Positions 1 through 64,000 of a DNA stretch of 64,000 nt are shown here, in pieces (within the stretch, counting starts at the first letter, position 1; each line of letters starts with the position of its first letter). The position numbers and the translations under genes are program-made. This DNA is from Malacoraja senta (Eukaryota): NCBI GenBank assembly GCA_038087875.1, contig CM075987.1, forward strand, positions 21,020,001 through 21,084,000, given 5' to 3'. Under the pieces are notes generated by a model. That model was not told where the DNA came from. It ran no database searches and saw nothing but the letters and a program-made list of their open reading frames with translations.

Positions 1-122
1 GATAAGGGGAGAAGGTAGGAACGGGGTACTGATTGGGGATGATCAGCCATGATCACATTGAATGCCGGTGCTGGCTCGAAGGGCCGAATGGCCTACTCCT
101 GCACCTATTGTCTATTGTCTAT
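1..122 (+). mobile_element. Young CR1 LINE 3' end
   Basis: ...gatcagccatgatcacattgaatg...gaagggccgaatggcctactcctgcacct + (attgtct)n tail. Confidence 0.85.
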
Positions 123-284
123 AATCCATGTTAATTCCCTGGGGTGAAAGGACTAAATTAAAGTGGGACAGTGGCCCAGCGCATGATACTGTAATCTCAC
201 AATTCAATCCTGGTCTCATTGTGGAGACTCTCGCCACCACTGCCAAGCTGTACAGCCGTTGACTCACGTTCAATTGATGGCCAT

Positions 285-560
285 TGTCTGTGTGGAGTTT
301 GCATGTTCTGCGTTTCTGCGGTTGTTTGGGTTTCCTCTGGCTGCTCCAGTTCCCTCCTACATTCCAAAAACGTTTTGTAGGCGGGTTAATCGGCTACCAT
401 GAACAATCCTTCAGTGCAAGTAGATGGTAGGTTGTTCATGGTGGAGTTGTGGGGCTTGTGACAGAGAGGGGATTACATGGAAATAAGTTGAGGAATGGGT
501 TGGATGGAATTCTTCTGAGAGCTAGCATGGACTAAATGGGCTGAATGTCCTCTGTCATGA
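285..560 (+). mobile_element. Old V-SINE-like remnant (similar remnants at ~15720-15920 and ~35860-36015)
   Basis: gtctgtgtggagtttgcatgttct...gggtttcctctggctgctccagttccctcc. Confidence 0.6.
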
Positions 561-1289
561 AAGAGGATGGTGACATTTTTTTGCTTACACAAGTTACCAA
601 CTCTGAATGGTCACAGTCCTGGAGGTTTTATTACACGACTCCCCCCGTCTACATTAGACTTCTCAATGCCCTGTCTTCCCAAGCCAATTTTATATCCAAT
701 TTGATGTTACAGTCAGTCAAAAGGACCTTTGTCCCCATCTTTAATATTTTACCACGAGTAAACAAAGAAAAAAAATTAAATCACAGATTTATTTTTGAAT
801 ATCTAACTTTTCCTTCGGGAATTTTATCCACCGTAATGTCTTAGCAATTTCTGGAGAACCCTGGGGAGTCCATAAAGACTGGCAATCCGAACAGTATCAA
901 AATATGGCTGACCTCCATTATGCCAATATCTTGCCTCCAGGATCATTCTAGGGCATGGGAGACAAACACGGCCATGTGGGAACTCAAGGCATACAGGAAA
1001 GCCAAGGGAGTAAAGGGTAACAGCGATTGTGAGAAAGAGCAGGAAAATGAGAGAGACACAAACACTCAAGTTGAAAGGTCGTTACAATAATGAAAAAGGA
1101 TGAACATGAGCAGAGTTCAAAATAAATGGGATAAATCAGAAAATTATATCAAATATTATAGATGATCATAAACCGGCATAGACAGTAGCTGGATCAGAGC
1201 TTAGGCCAAGTTAGTTTTCCTTCATGTGGAGCCACAGGAAGAGTAGGATTATGTTCAGCAGAAAAATCAGAGACCAGGAAAATAAAACG

Positions 1290-1560
1290 TCCATTCTGCT
1301 TTTCACATCCTCAGGCCATCCCAAAATACTTTACAACCAAAGAATTACTTTCTGAAGTGTGGACTTTGTAGTAATGTAAGAAGCAAAGTAGCCAGTTTGT
1401 GCACAGCAAGCCCCGACAAGTAAAATGATGATGGCTGGATCAATTATATACTGACGTCGATTCAAAGATAAATATTGCTCAGATACAGCGGAGAACTGCT
1501 TGCTCCAGTTTGAAACATTACCCACAGGTACTTTTCCATCCACTTGAGAGAACAGATCGT
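1290..1560 (-). mobile_element. Ancient DeuSINE (SacSINE1/AmnSINE1-like) remnant
   Basis: Reverse complement ...ctctcaagtggatggaaaag...caatatttatc...gctgtgcacaaactggct...acacttcagaaagtaattctttggttgtaaagtattttgggatggcctgagg resembles the remembered Deu domain and tail. Confidence 0.6.
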
Positions 1561-1589
1561 GGTAACTGTGTGGAATGAGCAGCCAGAGA

Positions 1590-2004
1590 ATGGGTCGAGA
1601 CCCAATCCTTCTCTCCAGAGATGCTGCCTGACCTGCTGAGTTTAGTTTAGTTTAGAGATACAGCGCTGAAACAGGCCCTTCAGCCCACCGGGTCCGCGTC
1701 GACTAACGATCCCCGCACATTAACACCATCCTGCACCCACTAGGGACAATTTACCATGCCATTAACCTGCAAACCTGTACGTCTTTGGAATGTGGGAGGA
1801 AACCAAAGATCTCGGAGAAAATCCACGCAGGTCACGGGGAGAACGTACAAACCCCGTACAGACAGCACCCGTAGTCGGGATCGAACCCGGGACCCCGGCG
1901 CTACACTCGCTGTAAGGCAGCAACTCTACCGCTGCGCCACCTTTACACCAGCATTTTGTGTCTATCTTCGGTGTAAACCAGCATCTGCAGTGCCTTCCTG
2001 CACA
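1590..2004 (+). mobile_element. PLE-terminus element (family B) split by a V-SINE, nested in a CR1 fragment
   Basis: Terminal-repeat sequence at 1590-1640 resumes at 1943. ccagagaa flanks both sides. Confidence 0.75.
1641..1941 (-). mobile_element. tRNA-derived V-SINE/HE1-like SINE
   Basis: tRNA-like head with B box GGTTCGATCC, central V-domain-like sequence, CR1-type 3' end and (CTAAA)n tail. Confidence 0.85.
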
Positions 2005-2469
2005 ACCAGAGAACGTTGTTGAGGGAGGAGAAATAACAACATTTAAAAGACATTTGGACAGGATCGTAGGCAGAATCGATTTAGAGGGGTATAGGTCAAA
2101 TGCTAGCAAATGGGACTTGCTTTGAAGGGGCATCTTGGTCAGTATGGATGACCTGGGCCGAAGGGCCTGTTTCCATGCTGCATGACTATGATAGATCAAG
2201 CCTCTGTTTATGATTCACAGGACAACACACCCAACAGTAAGGAACTTCCTCCATTTTGCTCCAGAATGTTTGTCAACATGTATAAACTGAAAACGACCAG
2301 TGTGCAACCCAGTGGGCCATGATTGGCAAGGTCTGACATGTTGACAGTTGTGATGGCACCAATGAAGCTGTTCTTCTTGAAGTGGAATTCAAGAGTTTCC
2401 CAATTCTGCCCCCCTTGTCAATTGTAAACCATTCTTAATGAGTGTAACCTCAGCAAAGCTCCCTGCAAC

Positions 2470-3035
2470 ACAGCACCAAAGTGCTTGAGGAATGCAGCAG
2501 GCCGGGCAGCATCTGTGCAGGAAGTGAACAGATGACATGAGAGATGGACAGGTGACATTTCAGGTCGGGACTCTCCTTCAGACTGATTGAATGGTTCATT
2601 CAGAATCACTGAAGTAAAGTCCCGACGTGAAATGTCACCTGTCCATCTCTCTCCACACATGCTGCCTGACTCGTTCAGCTTAGACTTTAGACTTAGCGGA
2701 AACAGGGCCTTTGACCCACTGAGTCTGTGACGACCAGCAATCACCCAGTACACTAGCATTATCCTTCACACGAGGGGCAAGTTACAATTTACAGAAGCCA
2801 TTTAACCTACAAATCTATACATATTTGGTGTGTGCGAGGAAACCAGAACACCCGGAGAAAACCCACGCGGTCACAGGGAGAACGTACAAACTCTGTACAG
2901 TCAGCATCTGTAGTCAGGATCAAACCCGGGTCCTGCGCTATCACCTCTACCACTGCGTCACTGTGCTGCCCAGTTCTTCCAGCACTTTGTGCTTTGCTCA
3001 AGATTCAAACATCTGTAGTTTCTTGTGTCTGCCTA
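2470..3035. mobile_element. Older fold-back PLE-terminus element split by a V-SINE
   Basis: Diverged inverted arms with degenerate hammerhead-like cores (~2555-2585 minus, ~2609-2640 plus). V-SINE at 2679-2970. Confidence 0.7.
2679..2970 (-). mobile_element. V-SINE/HE1-like SINE
   Basis: Same architecture as 1641-1941, more diverged. Confidence 0.8.
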
Positions 3036-3599
3036 CAGCAGAGTACTGAAATATGTTTCTTATTTTCCTTTCAAATAGAATCCAGCACAAACACGACCTC
3101 CTCCTGACAAGACCCAAAAAGGAAAGAAAAATATAAGGCTCCACAGTGACTACATTAATTTGTCACAGTGCCTTGTCAAGTCTCGCAGTATGAGAACACA
3201 TTTGGATCCAGATCAGACAAATGCCCATGTTTTCATCAAAGAAGATGAGGCTGAGCTGTGGAAAACCAGGGGGGGATTTGATACACTGCAGAGAACAGGT
3301 TTAAGCTCATTGGTAAAGAACCAGGTTTGGGGTCGAGTTGAAGAGCTTTTTTCCACACAGCGACTTGTTGTGACTTGTATCGTACCATTTTATAAGATGG
3401 TGGAAGCAGATTTGTCAAAAATCTTAAAAGTCAATTGGCTACTAAGAAACATTTGCAGGGCTTTGAGAACAAGCAGAGGATTGGGACCGTTGAATATATC
3501 TTTCAGAGACAATTTTGATGAGGACAATAAGTTACTATCCTAACCAGAAATCATGAATAAACAGAAATATTCACCCTCTGCTAAAGGCCACATGCGAGA

Positions 3600-4780
3600 T
3601 TTTCAAGAAGGATGATCCCGTACTGTATAAAAAGACCAATTATCTTGTCCACAAGGCTACCAAAAATGCCAAAAGAGAATTCCAAAACAAGCTAGAGGCT
3701 CAAATAGATCCAGCAGATGCCAGACGAATGTGAAATAGTTTGAATACCATCGCAAGCTAAAAGCTGAAATTGGGAGCAATGTCTGGCAACAACACATCTT
3801 CCCCTTCTATGCTTTACACACCCATTTCAAACATGCAAACAAAGTTTAACCACAAAGCGTGTTCCCCCATCATCCGCTGGGTCTGTCCCAGACATCTCAG
3901 TCGCAAACGTTAGATCTGCTTTCATGAGGGTGAACACTGGGAAAATGGCCGATCTGAATGAAGTTCCTTGTTGGGTTCTGAAATTGTGCGCCAATCAACT
4001 GGCCTCAGTCTTCACTGACTTCTTCAATGTCTCACAGATCTGGTTGATAGCTTCATGTGCCTTGGAATCCTTTTCACCGGCAACTTAACCTGGTCCCTTC
4101 ACACTGCTCTGGTGATCAAGAAAGCACATCAGCATATCCGCATGGTTACTTTCATAGGCACCTGAGAAGATTCGGCATGTCCAAGTGGTTTCTCTCAAGC
4201 TTGACCAGATGCGCTATGGAAAGTATTCTGATGGGATCATCCATCTTATCCTGGCATGCCAACTGCTCGGCTCATGCACTTTGCAGAGAATGGTGAACAC
4301 AGCCCTGTCCATTAAAAGCTCATTATTTCCTTCAAACCATCTTCATGGTGGTTGGAAGCACCATCAGGAGGGTTGGAAGTATTATCAAAGATGCCTTTCT
4401 CTCTTCCACCATGCGGGAGAAGGTACCGGAGTTGAAAGCCCAGACATCCAGACATAAGGACAACTTCCATCACTGCTTTAATACTACTATCAGACTCTTG
4501 AACCAATCACCTCTTTCATACCCCCATCCCGGAGGTGGGGGTCAGGTACTTTTACTCTTTCCTCACTCTACCTCATTCGGTTATTCCGTTATTGTACTTT
4601 ATTATCTATTTCTGACCTACTCCAGATTGCATTACAATCTTCACACCATTCTGCTGTTTCCCCATTGTGTTTATTGTTGTATCTCTCATTGTCATGTGTC
4701 CTGTGTGCTTCATGCAAACAAGAAATGTTGAAGTACCCGGGTGTATATGAGAATAAACTCATCTGAATCCGAGTCAGTGA
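3600..4780 (+). mobile_element. Old Rex1/Babar-type LINE remnant
   Basis: Degenerate similarity to 14545-15125 (aacttaacctggtcc...aaagcacatcagc...gctatggaaagtattctg...ctatcagactcttgaacc). Confidence 0.62.
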
Positions 4781-4833
4781 AAACATGATAGGCTGAATGG
4801 TCATCGCCTGCAACGTATGACCTTATTGGATCT

Positions 4834-5286
4834 GAACTGAACTTTATTTATAGAGCACTTTAAAAACAACCACTGTCGCAACAAAGTGCTGTACATGACT
4901 AATCGTAAACATAAAACAAAACAATAAAAACATTAAAAGACAGTAAAAACAATAAAAAATAGAAACACTAAAACAGGAACAAAGTCTCACGCAGGGTCAT
5001 AAGCCAAGGAATAGAAAAGGGTTTTAAGACTAGTTTTGAAAATGGACAGTGAAGGGGCCTGTCTAATGTGCAAAGGTAGAGTGTTCCATAATGTCGGAGC
5101 AGCAACAGAGAAGGCTCTATCCCCTCTGAGCTTCCGCTTAGACCTCGGTACCTCCAGGAGCAGCTGATCAGCTGACCTGAGGCACCGAGCAGGAGCGTAG
5201 GGATGAAGCAGCTCAGAGAGGTAAGGCGGGGCGAGACCATTTAAAGATTTAAAAACAAATAAAAGAATCTTAAAATGAACTTTAAA
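4834..5286 (-). mobile_element. L2 LINE 3' fragment with uninterrupted reading frame
   Basis: VHFKILLFVFKSLNGLAPPYLSELLHPYAPARCLRSADQLLLEVPRSKRKLRGDRAFSVAAPTLWNTLP...FKTSLKTLF. L2-type 3' end (aagtgctctataaataaa) with a short repeat tail. ggatct at 4828-4833 and 5287-5292. Confidence 0.9.
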
Positions 5287-5552
5287 GGATCTCTCAGAAG
5301 CCGCCGGGCTCTTCATGTAGAATGGAGTAGCCTGAATACCAGTGCCTTCTTGTATGTATGAAAACTCTCAGGCAATTTGTGCATCATAAGTTTCCACAAT
5401 GGAATGAACAGATGGTGTATTTACTTTTTTTGTCATTGCGGAGGTTGTTTGAAAGACGAACATTAGCCAGGACACTGGAAGATCTCCCACCCTCCTTTAC
5501 ACCACCTGAACCACCACAGGACAGAGATAAATATCCCCACTCTAAGGTTTCA

Positions 5553-5640
5553 GATGATCAGCCATGATCTCATTGAATGGCGGTGCTGGCTCGAAGGGCC
5601 GAATGGCCTACTCCTGCACCTATTGTCTATTGTCTATTGT
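5553..5640 (+). mobile_element. CR1 3' end, short
   Basis: Same 3'UTR and (attgtct)n tail. Confidence 0.82.
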
Positions 5641-6046
5641 TTCCCAACATCCGGTTGAAAGATTAATGGAAATTAATGGAAATGGATGTACTAAATGTTT
5701 TTTGTCGGTTCCCATTACTTTTTGGACTATTTAGTAACTAGATAGTCCAAGAAGTAAAGGGAACGGACAAAAACATTTCAAAACCTATATTATTGAACTT
5801 TGAACATTCAAGAACAAATTACAAACAGTGTGGCAGTAATATTATAAACAAATGTTTGCTTTTTAAGGTACTTTAATGATTTTAAACAGTAATATTAAAA
5901 TGGTTAGCTAAACTCACCTCATTCACACCTCTGTTATCTCGACATCTGGTTATCCGAAGCACTCCTGGATGATCAGTAACCCTCCTTGCTACATTAATTT
6001 ACCATCATCCTAATATCTGTTGACCATGAATAAACAAGCAATGAAG

Positions 6047-6368
6047 GACGGCACGGTGGAGCAGCAGTGGAGATGCTGCCTTACAGCGCTTACAGCGCCT
6101 GAGACCCGGGTTCGATCCTGACTACTGGTGCTGTCTGTACGGAGTTTGTACGTTCGCCACGTGACCGCATGGGTTTTCTCCGAGATCTTCGGTTTCCTCC
6201 CACGCTCCAAAGACGTACAGGTTTGTAGGTTAATTATTGGCTTGGTATAAATGTATATTGCCCCTTGTATGATGTAGGATAGTGTTAATGTGCATGGATC
6301 GCTGGTCGGTGCAGTCTCGGTGGGCCGAAGGGCCTGTTTCCATGCTGTATCTCCAGACTAAACTAAAA
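6047..6368 (+). mobile_element. V-SINE/HE1-like SINE
   Basis: ggcacggtggagcagc...gggttcgatcc...ggagtttgtacgtt...gggccgaagggcctgtttcc...ctaaactaaa. Confidence 0.87.
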
Positions 6369-7019
6369 CACCATATCCACCTCACCCACCTGCTTCTGCT
6401 CATTGATTGACCCTGCCTCAAGACTCATCCACACCTCAGCCTTGTAAAATGCTCATTCTTATTTTCAAATTCCTCCATGTTCTGAACCCTCCTTACCCCT
6501 GATCTGCCACAGTTTTCAAATCATCTTGGATATCTTCTCAATTCTAGCCTCCCAATCATCCTTGGCTTTTAATCAAACTTGGCAGCCATACTCTGAGTTC
6601 TAGAAATTTCCCCATAAACCTCTCCACTTTACTTCGCTTTGAGACACCTCTTGAAAACTCTCCCTTTGATCAAGCTCTTGGTTGTCTGTGGTAATAGATC
6701 CCTATAGAGCTCAGTTTCTGAGATGCACATTGGGACCTTTCCGAGTAGCAATGGAAGCTACTGCAATATATTACTGTCAGTACATGAACATGAATTCGGG
6801 ATGAATTTGTTGCTTCATCTAAAAGGTGAAAACTCTGGCAACCCCCCCAGCTTTCCCGGGTGATCTTTGTGGAGCACATAAGTTCATAAGTGATAGGAGC
6901 AGAATTAGGCCATTTGGCCCATCAAGTCTACAATGCCAGTCAATCATGGCTGATCTATCTCTTCCTCCCTCTACTAATCAAATGCACATGCGTTTGGCTC
7001 ACAGGAGTGACCTAGATCT

Positions 7020-7190
7020 TCCAGCTATCTGCCACTTTAATTCAAAATTCACTCCCATTCTGACAAGTTGCTTTGTGGTCTCCTGCACTATTACAAAATG
7101 ATACAACGTAAGAAACAACACCTCATCTTCCATCTGGGCCTGTTGCAGCCTTCCGGAGTCAATATCGAATTCTCCAACTTTAAGTAACTC
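7020..7190 (+). mobile_element. Old PLE GIY-YIG C-terminal remnant
   Basis: Encodes HLIFHLGLLQPSGVNIEFSNFK*, homologous to 52750-52816. Confidence 0.75.
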
Positions 7191-7269
7191 ACTCTTCCTG
7201 TCTGTGTCGGAAATGGCCATCTCATCATGGAGACACAAGACATCTTGAGGTAAATTTTGGAATCTTGAG

Positions 7270-7470
7270 GTAAACACAACGAACGTGCTGGAGGAACTCA
7301 GCAGGTCAGGCAAAATCTGGGGAGGGAAGGACAGGTTATGTTTCAAGTCAGGACCCTTCTTCAGACACTTTGTTCAGTCTGAAGAAGGATCCCAACCCGA
7401 AACATTGCCTGTACATTTCCACCTCAGATGCTGCTTGATTGACTCCGTCAGTTCCTCCAGCACTCTGTGT
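7270..7470. mobile_element. Older fold-back PLE-terminus element
   Basis: gtgctggaggaactcagc...ccttcttcagac / gtctgaagaagg...gttcctccagcac inverted arms. Confidence 0.72.
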
Positions 7471-8999
7471 ATCATTTTGGCTGGGGTTTTTGTTCTGTGG
7501 GTATGGTCTGGCCAGCTGAACATGTATCACAGCCTCAGTCATAGAGGCATAATGTCCTTACAACTGCTATTAACTATTTGAACTCACAGAATCAGAAGCA
7601 TTTCCTTTGTACTACACCTCCTTCCCAACCTTCTCTCCTGCAGGAAACTAACATATTTTTATTCCCTTTATCAGTTCCCAGAAAGGAATCTGGATCTAAA
7701 ACTCTGACTGTTTTGTTTCCACAAAAACTGCCCGACCTGCTCAGTCCTCCCAGCATTTTTCTGTTTTTGGATTTCCAGTATCTGCAATTTGTTAATTCCC
7801 TACCTCAGTAACGCACTGAGGCTGTTTGCCCAGTTCATGGTTAAGTAATGCAGTGGGACTTGAACAAATATGGGATAAGAGAGTTATCACCTGATCCATT
7901 CTTCAGCCTCAAGGCTGCCAGTCTTTCCCACCTGTTTATCACAGTCGGGTGTGTTTGAGAAGTTGCCAACCCTATCTCCTGGGGAGGGTGATCATAAATC
8001 ACTTCTACAATTCCACATGCACTTAGAGTTTTGAAACAGTGGAAAGAATAGAAGAATAGAAAGCCAGTCAGTCAATCAAACACTTTATACTGTCAGATAA
8101 AGGCTAATCTGCACTTAACTCCATCACTCTTCTGCTGATTAAATAAACCCAATACATTTTCAATGGACCTCCAGCCTTCATGGCTGTTTTGTGGGGAAGA
8201 GGGAGTGTGGATGTCTTCCACAATTCCGCTCCTCTTTGTGGGAAAAAATGCTTCCTGACCGTCTCCGATCGGCTGCCCTAACAATAAGATTATGCACCTA
8301 AGTGGAGCTGGAATTGTCACCCCACCATCACACTATCTGCAGGATAAGGCCCCCGCCCAAGTAAAAGGTTGTTGGGAGACACATTGTGCTGGGAAATGCA
8401 TATCTGATCCAGGGGACTAGACAAGGCACTTCAATATTCCAGACAAGACCAAAAGAGCTGCTGTCTATTTCTGGAACTTTGTGTTCTTTAATCTTTCAAA
8501 GTTTGTCTCTTTATTATTTCCTTCTGGGCTCTGCTGCGGTGAGACAGCACAGATCCTGTATTTTGCATCTGAATTTAATTTCCGTTGTTTCGGCAGGATG
8601 TTGTCAAGACTTAAACAAACCTTGTGAGTGGCACACATATCAGCAGTCAATAATAAAACTGCACTTAACAGTAAGGGCCTCCTTCCTACGCAAGCTCCCC
8701 TCTGAACAAAAGTCCTCCCCTCTGAACAAAAGTCACCCCCTCCACCCCAACCCCAAACTCACTACCTCGCCCAGCCTCACAGCTCAGTGACTCCCAGTCG
8801 CCCGTAAATGACAAGCTCTCAACAATCACACCCTCCCGCTACGCACACCTGACCAATCTCATGGGACACTGCTTAGCCTTTTCTGTATCTTTCTTAATTT
8901 CACACGGGGAGAAATATATTGGCTGAAGATTGTTTTCTGTTACAATGGAGATCTTAGGGGGTTAAAGAGGCAGATTGGAAGGAGCATCTTAAAAGAGGG

Positions 9000-9210
9000 A
9001 TGTAGGAAGGAACTGCAGATGCTGGTTTACACCGAAGATCGACACAAAATGCTGGAATAACTCTGCGGGACAGGCAGCATCTCTGGATAGAAGGAATGGG
9101 CGACGTTTCGGGGTCAAGACCCTTCTTCAGACTGAGACCCGAAACATCACCCATTCCTTCTATCCAGAGATGCTGCGTGTCTCGCTGACTTGATCCAGCA
9201 TTTTGTGTCT
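9000..9210. mobile_element. Short fold-back PLE-terminus element (family B), 14-bp TSD
   Basis: Inverted arms. TSD atcttaa(a/g)agaggg at 8986-8999 and 9211-9224. Confidence 0.85.
9099..9133 (-). ncRNA. Minimal type-I hammerhead ribozyme motif (LAMC3 sense strand)
   Basis: Reverse complement is agu-CUGAAGA-A-GGGU(CUUG)ACCCC-GAAACGUC-gcc. Confidence 0.62.
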
Positions 9211-11559
9211 ATCTTAAGAGAGGGGCTTCGGAAGGAAATTGCAGACCTTGGGAACTGGACTGCTGACAGCACTGATCCCAATGGAATGGAGACGGATACG
9301 TGGGTGCAACGATAAAAGGAGGTTATGAATGTGGACTGATGGAGATCAGAGAAAGTGAGAGGGCTTGAGGCTTTCAATGAGGATTCTAGACCTTTCCATC
9401 ATTTGTAGTTCAAGAAACTATCAGAGTCAAAATTCCCAGACCTTCTGTGCTTTTTGTGGTGTAATTACAAACCTTGTCGAACCTCTGACATTATAGTTAG
9501 ATCAGAACTGTTTTTAATTAAACCTGTGAAGCAACCCACTCCACCAGATGAATCTGATGATGGTTACATTGGAATGTTCTCATTTCCAAATGTGAATTAT
9601 GACGACAGTGAAGGGTATCGGAGAGGTAGAATGCCTCGGGCCTGGAAGTACTATGATTAGAGTTAGGTCTAATTAAAAAGGGCACGTTGTTCTTTGCGTG
9701 GAGCCTAGACGGGGAGATGTTTTTCATGGCAGTACAGTATATCCAATCACAATATCCTCTGCACTGGGAACATCTCTAGATACATGGAGTGGGTCCGAAC
9801 TGGTGAGATCAGCCCTTGTCAAATCCCCTGGTCCAAAGAATGGTAAAGGGAGAGAGGCACAGGAGAGGGAAAGGGAGAAATGGACAGACACAAAACACAG
9901 ATTAGCACAGAACATTACCCTGTCATTTTGTATTGCTGCAACTTCAGCTTCCACCACAGTGATAAAACTGCTAACTTTGATGAAGAAAAATCCCTTCAAA
10001 GGACAGCAATTTGCGTTTGATTCCGCAGATACCTATAATCAGAGAAACCCTTTGGGAAAATTCTCTGTAAACCACAGGAAGTTTAGCATTTTTACAATGC
10101 CTTTCACAATCGTAGAATATCTCAGCCTAGGTTTTCACTATTATAGCAAAACAAAAGTTAGTTTGTGCACACCAGGATCCCACATACAGCATGTGGACTG
10201 AACAGAGATTTTGTGTTAGTATTACTGGTAGAAGGTTACTATTGGCCAGCACGACTCTTCAGAATAGTAGTATGGGATCTTTTCCATTTATCCAAGAAGA
10301 CGCGCAGTGCGATGATTCATTTGATGAATGGCACATTAGACGGTGTCCCTCAATGCTGCATTCCTGCATCAACCCAGTTTATATGTGGAATGATTTAACG
10401 TTCAGGTGGCAGAGAGACCTACGAGCAAGCATTATTTTCTGTTCAATATGTTAATCTGATCTGAGGATATCAGTGGCACTCGATTGTTATTTTAACTTGG
10501 AGATGTAGGGTAAATGGTATGTGCTGCAAGTTGTAAAAGGGTCATGGGATATCCTCAGCAACCAGGGGGGAGACAGGAGAGGTCCACAAAGTATTTTCCC
10601 ATGTCCAAGAGCATGTTTGTGCAGTAATCTAACTGACCCTGCAGAAAGTTAAAATCAGCCCTTCAGTTTACATGCCTGAAGTGCCTGAAGCACTGTAGGA
10701 CCATCTTTAGTATTGCTTGACTTTACAGCCACTTTAATCATTTGTGTTGCTTTCAGAGGACTAGTCATACTTTCTCATGTATTAGCCTAAACATTACAAG
10801 GTAGTGTTAATTTAATCAACCATCATTTGTTTGCTCTGCAGGGCTCGGGGCTTGGGATCCTGGAGTTCAGGAAGGGCTTTGGCAAGGTTCTCATTTCCTT
10901 TTACAGTTAAACGTTTGCATGGAGCATGTGCACAGATGCCGCTCCAAGGCGGCAGGTAGGTGACTTCACTTTTATGGGGAATCCCAAGTGAGATTTAAAC
11001 TGGGATGAAACAACAATGAATATATTTCAAAAGTGAGGCAAAATAGTTTTTTTTTTAAATAATCCAATAGACTTTTTTCCATTGGATGTATGGAATTAAG
11101 AATTCATCCGCAGAATCTTCCACAGATGCAACAGGTCAATGACCTCCTTGCCCATTAAACTGTGATTCTACAATGATCAAGCCATCAATCCCACTGTTCC
11201 GGACATATGGAGTATGACCAATTACATTAACAAGAGCTAACGTGAGTGACTACCTCTGAAGAAATGATGTTTGGATTCAGGATATCCACAGCCCCTGCCT
11301 TCACCCCACCCTACACAAAGAATCCCCTTATTGTTCAAAACTCACGAATGAGGGTTGTCATGAGGAAGGTACAGAGGGAGAGGGGAGAGTGATGAAGAGA
11401 TGGATCAGGAAGAAGTAGAATGTTAAGATGTGAGGGGAAGTGGGAAGTTTCTCTTCAGTGCCAGAATAATTGGAGGAAGACTTGCTCTTCCAACAATAAT
11501 GCCATGGATTCTTCCGTATCTATCCAAACGGATAGGAAGGGTTTAATAGGAATAAACAA

Positions 11560-12450
11560 GTCTTTCGCAGATTGAGAGGAGTACCACAGGGTTCAGTGTG
11601 TGGGCTCCAATTATTTCTAATCTACGCCAACAATTTGGACGAGAGGACCAATCGTAATATTTCCGAGTTTGCTGACAACAGAAAACAAAGCACGAATGCA
11701 AAGTGACAAGAATACACCGAGGGTCCGAGGGTAGACTGATATGCTGCGAAAATCATAAAACCTGCAGATACTGGAAATCTGAAATAAAAGCAGAACATGC
11801 TAGAAATAGCAAAACAGGCAGCATATGTGAAAGGAGAAAGACAATTAATGTTTCAAATCAAATACATTTTGACATAATTGAAGAAAAGAGAAAAAACTTT
11901 TTTTTTGCCTAAATAAACAGACAAGACCATGGCTGATGGCTTGTAAAGTGGAGAAATGCATTGGTGTAAAAAACAGAAATGCAGAGTTTTAAAAAAAAAA
12001 TAGTAACAGAATGGGGAATGTTGATCTGTGTGTCCTTACACACAAACTACTGAAAGGTAACATGAAGATTCAGCAGACAGTAATGTTGGCCTTTATTGTA
12101 AGATGATTTGAGTACAAGAAACAGGAATTTATATAGAACCATGGTGAGACCAAACACAGTGTACTATGAACAAATTGAGTCTCCATATCAAAATAAGGAT
12201 ATGCTTGCAATAGAGAGAGGACACTGAAGATGGTTCCTAGGCTGGTGGGTATGAGGAAAGATTGAGTGGATGAGAGATAAAATCTCTAATGTTGAAAAAA
12301 ATGAGAGGTGACATCATTGAGACATACAGGCTCATAGAGCTAGATAATGTAGATGCAACAAAGATACTCCCCAGCTAAGAAATCTAGAACCATGGATCAC
12401 GGTATGAAAATTAGGTTTGGGCCACTTTGGAGTGAAACTTGGAGAAACCT
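11560..12450 (+). mobile_element. Old degenerate CR1 (similar old remnants at ~14300-15340, ~15945-16230, ~20280-20560, ~22900-23610, ~26570-27700, ~28630-29120, ~31845-32050, ~42120-43040)
   Basis: gagtaccacagggttcagtgtgtgggctcc...tttgctgacaac...atgagaggtgacatcattgagacatac. Confidence 0.65.
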
Positions 12451-13357
12451 CCTCATTCAGCAGCCTCTCCCCAAAAATGCACTGACTCAGTAATGCACTG
12501 GCAGCGGTGGTTTGGATGATGAAACTGGGACTGAACCCACAGACCTGAATTGGAAATCAAACCCATGATTCTGACGCCAAGTTGCTACTGGACTGAGTCA
12601 TGGATGCTATGTTTTCAAGTGACATAATTTCAGGCCAATCAGTTGAACAATGATGTGGTAGTGCAATGAAGGGGGTGGAAGATTGCAACCTTCACGTGTT
12701 TCGACTAATGCAATCAACCTCGATGTGCACAAACGGAAGATCAAATAGAACAAGTTGTCCAACAACTTTAGGCTGTGCACGCCACACGAAAGAAGAAGAA
12801 GTGCAATGAAGGAGGTCCACATCTAATTTGAGTCTGTAATAATTACAGCACAGAAATAACCCAATTAAACATTGAGGATGTCCTGTGTCAATCCACATTG
12901 AAAGACTAAACAAGCCATTATCTCAGAGGAGCAAACTTCACTGGGCACTATGCCATGAGACGATTTATGTTTCCAGTGCTTATCGGAGGGCGGAAGTAAC
13001 ACAGGCAAATAAAATGCTGCATCCTTGTACAAATCAAATAAATAAACAAATTGCAGACTGATCAGTCTTCACTTCAAGGGCTCAGCACATCATTTCCAAG
13101 GTCAATTAGTAAGAAAGACTGTCAGTAATATTGGCTTTACTCCTAATAGACTCAAGATGTTGTTAGGTAGGGTAGCACATCTTTACAGAGCAAGGCTGCA
13201 CAGGCGTGCTTGTTTCCAAGAGACCAAACACTGGGGAATCAAAGGCGTAAATAGAAAGAAGAAGAATTGAAGAAAGTCTTGCATTTTTAAAGTCCCTTCT
13301 CAAATTTAGAATATCCCGAAGTTAGTTCCAGTCAGTTGAAAGCTTACAATGCTCTGC

Positions 13358-13558
13358 GATGTCCCACGGTTACGACATGCACAATCGAAATGCTGTCAGT
13401 AGCAGTTTTTATGATTTAAATACTAGTTCAAGTAGGAACCAAAAATGGAGGTTTAGAGCTTTGGGATGTCCCACGGTAGCGACAGGCACAATAGAAATGC
13501 TATCGAAAGTGGAAATTGTTTTAAATACTAGTTCAAGTAGTGATCCAAAAATGCAGGT
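13358..13558. repeat. Diverged tandem duplication, 107-bp period
   Basis: gatgtcccacggt...tttaaatactagttcaagtag..ccaaaaatg starts at both 13358 and 13465. Confidence 0.9.
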
Positions 13559-14544
13559 CCGTAAATGTGTTCATTTTTAAAATAGGGCAACATTTTAATT
13601 CAGTGACGGAATCCCCATCCAGAGCTCCCAACCCCACCACCAGTGGTGCATTGCTCCACCAATTGGTGCCTTGTGCCCACCTGGCATCGGCAGCGCCCAG
13701 GAGAGTTTGAGAGAAAGATGCCACAACCACTGGGAATACCGGATGTGCGTCTCAGTGTCTGGAATCTGGCTGCAGGAACACCATAAATTCATTTACATAC
13801 TAGAAGGTTATATGTTCAAGGATAATAAGAGTTTTTGATTTATATACTCCCCTCAGATTGGGCAGACTATACTTTAAAGACAAACCCATCAATGCCTAAT
13901 GAATAAGGAATTCTGTGCAGGTCCAGGTGCCTGGCTGCCAAAGAACACAGTCAATTAAAAATGATCAATTGCTGCAGCAAATGATCAATTTTGTAGAATT
14001 ACTTCACCGCAACTCTTGATCTGAGCGCTATAAATGACAATATCCATCTCAACGCAGGTAGTTCTGCTTTAACGCGATAGTTATATTCCTATGAAAACTC
14101 ATATTATATTTGTGTTATAAAAACAATTATGTCAGTGGGGAAGAGGGGGTTTGGAGCTAATCTATTTTTCCCCACAGGATTTTGGAAAATAAAGATCTTT
14201 CAATAGCAATGTTTATTTTTATTACGACACACTAACAATACAAAAGTCTATACGTTACATTATTTAACAGAGTATCATTTGCACAAGTGTCAAGATTAGC
14301 CAATCATGCGGTACTTTGTCAAAGGCCTTGATAATGTCCATGTCAACGTCTACCACCCTGTCCTTGTTAATTCTCTGGGTCACCTTAAAAAAAACGTAAC
14401 CAAATTCATGAGACATGATTTCCCATGCACAAAGCCATGCTGACTATTTCTAATCAGTCCTTGCCTTTCCAAGTGCTGGTAGATTCTGTCCTTCAGAATT
14501 CCCTGCAGTCGTTTTCCCATTCTTGAGGTTAGGCTTGTTAGTTC

Positions 14545-15125
14545 TGAAGCGCCTCTACTTCCTGAGAAGATTACGGAGAGTCGGTTTGTCAAGGAGGACT
14601 CTCTCTAACTTCTACAGGTGCACAGTAGAAAGCATGCTGACCGGGTTGCATCGTGGCTTGGTTCGGCAACTTGAGCGCCCTGGAGAGGAAAAGACTACAA
14701 AAAGTAGTAAACACTGCCCAGTCCATCATCGGCTCTGACCTCCCTTCCATCGAGGGGATCTATCACAGTCGCTGCCTCAAAAAGGCTGGCAGTATCATCA
14801 AGGACCCACACCATCCTGGCCACACACTCATCTCCCTACTACCTTCAGGTAGAAGGTACAGGAGCCTGAAGACTGCAACGACCAGGTTCAGGAACAGCTA
14901 CTTCCCCACAGCCATCAGGCTATTAAACCTGGCTCGGACATAACACTGAACTTTATTAGCCAATACTGTTATTTGCACTTTATCAGTATATTGATTCATG
15001 TGTGTATATATTTATAGAATGCCTTGTAGTCAATGCCTACTATGTTCTGTTGTGCTGAAGCAAAGCAAGAATTTCATTGTCCTATCAGGGACACATGACA
15101 ATAAACTCACTTGACTTGACTTGAC
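14545..15125 (+). mobile_element. Rex1/Babar-type LINE 3' fragment
   Basis: KRLYFLRRLRRVGLSRRTLSNFYRCTVES...RCLKKAGSIIKDPHHPGHTLISLLPSGRRYRSLKTATTRFRNSYFPTAIRLLN, AATAAA and a (cttga)n tail. Possible 6-bp TSD tagttc. Confidence 0.85.
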
Positions 15126-17095
15126 TAGTTCCCAGACTTGTCTTTGCCACCTTCTTTACCATGCTCATTAGCCACACTCAAGTCTTCCCATACCTCATCC
15201 ATGGCTAAAGATGACGCAATTATCTCTCCCAGGGCCTCTGCAATTTCTTCCTGGATTCCTACAATGTCCTAGGTTACACTTGATCAAGCCCCATGATTTC
15301 ATCCATGTTAATATGCCTTAACACCACCACCAGCTCCCTCGTTAGCAGAATTGCTTAGCTTCCACAACCAACTTTGTGGTGAAAGTCATGACATTACAGC
15401 ACCATCCAGTGTCAAGAGCACTGATCCACAAACAAGAGTTCAAATCCCACTTAAGCAATATGGGAATTTAAATAAAATAAATCTGAAATAATAACTATAT
15501 TCTGCACTTTGTTATCTTTCCCTTCGCTCTACCTATTTTACTTGAGTTTGGCTTGATTGTATTTATGGATAGCGTCATCTGATTTCATTGGATATCATGC
15601 AAATCAAAGCTTTTCACTGTACTTTTGTACACGTGACAATAATAAATCTAAATCTAACCGCTTGCATCAATACCAGATGGCCGGATAAAGCAATCTGCTT
15701 CACAAATATCCTACCCTGCCATTCTTAGGGCAGCATTTTTGGCACAGCAGTTTGAACTGCTGCCTCAAAACTACAGGATGTGGGTCTGATCCTGACCAAT
15801 GCTCTGTCCAGGTGAGATGTTCTCCCTGTGACCACGAGGATTTCTTCCCAATGCACTCTTTCCCTCCCACATCCCACGGATGCGCTGGTAAGTTAAGTGG
15901 CTTCTGCAAATTACCCTTCTGGGCTGAATGGCAAAAACATAGAACATAGAACATAAAACACACAGCTTGCAGCAGAGGACTGGCCCAATGGCTCACAATG
16001 TCTGTGCTGATCATAATGCCAAACTAATCCCTTCTGCCTGCCCTTGTTCCATACACCTCCACTCCCTGTTTCGACCACCTCTCCTGGCAGCATGTTCCAG
16101 GCACCCACCACTTTCTGTGTTAAATATCTTGCTCTGCAGATCTCCTTTAAACTTTCCCCCTCTGACCTTATGGCTGTACCCTCTAGTCTTTGACATTTCC
16201 ACTCCAGCCAAAAGGTTCTGACCGTCTCTCCATTCTTCCACTCTCAGAATTGTATAATGAAGGGTGTCTTAAAGTCGCAGGGATACAGGGAGATAAGGAC
16301 AGGGGAAATAAAACCAGCTACTCTGGTAGTGACAAGCCAATGGATTGAATGACCATCTCTGTGTCATTATAACAAGATGATTATAGAGTACTCCATCTGG
16401 ATTATAGATGACTCCAGACTCACTGATGCGGTTAATTCTTTGAAATATCCCTCGGGGGCAATTGCTGACGAACAAGGCCTTCCCATCTATTGAACAAGTT
16501 TAAAAAAAAACATACTCAGTCCCCCACGATTCTGCTTCATTGCCCTCCATTCTAATCAGCTTTATTTCTTAAGGCACAATTTAACCAGTGCAGGGCCCTT
16601 GGAAACAACTCGCGGTGACTTGAGAAACGAAAATCACATCTGTGCGCTGCTTCCCACCCTCGGGCAGCCTCGCCGACGCAACGATTGTTTTCTATTTAAC
16701 ACCAACCAAATCAACAGAAAATAAATACCAGTACGGAAACGTCTTTACAAGGTATTTATGATCTCAACTTCAATTGAGAACATGCGTTTGCGGCTACCCG
16801 GGGCAGCTGCTCCTCATGCTGCAGCCGGATAAGATGCGTGAGAGCAAATTTCGGTTTAACATTCACAAGATTCGCGCAGTTGATCCACTACCAGTAACGC
16901 ACAGTGACAAGTTTGAAAACTCGCCCTCTTATTCCAACAGGTTCAATAAACGATCCTGCAATTGGAGAAGTTTAAAAGAGCGAGATTGCGATTATAAATA
17001 CTCACCCAGAGGTTGTAAGATGAACCCAGTTGGGAAAACTGGGAAGAATTTGGAGTGGCATGGGCCAAATGCAGGCAGTGGGACTAGCCCAAATG

Positions 17096-17416
17096 CCAAC
17101 ACAAAAAGCTGGAGTAACTCAGCGGGACAGGCAGCATCTCCACAGAGAAGGAATGGGTGACGTTTCGTGGTCGAGACCCTTCTTCAGACCATACCAATGT
17201 CTCTACTCTCTCTCTCTCTCCCCTGTCTGAAGAAGGATCCCGTCCCGTCCCCAGCATTTTGTGCCTGTATCGTCGGTGCAAACCAGCATCTGCATGCAGA
17301 CGGCAGTTCCTTCCTACACAAGGTAGACAAAAAATGCTGGAGAAACTCAGCGGGTGCAGCAGCATCTATGGAGCGAAGGAAATAAATAGGCAACGTTTCG
17401 GGCCGAAACCCTTCTA
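17096..17416. mobile_element. Adjacent family B fold-back and family A PLE-terminus copies
   Basis: Family B arms ~17096-17320 followed directly by a minus-strand family A copy to ~17416. Another partial copy at ~17618-17700. Confidence 0.8.
17156..17190 (-). ncRNA. Minimal type-I hammerhead ribozyme motif (LAMC3 sense strand)
   Basis: Reverse complement is ggu-CUGAAGA-A-GGGU(CUCG)ACCAC-GAAACGUC-acc, with a one-nt insertion in stem II. Confidence 0.62.
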
Positions 17417-18193
17417 AGTTGGGCTGTCACGGGGGAGAAGGCAGGAAAATGCGGGCGAGAGGGACAATAGATCAGCCGTGACCAAATCGCGGAGCAGACT
17501 CGATGGGTCGAATGGCCTAAGTCTGCTCCGGTGTGTCTTTATCATGGTCTTAGTGGTCGAGTTTGCGGTTGCAGGTGCACACGCGAAGAACAGCCGATGC
17601 TGTACATGGACGTTTATGAAGGAACTGCAGATGCTGGAAAATCGAAGGTAGACAAAGGTGCTGGAGAAACTCAGCGGGAGGAAATAGGCAACGTTTCGGG
17701 ATATGGAGCAAGCGCAGGCAAGTTGGACCAGTAGTAGCTGGGACATGTTTGGCCGGTGTGTGGGCAAGTGTGGTCTGTTTCCACACTGGATGCTGGAGGA
17801 ACTCCGCATGTCAGGGAGGGAATAGAAACATAGAAAATAGGTGCAGGAGTAGGCCATTCGGCCCTTCAAGCCTGCACCGCCATTCAATATGATCATGGCT
17901 GATCATCCAACTCAGTATCCTGTACCTGCTTTCTCTCCATACCCCCTGATCCTTTTAGCCACAAGGGCCACATCTAACTCCCTCTTAAATATAGCCAATG
18001 AACTGGCCTCAACTATCTTCTGAGGCAGAGAATTCCACAGATTCACCACTCTCTGTGTGAAAAATGATTTTCTCATCTCGGTCCTAAAAGACTTCCCCTT
18101 ATCCTTAAACTGTGACCCCCCTTGTTCTGGACTTCCCCAACATCGGGAATAATCTTCCTGCATCTAGCCTGTCCAACCCCTTAAGAATTTTGT

Positions 18194-18323
18194 TAAAGAA
18201 GGAACTGCAGATGCTGGAAAATCGAAGGAACACAAAAATGCTGGAGAAACTCAGCGGGTGCAGCAGCATCTATGGAGCGAAGGAAATAGGTAACGTTTCG
18301 GGCCGAAACCCTTCTTCAGACTG
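18194..18323 (-). mobile_element. Short PLE-terminus element (family A) inside a CR1 fragment, ~18-bp TSD
   Basis: accccttaagaat(t/g)ttgt at 18176-18193 and 18340-18357, with 16 nt of filler. Confidence 0.85.
18289..18322 (-). ncRNA. Minimal type-I hammerhead ribozyme motif (LAMC3 sense strand)
   Basis: Reverse complement is agu-CUGAAGA-A-GGGU(UUCG)GCCC-GAAACGUU-acc. Confidence 0.7.
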
Positions 18324-18401
18324 GTGAATTTAAGAATTTACCCCTTAAGAATGTTGTACGTTTCTATAAGATCCCCCGTCAGGAAGGACAGGACAACTCA
18401 C

Positions 18402-18777
18402 CCAAGTGCAGGGTCAGGTTGACGGAGTTGGGGAACTGCACGCCGTGTAACATGGACGGGCTCTGCCACCAGGTGGGCTCTTCGTCGCTGTGAAAGTCGT
18501 TGAGGGAAGTGGCGTTGTGGCTCCGCCGGGTGACCCGGGCATCACACGTGTGGCAGGATTTGGTGACTCCGGTAGCGCCGGTCTGCAGACAGTACTCCTC
18601 TGGGTCGGGGTCGCCGCACACGGCGCTGACCAGCACACTCCGATCGAAAGCGGCGTTGCAAAATTCGGGCATGCACCTCTGGGCTCTTCCCGACTCCTGC
18701 TCATAACACGAGTCCATCCCGGCCAGGGCAACGCAGAAGTGCAAAGAAAGCGCAGTGAGAAAGTTCGGCAGCTCCAT
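18402..18777 (-). CDS. LAMC3: Laminin subunit gamma-3, coding exon 1 (signal peptide + start of the LN domain); later exons not found in the window
   Basis: Translates to MELPNFLTALSLHFCVALAGMDSCYEQESGRAQRCMPEF...DFHSDEEPTWWQSPSMLHGVQFPNSVNLTLHLG, a laminin gamma LN N-terminus. Ends at a phase-1 donor G|GTGAGT at 18402/18401. The DFHS..E.TWWQSPSM motif and the divergent FIBCD1 neighbour favour gamma-3 over gamma-1. Confidence 0.88.
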
Positions 18778-19727
18778 AGTAGCGCCGCAGACACAGCCAC
18801 TGTTCTCCCCTCAGTCTCCCTGGTTCAATCCGCTCTGCTTTGGTGAAAGCACTCGATAAAACCCTCAAATCCCCACATCCCACCCAAACTGGAAACTTGT
18901 TGCAATGACAGTTTGAAACAGTCCTGCTCCCTGGTGGGCTGAATCCTCAGCGCAGTTTGCAGGAGGAAACTGTAAATATCTGCACCTTCTCAGGACATCC
19001 CAAAACGCGTCCCATTCAAATTAAGTTGAGACTGAGCGATGCAATCAGTCCAAATTAAAGCGGCGATGTTGGAAATGCGATCATGCCGGATTTAAGTTAC
19101 TTTAAGCCCTGCAACCGAGTGAAGCACTTTTAAAATGTTGCAAAGTGTAGAATGCGACACAGTGCAAACCGCAGACGCAACTGCAGATGCGAAAATCTTG
19201 AGTCAAACACAAAGTTCTGGAGTAAATCAGCGGGTAAATGAAGAAGGGCCCCGCCAGAAACATCCCCGATCAAAGTCCTCCAGAGAATCTGCCTGGCCAG
19301 TCGAGTTACTGTTCCACGCAGTACAAAACGCAGCTGATTTCGTGCACAACACGAGCGACAATGTGAAAATGCTCAGACCACCTTTTAAAGTGAGGTTGTT
19401 TGATAGGTAAATATCGAGAAAACGATAGCATCCCGGACGTTCCGAAGAAACCAAATAGAAATAGGAATGAGAAAACCAAACGAAGGCTAGTAAAAGAATC
19501 GTCTGATCCAATAATTTACGCCTCATAAACTTAAAGAATGTAGGAACATGGCCAAGGTCCCATCTACAATCTGTAACAAAATGCTCTTAAATCATCCTTA
19601 GAGTGAAAAACGTAGTGGCTCCTGGTGCTCCATAGGGCACACTGGGGTTGCCAATGACATAAGATGGGTGGTATTGCAAAATAAAAATGTAGATTGGAAA
19701 TATTAACTTCAAAAGAGCAACTAATAC

Positions 19728-19988
19728 GGCCTGGAACATCGGGCCTCCGTAGAGGCAACTGTGGAGGCCTCAATGGGCCCGACTATGGGTGAACTGGGGT
19801 TGGGGACTGGACTTTGTGCCTTCCCTCATGGTGCGATCCATTGTGGGGGGATGTTCTTTGTGTTAAGACTATCTTGGTGTTATGTCTATGTTCTCTTCTT
19901 TTGTGTGCTGCATAATGGCAAGAAGCATTTCACTTCACTACACCTGGGTGTATGTGAATGTGACTAATAAAAATACTTATACTTATAA
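19728..19988 (+). mobile_element. LINE-type 3' end or SINE with (tactta)n tail, ~1 kb upstream of the LAMC3 ATG
   Basis: ...gcatttcacttcac...gtgactaataaaaatacttatacttata. Resembles Rex1-type 3' termini; a similar end lies at ~15490-15656. Confidence 0.5.
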
Positions 19989-20734
19989 TAGTTTAGGCAA
20001 AACTGTGGTAAATATATTGCCGTGCAGGCAAACGTTAGATCCAAAAAAAATAATTGAACTGAGTAAAAGTAGAACATGCTGCAAACGCAGCAAGTCGGGC
20101 AGCATCTGCGGAGAGAGTTCACCTTTCAAGTTATTGATGATGAAAGGGCATTGATCTGAAATGTTAACTTTATTTCCTATATCAAAATATTTCCAGCACT
20201 TTGTGATTTTATATTATATTTCCAACATCAGCTGTATTTTACTTTTGAATAAAACCAGGTAATTGCAAAAAGGCGTAAAACTAGAAATGGTAGCGATCCA
20301 AGGACATTGAGGTATTAATTAACATGCCATGGGCAGGTACTGGAAATAATCAAGCAGGTTAATGGAATACAACGCGATGACCTGGTTAGACCACATCTGG
20401 AATACTGAGCAGTTCTGGGCACCACATCTCATAAAGGATGTACAACCTTGAAAGCGGTGAGGGAGAGATGTTTTTAGAATCATACCTGGACTCCAAACGG
20501 TAACTTCCAAGGATCTTTTGGGATGCCAATAGGATTGTATTCCCAGAATTAATTCAGAAAATGCTGAAAATACTCAGCTTTTCAAACAATGCCTGCAGAG
20601 CAAGAAATAGATTTATTGTCTCAGTTCAATAAACTTTCATCAGAATTCATAAGACCTGAACAACCCCTGTGAACAGAGTGGTGTTACAAGTTTTGTAGTT
20701 CCTTCTGTGACCACCAATTAAAGATTACGCAGTT

Positions 20735-20937
20735 TTAAAGAAGGAACTGCAGATGCTGGAAAATCGAAGGTACACAAAAATGCTGGAGAAACTCAGCGGG
20801 TGCAGCAGCATCTATGGAGCGAAGGAAATAGGTAACGTTTCGGTCTGAAGAAGGGTTTCGGCCCGAAACGTTACCTATTTCCTTCGCTCCATAGATGCTG
20901 CTGCACCCGCTGAGTTTCTCCAGCATTTTTGTGTACC
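20735..20937. mobile_element. Short fold-back PLE-terminus element (family A) with hammerhead motif, 16-bp TSD
   Basis: Near-perfect inverted arms around ctgaagaagggtttcggcccgaaacgtt. TSD taaagattacgcagtt at 20719-20734 and 20938-20953. Confidence 0.9.
20842..20875 (+). ncRNA. Minimal type-I hammerhead ribozyme motif
   Basis: ggu-CUGAAGA-A-GGGU(UUCG)GCCC-GAAACGUU-acc: both conserved core boxes, stem II with a UUCG loop, and a 3-bp stem I (ggu/acc). Activity untested. Confidence 0.75.
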
Positions 20938-20980
20938 TAAAGATTACGCAGTTGTTGGTTTTTGTTTAAAAAAGTGCATT

Positions 20981-21210
20981 AAGGGTCTGTCCCACTTACG
21001 CGGCCTTGACAGGCGACTGCCAGCAACCTTGATAGGTCGCCAAAATTTTCAACATGTTGAAAATTCAGCGGCGACCAGAAAGATGTCTTTGGAGACCTCT
21101 CACGACCATAGGAGACCTCTCACGACCTACAGGCTGTGGTCGTGAGAGACCACCCGTGACATGTCGCCAGGGGTCGCCTGTATGGTCGTGAAAATTTGTT
21201 GAAAATTTCA
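20981..21210. mobile_element. Palindromic MITE-like remnant (possibly PIF/Harbinger-type); right end not found
   Basis: Starts tt|aagggtctgtcccactt, CpG-rich, with a 22-bp perfect palindrome aattttcaacatgttgaaaatt (21044-21065) flanked by ggtcgcc/ggcgacc. Confidence 0.55.
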
Positions 21211-21982
21211 GTCTACCAGTGCTCATGCCAGCCTTTAATGGAGATATTACACTAATCCCACTTTCCCGCTCTTTCCCTTCATTTTCCCTTTAAGTATTTA
21301 TCCAATTCCCATTTGGAAGTTACTATTGAAAATGCATTCCAGATCTGAACAATTTGCTGTTTTCTTGCCTCTGGCTGTCAACCCTTATGACACAAGAAAT
21401 ACTTTCTCCCTCGATAGACACCACAAGAGATTTCTTTTTGAAGTTTGAAACACAGTTTGATATATTTTTTTAACTAAATACTTATTTAACTTGGATCTTG
21501 ACGATGTCTCTGTTTATTGTCAAACTCCCACTTCCTTTCACAATGCAGCTGATCATTTAAGTACAGTTGGTAAAGTAAATATAGCAGATGCCAAGTGTCA
21601 TATCGCAAAGCTGAAATGCTGAGGGCAATCTTCTGTATATTACCAGCTTTGTATCCTTGGGTCTTGTTCTTGAAGTAAAGCTGGTCTATCAACAACTTAT
21701 GTCTATGTGGTTGTTAAAGTACAAAATATCCCAAGATATTTAGTAGAGCATCAACAAGCAAATTTTGACATTCAGCTACTCAAGGGGCATATTAAAACAC
21801 ATTTTCAAAAGCTTAGTTACAGAGATAGATTTTAAGAGCAACGTAAGGAAATAAAGACAGATGGAGAGTGAGGGAGGGAATTCCAGAGCATGGACCTTGA
21901 CTTGGTATATGATTCATTGGATATATTGTTTTAGCTTATCTGGATGAGGTTGTAAAGTGTTCATATTAAATGCATTCTTCTA

Positions 21983-22200
21983 GTAAAGTAAATAGTAAAG
22001 TAAATTTTATTTATATAGCACGTTTAAATCAACTCGCGTTGAAACCAAAGTGCTTTACATAGAAAAAATAATTACGTTTCAGTACATCCATAGAAAAATT
22101 TTAAAAAAGAAAAATGACACAACACATTATAGAATTCAACATGAACGTCCCCCCACAACAGAATCAAAAATTTCCACTGTGGGGAAAGGCATCAGAAAGT
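21983..22200 (-). mobile_element. L2-type 3' end (LINE or SINE)
   Basis: agtaaagtaaattttatttatatagcacgttt...ccaaagtgctttaca. Confidence 0.65.
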
Positions 22201-24703
22201 ATCTAACCATCATTAAACTCTTTGAGCCAACCATTTCCTAAAAGAGTTGATCTGCTGTACGGACAGCGACCATGATTACTGGCTTCACTTCATTGAATGT
22301 TATGAGAAAATTATATATTCCATTTCATCCAGGATGTTCAGTTTCTCACCCAGACAAATTTCAAATCTTTGTTTTTTCTTGTGAACAACATATTGTGATT
22401 TATTTTTGATGTACATATCTCTGCCACTAATCATACAACTAGCAGCTGTAATGATGTCCGTATATTGTTTGAGATGGAGCTGTTCATGAGCTTCATTGTC
22501 ATGGAAGTTTCTATTATGTGGCTTTATGATATCAGTGCTGCCGTTTCCGAATGTTCTTGGCTGTCATTACCTTCGCTTGCAATTCTGGATCTAGCCTTAC
22601 AATGAGGCTACTGTATGTGCTCATTCTTTTTACAGTTGGGCATTTCATACACATACAGGTACAATGTACAGACAAATTAGGAGCATTCAATCCAATCTGA
22701 TTGTAACCTGAACTCTATATTCCCATGTCCTCTGGTAATTTTTGATCATTTACTAACCTAGAATTTATTATCCTTCATCTAAAAAATATACATTGCTGTC
22801 TCTGCCTTTTGTGCCAAACTCAGTTACTTGACTGGTTTAATAAAGGAGCTTCTAGCTTTGCAACTGTCATTTGCCTATAAACAGCAATGAGAAAGACATT
22901 ATCCACTGGCAGAAGCTTTTGAACATTTTTCAAACGTATCCATTGCTGGGCATTGTGGGCTGAAAGGCCTGTTCCTGTGCGGTATTGTTCTATAATGTGG
23001 CTCTTTTACATGTACACACAAATGTTGAATCTCATGCATTAAATAATTTCTATTGAATTTGTTCACCTGCTGAAAAGCACACCAACTTATCTCTTATGAA
23101 AATGTCATTATACTGGAAACAGCGCAAAGAAGAATTACGAGAACGTTGGGCTAGAGAGCCTAAGAAATAGGCAGAGGTTGAGCAAGCTAGGACTATCCTT
23201 TGGCGAGCAGGAGACTGAAGGGTGACTTTATAGACACGTATAAAATCAAGATAAGGTGAATACACAGACTCTTTTTCCAAGGAAAGTGGGAATCAAAATT
23301 AGGGGGCATGGGTTTAAGGTGAGAATGGAGAGATTTATAAGGGACCTATGGTGCACTTCTTCATGCAGAGGGGAGGTTGCGTATATGGAACTAGCTGCCA
23401 GAGAAAGCAGTTGAGGCAAATACAATAATAAGATTTAAAAGATATTTGGACAGGTATATGAAAAGGAAAGAGATCAAGGGATATGGGCCAAACGTGGGTA
23501 AATGGGAGCTGCTCCCATGGGAGCGGGTAAATGGGAGATAGGCATGTAGGTTGGCATGGACAAGTTGGGCTGAAGGACCTGTTTCTCTGCTGTATGACTC
23601 TATTATTCTATATTTAGAAAGGTATCAGAATTATATTGTTTAAAATGTTGATGTAAACCTATAATCATGAATGGTCCCTGCTGACCTTTGCTTTTTGGTT
23701 TGAATTGTAACTCGATATGATCTTCGAGGTGCTGGATTAAACTGATTCTGCAGTTTCACTCTCACATAATTGAATGAAATATCTTTAGTCCTGCTTGCAG
23801 ATCTGCTGACACGGCATTCTCATCCCAGCCTATCTCTGCAAATAAGATTTATTTCTTATTTTCGTGATGGTTTTTATTTTGTTCAGGTATGCTTTTGTCT
23901 TTCCTGTCAATTTTGACAAGATTATTTGCCTGAAGAATATTTACACCTTTCATCATACGAACTGAAGGGCTCACACAATTCATCATAAACAGCAATGTTC
24001 CCAATAAAGCTAGATATGTTCTGACATGCTTTTGATAATGTTTCTGATCTGTAAACACTTCACTTTGTTTCTCCTGTGCTTGAGTCTGTACTTCAGTTCC
24101 ATCACAAGTCTGCAAGTTGAGTTTCCTAAGATTAATCTTAAAGTTACAGATTTATGCATATAGGGTTGTAGATGTTATTCACCATTGTTATTTTTGGTCA
24201 GCTTCAATACTTTTCCATTCCATCCGCATCACCAATGTTCTTAGTCCACAGAGAGAAATCTATAAGATACATCGAATTTGTTAAATTATACACAGTGATA
24301 AATGTTTGATCAAATATATGATATAATAACATTGTAGCGGCACCTGCTGGTGCTCGCAAGTATCGAACCCTGTGGTCGGAATCCACGCGCACGTGACTCA
24401 GGGAGGGGTTGTGATTTCGCGCGGTTTTCAGGGCTCTGCCCTTCAGTCGTTGTGAGACCACTGTTGTGGTCAGTTGTGTTTTCAGTGGCAATTGTCAAGA
24501 CCGTGATCGGTGAATCATATTGAGAATAAATCTGATTTAAACCAACTGCCTGTTGTCTTGATCCGCCAAAACATCACACTTACCTACACATACTACAATC
24601 ATCAGAAAAATATATTCAACGCTACAGCCTCTACCTTGGCTGGTCTGATGATAATGTCCTCTTTGTCCCTTCCAGACTTGACTATCCCATTGCTTCCTGT
24701 AAA

Positions 24704-25024
24704 GGGCGGCACAGTGGTGTAGGAGTAGAGCTGCTGCCTTACAGTGCCAGGGACCCAAGTTCGATCCTGACTCCGGGTGCTTGTCTGTACGGAGTTTGTA
24801 CGTTCTCCCCGTGACCTGCCTGGGTTTTCTCCGAGATCTTCGGTTTCCTCCCTCACTCCAAAGTCTTACAGGTTTGTAGGTTAATTGGTTTAAATGTATA
24901 AATGTGAAATTTTCCCCAGTGTGTGTAGGATAGTGTAAGTGTGCGGGGATCGCTGGTCGGTGTGGACTCAGTGGGCCGAAGCGCCTGTTTCCGCGCTGCA
25001 TCTCTAAACTAAACTAAACTAAAC
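24704..25024 (+). mobile_element. V-SINE/HE1-like SINE, full length
   Basis: gggcggcacagtgg head, B box agttcgatcc, V-domain-like core and (ctaaa)4 tail. Confidence 0.88.
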
Positions 25025-25199
25025 CTGAGCCCATGTACAATTCACTTACCTGTAACAAAACATGTGGATTGACTCTCCCGTGTCCTACTGCTCCCCCCCT
25101 TCCAACACGGAACCTCAATATTAACACCACTGGGTCCTGCTACCCTTGCCATAGCCAACAGTGCAACTGTACTACATCAAACCCATCGCCCATGTGAGC

Positions 25200-25700
25200 C
25201 CATGTTTCCCCCACCGCCACAGTTCCACCCCCCACCCATCTGCCGCTCTCACAACCTGGGTCTGTCCCAGTTGTTAACCCTGTCGGGTTTTCAGCCCTCC
25301 TCCCTTTCCCCCCTCCCACCTTTCCGCTCAGCCATTTTATCCCTCCCCCCCCCATCCCTGTATTCCAAATGGACTCATGTCCATTTCTCCCCTCTCCCTC
25401 CCCTTCCGCCTGCATTCCTTCCTCTGGCTTCACAATTCACAACTTTTCTATCCTTATCTCAAACATTTTATCTTTTCTCCTCTGCTCTTTTTCCAACCAT
25501 ATGCCTATCAAAACCCTATCTCACATGTATCACCTGCCAGACTTTCTCCTGCCCCATCTTCTCTTCCAACTTTCTTCTCCACCTCCCCCGCCCCACCCCT
25601 CCAACTACAATCAGTCTAAACAAGAACCGGACCTGAAGCGTCACCAACCCATGTTCTCCAGAGATGCTTCCTGACATGCCGAGTTGCTCCATTACCCTGC
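25200..25700 (+). mobile_element. Old PLE 3' region (pyrimidine-rich 3'UTR + degenerate terminal repeat)
   Basis: Similar to the reverse complement of 43200-43500. Ends ccatgttctccagagatgcttcctgac. Confidence 0.6.
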
Positions 25701-26039
25701 CACTTTTTAAAATTATCAAATCCAGCTTACTGTGCTTGTTGACTTACACTGGCTTATGTTCCAACAGCAGTTTTAATATTCCCCATAGTCTAATTCCATC
25801 CAAAGTATTTATCGTCTTTGAGTGCTACAATTGAGATGTCTTTGCAACACTAAATCTGGCCTCTTGAGATTTCAATTGCTCCAGCAGAAGCAGCTCTGCC
25901 TTCAGTTGCCTTGCACATGAGAACAACTGGACTACAGTAGGCATTTAGGGCATTGATAACATGCCAAAACCTTCCTAATTAACTGGAAGAGTAATTGAAC
26001 TTGTGTTTTCTCCCACACTGGTATCCCCAGGTTTAAACA

Positions 26040-26445
26040 TGTTACTATCAATTGGCCATGTTGGACAGGCCATGTTGTTCAAATGCTCAACACAGGACAG
26101 TCCATTCCATTCTCTTTTGTGGGAGAAGATTATCTGGCAGACAGAGGAAAATATTCAAGAGTGTGTTCAAAGCTTCCTTGCAGCATCCCCACTGAATACT
26201 GTGAATCCTGGCTCAAGCCCCTTCAAAGTGGAAAAGAAGCAGGATGTCACTGGCGATGTCAAGGCCAAACATCAGGAGCACAAAGTGATCCTGCAGAAGT
26301 GGCTGAAAGAACACACCACCGCACAAGCTGCCATCAATCATCTCCTGTCCCATCTGCGGAAGAGTCTGCCTCTGCAACCACCTGAGAACCAATCAAAAAT
26401 GGAATCAATACTGTCGATCTCAACGGACAGCTTGAAAAGAAGAAG
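26040..26445 (+). mobile_element. Old RTE-clade LINE 3' end
   Basis: Frameshifted GRQRKIFKSVFKASL / IPTEYCESW / SKWKRS / SCPICGRVC / HLRT motifs and an (aag)n tail. Confidence 0.65.
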
Positions 26446-26708
26446 AGTACACAAGGCCATTTTCTACACCGTAGAATAGAATAACGAGGATCTACATTGT
26501 GTGACGTATTTGGCATCAGATTGTGAAGTAGAACTGCAATGGTAAACAATAATAAGAAATAAAACCATGTTTGTGGAGATGTACGGATATTGGGAGAAAT
26601 GATGCTGTACTGTCAGAAACATACAGTGATAATCATGGGGAATTTTAATCTACTTGTAAATCTGATGGACAAAGCTAGCCTGGCTGAAGAGTTTAAGAGT
26701 ATTTTGGG

Positions 26709-26804
26709 AGGTAGACAAAAGTGCTGGAGAAACTCAGCGGGTGAGGCAGCATCTATGGAGCGAAGGAATAGGTGGTGTTTCGGGGCGAGACCCTTCTTCA
26801 GACT
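26709..26804 (-). mobile_element. Short PLE-terminus element, 9-bp TSD
   Basis: tattttggg at 26700-26708 and 26805-26813. Ends at the reverse complement of the hammerhead core. Confidence 0.8.
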
Positions 26805-29800
26805 TATTTTGGGGATGTTTTCTTAAAGCAGGATGTACTACCGCCAACCAGAGCAAGCTTCACTGTGGCACCATGCCACAAGACTGAATTGATTAATTAT
26901 CTCAAAGTGAAGGCTGCTGGGTGGCAGTCATAACATAAGTTGAGCTGTTCGTTCAACTTGGGGGAGAGAAGAGTGGGTCTAGGACTCAAGAAATTGTTAG
27001 AGCTGTGGCCGAAAAGTCCATGAGTTTTGATGGACTTCATCCTTTGGCCTTGAAAAGAACTAGCTAATGACATAGTAGACGGCTTTGTAATAATTTCCAG
27101 AAATTCACTTAACTCAAGAAAGGTTCCATTGGTTTGGAAAATAATAAATACAACTCCTTTATTCAAAAAGGGGGAGCCAGAAAGCAGAAACATCCAGACA
27201 GGGATTAGTCAAACAGTGATCACTATTTAACTTTTTTTTAAAAATCCAGTTATCTTTGCATCCGTCACAGGGAAATGATAGAAGCATTTTTGAACAATAT
27301 ATTCGAGTTCTTTGAATAAATAACACGCGCAGTGAATAAAGAGGAACAGGTGGGCATATTAAGCTTTCCAGAAAGATTCGATAAGGTGCCTTGTTAAGGT
27401 CATGGCAGAATAGCTCATGATGAAAGAGGTAACATACTGGTGTGGACAGAGTATTGGATGGCAAACAGGAAATGGTTAGAAAGCATAAATGGGCCTTTAA
27501 TATATGGAACTGGTTATGTGCTAAGGAACTGTTGGACAGGCTGGGTTTGTATCCACTGGTGTTTAGAAGAGTGAGAAGGGTCTGAGGATTCTAGATGGGA
27601 AGAAGGTGTTTCTTCTTGTAGGAGATTCTTCAATCAGTGATCACTATTTAACATATTAAAAAATTCTTATTTCTGAATCAGAATATTGAGCATGTAGATC
27701 TATGTTTTCACTTCACTATCAAGTGTAAAAAGATGCTGTTTTCCAAATGAGCCTTAGGATTGTGTTCCGATCTGCCCTCAACTGGAGATGAAAATGATCC
27801 CCTTATGTTATTTTAACTTGCAGAATGCACTTTTCCCAAATTTTTGGCCAATAATTGCACATCAACCACCATCGCATCTTGTCAATATTTCTTTCAGGTT
27901 CATTGCATTTCCAGTTTTCCTAGCCTTTCATGCATGTGCAGATGGCACTATTCCTACTTTTAAATCAATGACCACATGGCTAAAGATTTGGGATAGCCTG
28001 TAGCTGTAAACGTTGCTTCGCCTGTGAAAACCTTCCCTTCTCTCTCTCTCTTCCAAGCAATGCTGTGAAAGCTTGAGTGTCTCACAGAGGGAGCCCTGTG
28101 TAGCCTTGTGCAATAGCTTCTCTCCAAAAACTAATCTAATCTCTCTTTGACTTTACCTCATCCTTGTTCCATAAGGTGCACCATTTGTTGAACAGACTGG
28201 TTCAGGGAAGTGCATATTACTTATTTTTATATAGAGGAATGTATTAAAGCTCCTTTTTGATCCCCTGAGCACTGAATGTGTTTCACAGCTTTTTGATTGA
28301 CAACAAAAGCCTCCTAAAACTATTAATTTTCTATCTTCCTATTCCGCCATTCAACATTGAGCAGTGCTGGATGTTTCGCAATTTCCCTCACATCGAAAAT
28401 CAAATGAATTCCAGACAATACTCACAGCACACATCTCCAGTGTCAGCTTCATTCTTGCCTTCAATCACTTTTCTTATTTCATGACATTTTGTAAAGTTAG
28501 TGAGTGTTCCACTGTGCCTGGCTCCCCCAGCTTACCCAATCAGCGTCAACAGTTGCGTTGACTTCTCTGATTTGCGCCCCTTCTTCCCTGTCCTCTTGGT
28601 CACTCTGCTCATGTCCAAACCCTTTGATCTAAGTTAAAATGGAAACTAAACCATTGGGGCTTAATTTCAGTGCAACTGAATTGGAAAGGAATAAAGGTAG
28701 GTTAAACATATCAACAACTACGGTGAGACCACACTTGGACTATCTTGGAGTTTTCTTCACTATATTGCAGGGGAAACACAACAATAGTTTTATAGGGGTG
28801 ACACCTGTTCCACGAGGTTAGAGCTAACAGAAAAGATTGAACACACTTGGGATTTTTTTCCCCAGAGAAGACTGACAGATGATCGGATAAAGATCCTCTT
28901 GACTATGAATAGGTGCGCTGGGGAAGGCACATGGATGGCTTCCCTTGTTGGAGCGACTTAAAAGTAGGGCTCATGAATATAAAGTAATAAATAATGAATC
29001 CAGAAGGAAATCCAAGCAAAGCTTCTTCACCCAGGCAGCGATGTGGCCATGGAACTTGAAGCCTCATGGAGGGTATAAAGCGAATAATGGAGATTTATTT
29101 CAAGGGAAGACAGATATACAGGTGATGTGGTTCCACCGTAATGAATGTGGATGCTTTCTGGCCTGCAGGGCAAGTGTTTGAAAGATTCTTTCACTCATGC
29201 CAGCCGCCTGTTCTTGTGCAGTTGCCTGAGGCTAATTTAAGAGTTGGCATTAGTCCTGTGCTCTTTTGAACATCTGTTTTTTTTAAACATTTGCAATGCG
29301 TTCAACCAATTAGAGTGAAAAAAAATAAAAGTTTTTTTCCCCATTGCTTTCATCGGCAAACACAACCCAGGCAACTCTGAAGCATTAGAGTTAATATTGA
29401 ATTGCAATATTAAATGTTAAATTGTAAACAGATGCCCAGTTGTGTGCAAATCATTAGTTTCCACATAGCATTTACTAGGGAATCGCGAATTGGGGGCGGT
29501 AATCTTGGTATTTATGGAGCGAGAAAAATAATTAATATTTTGCTGCAAATACTTTTTATCATCAAAGGCATGGATTTGAAATGCGAACTGTTGCACTCTC
29601 CTCACAGAAGCTCTCCTCCACATAATCTGTCTGACCACTTTGTGCATTTCCAACATTCTCAATTTATATCTTCAATTTCCAGCAGCAGCACTATTTTGAT
29701 TTTTTACTAAGGCTCAGAATGCAGCTTTCTTGTTCTGAAGTAAGATGGCTGTAGGTTCAGACATTGGAGTAGATAATAAGTGAAAAGAAAAACTTTCAAT

Positions 29801-29877
29801 TATTAAAGACCTTTCAAAACTGCTAGACTTCCCTCAGTCACTGTTGCAACTTGGGAAACGCACAACCAATATGCACA

Positions 29878-30041
29878 GGAACGCAGCGGGTGTGGCAGCA
29901 TCTATGGAGCGAAGGAAATAGGCAACGTTTCGTCCCGAAACGTTGCCTATTTCCTTCGCTCCATAGATGCTGCCGCACCTGCTGAGTTTCTCCAGCATTT
30001 TTGTCTACCTTCGATTTTCCAACATCTGCAGTTCCTTCTTG
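29878..30041. mobile_element. Short fold-back PLE-terminus element (family A), 14-bp TSD
   Basis: Inverted arms centred on gcaacgtttcgtcccgaaacgttgc. TSD aaccaata(t/c)gcaca at 29864-29877 and 30042-30055. Confidence 0.88.
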
Positions 30042-30099
30042 AACCAATACGCACACACGCTCCCACGGTGTTGACCAAATAATCTGTGTTGTGTAGTGA

Positions 30100-30232
30100 T
30101 GATGATGCACTTCCAATCGTGCAGTAAAACACTGTATAGTCAGACCGATTTTTGTGCTCATGTCACTGGAGGGGGACCCGAGCACACAACCCCCTGATTT
30201 AGAAGTGAGCGTTCTGCCAACTGAGCCAAATT
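30100..30232 (-). mobile_element. DeuSINE-like tRNA-derived head remnant (possible others at ~10200-10420, ~12470-12600, ~45620-45850, ~56690-56860)
   Basis: Reverse complement tggctcagttggcagaacgctcacttctaaatcagggggttgtgtgctcggg...tgagcacaaaaatc. Confidence 0.5.
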
Positions 30233-30453
30233 TAGACTGATACTCCCAGTGCAGCACACAAAGTGTTTCATACCCTGACTGTTGGTTGAGATAAAAGCTG
30301 ATGCTGCGTTTACTAAGAGGATCTTGCAAATATAAATGGCACAGAAGGCTGCCCAGCCCATTGTTACCAGACTGGGCAATTGGAACTGGCCCCGTGTCAC
30401 TATTCCCCTTCACCGCCTTATCAGTATTTCTCCTTCACCTATGGTATATAATC

Positions 30454-30653
30454 NNNNNNNNNNNNNNNNNNNNNNNNNNNNNNNNNNNNNNNNNNNNNNN
30501 NNNNNNNNNNNNNNNNNNNNNNNNNNNNNNNNNNNNNNNNNNNNNNNNNNNNNNNNNNNNNNNNNNNNNNNNNNNNNNNNNNNNNNNNNNNNNNNNNNNN
30601 NNNNNNNNNNNNNNNNNNNNNNNNNNNNNNNNNNNNNNNNNNNNNNNNNNNNN
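30454..30653. other. Assembly gap (200 N)
   Basis: Run of exactly 200 n. Confidence 1.
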
Positions 30654-31620
30654 CTTCTCTAAGGAAGTCCTTCAGGGTCAAGGATGACTTGTTTCTAGTT
30701 TCGTTCTACAGTTTCTGTGAGGTCAATGTGGGATCAGCAGACTCTGCCTAGGTGGGGACGGAGATTGTGGGTGTATGTGTGGGATGTACTGCACTCCTGC
30801 TGCTTCCACTGTGCTTCCATCCAGATGCTCTGTCTCCATTTTGATTGCTCACAGGTCAGATTGTCACGTGTTGGTCACAATGTTACAATTTGTTAAGGGG
30901 GCTTTGTGAATATCCTTGAAGAATTTCCTCTGGTCGTCTTGGTAGCCTCATGCTATAGCTCAAAGTAGTGCTTGTTTTAGGTATTTAGTGTCAAGCATCC
31001 AAACAATATGGTCTGCCTCTTGGAACTAACTGAGTTCAAGCACTGCCTTGATGTTGAGAGTGCTAGCCTGAGAGAAAATGCTGACATTAGTTTGCTTATC
31101 CTGTTAATGGGATTTGGAGGATTTTGTGGAGGCAGTGGAGGTGGCAGCAGGGCCGGCCTTAGGAGGTGCGGGGCCCAATTGGGAACAATTTTCATAGAAA
31201 TATAAAATAAATAATTATAAATGAGTCACTTGTCATGAGTAATATGACAGTCAGTCGGCGAATTTGTATTTTTGTATGAAATACGGAAAATTAACGCTTA
31301 GGCGCGGGGCCCAATTGGGAGAAATCGGTCCAATCGGCTTAAGGCCGGCCCTGGGTGGCAGGTATTTAGGGTACCTGCTATGTAGATTGTCATGTCCAAG
31401 AGGATAAGCACTGCCTGGTGACCATGAACTTTGGATTGGTTTTGAGGTCTTGATTTTCAAACCCTCTTTTCCCAGGAAGGCAAAAGACTGGGCTGGTAGT
31501 GAATTTCAACATCAACATCTGCCTTCAATTCCGAGATATGACAAAAGATCCATGTTACACAAGACATGTTATCAAAGACGGGCCAAGTTGCTGGAAGAGT
31601 TTTATTTTCTGGATGTTTAG
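30654..31620 (-). mobile_element. Old RTE-clade LINE fragment (host of the hAT MITE)
   Basis: Reverse-complement similarity to 26040-26445 (gcagactct, gtgaatatccttgaagaatttcctctgg). Confidence 0.55.
31148..31353. mobile_element. hAT-type MITE, 206 bp
   Basis: Perfect 14-bp TIRs cagggccggcctta/taaggccggccctg. 8-bp TSD ggtggcag at 31140-31147 and 31354-31361. Confidence 0.93.
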
Positions 31621-32066
31621 GGTCAGGTCTCTTTCCTTGTAAACTTTCGTGAATGAGTCAACAATAACCTAGTTTCTCAGTTCTGGCAAAGTATCCTCAA
31701 CCTGAGACATTAATTTTGTTTCTCTTTCCATCGATACTGCCTGTCTAGCTGAAGGTTTCCAACATATTCCAGCGTTCCTTGTTTCCAGCTTTTTTATGTT
31801 TTCACGTTAGATTACCTGCATCTGCCATTTTTTATTTTCAGTTCATACAGCATAGAAACATGCCCTTTGACCAAACTCATCCATGCCCACCAAGATGCCC
31901 CATCTAAGCTTGTCCCATTTGCCCGCATTTGGCCCATATCCCTCTGAACCTTACCTATCCATGAACCTGTCCAAATGTCCTTAAATGTCATTGTTCCTGT
32001 TTCAACCACTTCGCTTTGCAACTCATTCCATATACATACCACCCTTGACATATGTCCATATGATAT

Positions 32067-32280
32067 GTGTCGGAAGGAACTGCATATGCTGCTTTACACC
32101 GAAGATAGACACAAAAAGCTGGAGCAACTCAGTGGGTCAGGCAACATCTCTGGTATACCTCTAGTTTCCCTCTCCCCTGACTCTCAGTCTCAAGAAGGGT
32201 CTCGACCCGAAATGTCACATTCCTCTTCTCTAGAGATGCTGCCTGACCCACTGAGTTACTTCAGCATTTTGTGTCTATTT
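32067..32280. mobile_element. Short fold-back PLE-terminus element (family B), 12-bp TSD
   Basis: TSD tccatatgatat at 32055-32066 and 32281-32292. Confidence 0.85.
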
Positions 32281-32363
32281 TCCATATGATATTGCTGAGT
32301 GACTGAAAATCATGCGTATTTCATCAATGATGAGGTTTGACTTCTTGAATATCTACCTATCTA

Positions 32364-33700
32364 TCTATACATAACTAAAACTCTGATCTTGTTATCTTCC
32401 GGTTTGGCAGTCATTCTATTTGTGCAAAGACAGTTTGCGATAGCACTACGATTTTTGCCAGTTCACTCACCGTTCCCTGTGCTGCGAGTCCACCAAGTTT
32501 CATTCCGATCGGTTGAATGTCGTCATAGTTAGCGATGTTTAAACATCTTAAAAACCGCGTGTGCGCAGATCGATCTCTTCCCCTGTCACTCCCCGTGGAT
32601 TAGTCTCTTCCCCGTCACTCCCCGTGGATTAGTCTCTTCTCCGCCCCTTCCTGCGCCATCGCGTCTTTACTGGAGTTGTGGAAAGCCAGTGGAGGTTTCC
32701 AACCGGACTTTCTGAGGGACCCAAAGCAGCCCCGCCCCCAAGCAGCAGCCCAACAGCGCGGCAATGTTGCCAAACGGAAAGCGGAGAGACTGATCCCGGC
32801 GGAGGAGAGCATCCAGCGCCCGCTGTGAGTCCCAGATGCACTGCCATCGCAACGCCCCGCAGCTCCACCCCTTTTCCCTCTGGTCCCCCTCGCTGGCTCC
32901 TGCCCCCTCCCCATGATACCCCCCTCTCCCCCATGGCTCTTCCCCCATCTTTTCTCCGAGCTCCCGCCCACACGCAGGCGCGGCCGTAGCTGCTGATGCT
33001 TCTGGGCCGAACCCGAGGCCTGGCTCTGAGGGCGCCGACAGCTGATGCTCCTCCGGGGCACGCAAGAAGGGAAAGGAGGTGCAACCTCGAGATCCTGGGG
33101 AGGGAGAGTGGGGGAGGATAAGGGAAAAAAGGAGTGGGGGGGAGTAGGGAGGGGAGCGGAGTTATGGAGGGAGGGAGTGACTGAGGGTAGGGGAAAGGAG
33201 AGGGAGGGAGAGGTGAGGGATGGATTTGGGGAGGGGAGGAGGAGAGGGAAAAGAAGAGGGCGGAGGTGAGGAGGGAGAATGGGGTCGGAGGGGGAATAGA
33301 GGTAGAGGAGGGGGGGGGGAGTAGAGGAGGGGTGGTGAGGGAGGTAGGGAGTGGGCAATAGAGTTGTGAGAGGAGGGCAGTGGGGGAGGGTGAGGAGGAA
33401 TAGTGGGGGAGATGGGGGTGAGGAGTGGGGGAGATGGGGGGTAGAGGGATAGGAGGGGGGTAGGGAGGGGAGATGAAGTTATGGAGGGAGGGAGGGAGTG
33501 ACTGAGGGTAGGGGAAACGAGAGGAAGAGAGATGAGGGAGGGATTGGGGGAGGGGAGGATGAGAGGGGAAAGAAGAGGGAGGGTGGAGGAGGATGAGAGA
33601 GTGCTAGGGAAGAGGGGAAATGAGCTGTGCCTGTGCAGTTGGGGACTATGAGTGAGTGGTGGAATATTACGTTGGGGGACCAAGCCTCCTGTGTGAGTAG
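32364..33700 (+). mobile_element. Non-autonomous Helitron-like element
   Basis: 5' a|TCTATACATAACTAAAA start and a 3' ...GTAG|t end, with no TIR or TSD. CpG-rich body and G-rich low-complexity tract. The subterminal hairpin looks eroded. Confidence 0.5.
33095..33620 (+). repeat. G/A-rich low-complexity tract
   Basis: Nearly C-free purine strand with many GGG runs and an internal duplication (gttatggagggagggagtgactgagggtagggga twice). Confidence 0.9.
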
Positions 33701-35474
33701 TATTTATATATAAACATCATCTGTGTAATGCAGCTGAGGCTGGAGTAACTGGTTCTGGACTGCAGATGACACAGGTTGAACAGCTTTGCATTCATCGTGC
33801 AGATTAGCTCCATTGCAGTGATCTGTGCCTTGACTGTCCTGGAATTGGTTGCAGTGGGCCTGTTGTTAAAATCACAGCTTGCATGCCTTCATGTAGCAGA
33901 TGAGAATGGAGACCAAATTTTGAGAGCAGCAAATTTGAGAAGGATTCTCGTCACTCGGAATTATGTAACATCAGACCATGTTTCGTGGTTATATTGATCT
34001 GTCCATTTTTCTTGGAGTTGGCACATGGTGAAGATCACGTTCCATGTACCTCTTCATGGATGGAGTCCACGGTGCAATTTGGGAGCACTTCTGGGGAGCA
34101 CTTCTGGCCAGTACTCTGACCACTGGCTTACCGCAAACATAAACAAACTCTCACCTTTTCTTCAACCCCTGTCCTTCACCATTCTACCAAAAACATGAAC
34201 ACCTCCGACGTTTCCCTATCTCTGTCCTCTTTCCCCTCTCAATTCTATTCCTCTTCACTTAAGTCCTTCCTGGTTGGCCATCTCCTCATCCTTCTCTTGA
34301 TTCCTTCACAACCTCTCCAGGCTCCATGGCCTGCTGCATCCCATTCCCCAAGTGCTACCTGCTTGCTGTGGCTTTCCCATACACATGCACACTGTCACAC
34401 AAACAGCAATATTAATTTTCATGCACATGTACGTACACACACAAGCACAATTATATGCACACATTCACAGACATGGTCTCTTTAAGTGAGGTTATCAATT
34501 TAATGGCATTTGAGGGATAATTTTGTACTGTAGTCCTAAACTGAGATAAAAGCTTCCACTGGGATTGCAGAGACAGGCTAGTTACATCTCACCATTCTGC
34601 ACTGGATTTAAACCCACGTCTCAGAGGAACAAAGACACTTCACTTATCCTGAAGCACTCCCCACTTGAAAAGATCTGGAAATGTCAAATATCATTAATTC
34701 ACTTTATGGTCTGTCACGTGCATAAAGAGATGGAGATGTGTGGGGATTATTTGTCTTGTTATTAATATGAATAGAATATTCAGGCAAAAGAAAGCTCCTC
34801 AGGAAAGATGTATTGATCTTGGAGGTGTACAGTGCAGCTTTAGCAGAATTAAAGGATAACATCTTGAGGACAAGTTGTAGGAACAGGTTGTATTGATTGA
34901 AGACAATCACATTGAAGAGTTAAAAGTGATAAAGAATTAAATAAAGTATCTTCCAGTTGATCTATTTGCTCCAGGATAATCCACAACAAAGAAGCACAAT
35001 TCAAAATTAGATTGGCTCAGCAAGTAGCAATCCTTTACATAAAAGTGAATGAAAATCTAAGACTGTCTTCACCAAATGTTTGTGCATATTGGAAACTAAT
35101 CAAAATTGTCTAGAATGAAATTTGATAAACTGTGGTGAATTAAGTAATATCAAGGGATGAAAGGAGTTGAGGTTACATCACCCAAGCAGCCAGATGAAGG
35201 GAGGGCAGATTTCAGGAGTTGTTCCGATCCTTGATAATGGTATTTCGCCAAGAAGATGAAATAAAGAGGGAAAACAAGATGGGAAAAGCAAGTAATAGAG
35301 AGGAGAAAAGAACAATTGATACATGTGTTTCATCATGGACCAGAATCTCTCATAAGACGGCAGTTTGTTCAATGATAGTCCAATTGAACAGTCCCAGCTT
35401 TGTATTAATTAAAGACACCACATATTTGGAAAAGGGGTTTGAAGAAGGGTTTGACCCAAAGCATATTTGGAAAA

Positions 35475-35605
35475 GGGTCTGAAGAAGGGCTTCGACCCGA
35501 AACGTTGCCTATTTCCTTCGCTCCATTGATGCTGCTTCACCCACCGAGTTTCTCCAGCATTTTTGTCTACCTTCGATTTTCCAGCATCTGCAGTTTCTTC
35601 TTAAA
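35475..35605 (+). mobile_element. Short PLE-terminus element (family A), 13-bp TSD
   Basis: Begins at the hammerhead motif and ends cagcatctgcagtttcttcttaaa. catatttggaaaa at 35462-35474 and 35606-35618 (third copy at 35421-35433). Confidence 0.88.
35476..35509 (+). ncRNA. Minimal type-I hammerhead ribozyme motif
   Basis: ggu-CUGAAGA-A-GGG(CUUCGA)CCC-GAAACGUU-gcc. Confidence 0.68.
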
Positions 35606-36069
35606 CATATTTGGAAAATCCTCTTTTGCTTTTTTATCAGCCACCAGCCCTGCAATTGCAGTAGTTTTAGGAGTTCGTTATTTAAATCAAAAGCAATATG
35701 TTAGTACATTAGAAATCGTGCAATATTTGCAATGTGCAGACTATCCTATGAGGGAAACCTGGGCAGGCTAGGCTTGTATCTGCTGGAGGTTAGAAGAATG
35801 CGAGGTGACAATGCAAACATAAAATTGTACGGGATCTTTGCAGAATGGATGTGAAGAAGGCGCAGCCAGGAGAGCTGTTGCCTTACAAGTCCAGCAAGCC
35901 AGTTTCATCTCTGGTTCTGTCTGTTTGCATGTCCTCCCTTCGACCACGTGGATTTCCTCCAGCATCCCAAAGCTTTGCAGGTTGGTAGGTTAATTGGCCA
36001 ATGTAAATTGTCCCTGGTATGTAAAAGAGTGGTAGAATTGGGATTGGGGGAGGGGGACAGTGGAGAGAG

Positions 36070-36625
36070 ACAATAGACAATAGACAATAGACAATAGGTG
36101 CAGGAGTAGGCCATTTGGCCCTTCGAGCCAGCACCGCCATTCAATGCGATCATGGCTGATCATCCCCAATCAGTACCCCGTTCCTGCCTTCTCCCCATAT
36201 CCCCAGACTCCGCTATCTTTAAGAGCCCTATCTAGCTCTCTCTTGAAAGCATCCAGAGAACCTGCCTCCACCGCCCTCTGAGGCAGAGAATTCCACAGAC
36301 TCACCACTCTCTGTGAGAAAAAGTGTTTCCTCGTCTCCGTTGTAAATGGCTTACTCCTTATTCTTAACTGTGGCCCCTGGTTCTGGACTCCCCCAACATC
36401 GGGAACATGTTTCCTGCCTCTAGCGTGTCCAAACCCGTAACAATTTTATATGTTTCAATGAGAACCCCTCTCATCCTTCGAAACTCCAGAGTGTACAAAC
36501 CCAGCTGCTCCATTCTCTCAGCATATGACAGTCCCGCCATCCCTGGAATGAACCTTGTAAACCTACGCTGCACTCCCTCAATGTCCTTCCTCAAATTAGG
36601 AGAATGTCCCTTCCTCAAATTAGGT
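36070..36625 (-). mobile_element. Young CR1 3' fragment
   Basis: EGVQRRFTRFIPGMAGLSYAERMEQLGLYTLEFRRMRG... and an (attgtct)n tail. Confidence 0.9.
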
Positions 36626-39329
36626 GACAGGAATTAGATGACAGGAACCTTGGTAGAATAAAAATGGTTAGGGTAGGTTAGTGTCAAAATTGGTGTTTGA
36701 TAGTCAGCTCAGACTCTGTGGGAAAAGGGGGCTTTTCCCCCGCTGTATCTCTGTGACTTTAGATTTTTTGCTCTTGGTGGGAAAATTCTAGGTCATGGTT
36801 TTTAAAAGGGATCACTCATATATGACATAGATAAGGAGTATTCATTTTCTCTGAGGGTCATAATTCTTTGGAACTCCCATCCTCAAAGGACAGCAGAAGC
36901 AAATTATTTGAATGTTTTATGCCAGAGAGAAATGGATGGTTGATAAACAGGTTGAATCGCAGCAGGTAGTTGAGAGTGCGATCAGACCAGCCAACCTTGC
37001 CTGAAACGGCACTGAAGGCTTGAGGGGCTGAATGGTCTACATCTGCTCCAAAATGTTTACTCTTGTGTGGTTGCCAGATAGATGGAGTAAGAATTTAAAT
37101 CTTAATGAAGTAAATGCAGGTTGATTGTCATTCAATACTTTCACAATTAATCTCTGTGCCTTCACTCTTACAATGCCATGTCACATTAGGATAGGGGTTT
37201 GCTGGTTGTTGTACAAGACACTTCCCTGATTCAACAACAATAACTAACATTTGTGAAGTTCCCTTAAACATCATAAAATGTCCGAAAGCATGACATTGGA
37301 AGATTATCAGACAAAATTTGACACTATACCATAAAAGGAAATACATGAGCATATGTATAACCAAAGGCATGACAAGGAGGTTTTACAGAGTATCTCTTTT
37401 TAAAGGAGGCAAACAAGACATTTTAGGGCTTAGTGACTAGACAGCTAACTTTCCAGCACAAATCCCTGTGGTACCACACCAGACAGAGCCTTCCAATCAA
37501 AATGACCCTCTCTGTTTCTATCCATGAACCAATCCTCAACCCACATCTCCATATTACCTCCCAATAGCATGCACTCCAATTTTATTTCATACTCTCTAGT
37601 GTGGTGTCGCAATATTATACTTTCCCTTTCCTTACCGATACCCTTTGCTGAATTCTGAGATTTTCCCATTGTTCTGGGTTTAGAGCTTTTCTTGAGAGGA
37701 AAAGTGAAGAAAATGGGAGGAGCCGAGAGGATAAGGAGAAAGAAGGCCCTCAGAGGCTTGTAGGCAGGAGGAAGAAGAAATAAGGTACATAAGGGTTTTT
37801 GGAGGTAGAAAATAAAGTGTGGCATAGAAGTTCACTGGTGGGGGCAAGAGCAAGGAGGGCTTAGGCCGCAAGGTTTTATCTGCACAGGAACAGAAATAAC
37901 ATCTTCCCTTGTCCGTAGCAGCGGTCCTGAAGCTCCTTATTTACTATTCCCTGCGGTTTTCTCAGAGGGAATCTTCTCCACTTAATGGACCCACAATTTC
38001 AGTTACATTAAACATCCTTAAAATCCTTTTTATGTTTCTCTGAACATCATACATTTTTCACCATAAACTATTTATCCATTCATCTGCTCATGTCTAAATG
38101 GAGTGAAATTGCATTTCTATTGGTGACTGAATAGAAGAACAGGAGTTGGCTATTCAGCCCATCGATTCTGCTTTACAATTGGATTAGATTGTGGCTGATC
38201 TTCAACTCCATCTTTACTACTTATCCCTTACTCAATAGAAATCTATTTTTAACACTCATTAGATTCAACGCTGCCTCAACCATCCCTGCCCCCTCACTCA
38301 TCACCACCACCTAATTCTTCTAAATTCATCACAGAATTATAACACGACTTCTGCCCCAACTTGTTCTAATAATTTCACTCTCTAAATCATTGCGCATTTC
38401 TTATGAATCTGGGGCACAAGCACTCTAACGTTAACCCATTCATGATTGTCGGACCATGAACTGAGCATGGTACTTTTAATGGAGTTTGATTAAGGTTCTG
38501 GTCAGTGGAACAGTTTACCTGGGAACATGATCTGTCCAAAGAGAAAAAAATGCCTCGGGAAATAAAAGAGCACCAGAGCCTACCTGCATACCCATGCTGC
38601 AGATAAGTTAAGAAGGCAACTTCCCATGGTTATATTGCTGGGTTAGTAAGGCATAACTGTCCAGACCACAACATTTAAATCTGTTTCCAAAAAATGTACA
38701 GATAATTTGCATTGTTAATGTAAAAGAAACCACAGACCTTTGAGAAACAGGTTTCCCATAGTTTTATGTAAGTGTGTGTGGTCCATTAAGCACAACTTAT
38801 TGAACCACAACTTTGTCTCACCTTCTCTATAAATCCCAATCCTTTCTCACTCCTGTGTTTACCTAACTTTCCGATAAAAGCATCTCAATTGCCTAATTTA
38901 TGATTCCATGTTGAGTGTTGGGTGCAAGTTGTCAAGCACTTTTATGTGCCGGTGTTACCATGGAGCCAATTGGGCTGAATGGCCTCTATGTCATTATAAG
39001 TGTACGATTATAAAGTATTCCATCTGGATTAAAACAGGACACCAGATTCACTGGTGTGGCTGACTCTTAATTACCCTCTGAAATGGTCCTGGGGTAATTA
39101 GGGATGAACAATCCCAACACAAATAAAACGTACATAATTTCCCCAAGATTTCATTTCACTGCTCGTCATTCTGAGATTAATGTAAACAGGCAGTTAAAGG
39201 TCAGCACTGAATTAATGGGCCTATTTACTTGCTGTGTCTCTCTGACATTAATGGTGCCTCGCTTCAGTGTCATCCGCAAACAGGTTTTAACATTTGGTTC
39301 AGTGGTCAATGCCCACAATGAAACAACAC

Positions 39330-39490
39330 TGCAGTTTTCAAGAGAGAGTTAGATTTAGCTTTGAGGGCTAAAGGAATCAAGGGATATGGGGAAAAAACAG
39401 GAACGGGGTACATTTTGGATGATCAGCGGTGCTGGCTCGAAGGGTTGAATAGCTTATTCCTGCACCTATTTTCTATGTTTATATGTTTCT
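39330..39490 (+). mobile_element. CR1 3' end
   Basis: ttttcaagagagagttagatttagct...cctgcacctattttctatgtt. Confidence 0.8.
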
Positions 39491-40466
39491 AAACACTGCT
39501 CCTTCCCCAAATCAGCAAATCCATAACATATCATGTCAAACCATCCACTCCACAAAAAAAAATGCATTTCTATACCACCAATACAGTGTAAAATATCAAA
39601 AGGTGGTTTACAGGAATGATAACAGAAATTCTGAGAGTTGAGGACAGAAAAGCAAAATGGTTTCGGCACAGAATGCCAAGGTTTCATGAAATGTCCAAGT
39701 TCTAACTGCAATATTAAACCAAGGCTGCAAAAGTAAAAGCAAACGCAGTCCTGCGGGACAAAATGGGAAACAGGAGTTGAGGTAAATGATGAGCCATAAC
39801 ATTACTAAATGGAGAAATAGCCTCGAGGGGCTGTATGGCCTTCTCCTACTCCTGTTCCTACTTCTTACATTCTTATCCTACATTAATGAATTCTGCCTCG
39901 TTGTTAATTGCAGAGTTTCATGATGGAAGTTGAGGGATTCTGTCAGGCATTAATAACATAAACCATTACACTAACTTTAAAACAGTAAGGTGGTGATAAA
40001 AAATTAACTACCTTAGACTGTCCTGGGAAATTACTGCTTGTGTGAATATCCTGTACTGCGTAATGGTGGCTGGATTACATAAAAGGAATACGACAGAAAT
40101 TTAGCAATGGGAATAAGAATTAGGATGAATTCAATTGATTATTGGATTAAGCAGCTTCAAACCCCATCTGTGCACCTGCCATTTAATTTGGCTGTAATTG
40201 AGAATTAAGAATTAGACTTGTGACCAATTCATCTGCAAAGCCTTTGAAGAATATGTTTGGGTGATGCAGAAAATGGTGGAGTGCGTTCTGCTATCTTAAT
40301 GCATTAAATGACGATTTATTTGTTGACTGCTATTTTTCTCTCTTTTAATTGCAATTGATCGGGAAAAGTTAAAGAAAGAGAAAGGCTTATATTTCCATGG
40401 CACCTTTCATGAAAATATAGTAAGAGGAACAGAGGCACTGACCATCCAGCCCGTTGAACCTGCTTT

Positions 40467-40690
40467 AGACAATAGACAATAGACAATAGGTGCAGGAATA
40501 GGCCATTCGGCCCTTCGAGCCAGCACCGCCATTGAATGTGATCATGGCTGATCATCCCCAATCAGTACCCCGTTCCTGCCTTCTCCCCATATCCCCTGAC
40601 TCCGCTATTTTTAAGAGCCCTATCTAGCTCTCTCTTGAAAGCATCCAGAGAACCGGCCTCCACCGCCCTCTGAGGCAGAGAATTCCACAT
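40467..40690 (-). mobile_element. Young CR1 3' end
   Basis: Near-identical to 36070-36295. Confidence 0.88.
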
Positions 40691-40979
40691 TCATAAACAC
40701 ATATGTGCACATTACTATCTCCAGATCTCTTGAATTCCTTTATCAGTCTGCGTTTTGAATGAACGCCACTGTCCTCTGTGATAAAGAATTCCAAAGATTC
40801 ACTGTTACCTGAGTGAAAATTATTCTCCTCACCTCAGTCTTTAATGACCTAGCCCTTATTTTCAAACTATGTTCGCTAATACTACATCCGCTGGTCATGT
40901 GAAATATCTTCCCTGCAGTTAGCCTGTCAAAACGTTAACAATTTTGTAAGCCTTGATGAGATCTCTTCTCAATTCTTTA

Positions 40980-42070
40980 GAAAAATAGGTGCAGGAGGAG
41001 GCCATTTGGCCCTTCAAGCCAGCAACGCCCTTCATTGTGATCATGGCTGATCATCCACAATCAGAAACCTGCGCCTGCCTTCTCCCCATATCCCTTGATT
41101 CTGCTAGCCCCAAGCTCTATCTAACTCTCTTTTAAATTCATCCAGTGAATTGGCCTCTACTGCCTTTTGTGGCAGAGAATTTCACAAATTCACAACTCTT
41201 TGGGTGAAAAAGTATTTTCTCATCTCAGTTTTAAATGGCCTCCCCTTTACTCCTAGACTGTGGCCCCTGGTTCTGGACTCCCCCAACTGGGAACATTTTT
41301 CCTGCATCTAGCTTGTCCAGTCCTTTTATAATTGTATACGTTTCAATATAAGATCTCCCCTCATCCTTCTAAATTCCAGTGAATACAAGCCCATTTTTTC
41401 CCAATCTTTCCTCATATGACAGTCCCGCCATCCCGGGGATTAACCTCGTGAACCTACGCTGCACTGCCTCAATAGCAAGGATGTCCTTCCTCAAATTAGG
41501 AGACCAAAACTGCACACAATACTCTGGACATGGTCTCACCAGGGCCCTGAACAACTCCAGAAGGACCTCTTTACTCCTATACTCAAATCCTCTCGTTATG
41601 AAGTCAAGTCAAGTCAAGTCAAGTCACATTTATTTATATAGCACATTTAAAAAACAACTCTCGTTGGCCAAAGTGCTTTACATTTGTTATAAGATTAGCA
41701 CAACAAAAACAAACTACATACATATGTACATGTAGCCCTCACTCAGAGGACGTCAGGAAAGGCATTTTCCTTTCCCAACATGAAGGCCAACATGCCATTG
41801 AAGGCCAACATGCCATTAGCTTTCTTCACTTCCTGCTGTACCTGCATGTTTACTTTCAGTGACTGGTGTCCAAGGACACCCAGGTCTCATTGCACTTCCC
41901 TTTTTCCTAATCTGACACCATTGATATAATAATCTGCCTCCTTGTTCTTGCCGCCAAAGTGGATAACCTCACATTATCTACATTCTACTGCATCTGCCAC
42001 GCATCTGCCCACTCACTCAGCCTGTCCAAGTCACCCTGCAACCTCCTAGCATCCTCTTCGCAGTTCACAC
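40980..42070 (-). mobile_element. CR1 3' fragment interrupted by an L2 3' end
   Basis: RALVRPCPEYCVQFWSPNLRKDILAIEAVQRRFTRLIPG. Confidence 0.88.
41601..41765 (-). mobile_element. L2 3' end with (GACTT)n tail, inserted in CR1
   Basis: (aagtc)5 acatttatttatatagcacatttaaaaacaac...ccaaagtgctttaca. Confidence 0.75.
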
Positions 42071-44319
42071 TGTTCACTTGTTTCACACTGTTCACTGTTC
42101 ACACTGTTCGCAGTTCACTTTAAACTCTGAAGGGGACAGTTGCTGTCAACTCAATCCAGCACCTTTGGAACCATACTGGTGAATCTATATTTCACTATCT
42201 CTATTGCAAGTATATTCTCAAGTATATCCTGCCTTGAGTATAGAGACCAAGTGCACAGTACTCCAGCTGTGTTCTCACCAAGGCCCTGTACAATCCCAGT
42301 AAGATTCCTCTATTCATATATTTAAATCCTCTTGCAAGAAAACTAACATAACATTTATCCTCTTAATTATTTGCTTCATCTGCATGTTATCCTTTAGTGA
42401 GTTCTATACCAGCACAAACAGGTTCCTTATCCTCAACACTACCTACTCTCTCAACATTTAATCATTTGATCTTCAGTTCTATGTGCAACCTCACATTTTT
42501 TCCACATTATATTCCCTTTGCAATGTTCTCATTCAGCTTGACCCGGGAGCCTTTTTAAAATCTCCACTGTACTCACAATTACATCTGGTTTAATATTGTC
42601 AGCAAATTTGCAAATATGACATTTGGTCTCCTTAGCCTTTTTGTTGATTTATATTTTGAGTAGCTTGGTTCGAAGCACCGATCCCTGTGATACAGAGAGC
42701 CAGCTGAGAATGATTTGTTTATTTCCATTCATTGGTTTCTGTGCAATAATCAATTTCAGTCCATATCAAAATGTTATGCCCAAACTCCATGTGCTCTGAT
42801 CTTGTTGATCCTGTGTGGAACCTTATTGAACACCCGCTGAAAAGACAAATACAGCCTAACCACTGATTGCCTCTTATCCTGCCGACTAATCACATCCTCA
42901 AAGAACTCCAGCAGATTAAACATGACTTTCCCTTCATAAATCCACATTGACTCTGCTCATACCTATCTATCACTCTTCTCATGCTGTTTTGTTATTATAT
43001 CCTTTATTATAGATGCCAACATTTCCCCTATCATTTACACAACGGGGCTCCTCATATTACTTTATGGGGAATTAATTACTTTAAAAATGTATTATAAAAA
43101 AGACAATAGATTAATTTGTGTAAAAACAAGTACTGGAAACGGGTTTACAAAAAAAGACACTAATTGCTGGAGTATCTCAGCGGATAGGTGATGTTTCAGG
43201 TCAGCACCCTTCTTTGGACTGATTGTGGGGGTGGATTCGGGGAGAAGCTGGAAGAGAAGAGGGGCAGGACAAAGTCTGGCGAGTAATATGTAGATACAGG
43301 TGAGGCGTTCTTTTTAATAGGCAGATGGTTAGACAAAGGCCGGGGATGAAAAGACAGAAGGTGTGAAACAAAAAGATCAAAGAGTTGGAAATTGTGAAGC
43401 TCGAGGAAGGAATGCAGGTAGAATGGGAGAGAAAGGGGGAAATATGTGTGTGTCAAGGTGGGGCACAAGGGAGAAAGGATGGGGGGAAGAAAGGGGGAGG
43501 GTGGAAGAAGGGCAGGAGGGTTTTGTACTTCCTAATATTGGAGAATTTAATGGTCATATGGTTGGGTTGTAAGCCACCATATATCTGGAATATAAGGTGC
43601 TGCTCCTCCAGTTTGTGTGTCTTTGTGTGGACTCACTCTAGCCATGGAGGAGGCCCAGGACATAAAGGACAGTATGGGAATGGGAAGCAGTTAAAATGGT
43701 TACCAACCAGTAGACCAGCAGGCCTTAGCAGACTGAGCACTAGTGTTCGGCAAAACAATCACTGAATCCTCGATTGGTCAGTCCGATGTACAGCAGGGCA
43801 CATCGGGAACACTGAAATAAGGGTAGAGGAGGTGCATGTGAACATCTGACTCACCTGAAAGGACTGCTGGGGTCTCTGGATGAAGGTGAGGGAGGAGGTA
43901 TAGGGACAGATATAACATCTCCTGGCTCTGCCATTGCAGGGGGAAGTACCCGGGGAGGGGATGGGTGGGAAGGATTTAGTGAACCAAGGAGTTGTGGAGG
44001 ATGTGAAGATGTCACTGGTGGTGAAGGAAATATTGAAGAATGATGTGTTATATGTAGAAGCTGGTGGGGTGAAAGACGAGGACCATCTCAGATGTCCTGG
44101 AATGGAAAGACTCATTTTGGGAGCAGATGTGGTTGAGACAGAGAAATTGAGAGTAGGAATGTGTCTTTGCAATAGGCAGGGTGGAGTTAATCCAGTTAAC
44201 TGTGGGAGTTGGTGGGTTTGTAGTAGATGTCAGTCGATAGTCTGTCACCTGCGATGGAGACAGTGAGATCAAGAAAGGGGAGAGAGGTGTCAGAGATAGT
44301 CCAAGTGAAGTCAGAGACA

Positions 44320-45375
44320 TAAAGTGATACCATGTGGAAACAGGCCCTCCGGCCCAACTTGCCCACACTAGCCAACATGTCCCAGCTACACTAGTCCCAC
44401 CTGCTCACATTTGGTCCATATCCCTCCAAATCTGCCATATCCATGTACCTGTCCAACTGCTTCTTAAATGGTGGGATAGTCCTTACCTCCTCTGGCAGTT
44501 TGTTCCATACATCCTCCATCCTTTGTGTGAAAAAGTTACCCCTCAGACTCCTATTAAATCTTTTCCCCTTCACCATAAACCTATGTCCTCTGGTCCTCGA
44601 TTCACCTACTCTGGGCAAGAGACTTGGTGCATCTACCCAATCTATTTCTCTCATGATGTTATTCACCTCAATAAGATAGAGTCCCTGCCCACGCAACCTC
44701 TGCCTAGACCTCAGATCCTCTAGCTCTGGCAACATCCTTGTAAATCATCTCTGTACCCTTTCCAGCTTGACAACATCTTTCCTATAACATGGTGCCCAGA
44801 ACTGAACACAATACTCTAAATGCAGCCTCACCAATGTCTTATACAACTGCAACATGACCTCCCAACTTCTATACTCAATAGGTACACAAAAATGCTGGAG
44901 AAACTCAGCGGGTGCAGCAGCATCTATGGAGCGAAGGAAATAGGGAACATTTCGGGCCGAAACCCTTCTTCAGACTGATAGGGGGTGGGGAGAAGAAAGG
45001 AAAAAAGGCGGAGGAGGAGCCCGAGGGCTGGGGGAGGGGAGGAGACAACCAGAAGGCTGATGAAGGGGAGGGGACAGCAAGGGCTAGCAGAATCCCAATT
45101 GCTGTACCTCCTCTGGCAGTTTGTTCCATACACCAACATGCCAAATGCCTTTTTGACCACCCTATCTACCTGTGACCCCACCTTCAATGAACCATTGCAC
45201 CTGCACTCCTAGATCCCTTTGCTCTACAACACTCCCCAGAGCCCTACAATTCACTGTTCACAATTCACAATTCCAATTCACAATCCAGAGCCCTACAATT
45301 CACTGTTCCAATTCACAATTTGAAGTGCATATAGGTCCTGCCCATGTTAGACTTCCCAAAATGCAACAGCTCACG
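44320..45375 (-). mobile_element. CR1 fragment inserted in the old PLE
   Basis: SRTRGHRFMVKGKRFNRSLRGNFFTQRMEDVWNKLPEEV. Confidence 0.82.
44880..45085 (-). mobile_element. Family A PLE 3' terminus inside a CR1 fragment
   Basis: ggtacacaaaaatgctggagaaactcagc...cccttcttcagact plus a purine-rich extension. Confidence 0.8.
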
Positions 45376-47749
45376 TTGAGGGCAAGGTGGAAATTAGTGG
45401 CGAAGTTAATGAAATCAACAAGATCTGCATGGGTGCAGGAGGCAGCCCCAATGCAGTCATTGGTGTAATGGAGAAAGAGTTGGGGATTGTGCCAGTGTAT
45501 GTCAGGACAAGGACTATTCAATGTAACCATCAAAACGTCAGTCATAACCGGGGCCCATGCAAGTGCCCACCTTTAACTCGAAGGAAGTAAGAGGACTTTT
45601 ACAGCAAACTCCTAAAAACAGTACTGTTATATTAATTGACCATCTGTTTTAGCTTGAGGGATAAATATTGGTCAGGACATGGGATCCTGACATGGAAGAT
45701 GGGGATTAACATTTTATCTGAAAAAAATATAGGGCAGTGATCCCTAAATAAAGGATGAGGGTATTAGTCTAGAATATGTGGTCAAGTCTCTGAAGTAGGG
45801 CTTTAACCTTCAGATACAGGTAAGTGTGCTACCCCACTGAGCCACATATGACCTTTAGATTTCACCTACTTTTTCTACTTACTTTACATACACCTGAAGA
45901 TCTGTCGTTGCATATTTGGAGTGCAGCATTTGGAGAATAACATTTGGACAATGACATTTTGGCCGTGGTGTTTAGGGAGAGGAGCTTGAGGTGTAATATT
46001 TGAACAGCGGCAATTGTAGAGTAGACTATTATGAAAAGATAGATCTCCAAGTAAGAATAGCCACAGTGTCTTGCATGAGTTAGTTATCTTATGATGGAAT
46101 GTTTCCACTTCAGGAATGAAACACATACGTTCTATAACTTTCCACACGGAAAGATGAAATATCTCCGCAGAACACAACTTTCTGTCAATAGCTCATGTCC
46201 TTTAAAGTGCCAGTTAAATCATAAATACAGGTGTGATCTTGAAACCAGTCAATATGATCCAACATGTTTACCTATCAGAGTTACAATCACATCTCAAGGT
46301 CATATCTAATTATGAACCAGGTATGCTGTTGTATGATAGCAGATGTTTGATAAATATTTTATGATGCTGAGTGTATTTCCCATCATTTTTTGTTTGAGAA
46401 ATGTTTGAATTGGTCTGGGATGAAATTTATAAAAGACAGCTTGAATTTTAATTATCTTCAGTCCCATACAAACTGTAAGTGGAAGGAAGCAAACTACTAA
46501 ATTCAATGTGTAGTATTTTCCATTTTATCAGGTGAGTTTCTTAAGCTTTCTTAATCAATGCATAAGCTATGTATAATAATCTTGCGTTTTATATTGCCTC
46601 TACATTGTGACTTGGTCGGTAGTTCTCTAATTATTGGATTAGAAAGCTGGGGATTTAATGGCTCCCTCAGAAGCTTAAGTGGATAGTTGTGCTCCACTCT
46701 TGTGCTGCGTTCCTTTATTTCCTTTTCACTTTTCAACGTGGAAAACCACCTGAAGGTGCTTCAAATAAACATCACAAGACATCAGTCAAGGGAGGTGTAT
46801 CCAAAAACATCAGAAGTTAGGACTTTTGAGGAAGGTTTTTAAAGGAGTGAAGGATATTGTATAGATACACACTCTGTAGCTGGATCGATTTAAATACATT
46901 CAACCATTATCTTTACTGGTACAGAATGATAAATAAACCTACAGCTGAAACAGTAAGCCTGAAAATATACTTACTGGTCCAATCTCTGCAGGTAAGAGCA
47001 CAAAGACATTGACTTTCCATTTAAAGATTTTTGCAGAGTCCTAACACTCTGCATGCTGCAAACCCTCTGGGTGTAATAAATGTGACAGCCAAATGAACAT
47101 TTGACTATCTTCTCTGCTTGTATATGTATAATTCTGACATTAATCAACACTGCCCGGTCCTCTGAATTAAATCTGCAATTCGTTCCTCTGAGAAAAAAAG
47201 CATTCTATATTCTGAAAGCATTCGGATCATTTCCAAAGACTGTACTCTGTGCAGTCACACATACATCAACCATGTAATGCCTTTGATGCATTTAAAGGGA
47301 AACCAGATCAACATCAGGGGGAAAGGACCAAAATAATATGCAGAAAGCATGGGATGAAGAGAAGTGCATGGTGGAGACATTGACTGGAGTGAGGTTTCAT
47401 TTCCCATGAGATCATCTGAATATTTCCAAGTCTCCCAAAGGGTCTGATCCAACCTTTTGCTTGATAATAATGGGAGAACTGTGCAAAATTGTGTTGCTAT
47501 GGAAATAATAGCAGAAAACGTGAAGGCCATTGCTGCCATGGCACAATTCCTCATTATTATTGCTTCCTTGTGGCTTAGAAGGTAGTACATAATTGTAATT
47601 TATTTCTGGGGTTATTTTCATCCTGATGTTAATGTTGGAAAATTAACATCAACACTTGTCTCCATGAAATTCTCCAAATTCACTGGTAGAAACAGTGTCC
47701 TCTCCCCCTACCCCATAAGGCCAACATCTCTGGCATAAATTATGTGAAA

Positions 47750-48042
47750 TCCCCTCAAGGTATGCCTACTTTGAAGATGGTCTCTTTCTGACAAGAATTC
47801 TGCAACACCCAATCTCCCTGCTCCCCCTCTGTGATCATCGTCCCCTTTCATCTGTGTTTTCACAAATTACGCTACCCTATCTCTATATTTCCCTCTCCCC
47901 CTCACTCACAATCTGAAGAAGGGTCTCGACCCGAAATGTCACCCATTCCTCCTCTCCAGAGATGCTGCCTGTCCCGTTGAATTACTCCAGCACTCTGTGT
48001 CTATCTTTGGTGTAAACCAGCATCTGCTGTTCCTTCCTACAC
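47750..48042 (+). mobile_element. Family B PLE 3' terminus
   Basis: Pyrimidine-rich leader, then ctgaagaagggtctcgacccgaaatgtc, then tail ...cagcatctgctgttccttcctacac. Confidence 0.8.
47910..47943 (+). ncRNA. Minimal type-I hammerhead ribozyme motif
   Basis: CUGAAGA-A-GGGU(CUCG)ACCC-GAAAUGUC-acc. Confidence 0.62.
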
Positions 48043-48792
48043 AAAATAATCCAAAGATGTTCTCAAAGTCTCACTGCAGCAATGTAACGTTTCCACTCAT
48101 TCCTGGAAATGTCTGACCCATGAACACTCAAAGTAGGAGCCAAAATGACAATATTGAGAACCTCGAGGCCTCTCATTGGGAGCACTTTGTGTGAGGTGAA
48201 AGGAACGATCACCCCACAAATTTCCCACCACGCTGCCATGCCAAGCACCCTCTGCCCATTGTGGGTCTGCAGTTCTCACCTCATTCGCCGCCTCAACACC
48301 CATTCAATTGGAGTGGAAGTAAATCAATCCCCCACCCCCAGAGGCTGCCGAAGAAGAAGGTATTTCCATCAACTTTTGAAAAGTTGACTAACCGAGAACT
48401 CAGTCATTAAGTTCACAATGGCTTTAAAAATGACAACAGACACAGGCTGCACCCAGCACTTTGTGTCCTTTTTTTTTTGTAAACCAGCATCTGCAGTTCA
48501 TTGTGTCTTTAAAATGACAAATTTTAAGTCACCAGCCCACCGAAACGGAAGGGTAGAAATTGAACCTCGGTCACCAGCACTGAACATGGAGCTGGAGCAC
48601 AACGATGGCATTCCCGCTTCCTATGTGCGAGCACCCGCAGTGAACAGTGCGTTTAGCTCAAGTCACCAAATCTCCATTCCAAAAACTTTTACATTGGCCG
48701 ATGGAGTACATGCTGCGGAGAATTGGTTTTTTTTTTAAATCACAAATAATACTGAAGAAAAAAAATGAAATCATATTCCTGAGGCGTAATTT

Positions 48793-48889
48793 CAACGTGT
48801 GTGACTCTGAACAATTCCACAATGTGTGTGACTGAACAATTCCACAATGTGTGTGACTGAACAATTCCACAACGTGTGTGACTCTGAAC
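48793..48889. repeat. Minisatellite, 25-27-bp unit, ~3.7 copies
   Basis: (caa[c/t]gtgtgtgact[ct]gaacaattcca)n. Confidence 0.93.
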
Positions 48890-48989
48890 TGCTCCCCTGA
48901 AATGTCGCGGCAAGTCTCTGCTTGGCAGATGCACAATGGTCTGAAATCCACATCCCGCCTCGCAAACTACACACTCTTCCCCACCCCCA

Positions 48990-49026
48990 ACACACACACA
49001 CACACAACACACACACACACACACAC
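48990..49026. repeat. (CA)n microsatellite
   Basis: Read directly. Confidence 0.95.
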
Positions 49027-49953
49027 GGCTAGCTTTTCGAGGCAAAAACAGAAAGGTCAATAAATGCTGGTCTTGTCAGAAACTCCTCATCCGAGATTTT
49101 AAACAATTGCGTGCTGTGAATTAATGAACAGCCCGCTTTAATAATTAACCCTGCACCATGGTTCCTCGGAGCGGTGAGCACCTTGTAGACCCTTGCAGAA
49201 CGGTGTGACTGTGTGGCAGACGTGTTTCTGACACAGTTCATGCGAAGCAGATGAGACTGTTTGAGGATTGTACCCGACTTAAACATCCCTAACTAGCAGT
49301 GCATTAACAAGGAGACGAGGCTGTGGTCTCGGTCACATCTGCTGCCCTGGGGGTTGCTTGGGACTGAGTTGTGCACAGAGGCAGCAGCAGCAACAGCGAG
49401 GTACCTGCAGACGTGAAGCATAACATGGGACCAGTGACAGATGACGCGATTAGGGTCGGTTCCAACAATCCCTTCTCCCCGATACCTTCGCTGCCAGATT
49501 CACACTGGAGGTTGTGGCTGTCAGCGGGCAGCTGCTGATCGCGCCCTGTGTCAGCTTCCACACCCACCCACACAACAAACCTCTCTTTAATACCGATGCA
49601 GACGAAATGAGCCGCTGAGAGGAAGACTTGCGTCGGAACACCGAGGCTCCGAAACCTTCCATCAGATCAAACTACTTGGAAAAGCAAGAAAGTGGACATT
49701 TTATATTGGGGTTTCTGACCTCTGGAAGACATCCTCACAAACTAAAAAACTGTCTCTCCACTCAGAATACACACAGAAGACCGTTATCTCTGAGAGTTTA
49801 AATCATCTTTAAAATCCCTCTTTATAACCCTACTCGCGATCTGCCTTTCAACCACTCTCTCTCTCTCTGTATATCCCTGCCTCTCCACGTTTACTTGTAT
49901 CTCTAACCGTCTTTCCCTAAACAATTATCCCTCCTCCAGCCCCCCCCCTTACC

Positions 49954-49955
<2 letters not shown>

Positions 49956-50026
<71 letters not shown>

Positions 50027-50038
50027 CCCCCCCCCCCC
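49956..50038. repeat. (CT)n microsatellite plus poly-C just upstream of the FIBCD1 start codon
   Basis: About 34 CT units followed by a C run. Confidence 0.95.
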
Positions 50039-50149
50039 TCCCTTGCTATCTCGATCTTTTATTCTGAGCAGTAGAACCGGTGTCGAGTCAGGGATGGAAA
50101 ACAACACAAGATTCCTGAAGAATTAGACACAGCCCCGGATGACTCCGGC

Positions 50150-50215
50150 ATGGTGAACGACAGGTGGAAAAGTACGGATGGGGGGCAGCAGGATAGCCCG
50201 GAGCAAAACACCCAG
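50150..50215 (+). CDS. FIBCD1: Fibrinogen C domain-containing protein 1, coding exon 1 (cytoplasmic N-terminus)
   Basis: ATG at 50150 gives MVNDRWKSTDGGQQDSPEQNTQ followed by a phase-0 donor CAG|GTAAT. It matches the remembered human N-terminus MVNDRWKTMGG...KPQ and lies divergent from LAMC3, as in human. Confidence 0.88.
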
Positions 50216-52400
50216 GTAATATGTTTTTTTTTACCCCCACAAGCACGGCGCAGGTTAAAAACAATTCTTCCACAAAGCCTGTATTAAGAGTGAATTTTTG
50301 TTTTGTTTTATGGAGACATCGGGTTTTGTTATCTGTGTGGGAACATAAAGAAACGGGAGGAATTTTCCCACAATGTTTAGTCACAATAAATGACAATACT
50401 TCTCGCGACGTCGAAAGTGGACAACATTCACATTGCTCAAATGCACGAGAGGTGGGAAGTGTTATGGTGGCTTGTCCGTTGTGAATAATCACCCTTTGTT
50501 GGTAGCTTCTCTGTTTAATACCATGTTGTGTTACGGTGAGAGCAGTGGCTATGCAATAACAGGTTCCCTTTGCACCTTTTTCGTGAAACATTGCTGGTGT
50601 TCCGCATGTCTTGTTTGTGCCTCTCCTCTCTCGGCTGTAAAACATTTCCCCCCTTCGCTTTAGTCTGACTTTATCTCTGCTATATTCAGTACTACACCTT
50701 ATATTCCAACATCTAACTGTAACCTGGGCATGAGGCGATGAAGGCTGCTGCGGTTTATCGAGGTCTGCTCGACTTATTTATTAAAGATCTGACAGAACTC
50801 CCTGGTGAAAGGGATATTTATTTATTGCACCAGAGGCGGAGGAAAGATTACATAAAACCCTGCAAAGCCCGTCAAAAATAGAAGGAATGCGAGGAATAAA
50901 CAACAGTTTTAAGAAGGAAAGTTAACGTTGAGGCTGTAAACACTGAATGTGGATAATTGTAAACACTTAACGCTTCGGTTCACCAGTTGTTGGGTATGTT
51001 GCTGGATCTAACACTGGGAGATATCTTTCGCCCCACAGTACATGCGCCCGCAAATGTACTTTAAATTCCACCAAATTCTTTAAATGTTTCCTGCTTACAA
51101 GTGTTTGTATTATTCATACGGTTAAGTATGTATTTCTACAATTTATTTTTGCAGCATGCCTGATTCTTAACATTACTACTGTTGTCTTGTGTAATTTAAA
51201 GATTGTCATTGTAATATTGTTTTACATTGTTCAACACTAATATTAAGCAATAGCAGCCATTCGGCATCAAGGGTGTAAGAAGGAACTGCAGATGCTGGTT
51301 TAAACCGAAGATAGACACAAAAAGCTGGAGCAACTCAGCAGGACAGGCAGCATCTCTGGAGAGAAGATTGGGTGATGTTTCGGGTCAAGATCCTTCTTCA
51401 GACATAAGGGAAACGAGAGATATAGACGGAGATGGGGAGAGATAAAGAACAATGAATGAAAAATATGCAAAACAAATACCGATGATAAAGGAAACAGGCC
51501 ATTGTTAGCTGTTTGTAGGGTGAAAATGAGAAGCTAGTGCGACTTGGGTGGGGGAGGGTTAGAGAGAGAGAAGGACTGCCGGGGCTACCTGGTGAGAGAA
51601 ATCAATATTCATACCACTGGGCTGTACGTTGCCCAAGCGAAATATGAGATGCTGTTCCTCCAATTTACGTTTAGCCTCACTCTGACAATGGAGGAGACCG
51701 AGGACAGAAAGGTCTGTGTAGGATTGGGAAGGAGGATTAAAGTGTCCTGCAACCGGGAGATCAGGTTGGTTCACGCGGGCTGAGTGAAGATGTTCCGAGA
51801 AACACCAGTCTGCGTTTGATCTCGCTGCTGTATGAGTTCACATCTTGAACAACGGATACAGTAGATGAGGTTGGAGGAGGTGCAAGTGAACCTCCAGAGT
51901 CGAGGGAGGAGGTATAGCGTCAGGTGTTGCATCTTCTGCGGTTGCGGGGGAAGGTACCTAGGGAGGGGGCGGTTTGGGTGGGAAGGGATGCGTTAACCAG
52001 GGAGTTGCGGAGGGAACGGTCTCTGCGGAAGGCGGAAAGGTGTTAAGATGGGAAAATGTGGCTGGTGGTGGGATCCCGTTGGAAGTGGCAGAAATTTCAG
52101 GGGATTATGTGTTGTATGCGACGGCTGTTGGGGTGGAAGGTAAGGACTGGGGGGACCCTGTCTCTTTTGCGACTAGGGGGAGGGGGAGCAAGGGCAGAGC
52201 TGTGGGGTACCGAGGAGACATGAGTGAGGGCCTCATCTGTGATCTGAGAGGGGAACCCCCATTCCCTAAAGAATGAGGACATCTCGCATGTTCTTGTATG
52301 GAACACCTCATCTTGGGTGCAGATGCGGTGTGGACGGAAGAATTGGGAGTAAGGGATAGAGTCTTTGCAGGAAGCAGGATGGGAAGAAGTGTAGTCGAGA

Positions 52401-52816
52401 TTTCCCCAGGTACTTTCCCCTGCAACCACAGAAGATGCAACACCTGTCGCTATACATCCTCCCTCGACTCTGTCCAGAGACCCCGACAGTCCTTTCAGGT
52501 TAGGCAGAGGTTCACTTGCACCTCCTCCAACCTCATCCACTGTATCCGTTGTTCAAGACGTGGAGTCTTATACATTGGTGAGACCACACGCAGACTGGGC
52601 GATCGTTTCGCGGAACACCTTCTTCGCTCAGCCCGCGTGAACCCACCTGATCTCCCGGTTGCAGGACACTTTAATTCTCCTTCCCATTCCTACACAGACT
52701 TTTCTGTCCTCGGTCAGAGTGAGGCTAAACGCAAATTGGAGGAACAGCATCTCATATTTTGCTTGGGCACCTTACAGCCCAGTGGTATGAATATTGATTT
52801 CTCTCACTTCAGGTAG
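52401..52816 (+). pseudogene. PLE GIY-YIG endonuclease fragment
   Basis: PGTFPCNHRRCNTC...FTCTSSNLIHCIRCSRRGVLYIGETTRRLGDRFAEH...VAGHFN...LEEQHLIFCLGTLQPSGMN. Confidence 0.9.
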
Positions 52817-52983
52817 TCCCGGCATTCCCTCTCTCTCAATCCCTCCCCACCCGTTGCACTATCTTCTCATTTTCACCCTACAATGTCCTGTTTCCCATCG
52901 TTACTTTTTTGCATATCTTTCATTCATTGTTCTTTATCTCTCCACATCACCGTTTATATCTCTCGTTTCCCTTATAACCAACC

Positions 52984-53017
52984 AGTCTGAAGAAGGGTCT
53001 CGACCCGAAACTTCACC
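52984..53017 (+). ncRNA. Hammerhead motif in the PLE terminal repeat (FIBCD1 sense strand)
   Basis: CUGAAGA-A-GGGU(CUCG)ACCC-GAAACUUC-acc, about 170 nt after the GIY-YIG stop codon. Confidence 0.62.
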
Positions 53018-55296
53018 CATTCCTTCTGTCCTGCTGAGTTACTCCAGCTTTTTGTGTCTATCTTCGGCATCAAGGGTCCCGACCGAAACGTCACTTATCC
53101 ATGTTCTCCAGAGATGCTGCCTGACCCGCTGAGTTGCTCCAGCACTTTTATTGTGTCTTTTTTTGTAAACAAGCATCTACTTATGTCAACATCAATACAA
53201 ACTATTTTACGCTCTTCACATTAATACCCCCCCCCCCCATTCTTCATTCAACACCACAACTTTACGCTACTGAAAACAAATGATCACAATCCCATTGAAT
53301 TTCAAAACTCTTCAACTTTCTCACTGTTTCACATGATTCTATAATACACACCACTATGTTAACCGGTATTATTATACAGCAATCCATGCTATTCGTCACG
53401 ATTTAATATTGTTTTTTAGCTTTCCGCAATTTGTTACATTTGTTTATGCTGGACTCACAAGGTCATTCTTCACCTACCAATGCATACTGTTCAACAATAT
53501 GTTTTCCTCTATTCACAAGATTACCCAAATCTTTATATTCCATTCTGGTCCCTGAATCTATTCCACCATTCAACAGGATCATGGTCTGTCCTTAACAGCT
53601 CTGCCTGATTTAGTTTATTTACCCATAAAACCCTTGCCTAACAAAGTTCTATCAATTGACCCCAGCACATATTGTATGAAAGTCTGCTCTCAACCTCAAT
53701 GAATGAAAGGCTTTGTTCTAATTTTAAGGTTATGCCCTTCTATTCTAAACCTCGCTCACAAGAGGTTTCCTATCTAACCCATCAAATCCCTTTAATCACC
53801 TTAAACACCATAATTAGATCAACACTTAATCTCTCAAACTGGCATTTTAAGATTTGCCGAAGTAACAGGTCCTCTTATATTAACTCTACATTCGTCACAA
53901 CTCCCCTTTTTCATCGTTTCCTCTGTGACTTAGAGTTGGTTTGGTTGATACAGGTGGACTAGGATTGTTCCATGTTTGTTGCTTGTTCACAACAACTATC
54001 CTGCTTCAACAGCCAAAAATATTCGCCTCGCCTGCAATTTTCAAATCCTTTGTTCTCGCTGCTTACAAAATCAATCAATAACATTTTCCATCTTTCAATT
54101 CAGTCGGGATTTTAACAACAGAAGGTATGGATGTGAAGTTCCACCAGTCAAACCCTTAAACACACAAACAGAACTTCAGGATCAGGCCAGCATGGAATTA
54201 ATATTGTGGCAAGAACACAGCGATTTACTAGTAATGCATGCCATATAACAGCAAAGAAAATAAGGCCCGAGCTGACGCAGCATTGCATAGATTATTCCCG
54301 CTTTTTAAAATGATATGTATAATCTGCAACAGACAGATGCTGCAGCAGAGTCGAACAGAGTTGTTCTGAAGCCCCCAGGAATTAAAGAATGATCTCCAAG
54401 TCACCGTACTGAACAAAAATGTAAGAGGAACTTAAAAGTATGTTTTTGTCGGGTTTTTTTAAAGCATTAGTTATAAAACGATTAGAAATAAAGAGAAAAT
54501 AGAACAGGCGGGTTAGTTGGCACTCAGAAAACGAGGTGATGGGACCTCCAGGGATATCCAGCTGCAGTTGACTATCTCTGAGCTAGAAAATATTTAGCTA
54601 TAATCGAGTTTTTAAAAATAATATTTTGTTGAAAAATGTTGATCCTGAAGAAAAAGTAGATGAAGTCTCTCTCCTTGAGTACGCAGTTTCAGTGACCCGT
54701 CTCATCCAACCGTGGGCATCACACTGTGATAGGGACCAGCGGTAATGGTCTTGAACGGACTTGAAGCAGCAGAGCCTTGAGTGATCATGCTTCTGTGCTC
54801 TGTAGGCCGAGCGGACAAGATAAATATGAGTGTATTTGAGATTATCGGAGTAGAGGTCAGTGAAGTCGAAGAGCGAAGTGTGATGAGCACATTTTCATGC
54901 AAAATGGGATATGTAAAACCTGACGTTCAAAGCATAAATAAAAATTGCCACTTCAGATTAGTAGGCATAAACATTTCACTGTGGTAACATTTTGTGTATC
55001 GCTCTGCAGTTGATATCATTGGTGTTGTTTTATATTAGAAACTAATTGCCAGGGAGAATGAAAATTCCCTTGAAAAATCAGGTGAGTTTCTCAAGGTATG
55101 CTGATACACTCAGAAAGTTGAAAGTTACTCAGCTAAGTTGTCCTTCTCCCTTTATTCAATTTTCAACTCCAGGACACTGTTTTTGTTGGAATTTTGAGAA
55201 CAAATTTCTAGCCCAATGATTTTACTGTACGAGGAAAGACTTAATCCTCACAACCCATCTCAATTTAAATGAGGATTTTCTGCGTGTAGGAATTAC

Positions 55297-55682
55297 ATAG
55301 AAACATAGAAAATAGATGCAGGAGGAGGCCATTCTGCCCTTCAAGCCAGCACCGCCATTCATTGCGATCATGGCTGATCGTCCCCAATCAATAACCAGTG
55401 CCTGCCTTCTCCCCATATCCCTTGATTCCACCAGCCCCGAGAGCTCTATCTAACTCTCTCTTAAATCCATCTAGTGATTTGGCCTCCACTGCCCTCTGTG
55501 GCAAGGAATTCCACAAATTCACAACTCTCTGGGTGAAAACGTTTTTTCTCACCTCAGTCTTAAATGACCTCCCCTTTATTCTAAGACCGTGGTCCCTGGT
55601 TCTGGACTCGCCCAACATTGGGAACATTTTTCCTGCATCTAGCTTGTCCAGTCCTTTTATAATTTTATATGTCTCTATAAGC
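55297..55682 (-). mobile_element. CR1 3' fragment
   Basis: MFPMLGESRTRDHGLRIKGRSFKTEVRKNVFTQRVVNLWNSLPQRAVEAKSLDGFKRELD. Confidence 0.9.
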
Positions 55683-56865
55683 TAATTGGCCTAATTGGTT
55701 CTATATATTTTTTAATATCAGTTTCAAGTCCATTCCTAACTGTATGGCCGGTAATGGTGAGATTTCTTCTTGAACTACCATACTCCTTCTAAAGGAGATA
55801 CTCCCTCTGTGCTGTTAGTTCGTGGATTCCAGGATTTGGACCCAATGACGATGAAAGAACAGCACGATTTTTCCAAATCAGGATGATAGGTAGAGATGGT
55901 ACCTGGAGGATAATCTGTAGGTGGTGTTGTTCCCATGTGTCTGCTATTCTTCTTGGCGGTAGATGTTATGTGATTTAGAGGTGTTGTCAGAGTAGCCCAG
56001 ATGAGTAAATACAATGAATTTTGTAGAAGGTACACTCTGCAGCTGGTGTTGTGCCAGTGATGGAAGGAATTATATTTTAAGTAGTTAATGGGATTCCATT
56101 TTTTCCTGCATTGTGCCGAGCTTCTTGGAGCTTGGAGCTACATTCATCCATTCAAGTGAAGAGTATTCAATCACACTCCTGACTGTGCCTTGTGGATAGT
56201 GGAAAGACTTTAGGTGTCTGGAGGTGAGTAATTCATTGTAGGGTACACAGTCTCTGATATGCTCTTGTAGTCATGGTATTTATGTGATTGGTCCAGATAA
56301 GTGTTTGATCAATGGTAAAGGATGTGGATATTGAGGGGCTTGATGATAGTAATGGTATTGAATGTCTGGTGGGTGGTTAAATTCTCTTGGAACATATGTG
56401 GTACAAATGTTATTTGCCACATGTCAGCCTGTCTGAATGTTGCCTGGGTCCTGCCATATGTAGACATGGACTGCTTTATTTGTGGAGGAGTTGCAAAAGA
56501 AACTGAACATTGTGCAATCATCAGTAAACTTCCCAGAATTTGCATTTTTGATGGAAGTTGCACACAGGCTTTCTCCCATCCCATCTCATTACAGGATCGG
56601 AAGAATATCCTCTCGTCTTTTCTTTCGAATACACTTACCCAGCGTTATCTTAAAGATATTTCTGTTATCTATCTATGAACATGATGTCATCTGAATCAAG
56701 AGGGTGTGGATTCAAACTTCAACCCTTTACATAATGCCTGGTTGACGCTTCCAAACAAGTACTAAGAGATGCAACACAACCAGAATTGCAATCTTTCAGG
56801 TAAAACACTTAACCAAGGTCGCATCCCGCCTCTCATAGAGTATCCCGTAACCAAACTTTCAAAGA

Positions 56866-59529
56866 ACATAGAACAAATATAGAACAGAAAATAGAACAGA
56901 ACTGGCCCTTTGACCCACAATGTCTGCGCCGAACGTGATGCCAACTGCCAAGACCATCACATCCACCTGCACGTGACCCATATCCCTGCATTCTCTGCAT
57001 ATCTATATGCCTAGCTAAAAGTCTTTTAACTACCACATGCCTGCTTCAACCGCTGCCCCGGCAGCACATTGCAGACACTAATCACCCTTTGTGTAAAAAA
57101 CTTGCTCCGCACATTCCCTTTAAACTTTGCCCCTCTCACATTAAAGTTATGCCTTCTAGTATTTGAATTTATTATCTTGGGAAAAAAAATTCTTATCGCC
57201 TATCCTATCTACGCTTCTCATAATTTTATGTCCTTCTATCAGGTCTTTCCGTAACCTACGGCATTCCAGAGAAAACAATCCGTCTGTTTAACCTCCCTGT
57301 AGCTAATACTCCCTTATCCAGGCACCAATGGAGTTCTGCAAGGATCTGTGTTGGGCCCACTGCTTTTTGTGATATACTGTCTATCCCCCAAATTCAGGTA
57401 ACCCCCCTCTGTACCCTTTCCAAAGCCTTCATATCCTTCCTTAATGGGACAACCGGAACTGCACACAATACTTCAAATGCAACCCAGTCAAATTCCTATA
57501 AAGCTGCATCATGACTTCCTGACATATTCAATGCCCAGACCTATGAAAGCAAGCATGCCATATGCCTTTTTTTTTACCACCCTATCTACTTGTGTTGCTA
57601 CTTTTAGGGAGTTATGGACTTCAATCAACAATCAACAACCAAAGACTTTATTGTCATTCAAAAATACACCAACAAATGCAAGTCAGAACTAAATTTCGTT
57701 GCATCTGGCTCACCGAGCAACATAAAATAACAAAAGGATAAAATAGATTAAAAAAAGATAAAATAGATAACAAAGATAAAATAGATAATAATGGCGGCAC
57801 ATTATATGGAATTCAAGAGTCAGATGGCTCAGGGGAAGAAGCTGTTGCAAAACCTGGCCGTTCTGCCCCTTATACTGCGATACCTTTTGCCCGAGGGCAG
57901 CAGAGTGAACAGTCCATGATGGAGATGTGTGAGATCTTTTATAATGCTGTTGGCCTTGGACAAGCAACGTTTGCACGCAATGTCCCGGATTGAAGGAAGA
58001 GAAGTCCCGATGATTTTTTTCAGCTGTCCTCACCACTCTCTGCACGGATTTCCAGTCGGAGGCTTTGCAGTCCCCAAACCAGACAGAGATGCAGCTGGTC
58101 AAAATGCTCTCCATGGTGCCCCTGTAGAAAGTGGTGAGGACGGGATGGGGGAGGTGAGCTCTTCTCATCCGGTGTAGAAAGTGCAAACGCTGCTGCGCTC
58201 TCTTAACTAGTGATGCGATGTTTTTTGACCAGGTCAGAGTGTTCGTGATCTGCACCCCCAGGAACTTAGTGCTACTGACCAACTCCACGTCGATGTCATT
58301 AATGTGTAGTGGTGTGTGACTGTGCCGGTTTCTCCTGAAGTCAACGATGACGTCCTTTGTTTTGTCAACATTCAGGATCAGATTGTTCGTGTTGCACCAG
58401 TCCACCAGTTGTTTCACCTCCTCCCTGTAAGCCAGTTCATTGTCATCCCGGATAAGGACTTGGACCCCAAGATTCCTCTATACATTAATGCTGTTCAGGG
58501 TCATGCCGTTAATTGTATATTTTTTCACTTACATTTGACCCCCACAAAGTGCAACACCTTACACTTGTTTGGAATGAACTCCATCTGCCTTTCCTCCACC
58601 CATTTCTGTTGCTAACCTATATCCTGCTGCATACTTTCACCACCTTCCTCAAAGTCTGTGACCCTAGCAATCTTGGTGTCCTCTGCAAACCAGAAATATA
58701 TCACAAAAAGCAGTGGGCCCAACACAGATCCCTGCAGAACTCCACTGGTCAAAGACCTCCAGCCTAAGTGATGTCCTTCCACCACACATCTCTGTCTTCT
58801 ATCATTATGCCAATTCCAACTCCATACGACCAAGTCACTTTTCCTAATCTTTTGTATCAGCCTCCATGGGGGACTTTATCAAATGCCTAGTAAAGTCAAT
58901 ATAGACAACATCCCTCATCTATCCTCATCTATCACCTTCATCACCTCCTTAAAAAATTTGATAAAGTTAATGAGGCACAACCTACTGTGTACAAGGCCCT
59001 GCTGACTGTCCCTAATTAACCCATTCACTTCCAAATGGGAGTAAACCTATCCCAAAAAGTCTCCTCCAATAGTGTCCGTACCACTGACGGGAGGGTCGCC
59101 GGCCGATAATTTCCTGGATCTACTTCCCTTCTTAAATAAAGGAACAATATTAACTACTCCCCAGTCCTCTGAGGGCTTGCTTGTGGCTGGAGAGGATGCA
59201 AAGATCTTCGTCAAGGCTCCCACAATATCCTCTCTTGTCTTTCTCATTAACTTGGATAAATTCTATTAGGTCTGGAGATTTATCCACCTTAATGCTCTTC
59301 AGGAGTCCCAATGCCTTCCTTGTCCTTAATCTCAAACCGACCTTGCAAATTAGCATTCTCTACACAGATCGCACGGTCTTCCATGTCTTCCTTGGTGAAA
59401 ACAGATGCAAAGTACTTGTTTAGTATCTCGCTTACATCCCCCGACTCCAGGAACAAATTTCCTCCTTTAACCTTGAGCAGTCCTACATTCTCCTTGGTTA
59501 TCCTCTTGTTTTTAATATAGGTATAAAAA
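56866..59529 (-). mobile_element. Long old CR1, host of the Rex1/Babar and L1 insertions
   Basis: AFYTYIKNKRITKENVGLLK, EILNKYFASVFTKED, NIVPLFKKG, SGVLQGSVLGPLLFVIY, FAEDTK remnants with frameshifts. Confidence 0.85.
57622..58430 (-). mobile_element. Rex1/Babar-type LINE 3' fragment
   Basis: WCNTNNLILNVDKTKDVIVDFRR...KFLGVQI..LTWS...KRAQQRLHFL...FYRGTMESILTSCISVWFG. Confidence 0.87.
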
Positions 59530-59720
59530 GCTTCCGGTTGCGACATGCTCTGCTAGCAGTCGCAAACTTTTTAGCTCCGCTGAAAAAATCGCGATTTTTC
59601 GCGTTAAAATCGGGTCTGGAGGTCGGGACCGTTTTTAAAAACTTACCGGAGCTTCATGTCGCGGTGCTGATGACGTCATCAGTAAGCGCCGCGATTTTAA
59701 CGGAGGGAAAGTCATTTTAA

Positions 59721-60716
59721 ATGAAAAGTACATCTCCAGGTCAGAGCCCACAGAGGAAAATCTCAAAACATCTGCTGAAGACTCTGGAACAGCAAGAAAC
59801 TTCAGAACTGACCTCTGGAGAGGTCTCTGGAATGGCTACTCGATCTGCAAAAGAGAAAATCGAAATGGAGGACTTAAGAAACTCGGTAAGAGATATCAAA
59901 AATGATATGGAAGCTGGGAACAGTAAATTGATAGCCGGTAATGATAAAATACTTGAGGGTATTGAGGCTCTCCAAAAAAGAATTGAAGGTGTGGAAAAAG
60001 GACTATCGAAAAAAATTGAAAAGGTGGCAGAAGAGACCACAAAGATGTTTGAGGCTGTGCACGAAACTGTGGCTGCAAATGCATCTGCAGTGAATGATTT
60101 GGAAGCTGCTGTGGAAGTGATGGCTGGAGAGATGCAGACTATGAAGTCAGAAATAGATAGTCTCAAGAACCAAGTCACAAAGGTTTCGAATAAATGTGTT
60201 GACCTAGAAGCTCGCTCAAGACGCCAAAATATAAGAATACGTGGTGTAAAAGAGGGAGCTGAGGGGGACAATGTTTGTGAGTTCGCTGCCAACCTAATTA
60301 AACACGTACTGAAGCTACCAGAAGTGCCTGTAATTGAAGTAGCACATCGACTCCCCAGATTTAAATCAAGATCTCAAGGAGAACGTGCCTACCCACGACA
60401 GATCATAATTAAACTTCGGGATATCTCAACAATGGAAGCGCTGATGAAAAAAATCAACCACGGAGAGAAGATGATGTACAGAGGTGATACTATTAAACTC
60501 CTACGGGACTACCCTTATGAGATTGAGCAAAAGAGAAGAAAGTTCTCACAGACCAGAGAAGTTCTTTATGGTGTTAAGGGAGTTTTGTGTGGAGTGTTTT
60601 ATCCGGCTAGAATGCGTATCACCTTTGAGGGAGTGTCAAAAACATTCACTAATTCGGATGAATCTCTCAAATACGCTCAAGAAATCGCGACTAAGGCTGC
60701 ATCAACTGGAGATTGA
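59721..60716 (+). CDS. L1 ORF1p (coiled coil + RRM/CTD, Transposase_22-like), 331 aa
   Basis: Heptad-rich N-terminal half, then DLEARSRRQNIRIRGVKEG, IEVAHR, PRQIIIKL and YPARMRI motifs typical of L1 ORF1p. Confidence 0.92.
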   Translation: MKSTSPGQSPQRKISKHLLKTLEQQETSELTSGEVSGMATRSAKEKIEMEDLRNSVRDIKNDMEAGNSKLIAGNDKILEGIEALQKRIEGVEKGLSKKIEKVAEETTKMFEAVHETVAANASAVNDLEAAVEVMAGEMQTMKSEIDSLKNQVTKVSNKCVDLEARSRRQNIRIRGVKEGAEGDNVCEFAANLIKHVLKLPEVPVIEVAHRLPRFKSRSQGERAYPRQIIIKLRDISTMEALMKKINHGEKMMYRGDTIKLLRDYPYEIEQKRRKFSQTREVLYGVKGVLCGVFYPARMRITFEGVSKTFTNSDESLKYAQEIATKAASTGD

Positions 60717-61922
60717 AAACCAAGACGACAGGAACAAACGAACTTGCTTATTCTTCCAACAAGAGTATCACAAGGAAAGTGAATTAACTGAACACTGATT
60801 TTTTATTTTTTATTTGACTTCAAGCAGATTCTTAGTGAGACGTGGCTAGACATTATTATCTTCGCTGGAACATTGTGCTATGTAATTCAAGGACACTACG
60901 TGCTCAAACGAGGAAAACCTGATAACACGAGACGAACTGCTGGGCTGAGAGTGAAAAACATCACATGGCTTATATTGTTTATAAAAAACTGAAAAAACTG
61001 AGAACTAATAATAATTAACAATTAACAATACTAATATAGAAATAGCAATTGAAATAGATAAAAAATGTGCAGTCTGCTCTGTTTAGCAGATAACAGCAAG
61101 TGCTATGCAGCTCGAGAGTGGAGGGAGGGGGAGACCGGGTACCTGGCATAACTCCAGGAGCCAGACTCCCGTTAACCCTTCCAGCGAACAGCTCATTTTT
61201 AACAATATTAAAATCAATTTAAAATAGTTAAGAGATAATATACACTCGAGGTTGATATGAAAAATATATACGGCTTATATAGTTTTACAAAATGCTGAGA
61301 ATTAATCATAATTAATAATTAACAATACTAATATAGAAATAATATTTGAAACTGATAAAACTGCGTCATAACGCAGACAGCAGTTATCACCTATGTTCGC
61401 AGCTCGTGGAGAGGAGAGGAGATCAGGCACCTGGCACAATTCCAGGAACCTGACTCCGATTAATCCACTCAGTAAACCGCTCACTTTAACAATACTAAAT
61501 TCATTTAAAAATAGTTAAGAGATAAAGAGTGAGTAGGATATGGAATCGAATACATTTGACACATATATAAATTGTAACTGGGTGAAATAGAACTGAATTG
61601 GAAACGGTAATGACCCCATAGATTTTGGGTAATAAATACAGCGGGGCTAACTTTATACCAACTACGCCGGAAGCGTTATGGATGTCGTACCCCACAGACG
61701 AGTGGGCCACTCACTACGGTGTTGAAATTTTAGACACCGTAAATTTATTTGATTTATATATATTTTTTTTAATCACAATATGTCACATCTGTGTGTTTTT
61801 TCTTCAAGGACAATCGCGCAGGAGAACTACCAAGGAAGTCTATAATAGAAATACTCCCAAAATAACCAGAGTCCGGAGGTATGAACGCACCACAATAATT
61901 AAGGTCATTAAAACTGGTAAAA

Positions 61923-64000
61923 ATGCATGACGACAATCAAAAGAAAATAGGAGGAATCACATTATGTAGTTGGAATATAAGGGGGATTAATGAACCTATT
62001 AAAAGGGGCAAGATACTAGCTCAGTTGAAATCATACAACACGGACATTGCGTTTCTACAGGAAACACATCTTAAACAGCAAGATCAGACAAGACTGAGGG
62101 CGAACTGGATAGGCCAAACATTTCACTCTTCATTTACCTCCAAATCTAGAGGTACTGCAATTATTATTCGTAAAGGAATTCCATTTAAATCAAAGAACAC
62201 TATTTTAGATAAGGAAGGGAGATATCTTATAGTAGCAGGGGAGATCAATAATATGCCAATTACGCTGGTAAACATATATGCGCCCAACTTTGATAACCCT
62301 CAATTTTTTAATAAAATTCTGAATATAATTGCAGAATCTAATTATCAAAATGTTATAATCGGAGGAGATTTTAATTGTGTTTTAGATCCTTATTTAGATA
62401 AATCGATGCAAAAACAAAAAGGTCAGACGAAATCTAAAACCAGTGAACTCTTACACACATATATGGAAAACACAAATATAACAGATGTATGGAGGATTGC
62501 AAACCCGACGGGAAGGGATTACTCGTTTTATTCAATGGTGCATAAAACATATTCACGGATAGACTATTTTCTTGTGGATACAAAATTAATTTCGCAATCT
62601 CTGAATCCTAAATATCATATTAATGCGATCTCAGATCATTCTCCGTTAACTTTTGTTCTAAAACTAGAAGGAATGTCTATGAATAAACCGTTCTGGAGGT
62701 TTAACTCACAAATTTTAAAAGACCCTCAAGGGAGTATCTATCTAAAAAAACAGATGGATCTATTTTTTGAGTTAAATGATACACCAGAGATATCCCCCAC
62801 GTTATTATGGGAATCCTTCAAAGCATTTATAAGAGGAGTCATTATTTCATTTCAAGCTTATCAAAATAAAAAGAATAAGAATGAACAAAGACACTTAGAA
62901 GATCAAATAAAACAGTTAGATATAGATAATGCTAAAGACCCAACTATGGATAAACATAATAAAATACTACTACTGAAATTTCAGTTAAATAAATTACTGT
63001 CAGAGAAAGTTATAACATTATTTCAAATCACAAAACAAGAACACTTCGAATTCGGGGACAAACCCCACAAACTTCTAGCACGACAACTTAAAAAACGGGA
63101 AAAAGAGAATGCAATATTAAAGATTAAATCAGATAGAGGGGAAGTATTAACACTACCCAAGGATATTAATAAAAGATTTGCTCAATTTTACCAGAATCTA
63201 TACACATCTAAAACGTCAATAGACAATAATAAAATCTCAGAATTTTTAGATAATTGTAATCTACCACAATTAGAACGCAGGGAACAAGAGGAACTGGGAG
63301 CACAAATTACTTCTAAGGAGATAGAAGACACAATAAAAACACTAAAAAATGGAAAAACACCAGGACCAGACGGATTCAGTAATGAATTTTATAAATCTTT
63401 TTATGATATAGTTACTCCACGATTACAAAAAATGTATACATATGCTTATAAAGAGCAAAACCTACCTGAAACACTAGCGGAATCAACGATCATATTAATA
63501 CTTAAAAAAGATAAAAATATAGAAGAACCAGGATCATATAGAGCTATTGCTTTGTTAAATACGGATCAGAAAATAATAGCAAAAACATTAGCCAATAGAT
63601 TAAGCAAGTATGTTAGTAGACTAATACATGAGGATCAAACAGGATTTATACCTAAGAGACACTCATTTAATAATTTGAGACGTTTGCTTAACATAATGCA
63701 TTCACATAAATCTGATGACCAAGAGTTAGCTATCATCTCACTGGACGCAGAAAAAGCGTTTGATCAAGTAGAATGGGACTATATGATCAAAGTATTGCAA
63801 AAATTCCAATTGGGAGAAAACTTTATTGCATGGATAAAACTACTATATAACAAACCTACGGCTAGAATACTAACTAATAATATATTATCTTCAAAATTCG
63901 AATTATCTAGGGGCAACAGACAAGGATGTTCACTATCACCGCTGTTATTTGCTTTGGTAATTGAACCCCTTGCTGAAAAAATAAGAACACACTCGAATAT
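61923..64000 (+). CDS. L1 ORF2p (APE endonuclease + start of reverse transcriptase), partial, runs off the window
   Basis: Manual translation from ATG 61923 shows no stop to 64000: SWNIRG, FLQETH, NIYAPN, GGDFN, SRIDY, SDHSP (APE); KTPGPDGF, YRAIALLNTDQK, SLDAEKAFD, RQGCSLSPLLF (RT). Absent from the ORF track, presumably because it has no stop in the window. Confidence 0.95.
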   Translation, partial: MHDDNQKKIGGITLCSWNIRGINEPIKRGKILAQLKSYNTDIAFLQETHLKQQDQTRLRANWIGQTFHSSFTSKSRGTAIIIRKGIPFKSKNTILDKEGRYLIVAGEINNMPITLVNIYAPNFDNPQFFNKILNIIAESNYQNVIIGGDFNCVLDPYLDKSMQKQKGQTKSKTSELLHTYMENTNITDVWRIANPTGRDYSFYSMVHKTYSRIDYFLVDTKLISQSLNPKYHINAISDHSPLTFVLKLEGMSMNKPFWRFNSQILKDPQGSIYLKKQMDLFFELNDTPEISPTLLWESFKAFIRGVIISFQAYQNKKNKNEQRHLEDQIKQLDIDNAKDPTMDKHNKILLLKFQLNKLLSEKVITLFQITKQEHFEFGDKPHKLLARQLKKREKENAILKIKSDRGEVLTLPKDINKRFAQFYQNLYTSKTSIDNNKISEFLDNCNLPQLERREQEELGAQITSKEIEDTIKTLKNGKTPGPDGFSNEFYKSFYDIVTPRLQKMYTYAYKEQNLPETLAESTIILILKKDKNIEEPGSYRAIALLNTDQKIIAKTLANRLSKYVSRLIHEDQTGFIPKRHSFNNLRRLLNIMHSHKSDDQELAIISLDAEKAFDQVEWDYMIKVLQKFQLGENFIAWIKLLYNKPTARILTNNILSSKFELSRGNRQGCSLSPLLFALVIEPLAEKIRTHSN

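What the first reader, a model, noticed from the sequence alone, without database searches (positions are those of the whole stretch)
9000..53180. Population of short, TSD-flanked, hammerhead-bearing Penelope-derived elements (ribozyme SINE-like system)
Seen: about 15 copies of a non-coding PLE-terminus repeat. At least seven are discrete ~95-215-bp insertions with their own 9-18-bp TSDs (9000-9210, 18194-18323, 20735-20937, 26709-26804, 29878-30041, 32067-32280, 35475-35605). Most contain CUGAAGA-A-GGGN(loop)NCCC-GAAACGUH. The same sequence forms the 3' terminus of the GIY-YIG element at 51275-53062. Known: these are the two hammerhead core boxes, PLE termini carry minimal type-I hammerheads with a rudimentary palindromic helix III thought to act as dimers, and an extra nucleotide after A9 occurs in some natural hammerheads. 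Inference: single-arm copies repeatedly begin within a few nt of CUGAAGA (18323, 26804, 35475). That suggests either a discrete non-autonomous RNA mobilised by the PLE RT, or an RT that stalls at the ribozyme fold. I do not know whether this has been described in chondrichthyans.
Basis: partly seen in the sequence, partly recalled or inferred. Interest (0 to 1): 0.8.

Follow-up and report, generated by a model that had tools for sequence, protein, structure and literature searches.

The report
Hammerhead-bearing Penelope retroelement end fragments
These short repeats are the end pieces that Penelope-like jumping genes leave behind when they copy only their last 95-130 bases, hammerhead ribozyme motif included; the kind is already known, but here it is very abundant and its ends are unusually sharp.

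Summary
All seven short insertions have target-site duplications (TSDs), and the hammerhead-like motif occurs 6 times against 0 in 100 shuffles. The same sequence ends a GIY-YIG Penelope-like element (PLE) fragment at about 51274-53063.

The window holds 32 repeat arms, not about 15. A 263-kb unbiased sample gives 0.38 arms per kb (3.7% of bases).

Ends are sharp genome-wide. About half of arms with an intact hammerhead word stop 0-6 nt upstream of CUGAAGA. 3' ends fall at two fixed sites, which match the published PLE "tail" signature. No sampled arm starts at the ribozyme cleavage site.

At least four PLE families with different 3'UTRs give such short copies. In one family they match the pseudo-LTR (pLTR) of copies with open frames of 900-1261 aa.

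My reading: these are solo or head-to-head pLTR insertions of Neptune-like PLEs, a described kind, not a separate SINE. [quoted passage not shown] This step is inferred, and RNA reads did not settle it.

Self-cleavage was not tested. This scan has noted PLE-type minimal hammerheads before on other genomes, each judged a known kind.

The parts
9000..9210 (-). Head-to-head pLTR pair. The tail-bearing arm is 9001-9135 (-) with a full hammerhead motif at 9105-9130. The short-end arm is 9136-9216 (+) and starts in helix II.
   Evidence: TSD CCCTCT[C/T]TTAAGAT.
18194..18339 (-). Single-arm solo pLTR with tail. It starts at CAGTCTGAAGA after 16 extra bases. The motif at 18295-18319 is intact.
   Evidence: TSD 17 of 18.
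20737..20937 (-). Head-to-head pair. The tail-bearing arm is 20735-20845 (-) and starts at CCGAAAC. The short-end arm is 20840-20946 (+) with a full motif at 20845-20869.
   Evidence: TSD of 17 matches.
26709..26804 (-). Single-arm solo pLTR with a short 3' end. It starts at AGTCTGAAGA. The core boxes are present but the sequence reads GAAACAC, so the helix III and cleavage triplet are mutated.
   Evidence: TSD CCCAAAATA.
29878..30041 (+). Head-to-head pair whose two arms both begin in the 3' strand of helix II. There is no CUGAAGA box.
   Evidence: TSD 13 of 14.
32067..32278 (-). Head-to-head pair. The tail-bearing arm is 32068-32153 (-) and starts at CCAGAGATG. The other arm is 32144-32285 (+). 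It reaches about 40 nt upstream of the box, ends at the short site, and has a mutated box (CTCAAGA).
   Evidence: TSD 13 of 14.
35475..35602 (+). Single-arm solo pLTR with tail. It starts at GGGTCTGAAGA, and the motif at 35479-35503 is intact. It is inserted into an older decayed copy.
   Evidence: TSD 15 of 16.
51274..53063 (+). 5'-truncated PLE insertion in the usual head-to-head form. The inverted tail-bearing arm is about 51274-51894 (-). The forward arm is about 51895-53063 (+) and carries the zinc-finger linker and GIY-YIG ORF at 52277-52816. It ends at the short site. The box at 52987-53011 reads GAAACTTC.
   Evidence: duplication (TCGG)CATCAAGGG; the arms are 82% identical over 611 bp.
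53072..53178 (+). Older arm of a third subfamily. It was the target of the 51274-53063 insertion.
17081..17700 (-). Cluster of four decayed arms: 17081-17190, 17250-17318, 17296-17415 and 17613-17700.
44873..44989 (-). Arm that extends upstream into the pyrimidine-rich 3'UTR of the ORF-bearing family (…CCCACCCCCTATCAGT). It ends at the short site.
47884..48041 (+). Arm with about 30 nt of upstream 3'UTR and a tail.
1592..7789 (.).

Best explanation
The short repeats are minimal insertion products of several co-resident endonuclease-bearing PLE families. They occur as solo pLTRs and as head-to-head pLTR pairs.

Shown:
1. In the full unit the order is ORF stop, about 110 nt of pyrimidine-rich 3'UTR, then (Y)CAGT-CUGAAGA-A-helix II-GAAACGUH. 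About 67 nt of body follows, then a roughly 35-nt tail, then 34 nt, then the next ORF's ATG.
2. Arms end 3' at one of two fixed sites: the short site (…GTGTACC^T^T^C) or the tail site (…CTT[T/A]AAC(A)(C)).
3. About half of arms end 5' within 0-6 nt upstream of CUGAAGA.

Inferred:
1. The PLE reverse transcriptase starts at one of its two internal start sites, as published for the Anolis element PAc. It runs off a template RNA whose 5' end lies just before the hammerhead. The most likely cause is that pLTR transcription starts at the initiator-like YCAGTCT. The cDNA is then only about 95 or 130 nt long.
2. Head-to-head pairs arise when both target strands prime. The two cDNAs then join at or near the palindromic helix II.
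3. The hammerhead rides along as the 5'-terminal 30 nt of this unit. Self-cleaved RNA is not the template.
4. Most copies are dead on arrival and decay.
For: Structure of the unit:
- L052 is a tandem junction that carries the whole order given above.
- L051 is a TSD-flanked copy with a 916-aa open frame whose 3' end matches the short A-type copies.
- The ORF has RT, then a CX4CxxC linker, then GIY-YIG.
- The genome search listed 150 ORF matches. 47,022 first-look candidates were reported, and open frames reach 1261 aa.

5' hot spot:
- 54 of 130 arms not chosen by the query end at profile positions 57-68.
- 11 of 21 TSD-checked single arms start within -4..0 of the box.
- Genome-wide, the A-type box word has 17,718 exact hits. 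Of the first 100 rows, 44 run on into the 3'UTR and 19 belong to one tandem array. The other 37 stop at 0 to -6.
- The B-type box word has 27,079 hits. Of the first 100 rows, about 45 run on into one of at least three recurrent 3'UTR contexts, and about 55 stop at the edge.

3' ends:
- Of the first 100 rows of 45,405 hits, 46 continue into the tail and 40 end within …ACC/T/T/C.
- Of 100 tail rows, only 2-3 continue into the 5'UTR.

Independent reads: the best-supported loose ends lie at L052 509/513, 607-609 and 643. Depth steps up 4- to 6-fold at the edge in DNA contigs.

Cleavage site: none of the 100 listed rows starts at the cleavage site; 61 of these rows lie outside one array.

Pair geometry:
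- Abutting pairs are 25 head-to-head, 4 direct and 4 tail-to-tail.
- Of the 25 head-to-head pairs, 14 combine a short end with a tail.

Published background:
- PMC11167929 (main text read): two RT start sites, the tail, extension of both strands, and ribozyme cleavage not needed.
- PMC3846280 (passages): solo and inverted pLTRs, and palindromes at junctions.
- PMC8557442 (passages): the tail is often at one end only.
Against: The RNA 5' end was not observed.
- The one raw RNA run (poly-A, from another species) showed no place where molecules begin or end.
- Coverage was equal in both mate directions, and 93% of reads ran on into unlike flanks. This means embedded copies, not a discrete RNA.

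The promoter evidence is weak.
- A TATA-like word about 30 nt upstream is seen in one family only.
- In Adineta vaga the published TATA and Inr lie inside the pLTR, not at its edge (PMC3846280).

The start points spread over about 6 nt. My hand tally over searches gives 0:14, -1:17, -2:24, -3:14, -4:4, -5:16, -6:3.

An extra G at the junction is not clearly enriched in the same rows.

The row classifications were done by eye. The anchoring letter B slightly favours extended copies.
Confidence: 0.6

Rival explanations
1. A true self-propagating non-autonomous element. The 95-130-nt unit would carry its own internal Pol II promoter (initiator at +1 and a downstream element). Short copies would then breed short copies, using the PLE protein in trans.
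For: - Drosophila virilis Penelope has an internal Inr-plus-DPE promoter, and everything needed for transcription lies in the pLTR (PMC2377424, passages).
- YCAGTCT is kept in at least four families whose 3'UTRs otherwise differ.
- An ACGT-containing word sits about +26 to +31 from the edge.
- The G variant after the cleavage site dominates: 82% of DNA word depth. The two ORF-linked copies I read both carry A.
- The copy number is very high.
Against: - 2,396 exact copies join the family 3'UTR to the G variant, so that variant is not private to short copies.
- Short copies arise in every PLE family seen, and no diagnostic differences were found.
- No strand-specific RNA and no molecule starts were seen.
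- Only 15 of 113 arms that cover the motif keep it intact, as expected for neutral decay.
Confidence: 0.2
2. The reverse transcriptase stops at the ribozyme fold, or at protein bound to it, so the sharp 5' end is a polymerase roadblock and not an RNA end.
For: - In 25 head-to-head pairs, 9 have at least one arm ending inside helix II or GAAAC. Six of these pair such an arm with an arm ending at the edge.
- Helix II is a GC stem, with a UUCG loop in one family.
- The PAc protein binds this region and assists cleavage (PMC11167929).
Against: - The main hot spot lies 8-14 nt beyond helix II in the direction of synthesis. By then the polymerase has already copied the whole motif.
- About half of arms read straight through into the 3'UTR.
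Confidence: 0.12
3. Retrozyme-like cycle. Hammerhead cleavage and ligation would give circular or unit-length RNAs, which are then copied.
For: Non-LTR retrozymes are proposed PLE derivatives and were reported in one chondrichthyan (bioRxiv 10.64898/2026.07.22.740005, results section read).
Against: - None of the 100 rows starts at the cleavage site.
- The ends are fixed and not permuted.
- Only 4 of 33 abutting pairs are direct, and no array longer than two units was seen in 358 kb.
- The one array seen has a 2.45-kb period and looks like a segmental duplication.
Confidence: 0.03

Closest known systems
Minimal hammerheads (min-HHR) in the pLTRs of metazoan Penelope-like elements (Cervera and De la Pena 2014, PMC4209133; whole main text read)
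   Same: - A CUGANGA box.
- One unpaired base between A9 and 10.1.
- A G10.1-C11.1 pair.
- GAAA followed directly by palindromic CG, then U and H with no loop 3.
- Location in PLE end repeats.
- Mostly dispersed as single motifs, or as close pairs on opposite strands.
   Different: - Helix I is only about 2 bp (GU/AC) here. The paper's common form has 4-5 bp, and its D. virilis variant has 2 bp.
- Helix II is 4 bp with a tetraloop, not 6-8 bp.
- Chondrichthyans are not named in that paper.
- Cleavage was not tested here.
Solo and inverted pLTRs with an optional 30-40-bp 'tail' in EN+ PLEs (Arkhipova et al. 2013, PMC3846280; Craig et al. 2021, PMC8557442; Frangieh et al. 2024, PMC11167929)
   Same: - TSDs of variable length.
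- Heavy 5' truncation.
- Head-to-head arms.
- A tail usually on one arm only.
- A palindrome at the inverted junction.
- Two fixed 3' ends about 35 nt apart.
- No insertion or read ends at the ribozyme cut site.
   Different: - The pLTR-only product dominates here (order of 10^5-10^6 arms).
- The unit is very short (95-130 bp).
- Its 5' edge coincides with the start of the hammerhead in at least four families. I did not find this coincidence stated in the passages I read.
Non-LTR retrozymes of animals (Cervera and de la Pena 2020, PMC7229834; Li, Clavereau and Pollet 2026 preprint)
   Same: Non-coding, hammerhead-bearing, PLE-related sequences with dispersed 'solo' monomers.
   Different: Retrozymes are head-to-tail arrays of 170-400-nt units. 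They carry canonical type-I hammerheads and are expressed as circular RNAs. The elements here are single or head-to-head copies with minimal hammerheads and fixed ends.
SINEs
   Same: Short, non-coding, very abundant, TSD-flanked, and dependent on another element's reverse transcriptase.
   Different: No tRNA, 7SL or 5S head and no Pol III boxes were seen. The whole unit is a piece of the autonomous element. The SINE criteria are recalled, not taken from a call.

Membership tests
PLE minimal hammerhead (min-HHR) | Core boxes CUGANGA and GAAA, separated by a helix II hairpin | tested here: met
   6 exact matches in the window against 0 in 100 shuffles. Genome-wide there are 17,718 and 27,079 exact hits to the two box-plus-helix-II words.
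PLE minimal hammerhead (min-HHR) | An unpaired base between A9 and 10.1, and a G10.1-C11.1 pair | tested here: met
   CUGAAGA-A-GGG…CCC-GAAAC in all 6 matches. The feature is as listed in PMC4209133.
PLE minimal hammerhead (min-HHR) | No loop 3, palindromic 15.2-16.2, then U16.1 and H17 | tested here: met
   GAAACGUU or GAAACGUC in 4 of the 6 window matches. The other two read GAAACAC and GAAACUU.
PLE minimal hammerhead (min-HHR) | Helix I of 4-5 bp (2 bp in the D. virilis variant) | tested here: inconclusive
   Only GU/AC (2 bp) can pair between the bases before the box and those after the cut site. This holds with or without the 3'UTR.
PLE minimal hammerhead (min-HHR) | Self-cleavage, as a dimer or with protein help | not testable with these tools
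   No read or insertion ends at the cut site. This does not test catalysis.
Rfam hammerhead families | A score at or above the family's gathering threshold | tested here: not met
   0 matches at gathering. No hammerhead family appears among the 18 matches at E up to 10. This is expected for a motif without helix III.
EN+ Penelope-like element (Neptune-like) | [quoted passage not shown] | tested here: met
   The L051 frame has RVT_1 at residues 356-525 (E 9.6e-6) and GIY-YIG at 776-809 (E 0.001). Both are below Pfam's curated cut-offs. The nearest Atlas clusters score 0.97 and carry RVT_1 and GIY-YIG. YIDD and LIYIGET words are present.
EN+ Penelope-like element (Neptune-like) | A CX2-5CxxC zinc-finger-like linker before the endonuclease (Neptune/Nematis) | tested here: met
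   CNRKRCNTC in L051 and CNHRRCNTC in the window ORF. The criterion is from PMC8557442 passages. No phylogeny was made.
EN+ Penelope-like element (Neptune-like) | pLTRs from partial tandems, an optional 30-40-bp tail, inverted 5'-truncated arms, and TSDs | tested here: met
   Tandem junction in L052. Tail against short ends is 46 to 40 of 100 rows. 25 of 33 abutting pairs are head-to-head. TSDs.
Non-LTR retrozyme | Head-to-tail arrays of hammerhead-bearing units, and circular RNA | tested here: not met
   4 of 33 abutting pairs are direct, and none is longer than two units. No back-joined reads were reported in RNA (table 5).
SINE | Its own Pol III promoter head, distinct from the partner element | tested here: not met
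   The unit begins at the hammerhead box and matches the PLE pLTR throughout. No RNA gene family was detected.

The most novel reading that the evidence does not exclude
The 95-130-nt pLTR unit is a self-sufficient Pol II transcription unit that starts exactly at the hammerhead. It would then be a self-propagating 'pLTR-SINE' that has outrun its parent PLEs to several hundred thousand copies. The hammerhead, or the CAGUCUG and ACGU palindromes around it, would serve as the 5' handle that pairs two template RNAs for the two-strand priming that gives head-to-head insertions.
Probability: 0.15. Interest if true: 0.6.

Novelty: new member of a known kind. Interest (0 to 1): 0.33.

Why it matters
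The PLE transposition mechanism is still poorly understood. This genome holds a very large natural record of its smallest products.

That record agrees with three in vitro claims made for one lizard element: two internal RT start sites, priming on both strands, and no need for ribozyme cleavage. It extends them to a distant vertebrate and to several PLE families.

It also adds one point worth testing: a fixed 5' end right at the hammerhead. For genome annotation, these arms make up a few percent of the DNA. They should be labelled as PLE pLTR fragments, not as a new SINE or as microRNA-like hairpins.

Tried and rejected
- **Rfam.** Nothing at gathering. The sub-threshold 'MIR1507/MIR2118' hits are just the palindromic head-to-head pairs.
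- **RNA runs.** No RNA holder is listed for the source species. Only one raw RNA run was available, and it is from a related organism.
- **Laid reads.** They gave no molecule starts or ends and no spliced joints in RNA. The transcription-start idea, the cleavage question and a possible intron ending at CAG therefore stay open.
- **Cap-derived extra G.** In my hand tally, the base before AGT or GT is not clearly G-rich. GGGT is frequent, but part of that is a duplicated CTGAAGAAGGGT.
- **TATA box.** It is seen in one family only.
- **Shared sequence after the tail.** 64 tail-bearing arms were compared and none shared downstream sequence. The 5'UTR only appeared once a tandem junction was fetched.
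- **Walking upstream from L030.** This failed because that copy is itself truncated.
- **Folding.** The 130-nt unit is not unusually stable (z = -1.7). Co-folding gave an extended duplex, not a hammerhead.
- **Covariation in helix II.** Not attempted, because the families differ only by U-A against U-G.
- **Earlier notes of this scan.** The word search with all terms and the search by sequence found none. The broader word search listed notes only on other genomes.

Full report
**What is in the window**

The motif CTGAAGANGGG-N(3-12)-CCCGAAAC occurs 6 times, against none in 100 shuffles. Rfam finds no hammerhead at gathering or at E up to 10. Its best sub-threshold hits are plant microRNA models laid over near-perfect palindromes at 20790-20916 and 29883-29984.

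I built a profile from nine natural copies. CUGAAGA starts at column 67, the cleavage site follows about column 94, the short 3' end lies at about 160-165, and the tail end at about 195. This profile finds 32 arms in the window. It finds 165 arms in 358 kb: the window, 20 arbitrarily placed 10-kb stretches of the same 1.94-Gb genome, and 29 loci picked by similarity. In the 263,200 unbiased bases there are 99 arms covering 3.7% of the DNA. Scaled naively, that is about 0.7 million arms.

**The seven insertions**

Each has a flanking duplication. Over all sampled DNA, a duplication of 10 or more matches flanks 22 of 132 elements, against 1 of 121 shifted controls.

- Three of the seven are single arms: 18194, 26709 and 35475.
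- Four are head-to-head pairs: 9000, 20737, 29878 and 32067.
- Four keep the motif with an ACGU-H end.
- The GIY-YIG element at about 51274-53063 is built the same way on a larger scale. It has an inverted tail-bearing arm, then a forward arm that ends at the short site and carries the endonuclease ORF. It is flanked by (TCGG)CATCAAGGG and sits in an older arm.

**The parent elements**

The genome search listed 150 matches to a reverse-transcriptase piece, and 47,022 first-look candidates were reported. Open frames reach 1261 aa.

- **L051** is a TSD-flanked, 5'-truncated copy with a 916-aa open frame. Its 3' end matches the young 'A-type' short copies and stops at the short site.
- **L052** is a tandem junction. 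It carries the endonuclease end, a stop codon, and about 110 nt of pyrimidine-rich 3'UTR ending …CCCCCTATCAGT. Then come the hammerhead, the body, the tail …CTTTAACAC, 34 nt, and the ATG of the next ORF of about 1197 aa.

The frame shows RVT_1 and GIY-YIG in that order, both under Pfam's curated cut-offs. The nearest Atlas clusters carry the same domains. A CX4CxxC linker points to the Neptune/Nematis type (criterion from PMC8557442).

**Ends, genome-wide**

Exact pattern counts over the whole assembly are complete, and each call lists its first 100 places. I classified the listed rows by eye.

*5' edge, A-type box word.* There are 17,718 hits. Of the first 100 rows, 44 continue into the family 3'UTR and 19 are one 2.45-kb-period array. 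The other 37 diverge 0 to 6 nt upstream of the box.

*5' edge, B-type box word.* There are 27,079 hits. About 45 of the first 100 rows continue into one of at least three recurrent 3'UTR contexts, all ending YCAGT. About 55 diverge at the edge, and about 21 of those abut an inverted arm.

*Other samples agree.* 54 of 130 profile hits have 5' ends at columns 57-68. 11 of 21 TSD-checked single arms start at the edge.

*3' ends.* Of the first 100 rows of 45,405 hits, 46 run into the tail and 40 stop within ACC/T/T/C. Of 100 tail rows, 2-3 continue into the 5'UTR.

*Cleavage site.* None of the 100 listed rows begins at the cleavage site; 61 of these rows lie outside the array.

*Laid reads and contigs on L052.* The best-supported loose ends lie at 509/513, 607-609 and 643, which are the same three boundaries.

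**Pairs**

Abutting arms are head-to-head in 25 of 33 cases. Of those 25 pairs, 14 combine a short end with a tail. If arms combined freely, about 9 of the 19 pairs with both ends classed would do so. In 18 of the 25 pairs, at least one arm reaches the 5' edge. In 6 pairs the partner stops inside helix II or GAAAC.

**Reading**

These features are the published signatures of EN+ PLE insertion.

- Minimal hammerheads sit in pLTRs and are mostly dispersed singly or as close opposite-strand pairs (PMC4209133).
- Solo and inverted pLTRs occur, with a tail on one arm and palindromes at the junction (PMC3846280; PMC8557442).
- There are two internal RT start sites that define the tail. Both strands are extended, and the ribozyme is dispensable (PMC11167929).

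So the short copies are pLTR-only products of ordinary PLE activity. They come from several families at once, not from a separate SINE.

What I did not find stated in the passages I read is that the 5' edge of the unit coincides with the start of the hammerhead. [quoted passage not shown] The likely cause is a transcription start at the initiator-like YCAGTCT, which is conserved across families whose 3'UTRs otherwise differ.

This step is inferred. The only raw RNA run was poly-A selected and from another species. It showed embedded copies on both strands and no molecule starts. A roadblock to the polymerase fits the second arms of pairs better than it fits the main edge. A self-propagating short element with an internal promoter remains possible. 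However, 2,396 copies link the commonest short-copy variant to the family 3'UTR.

**Limits**

- Catalysis was not tested.
- Helix I can form only about 2 bp.
- Only 15 of 113 arms that cover the motif keep it intact.
- Supplements of the cited papers were not opened. Those of PMC4209133 and PMC11167929 may show end distributions that bear on the novelty of the 5' edge.
- Papers: I read the main text of PMC11167929 and PMC4209133 (parts 1-2 of 4) and the results of the 2026 preprint. For PMC8557442, PMC3846280, PMC2377424 and PMC7229834 I read passages only.
- Searches for prior description in cartilaginous fishes gave nothing specific beyond that preprint's single, unnamed species.

Noticed in passing
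G000 contig C1, about 3.87-4.03 Mb (not in the window): A tandem array with a period of about 2.45 kb. Each unit holds two opposite repeat arms with their own private mutations. It looks like a segmental amplification of one old insertion site.
   Followed up: no
L052:505-520 and window copies such as 18316-18326: The bases around the 5' edge read (Y)CAG-T-CTG. This is a 7-nt near-palindrome that overlaps C3-G5 of the hammerhead core, and it is kept in at least four PLE families. It is preceded by a long pyrimidine tract, so it also looks like a 3' splice site. In D. virilis, a PLE intron is reported to end at the 5' end of helix I (PMC4209133).
   Followed up: partly
window 18194-18323 (-): The first 9-10 nt of the unit (UGAAGAAGG) are complementary to the last bases of the tail (CCUUCUU). 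The predicted fold of the tailed unit is therefore a 5'-3' panhandle that would compete with the hammerhead core.
   Followed up: no
window 35435-35474 and 53064-53178: Two new insertions sit inside older decayed arms of the same repeat. This fits the reported habit of PLEs of inserting into their own copies.
   Followed up: partly
L002, L010, L012, L014 and L018 (similarity-picked loci): Many B-type arms carry internal deletions between GATGCTG and CTGAG, apparently between short direct CTG repeats.
   Followed up: no
rows 12, 25 and 88; window 35475; L024:323: Some arms start with an extra GGGT or with a duplicated CTGAAGAAGGGT. With GGU in place of AGU, helix I could reach 3-4 bp. The origin of these extras is unexplained.
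   Followed up: partly
window 30454-30653: A run of 200 N, which is an assembly gap.
   Followed up: no
window 51305-51894 against 52507-53067: The two arms of the one TSD-flanked PLE insertion are only 82% identical. That is low if both were copied from one template in one event.
   Followed up: no
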